Assembly: GCA_965112155.1 (NCBI GenBank)
Contig: OZ218098.1
DNA: 64,000 bases
Reading direction: 5' to 3' (one strand)
Origin: Podarcis liolepis
Lineage: Eukaryota
In this document: piece by piece, positions 1 through 64,000 of the stretch
How positions within the stretch are numbered: the first letter of the stretch is position 1
How the letters are laid out: each line of letters starts with the position of its first letter
Notes under the pieces: generated by a model
Databases searched by the model: none
The model's input: only the letters and a program-made list of their open reading frames with translations
What the model was told of the DNA's origin: nothing
Position numbers and translations under genes: made by a program

Positions 1-199
1 TCCTGTATATTTTTGTATCTTTTTCAATCATTGCTGCTAAAAATGTGGTTTGGACAAACAACTCGTACTCTAATAGCCCACTGGTCCCAGTGTGATGTTT
101 CCAGACATCTTTGCAGAAGAAAATATAACTTTTCCAGATAAAAATCAAAGTATTGCTTCACAGTCCGTCTGCGAACAGCTCCTAGGGAGAGGCAGCAAT

Positions 200-900
200 T
201 ATATATAGGACCTCAGGCTAAGTATCCCGGGTTTCTTTTTCTTTTTGCGGGTGGGTGGGCAAACTCCTGCCTCGCTGTGGGCAAGTTCAGGGAGGGCAGG
301 CGAGTGTTTGGGCGAAGAGGGGCTCTGGATCTGGAGCGCAGCAACCTTCGAGGCAACGCCGTTGCCTGCTGCGTCACCAGCGCTGTGCGTGCCTTTCGCG
401 TTTATGGGAAAGTGACGCGCCTGACTCCTTAAAAGTCCAGAAAAAACACTGGCTGCACCGCGAGGAGAGATGGGCGCTGGAGCAGCGAGAAGCCGAGCGG
501 TGAGATGCGCCCGAGTGGCCGCGCCTGCTTTTTCTGCCCTTCCCTCGGCTGGGCCTTTTCCCCGCTGTCGTCTGAACCGGCCTCGCGGCTCAGATCTCCC
601 GAGTCTGGGCTCGTCCCTTCTCACGTCGCAGCCTGGAAAAAGGGGAGTTTTAGATCTCGCGGGGAGGAGGCGAGAGGGGCCAGCATTCTCACTCGATCTG
701 AGGGAGAAGCTGCGATGCGTGTTCTCAGAGACCTGTTGCGTTATTAGTCACCACGTCATATCCCAGGGCAAGGTTTTTGTTGCTTTTCTGAGCACGTAGC
801 GGGACGCAAGCTGTGCGGTTTCGAAATATGAAGATGTGCGGAGTTAGACGCGCGTGTTTATTAAGCACTTAAATAATAGGCAGTGTCAGGGACACAATGC
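200..900. promoter_or_regulatory. CpG-rich island, likely promoter/first-exon region of NLR-A (or of a divergent gene outside the window)
   Basis: Dense CpG and high GC at ~250-850 against AT-rich flanks. CRE-like half sites (tgcgtcac, cacgtca) and an IRF-like gggaaagtga. Lies ~1.6 kb upstream of the PYD exon. Confidence 0.55.
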
Positions 901-2081
901 GTTCAGTTGTCATGTTTAAACTGCCGAAGCAGTATTGAAACACCACTTTCCTTTGGGCGGGAATATCCTCTTTCATCTTTGGGCAGGTAACGCTTAATCA
1001 ACGCCCTGAAAGCGCCCTTCTTCTTGCAGCTGTTGCTGAACTAAAGGCAGATCCATAAAATAATCATCAATCTCTCTTGTGTCTGAAAGGAAATTTGTGA
1101 GGTGGGAAAACCTGCTTCTAAAACCTATGCCAGGGCTCAGTTACAGTGTTGAAAAATACTTCCTTCTAATCTCCTTAAAAAAATAAATAAATCCCCACAT
1201 TTGAATTAGTTATTGCTCTTAATTGATTTTTTTTTCTTTTACAAACATGCATTTTCTTTTTATTTCTGTTAATTTTCTTTGAATGTTTCAAAAAACTGAG
1301 GTCGGGGGAGTGGGATAAAATGGTTTTATAAAAACCAAATTGCCCCATGTTTAAGATGTGCTGGCTTGTTTATATGCTTGCTTTCTGTATGCAGGAGGAG
1401 AGTCAGCCAGTGTTATTTTTCTTAGGAGTATTGCAGGGAAGACACTACACATCATGCTCAGGGCATGTTGATATAATAATTACTTTGCTTTAGCCATCAT
1501 CTGAAATACTGAAAAAAGTATGTTATGTAATTAATGTGTGTGTCATTAACACTGATGACTAAGAAAGATTTCAGAACCTGCTTTCCAATTTCCAAATAAC
1601 AGGTTTTAGTTTATCACAATTAATTTAATTTAAATATTTACATCCTCTGTTTCTACTCAAGGCAGGTCTCCAAGGGGGCTAACAACATGACTGAGAGTCA
1701 CTGCAAATAATTCCACAACTAAATTAAGAACCAACCCACAATAGTCAGTCAAATCAAATAAATGCCACTGGAAGCCTAAGGAAAGAAGACATTTTAACTT
1801 GTTGTGCCCAAGCTTAGTAATACCAAAATGTTTTAAATTTGTCCAGTGATTGCTTTTATTTTGAGTAAGCGCTGCAGATTTGTTAGACGCTGATGAAATA
1901 TGGTCAATCCTATTGGCCTTGGTTAATAACATACTGGCCTTACTAATGGATATTTCTGTTCTAATGGAAGCTTCTCAGCAATCTTCAAGGCCTGATCCCT
2001 GCAGATGAAAATGAAGTAATCTAGAATTATGTTATGGGAACATGCTAGGTAATTATTGGACTGTTCCATGGGGATAGCCAT

Positions 2082-2233
2082 GGGCGTAGCCAGGATTATT
2101 GGGGGGGGGAGGCCTTTTGTTAGGCAAGGTAGGCCTTTCGTTGGGGGCAGAATCTGAGTTTGCTCTGTATTTTTATTGAATTTTCTCGTTTTAGCGGGGG
2201 CAGTTGCCCCTCCCTGCCCCCCTGGCTACACCC
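2082..2233. mobile_element. Short non-autonomous DNA element (MITE-like) with GGGCGTAGCCAG / CTGGCTACACCC termini
   Basis: Imperfect terminal inverted repeats ~150 bp apart. Confidence 0.5.
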
Positions 2234-2366
2234 ATGGTGATATTTCAGTTGGTTAGAGCATGGTGCCGATAACACTAGGGTTGCAGGTTCAATCCCCGTA
2301 AGAGACACCTGAATTGCAGGGGGTTGGCCTAGATCATCCTTGGGGTTCCTTCCAACTTTATGATCT
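2234..2366 (+). mobile_element. tRNA-derived SINE with CR1-like 3' tail
   Basis: Degenerate tRNA head (tcagttggttagagcatggtg...ggttgcaggttcaatcccc; A/B boxes) followed by gcagggggttggcctagatcatccttggggttccttccaactttatgat, a CR1-type tail. Confidence 0.75.
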
Positions 2367-2504
2367 CTTTAGCTTGCCTTTCACAATCTCTAAGTAACAG
2401 CTTTTCATCTTTTTCTGTCACTTTGTGTGGCCCCAGATCTGAGAACAGAGTCCTTTTATGAGATCGCCAAAGCTCTGCTCCAGCCTCTAACAAGCAAACC
2501 CACA

Positions 2505-2805
2505 ATGGCTCACCCAGATCTAGCGATGGGTAGGAATGAAACCTTAAGCCAAACCCTCTATGATGCCTTGGAAGAACTCCTTGAAGACCAGTTTAACATT
2601 TTTAAACAGAAGCTACAAGACATTGACCATGATGGAAAGGGGAAAATCCCCAAAGTTCAGCTGGACAGTGCTGATAGATCCGATGTTATTCATCTCATGT
2701 GTGACTTCTATGGTGAGGCCAATGCAGTAATAGTATGCATATGTGTCCTTGAGCATATTGGCAAGGAAGACATTGCTGCAAATCTCAAAGAAGCAACACG
2801 GAAAG
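2505..2805 (+). CDS. NLR-A pyrin (PYD) domain exon
   Basis: [20 protein letters not shown]...[29 protein letters not shown]...[14 protein letters not shown] is a PYD pattern. Acceptor at 2436/2437; donor AAAG|gtaag at 2805 (phase 1). In-frame ATGs at 2505 and 2526. Confidence 0.9.
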
Positions 2806-5210
2806 GTAAGAAATCGTAGCATATTGCTGGAGATTCACTTTTTTCTTTTCTTTTCTTGTTCCTGTTAAAGAGGATCTCCAGTAAGCAAATGCATTGGATC
2901 CTGGTGGAACTGCTAACAGGGACTCACCTGAAGAACTCCATTATCAGGCAGGGGTATAAGGACTTGGGCAGCCCTTAAGGTACCTTGGACTCAAGTTGTT
3001 AAGGCCCTTGTAAGTTAATACAAGAAGCTTAAACTTGGCTCAGTATCATATGGGCAGTCAGTGCAAGCTTTTAAGCACTGGACTTACATTCTAGCAGTAG
3101 TCTGTCCCCATGAACAGTGGAGCCACAGCATTTTACATCTCCACATTTGATTGGGATGGGATTATATATGTCTGTGTAGTTCATGTACAGGCTAGAACAG
3201 CTTTTTATATTTACTGATCTTTCTCATTTGAAGACAAGAGATGGAATTCCTAACAAAAAATATTTGGTGCTTTCTCAATACTTCTGCTAGAGCATGTCCT
3301 TTTCTTAGGTTCTAGGTTAACCTACAGAGACTACATAAAGGGCAAATTTCAGTCAATGAAAGTCTATCCTTCCCTTGCTGAAAATCTGCTTCGAAGCTGC
3401 CAGTATTCAAAGCTAACCTTTGATATTGAGAGTCCCAGAAAGCAGAAGGAAGAACATGAAATCATGGCTTTAGGATGGGTATATTTTCGAGACACTTACA
3501 TGGACTATTGTAGCCTTCAATCAGAGCATACCACTGAAAAGCTATTCAATCCTGATAGAAATGGACTGGTTCCACAAATCGTTGTACTGCAGGGAGCTGC
3601 AGGGATCGGGAAAACAACAACAGCAAGAAAAATCATGTTTGACTGGGCCTGTGGAAGACTTTATCAGGCCATGTTTGATTATGTTTTCTACATTAATTGT
3701 GGAGAGATGAACCTCTGTAATGAGGATAGTAGTATTGCAGAAATCATTTTAAAACGGTGGCCCCGACAGGATGAAATTAAGAAGATGCTGGAGAATCCGA
3801 AGAAACTGCTGTTTGTAATTGATGGGTTTGATGAATTAAGATGCCCCCTTCAACCAGACCCCTTTTGTACTGATCCCTGGCAGAAGGGGCCTGTGGAGGT
3901 CCTCCTGGGCAGCTTACTTAAGAAAAAACTCCTTCCTGAATCCTACTTGATAATAACAACGAGACCAACAGCCCTGGGGTATCTCCATGAGTGCTCAGAG
4001 GAATTACGTCGCCATTTCAAGATCCTGGGATTTTCAAAAGAGGACAGAGAGAAATATTTCCACAAATTCTTTGAGAATAAAGACCGAGCAACTCAAGCTT
4101 TCAGTCTTGTAAAACAGAACGAGACCCTCTTCACCATGTGCTCGGTTCCCCTTGTGTGCTGCATCATCTGCATGGTGTTGGTACAACAGATGGAAAACAG
4201 TGAGGATCTTTGGCAAACATCCAACACGCTCTCTGCCATCTATATGCTTTACCTTTCCAGCTTGCTAAAGCTGCACCACAGCAGCTCATCAAAGGAACAT
4301 ATTAGAAAGAACTTGAAAAGTTTGTGTTCTCTGGCTGCAGATGGAATCTGGAAACGAAAAATACTGTTCTGGGAGGAAGAAATCAAAGAGCTCGGCTTAG
4401 ATCAGGAAGACTCCCTCCCCCTCTTTCTGAGCAAGAGTATTTTCAGAAGGAACATCGAATGTGAACATGCCTACAGCTTCATTCACTTAAGCTTCCAGGA
4501 GTTTTTTGCAGCCTTATCTTACTTACTGGAAGAAGGAGAAGGGCTGAGTTCTGAAAATCCTAATCGAGATGTGATCGGATTATTAGAAAGCTACGCAGTT
4601 TCCAGACCTGATTTAGAAGTAACGGTGCGCTTCCTCTTTGGCCTCGTAAATGAAGGAAAGGGAATGAAGGACATGAAAGAGAGATTTGGATGGAAATTTT
4701 CGCCTAAGATTAAAGAAGTCTTATTAGAATGGGTGAAAAACACCACAGAAACAAAGATGGATGTACATGAGAGGCATAAGCACCAATGGCTTGAATGCTT
4801 GTATGAGAACCAAGAGGAAAATTTTGTGGAAAGTGCATTGGATCACGTGACTGAAGTTACCGTACACGGAAGATACCTGACTAAGACGAGAGTGATGGCC
4901 CAGGCATATTGCTTGGAGCACTGCTCTGCTTTGGAGGTCCTTCACGTGGAGGAAATGTTATTTATGAGATATTATGATTTTACCGAAGAAATACTAGAAA
5001 AAGAGGAGGAAGAAGAAGAGGGAAAACTTACTAGTTCAGAACCACGTTCAGACGGGTATGTATGATTGAAATAAGGGATGTTGAGTTTCTCTGCACCTGC
5101 CACTTCCACACACGGGATTTCACCACATGCAGCAACTTTTTGCCCTTTTCTGATATTTTCCAGAGTTTCTGATGAGGACACACATTTGACTTTGAACTCT
5201 CATGAAATTC

Positions 5211-5241
<31 letters not shown>

Positions 5242-8200
5242 CATGTGTTTTCTTGATGCTGACCAGCCAGATCTTCTTTTGATAGACAGATTTCTGGTTA
5301 ATAGCCAAAAACAGTTAAGACCCCATTTAACTCTTGGCTGACCAGCTGCTGCATTAGGAATTCCTAGAGTGGGCAAAAGGTGTTGACCGTGGCAGCAGGG
5401 CAGATGCAGGAGTTGGGAAGTGTGTGGGTGGTATGAACTAAATGTTCCCATGACGTTGTATTATAGATTATGGCCTTGGAGGAAAGCAAGAATGCAAGGG
5501 AGTCTGGCCCCCAAAACACAGGGGAGCGGCATGGCAGGGTGAGCATCCCAGTTCCTTGGGAGGATGATGAGTAACGCACTACTTTTGTGGTGCTTGGAGT
5601 CTGTTGATCAAAATGGGAGATAGAGAATGCTTCTGTATTGTATACTGTGAAGCATGATAGGAAATGTTCATGAACTTAGAGAGGAGCCTACCTGGGCTGT
5701 ATCTTTGTGGCTCAGTCACAGAGTTATCAGCATACAGTCACATGAAAGAGAAAGTATTTCATGTCTATGCATATCTAAACTGACAGGCATCCATGTTGGG
5801 TGTAGTGCCTCTTCTGAGCTACTGAAAAGAATGGATATGTTAATCTTCATCTCCAGCAAAAAGGTTGCAATGGAGAAGAGCTTTGATTTTAGCTCAAAAT
5901 GCTTGTTTTTGTATAATCTTTTTTTATTGAGTTTTACATTGCATATTTAAATTCAAACATTAAACACCACCATCAGCATTTAGGATTCCCTGCATCCTTA
6001 GACTCCCCTCCACCCTTCCATGGTTACCATTTTCAATATTTTCCAACTGCCTCACATATTTTCTCTTTTTCTTAAACAGTCCATTTTTACCTTAGTTTTT
6101 ATTACATTACACGCGTTACTCAAATCCTGCCAAAGTTTTTAGTTGTTTACAGTGTTCTCTTAAGTACATTGTAAATTTTCCCCATTCCATATTGAAGTTC
6201 CTCTCTTCCTGGTTTCTGATTTTCCTGGTCATTTTCACCATTTCAGCGTTGTCCATAATCATCAGCCATTCATCTCTGGTCAGGACCAGATATTTGTAAT
6301 CTAAGTTATCGTGCCTTATGCTGGAACCAGTGCAAGAGTTATGCAACTGAGTGAATGTAATTTTTATTGTTTGAAGTTGAGAGCTGAGTTCTGTGATAGT
6401 GCAGTTTTTTTGTAGGGATACAGTTAGGGCCAAAGGCGCCATCTTGAGAGGGCGGGCTGGGCAGAAGCTTCCCAAGCTTTGGGAAGGAGGCACCAGACTT
6501 TAATACTTTAATACTCTAATTTACCGGGAACATGTAGGGGTCCAGCTCAGTTTCCCATGTCCAAAGACTGCACACCACTGTTCTGTGAGTAAAGGTTTTT
6601 GAACCATATTTTTGGACTGGATAATTTTTATTTCAATACAAGAGTCAGTTTTTGTTCAATCAGTGGCTTCCACTGGATAATAATATAATAATCTCAATAG
6701 GTTATGGGCCCAGATCCAGAGACTTAGAAGAGACCCAGAGTACAATTTTTTGAATCGACTGACTTGTGGTATTTTTGGGAGACCTGAAGAACCTTTGTTT
6801 GGGAAGCTGGAATCCTGTTGGTAAGTCCTCCTTTTGGGGGGTGGGATGTGGCCTGATCCCTTGGATCAACTCGCACCGAGATACTGATAGTGGGACAGGT
6901 TGTGCAACAGTGGTATGATTAAAGTACAGGTTTGAAAACCACCACACTATTTTCGTCATAAAAATAAAAGAATATGACGAACCTTTTCTTAACAAGGACA
7001 TTTTCTTTCATCTCTTAGTGAACAGTATCAAAACCCAGCCATCTTCAAAGCACTGAAGTCTCCAAAAAGTAACTTAAAGTGTGTGAGGTAAGAAACTGTT
7101 TGCGTTTAACTTCATTAGAGTCCTTTTGCAAGGGCAGAATATTGACCCTGATCCTGGCTGTGATGGACCCAAGTGGGTGTTCCTCTGCACTGTCCTCAGT
7201 TTCTTCAGTCAGCGAAAGGCAGCTCATAAAGCATGGAAAAGAAACCCACAGAAGTATCCCCAGTGGCTCCTCTCTAGCTCTCTCAAGCCTAATACGGAGC
7301 ACCAGAATCAGTCAATATCGTGCCCATGTTTCTGGCCCACCAACGCTTTTTGCCTGATCCGGGCAGTCCTGCTGCTTTTGGGTAACTGTGCCCCAGGATG
7401 TTCATTCCGGGGAGGAGGGTTCAGTGAATTTAGGGGGACAGACTTGGCAGGCTTGCTACCACCCACAGTTCTCATGTCTCCTTCCAACAAACGCTATGTA
7501 TCGGAGATGATGGTTAAAGGTTGAATTGTAGAGAACGTGGACATTTTGTGGCTGGAAGGAAATACAATGCTAGCATTGTTATTGTTTTGTTTTATTGTAT
7601 ACGCTGAATCATTTTCTATATACAGATTTTCATCCAATTGTCCTCCACAGAGTGAAGTTTTTTAGTGAACAGCTTGTTCCTTGTGGTTTCCTCGCATCTG
7701 TTCTCTCTGTTAACTCAACACTATTGGAGCTGGAGCTGGGAAGAAATAAAGTCGGAGATTCAGGACTGAAGCTGCTAGCTGAGGGACTAAAGCACCCAAA
7801 CTGCCAAATACAGAAAGTGATGTGAGTCAGTGCCTGTTAAGATTTCGGCCTCCCTGCGTATCTGCTCCGTTTGCTACTATGATTGCTGGGGCTGAAGGTT
7901 TATAAGGTCCCTCCCTTTATCTCACTCCTTCATTCTGAAGACAAGTGAGGTCAGCAATAAGTGGGACGAGAGTCCATCTCTGTTTGCTAACCCTCTTGAG
8001 TAGAGCTGGGTGATATTTCAATTCATCATCTGAAACCGATATGAAGTTCAGATTGCGATATCAGTTTCAGACTTTTTGAGCTGGCAATACATCACGGCTC
8101 CCTGGCCACCACCAGCACAGCACATTTCACTTCCATCTGCCTGTGCTGTACTGGCAGCGGCCGGGAAGCTGCAGTGTATTGCCAGCTCAATTGTCTGCTC

Positions 8201-11200
8201 TCCCATCTGCCTGCCTGCACATTTGCCTTTGCCTGAGCAAGTGGGACAGGCTGTCTTTCCTCCACCTTCTCAGGCTCCCTCTAACAAGGCCAAGCTGTGG
8301 AGAGAGGATGGGAGGGAGTCGGCAGGAGTGCCTTCACCCAGCAAGCAGGCAGCCTTCTTCATTTCCTCCTAGTCACTCCACAGCCCCACCACTTTTTCAG
8401 CCTTTTTCGGTATTATTTCAGATATCATGATATAGCACTGATAGTTAGTTGGTGGTATATTATGATGTTGAAAACCAGATATTGTCCAGCCCTACTCTTG
8501 ACATCAGAGATGCAGATGAAACAGTATTTGTGGAGGTGTGGGTCAGAAAGGAACATGGCAACTTTGTTAGCCAACTTTTGTTGTTGTGACGGAAGCTATG
8601 GAAATGTGGGATGTAGTCATATGTACATACAGCTTTCCCCTCTGAGGAGTTCCACTGGCACTTTGCCAGCGCCAAGGCAACCAGAATATCTTAGGAGATG
8701 GCAGTGGGGAAAGGAAAACATGGGGACAGATGTGTAAACATGTTTTATTTTCATGCTTGTATTTCTGTTTGCTGTAGGTTATATAGCTGTGGACTGACAG
8801 GAGCATGTTGTGAGGACCTGTCCTCTGTGCTCTGTACCAAGCAGACCCTGACAGATCTGGATTTATCAGACAACGCACTAGGAAATTTTGGAATCCGCCA
8901 ACTTAGTGAAGGTTTAAAACATCCTAACTGCAGGCTGCAGAAGCTCGTGTGAGTGTTAACAGGCAGAACAACAATGAAATAATTGTGCACCTGGAAAACC
9001 AACCAGATTTTTGCAGTCACATACACTGTTTTATTGATAACCCTTTCAAAGCCTAATCACCTCGCCAGTAGTCAGCATGTTCCCCATATAAAGCTCACTT
9101 TAAGTTCCTTATTCTCAAATGGTTTGGATCAGCTAGTCCTTATTTAACATTAAAAAAGAGAATGTTTACTCCAGTTTCGAACTAAATGTGTGTTTATTTG
9201 AGTTTTTATTTGTTTCTGCCTACAAAACTTCCCTTTCTCTTGTTCATGTGACTTTTTGGAGAATGTTTGGGGAAATGAGAAATGCTGGCAAAGAAACAAA
9301 TATTAAGTTTTTAAGGCTGTCCTAATAATGTAAACTGTTGAGAGAGTAAGAACTCAACAAAATAAAATACACACCAAGGGGTGTAAGGGGCCATTCTCAT
9401 GGCAGACCAGCACTGGCCTCATTTGGACCTGGGAATTTGGCAACCAGAAAGCCACCCCACTGTCCTTTCTGACCCATTGTGCAAAACCCTTCACTTATTT
9501 TGCTTGCTTTTTAAAAAGCCATGCTCAGTGTTTCCTGCATTGCAGGGGGTTGGACTTCTGGTCCCTTCCAATCTATGATTGTTCTTGTTTTCGAAATTCT
9601 ATTCACAACTCATCCAGAAGTATTCTTGTTTTTTCTTTTGCTGTCCTCTGCAGGTTATCCAACTGTTCTTTCTCAGGAACTGCTTGTTGGGGTTTCGCCG
9701 AAGTTTTGCGTACAAGCCAGACGCTGAGAGAGTTAGATCTGCGTTTCAATAAAGTGTGGAACATAGGAATGATGTTGCTGTGTATGGGACTAAAGGATCC
9801 AGCTTGTAAATTAGAGAACCTACAGTAAGTTTGACTGGTGCAGTTCACTCTACTGAATGCTTCATGCAGGTGTTTTCAACTTTGGGGTGGGGTGGGCACA
9901 CTTGGATTATTTTTTTAAAATATAAATTTGTATTAATTTTCCAATATTTACCCAATATTACCACAGTTTTGCCAATTATACAGATACCAATCAATATCAA
10001 AATAGTTCCAATTAATTCCAAATTTATACAATTTAAGCAAAGTGTTTCCTCACATTCCTTGATCAGTGGTTTTTGTCCAGTTCTTATATTGCTGTGGTTC
10101 ATTTTTTTAATCAACTTCTAATTACATTTCAGTTAGTATATTAATCATTAAGATAACAGCTACATTTTTTAGCAATTACTATTCATGTTAATGCCATATC
10201 TAACTTTTTCTAGGATTTCAAATAAGGTGCTCTGATTATTTCCCTTTTTTCTGTGTGTGTCAGTCTGAATATATCCAATTCTTCTTTGGCGATCACTTGT
10301 CGCTGAGTAAGATTGTCTTCCATAAACACGGTTTTAACAATGAGTCTGTAAGTGATTGTGTAAGCCAATTCTGGATCCACACATCCTTCCACAGCCTTGA
10401 GACAGTCTTTAAACCTCTTTTGTTGACCACCAGCATTATGCTTTCCATTTTTAAGTTCAGAAATTATGAAGTCCTTGGCATTTGTCCTCTCCAGACCCTC
10501 TCCAATCCAAAGCAACATCACCAAATAATTGAAACCCTTGCCATATTAAACCCATTCCCACCTTGCCCTTGGAAACCCATGACATGGAGAGAGATGTAAG
10601 TGCTGCTGACCTGCTCCCCATATGTCTCCCTGGTTGAAAAAATGTACCATCCTAGTGTGAGCTCCCACTCCTCATGCTTTACTTCTTGCTGCATGTAGGA
10701 GACAGTGGAACACTGATGCCATGACAGCATGCCATGTGTTTCCCCAAGCTACAGATTATCAGGGAGATGCATGTGGCCACCATTAGCCAAACATCTTCCT
10801 GTTGCAGGTATCACAGAATCACAGAATCATAGAGTTGGAAGAGACCACAAGGGCCATCAAGTCCAACCCATGGAGTCCAACCCATGGAGTCTGGTCCAGA
10901 GCCACTCCATGTTTTATCCTTCCATCTTTACCATATATGGTGTGTGCTGTTGGAATGAGCTATGTTTCCATCTTGCAGGTTGGTTAAGTGCAGCATCACA
11001 AGTTGTGGAGATCTGTCTTCTGTCCTTGCCACAAACCAGATGCTGAAACAAGTAGATTTACGAGATAATAAACTGGGAGATTCAGAAGTGAGGCTGCTGT
11101 GTGAGGGCTTGAAACATCCAAACTGCAAGCTTGAGGTTTTGTCGTAAGTATGAAATCTGCCTCTTGGAATGCATTGTGCAAAAGGCTTCTTCCAGTAATG

Positions 11201-14200
11201 ATAAAAAGAATATCTACAATTATACTTCCGTTCTACGGGGGGGGGGGGGGGTTTCGTATAGGTTTCTATGTAATGTGGGATACATTGCCAAGAAAAGGGT
11301 TATCAAAAGTGTAACAGAGAGAAGGACACGGAGATGTTTGCTAGATTTTTTTCTACCACCAAAAAGATCTTGAGGCCATGATGGATAGCTTGATCAAGTT
11401 TGTTGACTCATTGTGCAGCACCTGTAAAAAAGGTGAATTGTGTGCTGGAGATCATTAGGAAGGGGGTTGAAAATATGACTGTCGGAATCTTAATTCCTTT
11501 ATACAGATTTCTGCTGCAATCACACTTGAAACACTATGTATAGTTCTGGTTGCCATACCTCAAAACGGATCTTGCAGAGCTGGAGCGGGTGCAGAGGAGG
11601 ACAAAATAATCAAGTGGCTGGAACGACTCTGTGAAGGAGAGTTGCTATATTTGGGACTTTTTAGTTTATGAAAGAGCTGAAAGAATAATAGTGGAATTGA
11701 AGGCTTGTAACAGATACCCCTGAACCTTCCTCTATCTCAACAGCAGCCACTACCTGATTATTCAGAGAATCATAACCTCCTTTAATAAATAAAACACCTG
11801 TAGGTACCCTGAAATATGTATGGGGCATCTCCAAACACATTTAAAAAGTAATCTTGCTCCAGATTCTCAGAAATGTAGAGCTAATATTCCAGCACAATAG
11901 TTGCAAAACAGTTAGACAGTATTTAACAAATGATATCATAGTTTACAGACATTATCTGCTGGTACGTAAATTGGCTCGAAGGATTCAGCATTAGGGAACT
12001 TCAGAAGTGATTATATCATAATTGGAAAATTGTTTTTTTTTTTACCAAACAGTCATATTACTTCTTCTGTTCATAGCCATTTCCTTCTGTTTGATTTAGG
12101 TTGTTTGCTTGCTGTCTGACAGCAGATTGTTGCAAGGCTCTGTCTTCTGCTCTCATTACCAACCAGACCTTAAGAAAATTAGATTTAACTTGGAATGCAT
12201 TAGGTGATTCAGGGGTGAAGCTACTATGTGAAGGGCTAAAACATCCAGACTGCAAGCTGCAGAGTTTGAGGTGAGTACTTGTGTGAGCATGTGAAAATAT
12301 GCAATGCAGTGTAATATGTAATAAATGCAGCATTTTTGTCATGCAAAATGGAGTGATCATGGTGATACCTATTGGCAGACAAAAACTATCAGGAGTTAAG
12401 CTAATGGGAAATTAATGCCCCTCGCATTGCTGTTGGGGCACATGTCATACGTTCAACAGCAAATCTATATAGATATTCTTGACTTCTTTTTACACTATTT
12501 GCAAGTGAGACTATTATACATCCAAGTGAGTAAAAATAATCATTTATAATGATTATTATTTATTATTTATACCCCTCCCATTTGGCTGGGTTTCCCCAGC
12601 CATTCTGGGCGGCTTCCAACAAAATGTTAAAAATATAGTAGAAGAAAGAATCTTGACAGATTGCCGCTCTGAGTGGCTTGTATGATCTAATTGGGTCCAT
12701 GTTAAACTGACCAAAGCTCAAAGCCAGGCAAGTATGGGTTATGTTAAACCCACAAGTCTAGAATCTGGAAATGGCAGTCCAGCAACAGGAAATGGATGTT
12801 AGAAAAACCAATTGGATGTTACGAAAACATTCTTTAAGAAACAGATAAAAGTTCCTAGAAGCTTTAAAGAGGGCTCCAGAACTTTCTTTAGTGTGTAGGA
12901 GTGGCACTCTAGGTTTGATTGGTGTCAGCTGGAGGTGCAAATAAAGGGAGGAAGTTGCAGGCTGCAATTTCTGCACTATGAAAGCACACACACACACATA
13001 GCACGCACGCTAACAACAAGGTTGGAAGTAGGACAATGTATGCTGCTGATACTGTGAGTTTTGTTGTATCAGGATTGTTAATTATTGGACTGAGATTATA
13101 CCATGCTGGAGAGATAAAGAAGGAATGTAAATAGTTTATAATAATGATAACAGAAATGCTTGTGCAACCAGTCAAGCAATAAAGAAGCTCTTGACTGTGA
13201 ATTTGAGTATGACTCCTGTTCTTGTCCTCTGCCTCGGAAAAACAGTAAGAAGTGGTTTTGCTGAGGTGCCACCACACAAGCAGAAAGCGCAGCAGAAGTG
13301 TGTGGGCGGTAACCTCTAATACTGGAATATTGTTTCCTTTTTGTTTTGAAAGTGAAAGATTGCCAAACTTGTGGGGCGGGAGGTGGGGCTTGTGTATTTA
13401 ACCCTCTGAAGCACAGGTGGACTTTCCTTACTTGGAGGTTTTTAAGCAGAGGTTGGATGGCCATAAGTCATGGATTCTTTAGTTGAGATTCTAGGATAGG
13501 CCTGTGTGACCCCTTGGCTGCTCTCTAGGTTAGCCCTGGCAACCTGTGCCAGATTAAACCCTGTGGAAGCCCCTAGGTATTCAAAATCTTGGGGCCTCCC
13601 TCACAAATTATCTCCTAACATGTTTTTGGAATTTTCTTTCAAAACGAAATCAATATTATTTTGAACCGTTGTTGCGGGCCCCCTAAAAGGTTGGTGCCTT
13701 CTCTGCCTGTTTGGGAATCCATCACTGCTGACAACCTTTCGCTAATGCCCAACTGATCAGCCATCAGGATATCTATTGAGTGTGTTTGTATGTCAGTGAT
13801 AACTCTTGTTACTGTTCCGTGCAGGTTGTCCCACTGCTCTTTTACACAAGCTTGTGGCGGGGATCTTGCCGAAGTCCTGAGGGAGAGCCAGACACTGATA
13901 GAACTGGATCTGGCTTGGAATGAAATCGAAGACAAGGGAGTGGAGCTGCTCTGCGAGGGACTGAAACACCCAGACTGTAAACTGGAGATTCTAGAGTAGG
14001 TCACCAGCTCCTTTGCAGAAGCACAACACTCTCTTTAATCTGTGCTTGTTTTCATTTGTCAGGGTGCTGCAACAGTTGTTAAAAATGAGGACTCAGTATC
14101 AACTGCATTTTAAAAATAGTTGTGTTACTGTGTTTGGATTTGTCATATTAAGAAAACAAACACACATGTGCCCCAGTTTGTCAGTCTGCCCAGCACTCTT

Positions 14201-14654
14201 CATAAAACAGCCTGCCTTACCTAGTTTCTGCTTGGAGGTAATTGTAGATAATATTTAAAGTAGATCTTCTGTAAATTCCAGGGGAAACGCTTCCCCAACA
14301 TCCTGTGCAAAGCAGAGAGTGACAGTATTACCCAATGGCTTGACCATGTGGCTGTGACAATCGATCCCTCTTTGCGCTTCACATGCAAGTTTAAAAACCA
14401 ATCCCCTTGCCTCTTATCCTTGCTATGGGGAGAAGGCTGCCATGTGTGGTTTTTCAGGAGAAGTCGTATATCAGGGTTGGGCAACCGCAGTCCCAAGGAC
14501 TGAATGAGACTCTCCAGTCATTTGGCTTTTGGGACTCTCTCCAGATCAGGCCATACTCTTTCCCAGGCCATACTCCCTTTGAGTACTTTTGCCAGTTGGA
14601 ATGTGTCCTTGAACAGTGAAACACCTCTTCCTTCCTTGGAAGGAGAATGGAGAA

Positions 14655-14700
<46 letters not shown>

Positions 14701-16124
14701 GTAAACTACTGGCTTTGGCATCAGTGGGATGTAGCTCACTATATGCAAAAGTAAGATTCACATCCATTGCTCTGTCCATATTTACATCTAGCCCTGCCCA
14801 CCACTGGTTTGTGGCCCTCAGAAAGTTGTCCATAATGGAATGGGGCCCTTGGCTAAGCCAGCAGTAGATAATCTGAGCAGGCGAAGGGAAGTGATCACAT
14901 ACATGGTTAGATCTTTTGAATCCTGTCATAATGGCAGGACAACTCATATGCCCCAGTACCATTCCTGTTGCCCTTCATTAAAACCATGAGAGGCTGGTGA
15001 GGGTTGTGGAGATCCTAACAGCAGCTGCCTGGTCCCGAGGAAGATAGTTGCTGTGAAAGAATCTCCCTTGGATTATTTATTCAGTTATTTAGTGCCAGGC
15101 ATTTTGAAGCTACGACAGTGAGAATGAAGGATGTCACTGGGGATTTGTCCTTACATTGTGTAGGCTGCATGGGTGCGGCAAGACACCTGCTGCTTGTGAG
15201 AACCTCTGTGCTGCCCTGACTACAAACCAGTCACTGACCAGACTGCATGTCAGCTGTGACGTCCTGGGAGCCTCTGGCAAGGATCAGTTCAGAAATGCAC
15301 TGCAACATGGAAGGAGAAGACGGCAGGGACTATGGTGAGTTATTTCCGGCAGCCATTTTGAAATCGTGCCTCATAATGAATGGGCACTTAAGGAAATTGC
15401 AATTCTGTCTACCAGAATGTGGGATTTCTTGTAGGGGAAATCTGTCATGTCAGAGTGTGGCCTCTAGGGGATTGGGTCTAGGCGTTACTCTTACCCCTGA
15501 GCCATATATTCCAGCAGGATGGGTTATTTTTAAAAGAATCTGGCCTTGTTTTAATACTTCTGGTGGTCTGTCCAGCTTTAGGTTTAAGGCACTATACCAG
15601 AAGAGCACATGCAGGAGTGCCAATGCAATTTTCTCAGTCCAATACATTTTTCAGTAGATCAGCCCCTTTGGTAGCAAAAGAGGACACGGATTTGCATATG
15701 TTGTGTGTCATATGCAAATTTGTGTCCGATTATGCGAGTAGAGGGCCCCTTCCCCCCAAAGTAGTGCACCAGGTTGGCAAATGCTAATACATAGGATTGG
15801 AGCCTAAAGCTTTAGCGGCAATTCAAATTTGTGCTTAAAATAGGAAAATAAACCATTGTTTAGGCTGCGCAGGCTTACTATCCTTCCGCAAATGTTATAG
15901 AAAAGAATATTAAAAGATGGGTTTTTAGTTTGTATACAGAACAACCAGGCATTTTGTGTTTTAGGATGAAACACCTGGGGCCTTATTTCTAGCAATAACC
16001 AGAACTTATTTCTAGCAGTAACTAGAACTTGACCAAGAACTTGTCCTTTCTCAATACTGGAAAATTAAATGCGATTTTCGATTACAGGTTGAATGGAGAA
16101 CGTATTGGCATACCCGAGTGGTGA
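2505..16124 (+). CDS. NLR-A: NLRP-family PYD-FISNA-NACHT-LRR receptor (NLRP3/6/12-like), 12 coding exons, ~1154 aa
   Basis: Exons with AG/GT boundaries: 2505-2805 (PYD), 3309-5055 (FISNA+NACHT), 6701-6820, 7019-7087, 7651-7821, 8778-8948, 9654-9824, 10979-11143, 12100-12270, 13825-13995, 15164-15334, 16088-16124 (TGA). Sum 3465 nt = 1155 codons. Walker [10 protein letters not shown], Walker [12 protein letters not shown], sensor-1 [18 protein letters not shown]. Phase-2, 171-nt RI-type LRR exons ([30 protein letters not shown]). AATAAA at 16562. Confidence 0.9.
3309..5055 (+). CDS. NLR-A FISNA/NACHT/HD/WHD exon
   Basis: Uninterrupted ORF (track 3356..5065) with canonical NACHT motifs. Acceptor tttcttag|G at 3309; donor GG|gtatgt at 5055. 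Confidence 0.93.
5213..5241. repeat. (CA)n microsatellite
   Basis: Direct reading. Confidence 0.95.
5890..6310 (-). mobile_element. Degraded L1/Tx1-like LINE 3' end
   Basis: Minus-strand peptide [33 protein letters not shown] resembles the C-terminus of L1-clade ORF2, followed by an A-rich 3' region. Confidence 0.5.
10380..10530 (-). mobile_element. RTE-clade LINE fragment
   Basis: Peptide [24 protein letters not shown] is typical of the RTE ORF C-terminus. Confidence 0.55.
11420..11680 (+). mobile_element. Degraded CR1 LINE fragment
   Basis: Decayed ...cacacttgaaacactatgtatagttctggttgccatacctc...gagctggagcgggtgcagaggagg, equivalent to the CR1 [11 protein letters not shown]...LERVQRR region. 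Confidence 0.6.
14657..14698. repeat. (TG)n microsatellite
   Basis: Direct reading. Confidence 0.95.
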
Positions 16125-16895
16125 TGAAAGAAGTGAAGATTAAGAAAACTATGGGCAGGATTCACCTAATTGGTTCTGTTGGCAGAAGACCTGCACAAAG
16201 ACTTTCACTTGCACAGTGTGGCTTTCTCTCCCCCCCTTTTATTTTATTATACAATAATATGCATTATATATTTCATTATGCAATAACTCCTTCCTTGAGC
16301 CCTCTGTGCACCTCCACCCCACTGAAATTGGTTTGGGGTTTGTTTGTTTGTTGGAGAGAAACTGGAATAGTCTTGAGGGGGAGGAGGGGAGACTTCCATC
16401 TGGCAGGCAGGAATGTTTGCGCAAATGGATAAACAGGAAGAGCACAAGATTAAATTCCACCCAGTAATTCTGGCAATTAAATACTTTTATCAAAAAGATA
16501 TCATTGTTGAGAAATGGCAGCCAAAAGTCACCAACCCAACCAAGCTTTACTTTGAAGGGGAAATAAATTTGAGATGTAAGTTTCTGCAGGCTGCTTGTGG
16601 GTGCCCGTTATATAGTTCATATGAGATTATTGCATTTTGGGGGGCAATAATTCTAGTTTTGTCCCTGGGAGCAAATTAACCACTTTTAAGTTTTGGAATC
16701 CCCCCCCCCCGAAACCGTAAAGCAGTATATAAATTCCAGGAAACAAATAGAATCAACTTGTTGGTTGTATACAGAAAAAAAAAAGGTTGTTAGGGCTGTA
16801 AAACCCCATACCATTAACATCCTTGCAGTCTAAAGGTGTCGTTCTGCCTATAACTTACCCACATTTCTTTGTGTCTCACTGCCATCAGAACTGTA

Positions 16896-17121
16896 CAGTG
16901 GTACCTCAGGTTAAGTACTTAATTTGTTCCGGAGGTCCGTTCTTAACCTGAAACTGTTCTTAACCTGAAGCACCACTTTAGCTAATGGGGCCTCCGGCTG
17001 CTGCCACGCCGCTGGAGGACGATTTCTGTTCTCATCCTGAAGCAAAGTTCTTAACCTGAAGCACTATTTCTGGGTTAGCGGAGTGTGTAAACTGAAGCGT
17101 ATGTAACCCGAGGTACCACTG
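16896..17121. mobile_element. Tc1/mariner-pogo (Tigger-like) MITE, family 1
   Basis: TIRs CAGTGGTACCTCAGGTTA / TAACCCGAGGTACCACTG flanked by TA on both sides; homologous copies at 40383 and 56548. Confidence 0.85.
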
Positions 17122-17426
17122 TATAGGTTTGATAAGGATTTGACACAGGGCCTTTACAGTGGTGGCAACCAGGTTGTGGAATGACTTTGGAGGTTTTTAT
17201 GGCCCCCAGCCTTTTCATTCAGCTACAAAGCCTGGTTTATTTCACTGGGCCTTTGGTCTTGGGTATTGTTTTTGGTCTGATTCTTTATTGTTATTTGAAC
17301 GCTGTATTGCATTTGCTGTTTGTGAGTTTTTATTTTTATTTGGTAATTCTAATGCTGTGTTGGATTTTATCTGTTTTTATGTGTCGTAAGTGGTTTTAAA
17401 GCCCTTTAGTGGTAAAGGCAGGCTAA

Positions 17427-17427
<1 letters not shown>

Positions 17428-17468
<41 letters not shown>
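17428..17468. repeat. (GA)n microsatellite
   Basis: Direct reading. Confidence 0.95.
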
Positions 17469-17471
<3 letters not shown>

Positions 17472-18899
17472 CACACACCATTATTTAAAAGTAGCCAGTT
17501 GTGCAGTAGTTACAATACTACTGCAACCGTTCATCAATGGCTGCTTACCATGTACCACAAACATCATCACCAGTCAGTGATTTTATGTGTGAATAGACCA
17601 TAGAAAATTATATACTGGAGTTAGAAATGTTGGGCCCCCTCCCATTTATTTAAACATTGGGATACTTTCCAATGAGATGCTTAAGGTTTGTCTACACCAG
17701 TGTTTCCTGTGTGCTTGCTGCAGTTTGCACTCTCATTTAACTTGCACTGTCCACGTGATGTTACCATCAAACAACACCATCTTGAGACTTCTCCCTTCTT
17801 AATTCTAGTTTACCTGACGTGGGTAGAATCTGATTAAAAATTGGGGGGGACGGACCTCTCCACTTGGGGTTGCAGACAAATTGTTTTGGAGGTTTTGGGT
17901 GGGGAGATCAATTGTCACTTTTTGCTATTCCCCTTGCTATTCCCCTTGCCACCCAATACCTCTTCAGTGCTTTCATTTCTTTTTCAGCCACATTCTCACA
18001 GGGAAACGAACATAGCTTATGTAGGTTTTAAAAAAATTAATTTATTAATCTCTTAGATTTGCACTAAATCAGAAAAATGCAAGCCTGTGTGCTAAGAATT
18101 TACAATTGCCTTGGCTTGTGTGCACTGCTTAGGTGGGGATTTATTATTATTATTATTACTTTTTATTATTTTTATTATTTTTAAAGTGTGCCCATAGCTA
18201 TCTGCTTGCATGCCCTTGCCATGGAAAAAACGGTTTGAAGAACATGGAGAATGCCAATGTATGTTGAAAAGGGTTCTAGGTAATGCAGCCAAACACTTGA
18301 GAGTGGGCAAAATTACGTAGCTGGGCAGGCAGTAGAAGCAGAGGCATGCTTATTAAGCAGTGGGCACTGGTGAAGGCAAGGAGAATAAGACAAAAAGCTG
18401 ATGCCCTGTTGCTATGCTGTGTGAAAATCTGACTAGGCTGAATAGTCAATGCATTGCTTCCATGTGAAGTATGAAGTGAATGCTTTTTTTCCTGTGTTCA
18501 GTGTAACATTTCTCCACTGCCTGCGAAGGGCATGTTTCCACAAACTATGCCTTTTAAATAAACACCATTTAATCGACCTTGACTGGTATTGACCATCAAA
18601 CATCTGCTTTTAAACTTCCAAGGAAAAAGAGGCCACCACCTTCTGAGGGAGCCAGTTCCACTGTCCAGAGTTAAAATATTAAGTTAAAATCTGCTCTTCC
18701 ACTACACAAAAAGGTTCTCAAAACTGATTACATGGCTCTTCTGCAGGTTGTCATGCAACCACATACCTTGATTTTTTGGCTATCCCATTTTTCTGGTCTG
18801 GTCTGGTCTGGTCACACTAATACTGACTTCCACCAGCAGATGGTGGACTTTCAGTGTAAGATTACCGGAACCAGAGGACAAATCCATTTCTCTCCACCT

Positions 18900-19104
18900 T
18901 TTTCGTCGGGATACTTCCTTGTTGCTGAGTGCATTTAAACTTAAACAGAAACCGATGACATACAAAGGGCCGTCTGAACTGTAGAGATTGTATTGGATCT
19001 TAAGACTGAGAAGAAATTGCCCTTTTGTGTTTCAGAGGAAGTAGTGTCCTGGTTTTGTTCGTTTTCTCTTTCATGTTCATAAATGACACCACCGATGCGG
19101 TCAG
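18900..19104 (+). promoter_or_regulatory. Putative immune-type promoter and micro first exon of NLR-B
   Basis: ISRE-like AAACAGAAACC (18943-18953) and TTTTCTCTTTC (19062-19072); ETS/PU.1-like AGAGGAAGT (19034-19042). These are followed by ATGACACCACCGATGCGGTCAG|gtaagc (19083-19104), a strong phase-1 donor in frame with the NACHT exon. Confidence 0.45.
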
Positions 19105-22100
19105 GTAAGCCAGGATCGTTTTGCTTGCAATCCTGTTCAGATTAGTTCAGGTTGCTTAATTGAAATCAGGTGGACTTTGGTGAGTTTTGAAGTAACCAAA
19201 TTGTGAGCAGTATTGCAGTTATTTTGTTAATTTTGGAGTTGCAAAAAAAGGGGGGATTTAAGGTAAAGAACCCCTGGACAGTTAAGTCCAGTCGAATTCG
19301 ACTTTGGGGTGCAGTGCTCATCTTTGCTTTCAGACGGAGGGACTTTACAGGCAACCTGCCATTTGTCTGAAAATGGGAGCATTTGCTGTGATTCAAAATC
19401 TTACTTAATATGATAAGGAAGTTTCTTTGGATTCCAGGAAGTGGATTTTTAAGGACAACCGAAAGGAGGAGTGTTGGAGCAAGACAAGGGTGGTGTCTGA
19501 AGTAGGATATTGTACAGTAGGATTTCGTACAGTGCCGGCCTATGCAGATTGCTTAGAAGTCCTGAGTTCAGTGGGACTTAGTCCCACGTAAATGTGCACA
19601 GGTTTGCAGCTAGTAAACCGCTGTCACAGGTCTTAATTCAAACAGAACTTTTCTCTGTCAAAAATACTTTCTCTGTGAATCAGTTCACATGTTAACATTT
19701 CCCAGCATGGGGAGCTGGTTCTGGAAAGGAACCATGTAAAAAATACGTGAACTCGCCCAGCTTTTGTATCATTTTGCCAAATATATTTCAGAAAGCCTGT
19801 CAAATACACCAAAAGCTTAATTGGTTTTTTTGCAATCCACAATGATGCTTGCTCAGTTTCATTCAGAATTAATAAAGTATGCCTAATGGCAAATAATGTC
19901 TGAATTAGATTACAGGGAGAAATACAGAGAACATATTAGAGAGAAATACCAAAGCCCTGAAAGAAGGCTGGCCAGCCATGGGGTCTATGGGCCTCCCAGT
20001 GAAAAATATGAGCAACTAATTATTGCAAATGGAGATAGACGAGAGACTGAAATACTGCACAGACCATGGAGACATTCTGGGATCATGTCAGAGCAAATGG
20101 TTGCTGTTCCCACCGAGGCCTTGTTTGAGGTTGACAACGATGGACCACAGACTGTGGTGCTCTTGGGAGGGGCTGGGACTGGGAAAACCACCTTGGCCAG
20201 AAAGATCCTGCTAGACTGGGCAGCTGGAAGACTCTTTCCCGGGAGATTTGATTACCTTTTCTACCTCCGTTGTGGGCAACTGAATCTCGTTGAGGGCCAG
20301 GCGGACTTGGCTGACTTGATTTTAAACGGTGACCCTGAGCTTAGAGAGAGAGAAGAGATAATGGAACTCCTAGAAAACCCTGTCAAGCTTCTCTTCATAA
20401 TTGATGGCTTTCATGAACTCACTTGCTCCATCGAACACCAGGAAGACAACCCAAGCGTTGATCCCAGGGAGAAGAAGCCGGTGGGAATCCTCTTGAGTGC
20501 ATTATTTCACAGAGCCCTTCTTCCAGAGGCGTGCCTGCTAATTACTACCAGGCCATCCTCTTTGGAAAGCCTCAGGAATTGCCTGCAGTCTGAACGCTGC
20601 ATGAGACTTTTGGGTTTTTCTGAGGAGGGCAAAGAAGAGTATTTCCTCAAGGTCTTTGGAGATAAAAAATTAGCAACACAGGCTCTTAGTTACGTTAAAG
20701 GTGATGAAGCACTCTTTGCCCTATCCTTTGTCCCCAATTTGTGCTGGGTCGTCTGCACTGTGATGAAACAGCAGCTAGACAGGGGCAAGGAAGATCCAGT
20801 GCCAGTGTCTGAAAAACTCACTGCGGTATATGCACTTTATCTCTCCCGTTTGACTGAGTCTCCCTGCAGTAGCTCAGGGCAGTGGAATCTGAGAGGGCTC
20901 TGCTCACTGGCTGCTGATGGAATCAGGAAAAACAAGACCTTGTTCAAGGCCGAAGAAATCCAGAAGCAAAGTTCAGGTCACTTAGGTTCTCTTCCTCCTG
21001 CTCTTTTTCAGAAAGACCCTGATTCTGAAGGTCTCTATAGGTTCCTCCACCTCAGTGTACAAGAGTTTCTTGCGGCCTTGTTCTATGTTTTGGAAGACAC
21101 GCCCAAAGATCCTGAGACTATGAAGCAAGATCTGGAACTCTCACTGGAAGGATGCGGCAAAGACCCAGGAGATTTGACCTTATTTGCCCAATTCATCTTT
21201 AGCCTATTAAACAGAGAAATAATGGAATACCTGAAAGAACAATTTGGGTGGCAAATTTCACCTGCAATTAAGGCTGACTTGCTGGATTGGTTTAAAACGG
21301 ACACACAGATTAAGTCAGATTATCCAAATTATCGCCCGCTGGAGAGGTTTCACTATTTGTATGCAACCCAAGAAGAGGAATTTGCCCAATGTGCTCTTGA
21401 CCGTTTGACTGAAGTAACTATGGACAGATTGACATTTACTCCCCTGGACCAAGCTGTTCTCTCCTTCTGTGTCCAGAACTGTTTACACCTGGAGGCGCTT
21501 TGCCTGTACGGATGTTTGTTTCTGTCGAAGGAACCTGAGGGAGAAGAACTTCCAAGGCATCTCAGTCATCCATGTCAGTAAGTAGGACCCAAACTCTTAA
21601 CTGTATTACAGATGTAGCTGATTTTTATTCCTCTTCTTTCCTACTTCTCATAATATGCATTACCAAAGACTTCTGCTCTTTGCTTTCTTTTTTTTGTTTT
21701 TTGGCAAATCCTTCTTTCTTCTCCCCTTTATATCTGGATTATGTCTATGCTAAGCTGTAGAGCAGGGGTCCTCTGGATAATAAATAAATAAATAAAACCC
21801 CGCCCATCTGGCTGGGTCTCCGCAGCCACTCTGGGCAGCTCCCAACAGAACATTAAAAACACAACAAAACATTAAAAACTTCCCTAAACAGGGCTGCCTT
21901 CAGGTGTCTTCTAAATGTCAGATAGCTGTTTATTTATTTCCTCAACATCTAATGGGAGGATGTTCCACAGGGCAGGCGCCACCTCTCCCTGGTTCCCTGT
22001 AACCTCACATCTCGCAGTGAGAGAACCACCAGAAGGCCCTCGGAGGAGGACCTCAGGCTGAATGATGGGGGTGGAGACGCTCCTTCACGTATACTCCTTC

Positions 22101-25100
22101 AGGTATACTGAGATGCTCCTTCAGGTCTTGGACTCCAAATCCCATCAGCCCCAGCCAGTATAGTTAACTGTCCTAAGCACCTTGGGAAATGCAGTTTCGT
22201 AAAAGGCCTAGGGCTCTCTGAGGAAGAATGATCACCACACTTACAGACCTAGAACTTCCTACATTTATTGGAAAGAAGTAGCGACAGTTAAACTTCTTTC
22301 AAACCAGTTTAAATTTTGTAGTGCAATCACTAAAACTGCTTTTTTCTCTCCCAAAACAGAAAGGGTAGCGTAACCAATAAGCATATTTTGTCCATTATGC
22401 TCATTTTATATTAGAAAACAGAACATAACGAACTTTTCTACCTTTTTAGGCCAGATCAGAAAACACAGGAGCGTTCAGCAGTTTACCTTCTCTGTCAAGC
22501 ACTGAAAGATCCAAACAACAAAATCAGGAAACTGGAGTAAGTCACAGCTGTTTTCCCTGCCTTCTTACTTGTTTGGCTCTATTGACTCAGACACACTCAG
22601 CTAATGTGTGTCTTATTGAGGTTCAGGTATTTCCAAAGCAGTGCCTGAATGGGTCCCAGGGCAGCCCCACATTGTCAGGGGTTTGCTGAATAACTGGCAA
22701 GTGGAAATGTCTGAGGTCATGAAAGTTTTGGGAGGCTACAGAGGACTCTATATTAGATCTCATCATCAGCTCCTTTCTCTGGCAATATTCACATGATCAA
22801 GTGCGAAACAGATCTGTCGGCAAGATGTATGTTGAGCTTTATGATTCCTGCATTCCATGAGGTGGAACTACACAGATGACCCTTGGGGGGCCCGCAGTGA
22901 TTCTGTGAGAGTTGCACCCAGCCCCTCTTTAGGGAAAGCTTAAATTAATACAGTGATACCTTGGTTCTCGAACTTCCTGCACTCAAACGGAAGCTATGGA
23001 AGCCAAGTCAGATGTTTGGCTTCCGAAAAACATTCGCAAACTTGGAACACTTACTTCCGGGTTTGCAACATTCGGGAGCTTATTTGTTTGGGAGCCAAGC
23101 CGTTTGACAACCAAGGTACCACTCTACAGTGGTAGTGGTACCTACAGTGGTACCTCCATTTACGAACTTAATTTGTCCTGGAAGTCTGTTCTTACACCAA
23201 AAGTGTTCTTAAACCAAGGCGCACTTTCCCTAATGAGGCCTCCCACCGCCAGTGCCCTTCCACTGTTTGGCTTCCATTTGGCTTCCAGTGCAAAGTTTGC
23301 TAGCTGGAACACCTACTTCCAGTTTTGCAGAGTTTGTTCCCCCTGTACTAACAATTAAGTGTTTCAGAGTTTCCTTCACATGTCAGGAGGGACAGGCTTC
23401 TCCATTCTCATGTGCCACAGGCCTCTGGTGGGTGTGAGCAGTGGTCATTCTTTCTCTCCACCTTAGACTTTGGAGGTGGGTGGAGATCATCCCCACAACT
23501 ATACGGAGATCCCATACATTCTCTGGCTCCAAGCTTGGGAGGTCAGCCAGGGATTGCTTTCTTGCTGGGGCACCCTGATTGTGGAGCAGCAAAATTGGCA
23601 AGCTCCCCACTGGCCTTTCCTCCAGAAATCATTAGCAAGGTGCTTCCTTAGCCACTCCAGCACCCAACACACCTTTAATACCACAGGAAGCCATCTACTC
23701 TTTTTGGCTTGGCTAGCAAGACCTGACAAAAATGTTGCTCCTCTTGGCCAGGAGGGGAGGGAAGGCCGTTGGAAAGACCAGGTTGACCCAGGGACAGAGG
23801 AAGGGGGTGAGGTGAGTGCGGGCTGCCCCCGGGTGTCACCACTGAGGGGGGTGACAAAATGCCAGGCATCACTCACTGCGGGGTCTGAGCCACGTGTCTC
23901 TCCGCGCTGCCCAAACGTTCCCCCTCTGCCTCCCCCCAGCTGTAAAGTGGCTGAGTGGGAGGAGGCAGGCAGACCCTGGAGGTCCCGCGGTGCGCCCCAG
24001 GTGTGGCTTCCTCTGCCACTGGGTGGACCAACACACCCCATGTGCCAGGGTAGCTGTTAATGTGAAGGTCCATCTCTCTGTGTTTTCAGTACAGTAGGAG
24101 AGGAGAACCTGTGGGCCCTCTGGATATTGCTGGATTTTAACTCTCATCAGCCCCAGCAAGCCTGACCCCAGGGGTCAGGTATGATGAGAGTTCCTGCCCA
24201 ACAACATCCAAAGGGCCACAGCTTAGCCTCACGTGCAGGACAGAATTAGAAGTCGCTTGTTGCCTAAGCCAGTTATTTACAACTGGGTTCCATTTCCCCA
24301 TATCTGTTGGTCTTTAGCATGCTTCTCAAATGCCTTCCATTTGCCTATGGCAACTTCCCAGAGCATTTCCGTGGATCCCAGAGAAAGAGTTTGCTAATTT
24401 AGTGGGAATATTAAAAGCTGTTGTGCTTTGAACCACCTAGGGAGAAAAAGAAAAGCTCCAGATGCAGAATGTTTTACACACGTTCAGGTGGCCTGTGCGT
24501 AATCAACATCTGCTGCATCATTGAGATGAAAAAGAAGACTCAGCCATGTTTATGAGGGTTTGTCCAAAGGATACCCAGGGAATGAGCTGGCCAATGGAGC
24601 TGTTTCTGTCCCATTTTGCAGGCTTAATGGATGCCAGCTCACAGACAATTGCTGTGCAGATCTTTCCACTGTTCTCTCAACAAGCCAGAAGCTGGTAGAA
24701 CTGGACTTGCAGGCAGCCATTCTGAAGGAATCGGGAGCCAGGCTGCTATGTGAAGGGCTGAGTCATCCCAACTGTATGCTAGAAAAACTGGGGTAAGCTG
24801 AAAAAAAGCTTCTTCTGCCTAAGCATTACCAGTGGAACATAAAGGCATTGAGGGTGCACAACGTCAGTTGTCTTTAGGTGTGCAGAATTACTCAGGGGTT
24901 TTTCTGTTTTAAAAAACAACCACAGCACAATTTCTCCCTCTTGAACAAAAGACTGTTTTGGAGAGATTTCAAAATTTTAAACTAGAACATGAAGCTTAAG
25001 GGCCCACTATCTCTCAGGCGTGTGCTGTCAGTATCTCCCTTTCTTGTGGTCCCTCTTCTGTATCTTGATTCACACTGCATCTGTGTGTATTCCTTCTATA

Positions 25101-28100
25101 TACACACTGTGATGTATAATGTTGGGTATTGTTTGCCATATTCTATAATTCCTGCCATCACAGATCCTAACCTGAATTTCCCAGAACTCCACATACAGAA
25201 AAGTGTGTATATACTGTATGTGTGTGTTTTTAATCAGTTTTAATCTGACTTACTTTTATCTCTTAGTCCAAAGCATCTTTCAACAATAAAGGCACCATTG
25301 TTTGAAAATGGATATTCCTAAGTTCCCCAATGAATTAAATCATAACTATCCTCAGTGAAACCAACGATCACTATACCTAGTTAGGCAAGTGGGCCTAATG
25401 TGATCTGTGCTCCCCAAGGAGTGAAAAGGACACAAGGTTCTCCTGTGCTGGATCACACCTTCTTTTTCATGAGTCTTAGAAGAAGGGTGAGAAGCCACGT
25501 GATGTCATCTCGATCTCAGGCTTTTTCAACCACTCACCTCTTTTTGTACCTTTCAGACTGAGGAACTGTGGCCTGACTTCTGTTTCTGGCAGAGACCTTT
25601 CCACTGTTTTCAGTACCAGTCAGAAGCTGACAGAGCTGGAACTGGGTTGGAATCCTTTACTGGGAGATCAAGGAGTTCAGCTGCTGTGTGAGGGGTTGAA
25701 GCATCCGAACTGCAAGCTGCAGAGCTTGGGGTGAGGAGCACCATGCTGTCCCTTTCAGAGTCAGACTGCCAAAGCCCAGAGCTGGTGGATCAGGTCTAGT
25801 GTTTTTTTTGATAAGCAGGTGGTCTTACCAAGCAGGTGATCCAATTTTTTTAGGCCTTAGCCAGCACTTTAAGATGGACTCAGAAATAACACTGGGGGCC
25901 AAGGTGAATCAGGCAATGGTGGAATCGTAAGCTCAAAACGGCACCAGCTGCAGTTTTAATTTTGCTTTAAAAAATAGTTATTATACTGCTGTATCATAAA
26001 AATATATAATAGTAATTTGCAACAATATAAAACATAAAACCAAACAATAACATCATAGCAAGTTAAAGGCAAAAATTTTAAAAAATATCAGCAGTCCATT
26101 GTGGGGGGATGCACTCTTAATTGTCTGCATAGGCCTGGTGGAATAGAAAAGTTTCCCGCAGGCATTTAAAAGTTGGCACAGAAGTTACATGCTGAATCTT
26201 TATTAGCAGGGTGTTCCATAGGATCGGGCCAGTGACGCTAAAGGCTCAGCTTTTCGTTGTTGTCAAATGAGCCTCACCAACTCGGGGAATGACGAAAGGT
26301 TTCTGAACGTTCCTCAAGGGCAGTCACACACAGATCATCCTGCAGTAGTCTAAACCAGGGTCATGTTTTGTGGTCCTCTCCAACACACACTTAAAGATTG
26401 AATGTTTGAGGCCTCAGAACTTTTTATTTTTAAATTTAGGAAGAGAATCATCATGGCACGAGTTGATGTCTTCTCATGCCATGTGTTTTTCTTTCGTGTT
26501 TTGCACTGCACAACCAACCAAAATTCTGCTCTGAACCTTCCAGAGCAGATTTTGGGGAGGGGACAAAGAGAAATCAGAAGTCTTGCAGATCACCCACTGT
26601 GGTGCTGCAATCCCCAAAGTTTTTTTGTGGGCTCCCCAAGACCCCCCCCCAATTAATTTGTCCATTTAAAAAAAGTGTGCATTTTGCTGTGTTACTATAA
26701 TGGCAAAAAAGTGAACTGCTACCCTCAGACCCAACCTTGATAGCAATTAATTGGTCACAGTTATTGAAAATAGCACACAATAGCTGATAGGAAAGCCTTT
26801 GGGATAGCAAACTTGAGGACTGCAGTCTTCACTGTTCCCACATTTCTACTTTGGCCACACCCACTCTGGCATATGGCATGGGGAGGAGAGAGAGAGAGAG
26901 AGAGAGAGCACTGCAGTGCAAATGGGATGCAGCTTATCTTGGTTGCAGCTTGAAGTATGAAAGAAGCAGAGGCTCAGCAAGTGCCCCCCCCCAAAAAAAG
27001 TAATAACAATTTTGCACACACTATGCAGGTTGGACAGCTGCAATCTCTCAGCTGCCAGTTGTCAGGATCTCATCCCTGTTCTAAGTACCAGCCGGACTCT
27101 GATGAAGCTGAACCTGGAATGTAACAAAGTGGGAGATGCAGGAGTGAAGCTGTTGTCTGAAGGACTGAGACATCCAAACTGCGTACTGCAAACTTTATTG
27201 TAAGTGGGAGCCAAATTCCTTCCGTGTGAAGTCCTTGGACAGCTTACTTTCAAGGAGCCCTGGGTAGATCAGGGGTCCTGCTGGACATCATAGTCTGGTC
27301 TCTTGGTTTCTGTAGAGTTGTAGGATCATTCATGCCTTTATTCTTCTTGATAAAACAAAGGATAACCCACCCTGCCTTCCTGAAAGGGAGGGATGAAAAT
27401 CTGACAATATCGCAAGCACTTATTATTTCCTCTTCCCTGCAAAGCAGAACCAGAGTAAACCAGCAGTCTGTAGGAACAGACCTTCAGACTGGCCTCCATG
27501 TAATTTCCATTGAGGACCTTCTGTTCAGCTACAGTTGCATAAAGGTATTAGGAAATGTTTGATTGACCAGGAAGCTCAGGTGTGCATTCAGTGTCAGGGT
27601 TTTCGACTCCTCTTCTAAACCTCTTGCAATTGCAAAATCCGTGTGTGAACATCCGGCTCACGGGTGTTTCCTCCATCCCATATATAACACCAGGGACGGA
27701 ACTGGCCAGTTTGAAAAGGGAGACTCGGGAGCACATTCCTGCTTCTTCATTTCTAGCCACTGGCAGAATTTAGCACTTTCTGGCAGCAAACGAAAAGCCT
27801 TCCTTTGCAGGTACAGTTTGAACAATCAGGGCTGCACAGGAGGACTCTGTTGACAGCAGGTGACTGACAGGTGGTTGACACCTTAACTATCTTAAAGCAC
27901 AGCCAGGTGGCTCTTTTTCTTAAGTCGTGTTGAAGCTGGTTTGGGAGGAAATGCATCAAAACACAGCCTTTAATAGGATCGCTGCAGCATCGATATGGAT
28001 CGTCGGTTGCAGCTAACTGGACACAGAGTAAATGGGAGCATGTGCCCAGCCTTTGCGGCAGTGAATATCATGTTATAGGTGAGGCCCTGGCTGAAGGGTC

Positions 28101-28756
28101 TCAACCTGAGTTTTACATCAGAACCATCCACAGATCACGGTATACATGCAGCTTAGCTATGGAGGCAGACAGCCTTCCTTTCATCACCCACCAATTATAG
28201 GCTGCATCAGCTGTAAAGTGAAGAAATTCACTGACGTGATCACTGCGATTTAGAGTGGAAGGGCTGTTGTTTCACAACATATCTTCTTAATATCAGAGGG
28301 TGAAATAGAAGGGGCCTGTAGAAGTGAGTGAGCCATGTTTGCACTTGTTGGATCTGTTTGTTTTCTCTTGCAGGCTGGACACAAATGAGCTCAGCCCTGC
28401 CTGTTGTGGGGATTTCAGCTCCATTCTCAGCACCAGCCAGACATTGACAGAACTGGCACTAGAATATAATGGACTGGAAGATGCTGGAGTGAGGCTGCTC
28501 TGTGAGGGGCTGAAGCAGCCCAGCTGCAAGCTGCAAAAACTGAGGTGAGCAGCGGCTGGGATTTGTGCTGTGGAGTTCCACGTATTGCAGAATACAAAGA
28601 AATGTCTGCTCTCAAGGGAAATGAAAAGAGGTGATTCCCTTTTGCACAACTATAGCATCCTTGATCCAGCATATTGGGGAGAGGGTTAATATATTTGCAT
28701 GCAGGAACAAATAGCTGTATACTTTAAAATAGCAGAAAGAATATGAACATAGCCCC

Positions 28757-28820
<64 letters not shown>

Positions 28821-31800
28821 TTGCTTGATAAACATAGCAGAAGAGGAAAGGCGAAGGAATGTAGAGAGAAGAGAGGAATAACCTGAAGGTAAGGAGGAGG
28901 GGAAATGGATCATGACCCAGCACTCCCGAGGGCCTTCAGAGACGCTGCTTGCTCTCTGTGGCTGATCCAGCTGGCTTTGCAGATCTCTCAGCCATTTCTG
29001 TCACTTCTAGGGGGCCACACTTTGTCATGGGCACTGTAGTCTCCCTGCAGGTTTCTCATCATGGATCTGTTGTGCTTACTGACATGCTTGTCTTCTTTCT
29101 CCACCCACCCACAAATGAGGGTGGACCGGCAGAGCCAACCAGTTTTCACCTGCTTGTTGTTCTTGATTTCCTACCCCTCCTAAAACGTCTGGCAGCAGGA
29201 CTGTGGCCATAGGAAGAAGGCAGAGTTGCTCTGAGAGCCTTTGCATCACATACAGAGTGGGATTTGTACAGACAAACCCAGCACACGTGGCACAAGGTGA
29301 TCTGCATGAAAACCTGAAGGGAATTTAGGTTTTCTGAGCAGAGCTGATTGCTGCTGCACTTGCCTTGGGGCAGGGAAGGGCCCTAGCTCTATGTCGAAGG
29401 GAGGGAACTATCCTTGCTGAACTACAAGCCCCACCATCCTTGCCGTGTTTGCTGGGCCTGATGGGAGTTGTAGTTCAGCAGCATCTAGAGAGCCAACGGT
29501 TCATCACCCTTGGTGTAAGCTGCCATCCCCTTGCACCAGGTGGGTCCCATGTACCTCTGCACTATTCAGCAGCACAGGAATGAAGGTAGAGTCAGATAGT
29601 TGAAAAAGACTCAGAGGTGAGTGTTGGCTCTTAGGAACATGAAAGATAAACTTTCTCATGCATTTGGAAGGACAGGCCTGGAAACATGAAATAGACAACA
29701 AAGTCTGGTCAGTTTTAATTGACTATTGAGACCACACAGAGGAGTGTGAATAGGAGCAGGCTGTGTGCTTGTGAGTGAACCAAAACCACATACACAAACC
29801 AAAATCCTTCCTCAGAGTGCCTGCACAGCTGCAATGTTACTTTGAGTCCTTCAAGACTCCTTCATCCTGACAGTGGCTAGGAATAAAGGCTTCAGGGTCT
29901 TCTAGCAAGCAGAAGCTGTTTGTGGAGGAAAACGTGAACGGGAGAGGTTTTTCTTTCATCTTTTCTTTCTCACACAGGCTGGTCCGATGTAATATTACAG
30001 CTGCGTCTTGTGAAGATCTCTCTTCTGCTCTCGCAGTCAGACAGACTCTGACAGAGCTGGTGGTGGAATGTAACGAGCTTCGAGATCCAGGGGTGAAGCT
30101 TCTGTGCAGAGGTCTGAAGCATCCGCACTGCAAGCTGCAGCTCCTCAAGCAAGTAATCGGCTGGATCCCTCTGGGGTTGGATAGCATCTTTGGAGCCCAG
30201 GTTGCCCCCCCCATGAGAGTGAAGGGACCCTAGAAATGCTGCACCCCAAGCAGGAGCCAGACCGACCCTTTTGTACAGTCAAGCCTGTTGAGGCATCACT
30301 TGTTTCTGTTCAGAATCACAGTATTCCAAGATCCCTTCCTAATTTTTGATTTCTTCACCTTAACTATTCATAGGCTATTAACAGGTTGTCCCTCACCCCC
30401 ACCCCAACCAAAAAAATTGGTTTACATTTCCTGCCATCAAGTGCTGAGAGCAGAGGTCAGCAACCTTTTTCAGCTGTGGGCCAGTCCACCGTTCCTCAGA
30501 CCATGTGGTGGGCCAGACTATATTTTGGAAGGGGAAAAAAGAACAAATTCCTATCCCCCACAAACAACCCAGAGATGCATTTTAAATATAAGGACACATT
30601 CTACTCATGTAAAAATATGCTGATTCTCGGACCATCTGCGGGCTGGATTGAGAAGGTGATTGGGCCACATCCGGCCCCTGGGCCTTAGGTTGCCTACCCC
30701 TGACTGAGAGTGTCACTACACATCTTCTCTGCCTGAGTTTCAGAGTGAGAAGTTTCTGCACCTCCAGGAAACTCTTTGAGGAACATAGAAGCCCATTTTT
30801 GCTCATTGAATGGGTTCAGTAGCAGCTACTGTCAGCTGAGGCATGACCAAGAAAGCCCTTGTCATCCAGTTTGTTACATAGGGGCTGCAGGATAATTGCT
30901 GCAGGTGACAGGAATTGTTTGTATTTGAAGAAAGTTGCGAGGTGATCTGAAGAAACAGGAGAAGGGTCTTTACACTTCAAGCCATCCCCTTAAAACCCTG
31001 TTCTTCCATGCCCTGCCGGAATCCAGTTGTGCAGAGTGATGGAGGAAAGCAGAGGGATGGAGGAAAGCAGAGGGACTCTTCTAGCTTTTGTGTGAACATA
31101 ACACAGCCAATGCTTTTTTTCTCCTGCAGCTTGTACAATTGTGATCTCACCGCTGCCTGCTGTGCAGATCTTGCCTCTGTCCTCAGCAGCAACCAGACGC
31201 TGACCGAACTCTTCCTGGGAGGTAACCAGCTTGGGGATTCCGGGGTGCAGCTGCTGTGTGAGGGACTGAAACATCCAAAGTGCACGTTGCAGAAATTGTG
31301 GTAAGGGAGAACTCTGTTCCTTCGGGTTCAGATCATGAGCACAGTGCTTGTGGGTCCGGAATTATGTTCTGTTGCATTTGAGGAATCTACCGTATTTTTC
31401 GCTCTATAAGAGGCACTTTTTTCCTCATAAAAAGTAAGGGGAAATGTGTGTGTGTCTTATGGAGTGAATGCAGGCTCTGCAGCTATCCCAGAAGCCAGAA
31501 CAGTGAGAGGGATTGCTGTGCAGCGCTCCCTCTCGCTGTTCTAGCTTCTGGCTTAGCCGTGCGAAGCCTCTTCAGAGCAGGCGGAGCATTCATTTCACTG
31601 CCCTGAAGAGGCTTCGTGCGGCTATCCCAGAAGCCAGAACAGCGAGAGGGATCACTGTGCAGTGCTCCCTCTTGCTGTTTTAGCTTCTGGGATTCAGAAT
31701 ATTTTTTTTCTTGTTTTCCTTCTCCAAAAACTAGGTGCATCTCATGGTCTGGTGCGTCTTATAGTGCGAAAAATACGGTAGTTTTCATGGGGAAAATCCC

Positions 31801-34770
31801 TCCTTATCCATCCATCCATCCATCCATCCATCCATCCATCCATCCATTCATACCTCTCTCTCTCTTGTTTTCATTTTTATAGTCTTTATATGTGCACTTT
31901 CCTAATCGCAAAAGTACACATGCCCTAGCCAAAGGAGGCCCTTCCCCACTCCAGGCTAATTTCTCCTGTGTTTTCCATCCCTCTAAGTGGACTTTAGCTC
32001 TTCCCTTGCCCACCCCATTCCTCCCCTCCCATCTCCAATCTACGGTCCATCCCACCACAATGATACATGGAGGCATTCAACACAGCGCTGTGGAAATCAC
32101 ATTTCAGATTCCCAGATGGACTGATCCCCTTCTTCTTCCTCCACGTCCTGCTCTGGGGGCTCTCTTAACTTCTCCTTGAGCCAATTTGGGGTGGGGGTGT
32201 TGCAGAGGGAGTGCCAGGCGAGGAGAGAGGAGAAAGGCACATTGCACTAGCAGGACTTCTTCTTTAAAAGCTGCCCAGTATCTCCTGCCCTTTTGGTGTC
32301 CTTTCCTAAGGAAACTCCCTCCACTCACCCAATTCAGTCATGGCGGTCTCACCATAAACCACAGGGGCTCCCTCTTCTACCCCTCCTGAAACCCATGGTC
32401 ACACAAGGTGCACTTGTGTCCTGCAGCTTGTGTAGCACTGAAATCACAGCAGCAGGTTGGGGAGAGATCTGTTCTGCCCTCAGCACAAACCAGATGCTGG
32501 AACACATTGATTTATGGAACAATCCATTGGGAGATTCAGGAATGAGGCTGCTGTGTGAGGCACTGAAACACCCAGGCTGCAAGCTTCAGATTTTGTCGTA
32601 AGTAAGAAATCTTCCTATCTACACAGTTTTTTTATCTGTTTTAATCTGTTTTTGAATAATTCAGTTTTTCCTATCTACACAGTTTTTTTATCTGTTTTAA
32701 TCTTTTTTTGAATAATTCACTTTTTCAAGAACAAAAATATTGTCAGGAAATGAGATGCTTAACAGAAGGTAACAGTGAGAAGAACATGGAAATATGATGA
32801 AGCTTTTCCTTCCAACAAAGAGTGAGGGCTAGTAACTTTTCTCTTTACAACCCCCCGAAACCCCAACAAAGCCTGAAAGCTGAAATTCTCAATAGGTAGC
32901 TTTTCATAGCAAATTCTGTTCTATGAACAAATGTAACAGCACTGAAACACAATAAGGAAAGTACAATGAATTTGACTAGTTAAGAAATTTGGATCACTGT
33001 GAGTATAGGCAGCTCTCAGTGTGTGACCACGGATGCCCACACCACTTTCAGACCTGGAAGAGGGTGTAACGGGGGGGCTCATGCGCACTCCACCAACAAC
33101 GGTGACGCGCATGAAGATGTGGAATGCAACCCTGGCACAAATTGGGGGTTGCCTGTAATATATCAAGAGTTCTTCCAAACTGTTGCCACCCTCATACTTT
33201 GTGGAGTTGTAGTTACAAGTAAGGAACAAGTCAGCAGGCCCTCCCATCCTAGCTGTTTGGGTTTTTTTTCAGGTTATGGAATTGTGAATTCACCTCGGCT
33301 TCCTGCAGGGATCTCTGCTCTGCTCTCAGCACCAACCAGAGTCTGAAGAAGCTGGAGCTGGGGGGTAACAAACTGGGAGATTCCGGAGTGAAGATGCTCT
33401 GTGAAGGACTGAAAGACCCAAGCTGTGGACTGGAGGAAATTGAGTAAGTTGCAGGCAGCTTCCTTGATGTGCAACGTTCATTTGAGGAGCTGTGTGGTTG
33501 CCTAAGATAGGCTCTCCAGGGGCAGAGATGCCCCTGACTTTTAAAGTGGAAAGTTAAGAAAACAAGGCAGGAGAAGAACCGAGGGAGCCAGTGTGACAAT
33601 CAAACCGTGAGTCGAACCGGGCAGGGGGACATCAAGGGACAAGGGGAAATTGCCTAATCAAGAGTGGCATTTGTGAAAGAAGTCGAGAACAGGAGCATGC
33701 TTACCTGTGGAGGTCTGAGTCACTGTTGGCGGATTGTTCCCAGGAACATATTAGTACATAGAGAATGGAATGTATAGTATTGTTCTTAGTATAATGATTA
33801 AAGCCGATGGATTATGAATGGGGAGCCTGTGGCCCTCCAGGTATGTTTGGACTCCCATTGGCTCTGTTGGCTGATGGGATTTGGAGTCCAGCCACAGGTT
33901 CCTGCTCCATGCTGTAGAAGGTCCTTTTCATGAGAATCGCAGGCTTTGAACTAGACCCGTTTACTTGATATAATCAAATACGTCTGTTACTTAAGCACTA
34001 AAAACACGTCTCGGGCTTTTGCATCTAAGCACTACCACTGAACCCTGGGTCTCTGCTCCTTACTTAGAGATACCTCCTTCACCGAGTTTTTTCAACCCTG
34101 ACTTGTTCTGATAAGCACCAAGGAGTCCTATAGAATTCCAGTGAGCATAAGTGTGATTGCATGCATAGGCAATTTAGCTGTTTAAATAAGGAAGGAAATG
34201 AATGAAGAATAAAGCCCAGTGGAAGCTTAAATGGCTGTAAGGAGCCTGATAAGGCCCATTAGTCATCTCTGTACTTTTGACTTTCTCTCCATGTAATTGG
34301 GTTGGGGGGTGGGGAGTGTACACAGTACATCAGGGGGCTAAAAAGATTTGCCATTTTAGCAAATACCTGTGAAAGTGGTGTGCTAGAATAGAATAGTATG
34401 TCTTAAGAAACCATTCTTAGCAACCTCAGCAGGTTTAAATGTCACAATTTCTGTCCTGCAGAACCTTCCCTAGAAACTAATTCCAGGGGACGAGAGGAGT
34501 TCCTCCCCCAGGAAATGTTCAGCACCACCATGCAAACTTGCATATTAAAGTGGGAAGCAGGGACCTCAAAACTGCCTTTAAAAAAAAAAATCACTTAAGT
34601 TTTGTAGTGTGTATAAGTTGTGCATGGTCTTTGTTGCCATTTATAGGAGGCAACAGAATGTTTCTTTCTCTTCCATTCACAGACTCGATATTGACGAGTT
34701 ATCTGAAGACACAGTGAGAGAGCTTAGTAGCGTGAAAAGGATTAAGCCTGACCTGGTTATAGGCACATAG
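19083..34770 (+). CDS. NLR-B: NLRP6-like NACHT-LRR receptor lacking a pyrin domain, ~1075-1078 aa
   Basis: Start is either micro-exon 19083-19104 spliced to 19909, or ATG 19896. NACHT exon runs to 21577, then 22450-22536, 24622-24792, 25557-25730, 27029-27199, 28374-28544, 29978-30148 (GC donor), 31130-31300, 32427-32597, 33273-33443, 34683-34770 (TAG). From ATG 19896 the sum is 3228 nt = 1076 codons. Segments [28 protein letters not shown] and C-terminal [22 protein letters not shown] resemble mammalian NLRP6 as I recall it. Symbol withheld because orthology is untested. Confidence 0.88.
19258..19343 (-). mobile_element. Sauria-SINE-like 3' end fragment
   Basis: aaggtaaagaacccctggacagttaagtccagtc...gctcatct is the reverse of the (ACCTTT)-ending squamate SINE as I recall it. 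Confidence 0.55.
19896..21577 (+). CDS. NLR-B FISNA/NACHT exon
   Basis: 561-aa ORF: [10 protein letters not shown] (FISNA start), Walker [10 protein letters not shown], Walker [28 protein letters not shown]. Donor CA|gtaagt at 21577. Confidence 0.93.
21780..22130 (-). mobile_element. L2-like LINE 3' fragment
   Basis: Short AT-rich repeat followed by cccgcccatctggctggg...ccactctgggc...gggaggatgttccacagggc; related stub at ~12555-12630. Confidence 0.55.
22951..23330. mobile_element. Adjacent/nested CAGTG(G/A)TACC MITE remnants
   Basis: TA|CAGTGATACCTTGGTT ... AACCAAGGTACCACT, then repeated CAGTGGTACC termini and an internal sequence like the 16896 MITE. Confidence 0.65.
28760..28815. repeat. 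(TA)n microsatellite
   Basis: Direct reading. Confidence 0.95.
30451..30702. mobile_element. hAT-type MITE
   Basis: Termini CAGAGGTCAGCAACC / GGTTGCCTACCCCTG; 8-bp flanks GCTGAGAG / ACTGAGAG (7/8 match). Confidence 0.7.
31390..31778. mobile_element. Tc2/pogo-like MITE, family 2
   Basis: TIRs CCGTATTTTTCGCTCTATAAGA / TCTTATAGTGCGAAAAATACGG with TA flanks; internal inverted copies of gctatcccagaagccagaacag. Confidence 0.85.
31807..31848. repeat. (CCAT)n microsatellite
   Basis: Direct reading. Confidence 0.9.
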
Positions 34771-35976
34771 GAGCCGCTATGATGACAGAGGACAGGAATG
34801 GTCATGGATGGAGTACCTGGATAGCTCTCTGTTGGGAACTGGGATTCCACCAAACCACATCATCTCCTGCTTCAATCACTGGGAAGCAACAAAACCTACC
34901 TTCAGGCCATACTGAGAATCGGGAATTGAAGCAGCAGCCACATCCGCAATACTGCCCTGCCCAGTTTCTGCAGCCAGTTTTACTTACTGGTGTAGGACTG
35001 AGTGTAGGACTGTTTGCTGAACAAATAATAAATTTCTGCCCTGTTTATTCTGTTGCTGGTTGGTTGGTTGATGTGAATGTGAGTGTTCCATGAATTCTGC
35101 TCTTCTCAACAGAACTGTTTTTTTTTTTAATTGTGTTTCACGTTTCATTTGTATGCCTTGGTTTCTCCTGGGTTTTTCTACCCCCTAAAGGCTGAAGCTT
35201 CACCCTTTGTTCTATTTTATCACGTCTTGGTTGCCTTAGTGCACCAGGATACATGCTCCGTCTTATCCACACACCAAACACACTGGAATTGGGATGCATC
35301 ATACATTAGCTACATCTTGCTTACATTATATTCTTATGAAGGGAGACCAGCTTCCCCATTTCACTTCATGCTGTAAAAATATACAGACAGAAATCCTGTT
35401 CACCAGCTTTTATTTCTGGCAAGAATTAGTCTCCTCTCCAGTCAAGCATTTGGCTTTACCATAAAGCAGTACTTGCTCCAGTCCCATGGACTAGGATTCA
35501 CCCCACCTAGAGTGCATATAAGAGGCATTTTTGGACCTACAAACCCACTGAAGATGAAAATGCAGGTTTGTACTGGTCACCTGAGAGGATCTGCCCTCCT
35601 AAGGGAAGAATAGAGGAAAGATCCTGCTTCATTAATCATAGCTTTGAGTCCAGCACAGATCAAGCATGCCTGTGTGTCCATCTTCCAGTCTGCTTCCACC
35701 TTCCTCACACACAACTCTGGCTATTGTTCTCCTACCTGGCATCTAGGTGAGAAGGGGGAGGTCCTCCCATTTGTCCTTTTGCACAAAGCAACTTCTTTGG
35801 TTATGTGGTGCTTAACTAGCCAGCCAAAGCCATTGCCTAGACAAAGAAACTGGTTTGGTAAGCTTGCGTTTATACATTCCAAACCCAGCCACCACGGTAT
35901 CATAGGTATGGAAGAAGCACAGAGTATCAGCCAGAATGGCCATTCAACATTACACAGCCATTCAAAAAAGGAATTG

Positions 35977-36461
35977 CCGTATTTTTTGCTCCATAAGACA
36001 CACCTGACCATAAGATGCACCTAGTTTTTAGAGGGGGAATGCAAGATAAAAAATATTCTTTAAAGGGAGTGCTGAGCAGAGCCTATATGCATCCCAGGTT
36101 CTGCTCAGTGCTCCCTTTCACGAGCTTGCAGGCTTTTCCCCGAGGAGGGAAAAGGGCATCCTGTCACTGATGAGCTGCCCTTCTCCCTCCTCGGGGAAAA
36201 GCCCCCAAGAGCCGCGCACACGCTCCGCGTGGCTCTTTAAAGGAAACGGGGCTCTTGGGGGCTTTTCCGGGAGGTGAGGGAAGGGACTGAGGGGCTATCC
36301 CAAAAGCTAGAACAGCAAGAGGGAGCACTGCGCAGTGATCCCTCTCGCTGTTCTGGCTTCTGGGATAGCTGCGCAGCCTGCATTCGCTCCATAAGATGCA
36401 CACACATTTCCCCTTACTTTTTAGGAGGGAAAAAGTGTGCCTTATAGAGCAAAAAATACGG
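35977..36461. mobile_element. Tc2/pogo-like MITE, family 2
   Basis: CCGTATTTTTTGCTCCATAAGA ... CTTATAGAGCAAAAAATACGG|TA; shares internal blocks with the 31390 copy. Confidence 0.85.
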
Positions 36462-36579
36462 TAAATAGAGAGATGGACAGAAGGAGGAGACACTTTTATG
36501 AATGAACTGTAGTAAGGAAATCAAGACCAAGCCTCACGCTAAACAAGATAGTGACGGGATTATGGTTCCAAAGAACATA

Positions 36580-36877
36580 TTATTCAGTACAAATAAACAT
36601 TTCCTGATCAGGGCAGAGTAGGGGGTGGGCATTGTGCAATCGAGGGGTTTCCAGCCATTGTCTAGAAATGTACAATCTTAAATATCATGAACTATGCTGA
36701 CTCTTGTGAAAGCAAGTATTGCACAATAATGGGGTTCGGCAAAGCCCTTTCCCAAGGCAAGAATTTCCTCATTCCTGTTTACACAACTGTTTGGGATTGC
36801 CATATATATAAGCCCCTCCACCGCCACTTGCCTCTGTTTCACCCAGAGGAGCGGCCAAGAAAGTTCTGCAAGGAAAG
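36580..36877 (+). promoter_or_regulatory. Ficolin proximal promoter (TATA, C/EBP and FOXA-like sites)
   Basis: TATATAA at ~36803-36811, ~70 nt before the ATG. C/EBP-like palindromes ATTGTGCAAT (36631-36640) and ATTGCACAAT (36718-36727). Forkhead-like AAATAAACA (~36591) and TGTTTAC (36776). kB-like GGGGTTTCC (~36644). Confidence 0.55.

Positions 36878-64000: not shown

Follow-up and report, generated by a model that had tools for sequence, protein, structure and literature searches.

Two NLR genes, hereafter NLR-A and NLR-B, lie close together in the stretch of 64,000 nucleotides of Podarcis liolepis DNA that was analysed (contig OZ218098.1, hereafter the window), and a pyrin domain (PYD) was seen only in the first. 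This raises the question what an NLRP-type gene without PYD represents next to a PYD-bearing relative: a dedicated partner of its neighbour, a gene whose PYD was overlooked, a decaying copy, or an established gene in its own right. We put a probability of roughly 75% on the reading that these are two separate, intact NLRP-type genes and that NLR-B represents, at this locus, an old PYD-less lineage seen here in lizards only. The value of the finding is comparative-immunological; no new kind of system is involved.

Layout of the locus

Both genes are intact and lie head to tail on the + strand, NLR-A at 2505-16124 and NLR-B at 19083-34770, with a gap of less than 3 kb. An earlier note on this DNA had described two same-strand NLR genes about 3 kb apart with intact frames, and both gene models are indeed open and spliceable. 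Walker A, Walker B, sensor 1 and the winged-helix His, the NACHT features of the NLR family, are present in the two genes, as are Pfam NOD2_WH and NLRC4_HD2, and the LRRs of both are of the ribonuclease-inhibitor type (Pfam LRR_6 in orthologues). Of the ORFs elsewhere in the window, nine large ones were run against Pfam and matched no family. Rfam gave no match on 15300-22600 and a repeat search of 16600-22600 found none, despite very high RNA depth at 16800-17199 and 21800-22199.

Gene model of NLR-A

NLR-A has 12 exons that encode 1151 aa with PYD, NACHT and LRR domains; all internal splice sites are AG/GT and there are no internal stops. P. lilfordi CAI5763102 shares 96.4% identity with the product, and the gene ends at 16124, where it had been placed before. 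Its features are as follows.

2505..2805, + strand: exon 1, ATG and PYD (100 codons plus 1 nt); PYD profile E 1.5e-34, donor GT at 2806
3309..5055, + strand: exon 2, linker, NACHT, WH and HD2; Pfam NACHT, NOD2_WH and NLRC4_HD2, AG/GT edges
3587-3619, + strand: Walker A; motif alignment
3806-3841, + strand: Walker B, DGFDEL, canonical; motif alignment
6701-6820 and 7019-7078, + strand: exons 3 and 4, small linkers; tblastn of the P. lilfordi orthologue, 82% identity
7651-7821, 8778-8948 and 9654-9824, + strand: LRR exons 1-3; tblastn of orthologues
10979-11143 (165 nt) and 12100-12270, + strand: LRR exons 4-5; tblastn of orthologues
13825-13995 and 15164-15334, + strand: LRR exons 6-7; tblastn of orthologues
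16088..16124, + strand: last coding exon, with stop; C-terminus identical to the P. lilfordi and P. raffonei models

The PYD profile was built from 68 PYDs, and Pfam recognises PYRIN in the P. lilfordi orthologue with an E-value of 8.9e-17 and NACHT in the segment 3356-5065 of NLR-A itself with 1.1e-45. The edges of exons 3 and 4 were picked for an open frame, exon 4 being equally open with its end at 7087. The seven LRR exons are AG/GT and phase 2 throughout, with one of just 165 nt. NLR-A is an ordinary PYD-NACHT-LRR receptor; the PYD exon and canonical ATPase motifs attributed to it from the letters alone are borne out by the profile score and by DGFDEL.

Gene model and transcription of NLR-B

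NLR-B was modelled with 12 coding exons, free of internal stops, for a protein of 1078 aa that has a NACHT domain and LRRs. All acceptors are AG and all donors GT save one GC at 30149, and the model aligns without gaps to Lacerta agilis XP_033012455 (92.9%).

18914..19104, + strand: 5' exon, at least to the extent seen in RNA; RNA contig, donor GT at 19105
19083-19104, + strand: coding part of the micro-exon, MTPPMRS plus 1 nt; in-frame TAA at 19080
19884-19886 and 19896, + strand: TAA and ATG of the earlier note; intronic in the spliced RNA form
19909..21577, + strand: NACHT exon; acceptor AG at 19907-19908, phase 1, RNA joints on both sides
20160-20192, + strand: Walker A, GAGTGKT; motif alignment
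20388-20423, + strand: Walker B, DGFHEL at 20403-20420; motif alignment
22450..22536, + strand: exon 3, linker of 87 nt; RNA joint 21577/22450, tblastn of orthologues
24622-24792, 25557-25730 (174 nt) and 27029-27199, + strand: LRR exons 1-3; gapless Lacerta alignment
28374-28544, 29978-30148 (GC donor) and 31130-31300, + strand: LRR exons 4-6; gapless Lacerta alignment
32427-32597 and 33273-33443, + strand: LRR exons 7-8; gapless Lacerta alignment
34683..34770, + strand: terminal exon, with stop; C-termini of the Lacerta agilis and P. lilfordi orthologues match

The micro-exon that had been proposed for NLR-B is real: a spliced RNA contig runs from 18914-19104 into 19909-21304 over a GT..AG intron. 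This contig is from a closely related species and not from the window's own, and the window retains the GT and AG sites. Upstream of ATG 19083 the contig shows in-frame stops, and RefSeq models from four lacertid species begin in the same way (MTPPMRS/DYREKY), the N-terminus MTPPM..DYREKY being common to P. lilfordi, P. raffonei, P. muralis and Zootoca. Attention had been drawn to an in-frame TAA at 19884-19886 and an ATG at 19896. Both are present, but in the form seen in RNA they are intronic and the ATG is not the start; it does serve as start in an alternative isoform of Zootoca and in an Ensembl model of P. muralis. Either start, 19083 or 19896, yields a PYD-less protein.

Pfam NACHT is found in the segment 19896-21581 with an E-value of 3.3e-41. 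The NACHT exon is covered by stranded RNA reads, its acceptor is at a position homologous to the NLR-A acceptor 3308/3309, and its joint 21577/22450 was seen in reads and contigs from three runs and two organisms. The LRR exons, each of 171 or 174 nt, number eight as had been counted, against seven in NLR-A; an isoform of P. lilfordi omits the exon 24622-24792. NLR-B is transcribed from the + strand, its RNA is correctly spliced and the gene encodes 1078 aa.

The altered Walker B reported for NLR-B was read as DGFHEL, and since the second acidic residue is a His in lacertid NLR-B, ATP hydrolysis may be altered. Walker A, the first Asp of Walker B, sensor-1 TTRP, the winged-helix His (FLHLS) and the full LRR array are retained, and the alignment shows the catalytic motifs to be conserved throughout the NLR-B clade. 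We infer that NLR-B would still be a nucleotide-driven switch. Against a sister species the NACHT exon of NLR-B shows 11 non-synonymous and five synonymous substitutions, a pN/pS of about 0.62 that is compatible with neutrality.

Searches for a death-fold domain

The earlier claim that 16124-19909 holds no PYD- or CARD-like ORF stands. The PYD profile, run on the six frames of 15336-19909 on both strands, had a best match with an E-value of 36, and Pfam assigned no family to the ten + strand ORFs of at least 69 aa in 15336-19909, with one chance match at 0.15. Neither PYRIN nor CARD nor Death was found in seven NLR-B orthologues at E<=0.1 (control PYRIN, 8.9e-17). No PYD turned up in the gene or the 4.6 kb before it, nor in the 5' exon supported by RNA or in 13 orthologous gene models. 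The NLRP subfamily has an N-terminal pyrin domain, which is present in NLR-A and absent from NLR-B; NLR-B counts as an NLRP because of its descent, while its architecture is not that of one.

Phylogeny and distribution

NLR-B had been called NLRP6-like, which does not hold: among solved structures human NLRP3 matches best, with 342 bits from residue 136 onward, ahead of NLRP6 with 290 bits, and the tree places it in a separate, lizard-only clade. NLRP6 orthology was rejected on both grounds. RefSeq labels the NLR-B gene NLRP3-like or NLRP12-like, and genes of the NLR-A and NLR-B types are already annotated under these two names in related lizards. NLR-B resembles mammalian NLRP3 and NLRP12 in its match to NLRP3 over the FISNA-NACHT-HD2 region and in its exon plan, a single large NACHT exon with 171-nt LRR exons; unlike them it is without PYD and belongs to its own clade. 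Pfam FISNA itself is sub-threshold only, in two NLR-B orthologues.

The NLR-B clade (14 rows, SH-aLRT 100) is PYD-less throughout and agrees in topology with the species tree. It contains geckos, skinks, a cordylid, lacertids, an anguid and iguanians, hence lizards only, and the lineage occurs in all major lizard groups that were sampled, with full-length orthologues from geckos through iguanians. Since every member of the clade is PYD-less, the loss of the PYD is ancient and the gene was retained. With NACHT exons only 43% identical between NLR-A and NLR-B and a lineage that is old and lizard-wide, the pair is, as had been said, no fresh duplicate. DYREKY follows a short leader that begins with Met in Elgaria, Hemicordylus, Sceloporus, Anolis, Euleptes, Sphaerodactylus, Tiliqua and Lerista, the leader length in the lineage being 3-7 residues. 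Within squamates the path lengths of B are not longer than those of A, and a tree with the A and B clades together was not rejected by the AU test (p 0.38).

We propose that the PYD exon of the NLR-B lineage would have been lost before the major squamate groups diverged and that a tiny first coding exon may have taken over its place. The tandem layout would most simply be the remnant of an old tandem duplication.

A PYD-less NLRP3 has been described in songbirds and falcons, where it is retained as a single syntenic gene with a disordered stretch of some 180 aa in place of the PYD, ASC is gone, and an ASC-independent pathway has been proposed (PMC11258412). Like that gene, NLR-B is of the NLRP3/12 type, a NACHT-LRR protein whose N-terminal death-fold was lost and which was retained across a large sauropsid clade; it differs in that its N-terminus has only a few residues and in that it is an extra paralogue adjoining a PYD-bearing NLRP. 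The lineage thus provides, after songbird NLRP3, a second and independent sauropsid case of an NLRP3/12-type receptor long retained without its only known output domain, and the adjoining PYD-bearing relative makes the role of a PYD-less NLRP directly testable. Our literature search found no paper that describes a PYD-less NLRP lineage common to lizards.

Possible roles of NLR-B

Because it has no death-fold domain, NLR-B would be unable itself to seed ASC or caspase filaments and would therefore have to act via contacts of its NACHT and LRR domains. The earlier note saw in NLR-B a possible sensor that nucleates NLR-A oligomers, or a possible dominant-negative regulator. We tentatively favour a role as regulator rather than executor, in which NLR-B might co-assemble with PYD-bearing NLRPs or take part in an ASC-independent pathway. 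A precedent for one NLRP that assists the oligomerisation of another exists in human macrophages, where NLRP11 aids NLRP3 via NACHT and LRR contacts (PMC9174058). PYD-deleted NLRP11 does not bind ASC and is inactive (PMC9174058); NLRP11 thus requires its own PYD for this, which argues against a PYD-less NLR-B acting in that way.

A dedicated sensor/helper partnership, in which NLR-B would detect the ligand and co-oligomerise with NLR-A, whose PYD recruits ASC, as in NAIP-NLRC4, is less likely than a regulatory role and in our view unlikely. It would suit the close head-to-tail arrangement of the genes and the presence of an effector domain in A and its absence from B. It would also suit the accession numbers: those of A-type and B-type genes follow each other directly in P. 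lilfordi, P. raffonei, P. muralis and Elgaria and are near each other in Tiliqua. This order, with one fused model, indirectly suggests that the two may be neighbours in other lizards too. NACHT-mediated hetero-oligomers of NLRs are known, but NACHT domains bind one another promiscuously when overexpressed (PMC9174058). Moreover, word-based searches of annotated proteins gave A-clade proteins in ten snake species and no B-clade protein in snakes; NLR-A-type genes therefore do not need NLR-B. Copy numbers are unequal as well (three B and two A in Tiliqua, two B and three A in Lerista), and neither gene conversion nor any other sign of co-evolution was seen between the LRR exons of A and those of B, whose nucleotide identity of 51-74% is about that within each gene. 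Tandem NLR arrays are common without functional pairing.

With NAIP-NLRC4 and the plant NLR pairs the locus shares two linked NLR genes of which only one has a recognisable signalling domain. In those systems, however, physical interaction and mutual dependence of the partners have been demonstrated, and while plant pairs are typically head to head, the lizard genes are head to tail. Improbable to a yet greater degree is an obligate A/B hetero-oligomeric receptor in which B would be the sensor or gatekeeper and A the executor that recruits ASC, and which would have kept the pair linked since early squamates; if true, vertebrates would have their first paired NLRP system, and snakes would have lost its sensor half.

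Improbable readings: an overlooked PYD or a decaying copy

Another reading is that NLR-B does possess a PYD whose exon was overlooked: it could be located elsewhere or in an assembly gap, or it could be that of NLR-A, joined by read-through splicing into a single PYD-NACHT-LRR-NACHT-LRR protein. An older RefSeq model of P. muralis, XP_028561425.1 (2248 aa), does fuse A and B, along the following path.

15335..19036, + strand: read-through path of the fused P. muralis model; donor 15334/15335, acceptor 19035/19036

Read depth on the + strand is also low over parts of 16600-18800. This explanation is nevertheless very improbable and already largely refuted: the window has no N runs, the codon at the fused junction is TGA in this window, the RNA contig is unspliced from 18914 through 19036 and has in-frame stops before ATG 19083, lacertid RefSeq models under other accessions are two separate genes, and more than ten independent gene models from 11 other species are all PYD-less.

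That NLR-B is a decaying or non-functional copy, i.e. an expressed pseudogene, is the least credible reading, for although the loss of the PYD, the His in Walker B, a pN/pS that is based on 16 substitutions and a low read depth of 1-5 could be taken in its favour, the frame is open over 1078 codons with canonical splice sites, the core NTPase motifs are retained, orthologues are full-length from geckos through iguanians, and the gene is correctly spliced in RNA.

Gene models of NLR-A and NLR-B

The window is free of N runs and holds two large + strand ORFs, 3356-5065 and 19896-21581, which are 43% identical to each other and both contain NACHT, NOD2_WH and NLRC4_HD2 domains. The closest database proteins of both are all from Podarcis (P. 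lilfordi 96%; P. muralis and P. raffonei models 95-98%). The first ORF belongs to NLR-A, a PYD-NACHT-LRR gene (2505-16124), the second to the downstream NACHT-LRR gene NLR-B (19083-34770). An exon model of NLR-A guided by the P. lilfordi orthologue has 12 exons encoding 1151 aa, no internal stops and AG/GT at all internal splice sites. It is 96.4% identical to P. lilfordi CAI5763102 and its last exon stops at 16124, as the earlier note had proposed. The NLR-B model has 12 coding exons, one GC donor and 1078 aa, and aligns without gaps to Lacerta agilis XP_033012455 (92.9%). Both genes are thus intact, as had been claimed. A profile made of 68 sauropsid and mammalian NLRP PYDs matched the whole window once, at the NLR-A exon with ATG 2505 (E 1.5e-34); together with a canonical Walker A and Walker B (DGFDEL) this bears out the earlier description of NLR-A, and the altered Walker B reported for NLR-B is DGFHEL.

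Features of NLR-A and NLR-B
ATG 2505, donor at 2806, + strand: NLR-A PYD exon, 100 codons, from sequence reading
15334-15338, + strand: strong NLR-A donor ATG/GTGAGT, directly before TGA 15336-15338, joining to the terminal exon at 16088
20403-20420, + strand: NLR-B Walker B DGFHEL, from motif alignment

Transcript and start of NLR-B

Public RNA reads were mapped on 16600-22599. In one contig of 1611 nt, from a small RNA run of a closely related species, 18914-19104 is spliced to 19909-21304 with a GT..AG intron between them; raw stranded reads as well as contigs from two organisms show the joint between 21577 and 22450. Stranded read depth on the NACHT exon is 1-5, in the orientation of + strand RNA. 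The acceptor (19908/19909) is in phase 1, at a position homologous to that of NLR-A. The frame continued into the upstream exon has TAA at 19080 and then ATG 19083, from which it encodes MTPPMRS, a split Asp codon and YREKYREH. The start had previously been placed at ATG 19896 behind an in-frame TAA (19884-19886); both are present but intronic in the form seen in RNA, whose coding sequence starts at ATG 19083. MTPPM(Q/R)(S/P)DYREKY is the N-terminus of RefSeq models in P. lilfordi, P. raffonei, P. muralis and Zootoca, and ATG 19896 is the start in one Zootoca isoform and one P. muralis Ensembl model. The protein lacks a PYD from either start. Since upstream stops lie within the RNA contig, that transcript form could not gain a domain from any additional coding exon.

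Over 19074-19104 the 5' exon is open in two frames, MTPPMRS being one, and two acceptors 7 nt apart (19909 and 19916) are each in frame with one of them. The RNA contig uses the first combination and the L. agilis RefSeq model the second (MLINDTSDAAREKY). The contig of the related species also carries a 24-nt insertion behind 19017, in the 5' untranslated exon. RNA depth is very high on both strands at 16800-17199, 21800-22199 and 19200-19399 (hundreds to ~1500, where the NLR-B exon has 1-5), and chimeric joints and loose ends are numerous there. An abundant repeat of the dispersed kind would fit these stretches, in which neither an Rfam family nor an internal repeat pair was found.

A lineage without a death-fold domain

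The PYD profile over 15336-19909 gave a best match of E 36 and Pfam assigned no family to ten ORFs between the genes, in agreement with the earlier statement that no PYD/CARD-like ORF lies between 16124 and 19909. Relatives were collected with the NLR-B exon and then its Anolis homologue as query. Full-length ones were obtained from Sceloporus, Anolis, Elgaria, Lacerta, Podarcis, Zootoca, Hemicordylus, Tiliqua, Lerista, Euleptes and Sphaerodactylus. Nearly all have only 3-7 residues ahead of the DYREKY motif; the exceptions are N-terminal extensions in one Tiliqua (~200 aa) and one Lerista model (~116 aa), neither matched by the PYD profile. PYRIN, CARD and Death were not detected at E<=0.1 in the relatives searched, the control NLR-A orthologue giving PYRIN at 8.9e-17.

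In a maximum likelihood tree of 70 NACHT regions the NLR-B relatives form one clade (SH-aLRT 100) that contains no snake proteins and mirrors the species tree, with geckos splitting off first. NLR-A falls in a separate clade (support 100) of squamate NLRPs, mostly with PYD, that includes ten snake species. An AU test did not reject a topology holding both clades together (p 0.38), so the two lineages may have arisen by tandem duplication in the squamate stem, with one copy then losing its PYD, or may have split earlier. The label "NLRP6-like" does not fit NLR-B, whose best match among solved structures, ahead of NLRP6, is to human NLRP3 (residue 136 onward).

The whole B clade retains Walker A, the first Walker B Asp, TTRP and the winged-helix His. 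The second Walker B acidic position, invariant in the A clade, is Asp in geckos, skinks and the cordylid (DGFDEL; DGLDEL in some skinks), Glu in the anguid Elgaria and the iguanians Anolis and Sceloporus (DGFEEL), and His in lacertids only (Podarcis, Lacerta). A crude pN/pS estimate of 0.62, based on 16 changes relative to the sister species, is indistinguishable from neutrality; the real evidence of constraint is the 1078-codon frame kept long-term in 12 species, the window's included. RefSeq already annotates both genes, and PMC11258412 goes no further for P. muralis than a count of two NLRP3-like and two NLRP12-like genes. We found no description of a PYD-less squamate NLRP lineage in the full-text literature, and as a lineage-level observation it appears undescribed.

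Possible role of NLR-B and its linkage to NLR-A

NLR-B is an intact, expressed NACHT-LRR protein that lacks a death-fold domain and has conserved nucleotide-binding motifs. It would be expected to cycle nucleotide and oligomerise as other NLRPs do, and would be unable to nucleate ASC. Deleting the PYD of human NLRP11 abolishes, in human cells, both its binding to ASC and its support of NLRP3 oligomerisation, and NACHT domains on their own associate promiscuously with each other (PMC9174058). Songbirds and falcons retain an NLRP3 that, like NLR-B, lacks the PYD, although theirs has a disordered region in its place; its output is unknown (PMC11258412). Given these data, we favour the view that NLR-B acts as a regulator or independently of ASC.

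A dedicated partnership with NLR-A, which the earlier note envisaged as a sensor/executor or decoy-regulator pair, is a minority possibility. The genes adjoin on the same strand, with less than 2.8 kb from the NLR-A stop to the first transcribed NLR-B base seen. Accession numbers of A-type and B-type proteins are consecutive in P. lilfordi (CAI5763101/02), P. raffonei, P. muralis and Elgaria and close in Tiliqua, which together with one fused model indirectly suggests that they neighbour each other in other lizards. Against an obligate pair, annotated snake proteins yielded A-type members only, A and B copy numbers are unequal in skinks and there is no exchange between the LRR exons of NLR-A and NLR-B. 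The fused model, the older P. muralis RefSeq XP_028561425.1 (2248 aa), uses a donor overlapping TGA 15336 and an acceptor at 19036; with TGA as the junction codon in the window and that acceptor unused in the RNA contig, fusion of the two into one protein is unlikely here.

Downstream of NLR-B lies a ficolin-type gene (38475-43382, + strand), read by eye from translations.

Features of the ficolin-type gene
38475-38804, + strand: ORF with a collagen-like G-x-y run
39659-39880, 41153-41374, 42631-42969 and 43104-43382, + strand: ORFs with fibrinogen-C-like pieces

Follow-up and report, generated by a model that had tools for sequence, protein, structure and literature searches.

Gene B, the downstream member of a tandem pair of NLR genes in a 64,000 nt stretch of Podarcis liolepis DNA (contig OZ218098.1 of assembly GCA_965112155.1; hereafter the window), carries a histidine where its neighbour, NLR-A, has the second aspartate of the extended Walker B motif, at a site aligned with D305 of human NLRP3 (or D303 by the shorter count). 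This His is real, fixed in the B genes of lacertid lizards and otherwise rare. B also encodes no PYD, and the tree of B and its relatives shows an order of events in which the PYD was lost at the root of a lizard clade and the Asp was replaced later, by Glu, Asn or His according to lineage. The His is likely to have been tolerated via a nucleotide switch that has loosened since the PYD was lost in the B lineage. An earlier, sequence-only reading of the window had proposed that the two traits are coupled, an idea that is partly supported.

The Walker B histidine and the gene that carries it

Positions 20400-20420 translate as IDGFHEL, with CAT (His) at 20412-20414, and the corresponding motif of the upstream paralogue NLR-A (3821-3838) is DGFDEL, both as reported in the sequence-only reading. 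In an alignment to solved human NLRP3 chains (human numbering taken from chain 8SWF +126), His176 of B (P0001 numbering) pairs with D305, in agreement with the position assigned earlier, and Lys100, Arg222 and His388 pair with K232, R351 and H522, respectively. The equivalents of K232, T233, D302, E306, R351, P412 and H522 are all retained. All features of B and of NLR-A lie on the plus strand. The extended Walker B of B (20403..20420) keeps its first Asp (D302) and its Glu (E306) with the His codon (20412..20414) between them, and the Walker A (20166..20189; G231, K232 and T233 equivalents), the sensor-1 Arg (R351; 20550..20561) and the WHD His (H522; 21048..21059) are intact, as had been claimed. 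The last two stretches also include Ser at A354, which is an exact activating CAPS residue, and Val at the F525 hotspot. Gly is found at the R262 hotspot (20274..20276), as it is in the PYD-bearing NLR-A, and Lys at the T438 hotspot (20814..20816). Hence, B has the signature of an active STAND/NACHT ATPase, namely a Walker A GK[T/S], the first Walker B Asp, the sensor-1 Arg and the WHD His (for the Walker and NACHT motifs, see PMC7583971), and departs from the extended Walker B motif DGxDE, as defined in PMC9633759, in that His replaces the second of the two acidic residues.

B consists of 12 coding exons (19083 to 34770) with an open frame of 1078 aa, and the predicted protein is 92–96 % identical to four lacertid database models. 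Exon ends are AG/GT throughout, apart from one GC donor (30149-30150) in an LRR intron. The first coding exon (19083..19104), located from the N-termini of lacertid models, is 22 nt long, encodes a leader of 7 residues and ends in a GT donor, and it stands where a PYD exon is expected; it agrees with the leaders of the database models of P. raffonei, P. muralis and Zootoca, and the frame stays open. The 5′ splice and the expression of B are inferred here from database gene models rather than reads; six sequencing runs guessed to be RNA share 0.34–0.45 of the words of the window, and none of them is on record as RNA. An in-frame Met at 19896 was considered as the sole start and rejected, as both starts occur among the database models and most include the leader exon. 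The NACHT exon (19909..21577; AG/GT ends) comprises a degenerate FISNA, NBD, HD1, WHD and HD2 (Pfam NACHT, NOD2_WH and NLRC4_HD2), and the ten remaining coding exons (22450..34770) are a transition exon, eight LRR exons of 171/174 nt and a last exon with the stop. An AlphaFold model of the NACHT (pLDDT 77, pTM 0.81) has the fold of the NLRP3 NACHT and is closer to closed NLRP3 (TM 0.70) than to the active disc (0.50), though, because it is ligand-free, it is uninformative on the resting state.

Pfam identifies NACHT, winged helix, HD2 and LRRs in B, and no PYRIN. The possibility of a cryptic PYD exon was rejected: tblastn and phmmer recover only the PYD of NLR-A in the window, and a genome-wide PYRIN search gave 37 matches, of which only two are on this chromosome (that of NLR-A and one 180 kb away), with none between A and B. 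The absence of a PYD noted earlier is thus confirmed. B has the architecture of the NLRP family in that a NACHT with winged helix and HD2 is followed by 171 nt LRR exons, and it is not filed here as NLRP3 or as an NLRP proper because the N-terminal PYD is missing. About 30 of the PYRIN matches are clustered at 16.34–16.82 Mb of C14, where there is no NACHT match, and represent a large family of PYD proteins of another type.

Assemblies of two sequencing runs, X1 (organism A, possibly the source sample) and X13 (organism G), span the codon at 20412-20414, and neither has an alternative base or the GAT of an Asp codon, at the level of contigs rather than raw reads; runs X3 and X14 have no coverage there. 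DGFHEL is present in 14 of the 14 B-type lacertid records listed, from five species in three genera (Podarcis lilfordi, P. raffonei, P. muralis, Zootoca vivipara and Lacerta agilis), and an assembly error is ruled out because all of these records have the His. The 14 come from the 18 listed members, of 20, of the lacertid cluster, and the other four are A-type with Asp. Organism G has Ser in place of the Walker B Gly at 20406, beside the His; the corresponding human NLRP3 variant, G303S, is given as not activating in PMC11876074. That Ser, together with a high crude dN/dS of 0.73 (17 non-synonymous and 7 synonymous differences between organism G and the window in the NACHT exon), is what might be expected if B were decaying. 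However, the frame is open and splice signals are present in all 12 exons, full-length orthologues extend from geckos to iguanians, and the binding residues are fixed, in addition to the 14 concordant lacertid records. Decay, and likewise an assembly error or a private variant, is contradicted and barely credible.

Elsewhere, His at this site is scarce. It is found at 1 of 12 readable NACHT loci of the same genome, namely B itself, in 4 of the 278 motifs from 279 homologues listed (three proteins yielded no motif), and in none of 216 NACHT stretches of 150 distant representatives, a set with 31 instances of Glu. Where a PYD lies upstream, 220 of 223 motifs keep Asp, a count that includes many isoforms and close kin. 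Two of the NACHT loci of this genome (L010 and L011 on C13), which we take to be NOD1-like, have near-identical NACHT exons 6 kb apart and are a recent or an assembly duplicate.

The A-B locus and the PYD-less lizard clade

The PYD exon of NLR-A is at 2505..2816 (Pfam PYRIN, E 1e-15), and the open frame with its NACHT exon, including DGFDEL, is at 3254..5065. In NLR-A itself, the R262 hotspot is Gly, W416 is replaced by Cys and E629 by Gln. The order A then B recurs across lacertids, in an amphisbaenian and in an iguanian, as seen in fused models from Podarcis, Rhineura and Phrynosoma (P0261, P0125 and P0127, respectively). Like a paired sensor, B lacks an effector domain and has a conserved linkage to an effector-bearing NLR.

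The upstream neighbour resembles a glycoside hydrolase family 65 gene (L014:3100-5378 and L015:2110-2442, minus strand; an Atlas lead of very high confidence), and Pfam found no match in its single exons. It is presumably PGGHG, which adjoins NLRP6 in humans. An NLRP6-like gene (L002) lies 170–180 kb downstream. Within the span of the family 65 gene, at L015:8159 to about L014:2300, lies an LTR retroelement whose open frames are long and which looks Gypsy-like by eye. An LRR-exon-like frame, possibly an NLR relic, is found just before the window and upstream of the PYD exon of NLR-A (L014:9580-9876); it has no Pfam match. The NLRP3 locus block is ZNF496-OR2B11-TRIM58, reportedly absent in reptiles (bioRxiv 10.64898/2026.04.26.720791).

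In a quick IQ-TREE phylogeny of 53 rows, with SH-aLRT supports only, the 19 rows of B orthologues group together in one clade that spans the lizards (SH-aLRT 100). Geckos branch first, then a cordylid and skinks, and then an anguid with iguanians and an amphisbaenian with lacertids, a branching that resembles the species tree of squamates. The clade is sister to the squamate A-type genes in a tree built without NLRP3 (NLRP3 was used as the root in a separate reconstruction), and B descends from PYD-bearing genes. None of the 13 stand-alone B-type clusters includes a PYRIN family, and in most the NACHT exon is preceded by a short leader. Six B-type proteins were rescanned individually for domains, and FISNA gave no match in five and a sub-threshold match in that of Elgaria, though the region is still alignable. 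Full-length B orthologues are found from geckos to iguanians.

The 19 B-clade rows have Asp in eight (geckos, cordylid and skinks), Glu in four (Elgaria, Anolis, Sceloporus and Phrynosoma), Asn in one (Rhineura) and His in six (lacertids). As the Asp, Glu and Asn rows all sit within the PYD-less clade, the loss of the PYD predates the His by most of squamate history. The suggestion that the His is coupled to PYD loss does not hold as it stood, in that 8 of the 19 PYD-less orthologues keep Asp and a further 4 have Glu. Between Podarcis species, the branch sums are similar (approximately 0.047 for B and 0.045 for A), and B is no faster, which counts against a loosened switch in B. No snake B-clade protein is among the matches listed, whereas snake A-type proteins are, and B was possibly lost in snakes. 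One protein (P0046, Lerista) has an A-type NACHT preceded by a short leader without a PYD, and Ile at F525, and may represent a second loss of the PYD.

Human disease residues and change in the NACHT switch

The D303H substitution was said in the sequence-only reading to have been reported as a CAPS allele, and this is so. It is described as constitutively active and MCC950-resistant in human cells (PMC10966137), and D305H, N, G and A are all listed as 'strongly active' in Supplementary Table 1 of PMC11876074. The identical residues, His and Asn, occupy the aligned position in the B clade. The proposal that B has lower ATP hydrolysis is plausible by analogy, as Table 1 of PMC9633759 gives the turnover of D305A as 0.18 of wild type. 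Slow hydrolysis need not mean activation, because the double mutant D305A/E306A makes no specks in the same study.

An activating set of 110 missense variants at 62 NACHT positions was assembled from 123 of the 159 'strongly active' entries in the supplement of PMC11876074, excluding three PYD variants, two deletions, I174T, duplicates and entries past position 634. Each of the 53 rows carries between 5 and 11 exact activating residues, with 8 in window B (D305H and A354S among them), 7 in window A and 6 in human NLRP12. A single exact CAPS match is therefore ordinary, disease residues being routine in distant paralogues, and the His alone has less weight than had been given to it. Moreover, B is approximately 36 % identical to human NLRP3 in the NACHT, lacks the PYD and apparently lies at another locus, and the non-eutherian NLRPs are all placed outside the NLRP3 clade in bioRxiv 10.64898/2026.04.26.720791. 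Because B is probably no orthologue of NLRP3 and 5–11 exact activating residues occur in all of the paralogues, a 'pre-activated' state, the other option originally put forward, is not readable from one residue.

Compensated pathogenic deviations are cases where another species has, as its wild type, a residue that causes disease in humans. B differs in that the carrier is a distant paralogue, where matches are routine (5–11 per protein); we found no paper that treats NLRP3 in these terms.

The rate of change was compared over the 127 columns conserved in 16 non-squamate rows, using parsimony counts with two long-branch rows omitted. The B clade has 159 changes on a tree length of 3.05 and the PYD-bearing squamate sister clade 106 on 3.31 (p 1e-4), such that B alters conserved NACHT columns approximately 1.6 times faster. 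There are zero changes across the B clade at G231, K232, D302, E306, R351, P412 and H522, and all 19 B rows retain T233. The clade-wide loosening of the switch residues and the order of events together fit a permissive link between PYD loss and the His. Site 305 was considered as a special hotspot in B and rejected: three of its four changes fall in the clade, on 30 % of the tree length (p 0.08), and three is in keeping with the general rate of B (p 0.34).

At the 18 activating columns, B has 34 changes and the sister clade 16 (Fisher p 0.26, permutation p 0.07 and 0.21). Enrichment at activating sites over all domains is not significant (permutation p 0.07–0.39; Fisher p 0.40 in a separate reconstruction), and window B alone departs at 8 of 18 activating and 24 of 109 other columns (p 0.07). 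The 15 activating columns of NBD-HD1-WHD have 28 changes in B versus 4 in the sister clade at the 90 % threshold (Fisher p 0.002, permutation p 0.004 and 0.008), for a subset picked after the data were seen and with p 0.02–0.10 at the 80 % and 100 % thresholds. Perhaps, then, the activating sites in B change faster still than the background.

By domain logic, an open conformation of B, having no PYD, would be unable to seed ASC, and because of this, selection would be weaker on the residues responsible for closing the switch and for ATP hydrolysis. The His would be one among many tolerated changes and not a dedicated adaptation. B would still bind nucleotide and, by analogy with NLRP3 biochemistry, hydrolyse it more slowly. 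Its target would be the PYD-bearing neighbour A, damped or scaffolded via NACHT/LRR contacts, which is the weakest part of this proposal. We see an even chance that B, which is an intact PYD-less lizard receptor of the NLRP type, still binds nucleotide, hydrolyses ATP slowly and acts as a non-nucleating modulator or scaffold, not as a stand-alone inflammasome. The constancy of the His in five species and three genera goes beyond what pure relaxation requires, and the residue may now be under selection. The 28 versus 4 changes at activating NBD-HD1-WHD positions could likewise reflect directed change rather than drift.

Effector-less receptors with altered nucleotide-switch motifs stand beside effector-bearing ones in NAIP-NLRC4 and in plant sensor/helper NLR pairs. 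A B that acts as a NAIP-like, pre-opened sensor or nucleator and activates the PYD-bearing A, with the activating-site changes including the His selected for a lower threshold, would account for the A-then-B order kept in the Podarcis, Rhineura and Phrynosoma models, for B rows that, at sites of deep conservation, match activating residues exactly (D305H/N, A354S/T/V, T438N, F525L and F304L) and for the NBD-HD1-WHD excess (permutation p 0.004 and 0.008). Against this, that subset is post hoc (p 0.07–0.39 over all domains and 0.02–0.10 at the other thresholds), tandem placement is also expected from local duplication, and snakes keep A-type genes with no B-type protein among the matches listed. 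B also has no BIR or integrated sensing domain, and no activation by a ligand or partner is known for it. We consider this arrangement unlikely. It is similarly improbable that lizards have paired NLRs in which a PYD-less, pre-opened B that gained CAPS-type residues stepwise (T438, F525 and Y565 early, D305 and A354 later, and R262 and N402 in lacertids) triggers or gates A. If this were so, B would display a graded set of gain-of-function states tolerated in nature and, together with canid NLRP12, would open a route to suppressors of D305H.

Canid NLRP12 and the tolerance of the histidine

The same DGFHEL motif was found in NLRP12 of canids, in 15 of the 15 records listed from a cluster of 42 members and in a further dingo record (P0231, P0263-P0276 and P0114; dog, dingo, jackal, fox and raccoon dog, in Canis, Vulpes and Nyctereutes). 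The canid proteins keep PYRIN and FISNA, and the NLRP12 of fur seal, mink and grey seal has Asp at the site. Over the 127 conserved columns, dog and raccoon dog NLRP12 depart only at E263K, D305H and T350I, and fur seal nowhere, compared with 32 departures in window B. The canid His is of independent origin from that of lizard B, on the evidence of the tree. As canid NLRP12 fixes His with a PYD, loss of the PYD is not the sole route to it. PYD-bearing NLRPs with His had been named as a finding that would count against the coupling idea if common; they exist, in all 15 canid records listed, and are confined to one lineage rather than common. Human NLRP12 D294E was considered as a parallel of the Glu state and rejected, as the primer given in PMC3112487 corresponds to the first Walker B Asp (D302 equivalent).

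On the strictest form of coupling, B is constitutively active owing to the His, and the absence of a PYD is the sole reason why this is tolerated. D305H is a strongly active allele of human NLRP3, the His arose after the loss of the PYD in the tree, and Asp is kept in almost all motifs with a PYD upstream (220 of 223, with many isoforms and close kin), all of which speak for this form. However, the residue is acidic in 12 of 19 PYD-less rows, the PYD-bearing A itself matches 7 activating residues exactly and has Gly at R262, and canid NLRP12 combines His with a PYD of a type that, in mouse NLRP12, is able to activate caspase-1 (PMC11284034). The mouse protein resists auto-activation in the same report, and the role of NLRP12 is disputed (PMC12575685); for these reasons the canid counter-example is real but not airtight. 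The 'only because' form of coupling is largely refuted, and we regard it as very unlikely.

Another possibility is that the His is compensated in cis, so that switching and hydrolysis by B are normal and the residue is functionally neutral. The neighbouring A354, in packing contact with D303/D305 (PMC10966137), is Ser, Thr or Val in 7 of the 11 B rows without Asp and in none of the 8 with Asp, though because rows share ancestry these are not seven events. Canid NLRP12 altered T350 and E263 along with the His, and every paralogue tolerates 5–11 exact activating residues. On the other hand, Lacerta and Zootoca pair the His with Ala354, and, in human NLRP3, these changes at A354 are activating in their own right (PMC11876074). 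Compensation is therefore possible but doubtful, and a switch loosened since PYD loss remains the preferred explanation.

Songbirds and lungfish have NLRP3-like proteins that lack a PYD (PMC11258412), and these share with B an NLRP-type NACHT-LRR without that domain. However, in songbirds a long novel region replaces the PYD and birds are without ASC, whereas lizard B has a 7-residue leader and an adjoining PYD-bearing paralogue. In the literature searched, in which subscription journals are thinly covered, no description was found of the PYD-less clade of lizards, of the His within it or of that in canids, though the supplementary tables and nucleotide-motif heat maps of bioRxiv 10.64898/2026.04.26.720791 may already list gene B. 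A PYD-less NLRP-type clade that extends from geckos to lacertids beside a PYD-bearing paralogue is thus apparently undescribed. It supplies four natural states (Asp, Glu, Asn and His) of a residue that is debated in NLR hydrolysis and reset, and dog NLRP12, with the His, a PYD and only two other departures nearby, offers an inexpensive mammalian system in which to test how a CINCA-grade change comes to be tolerated.
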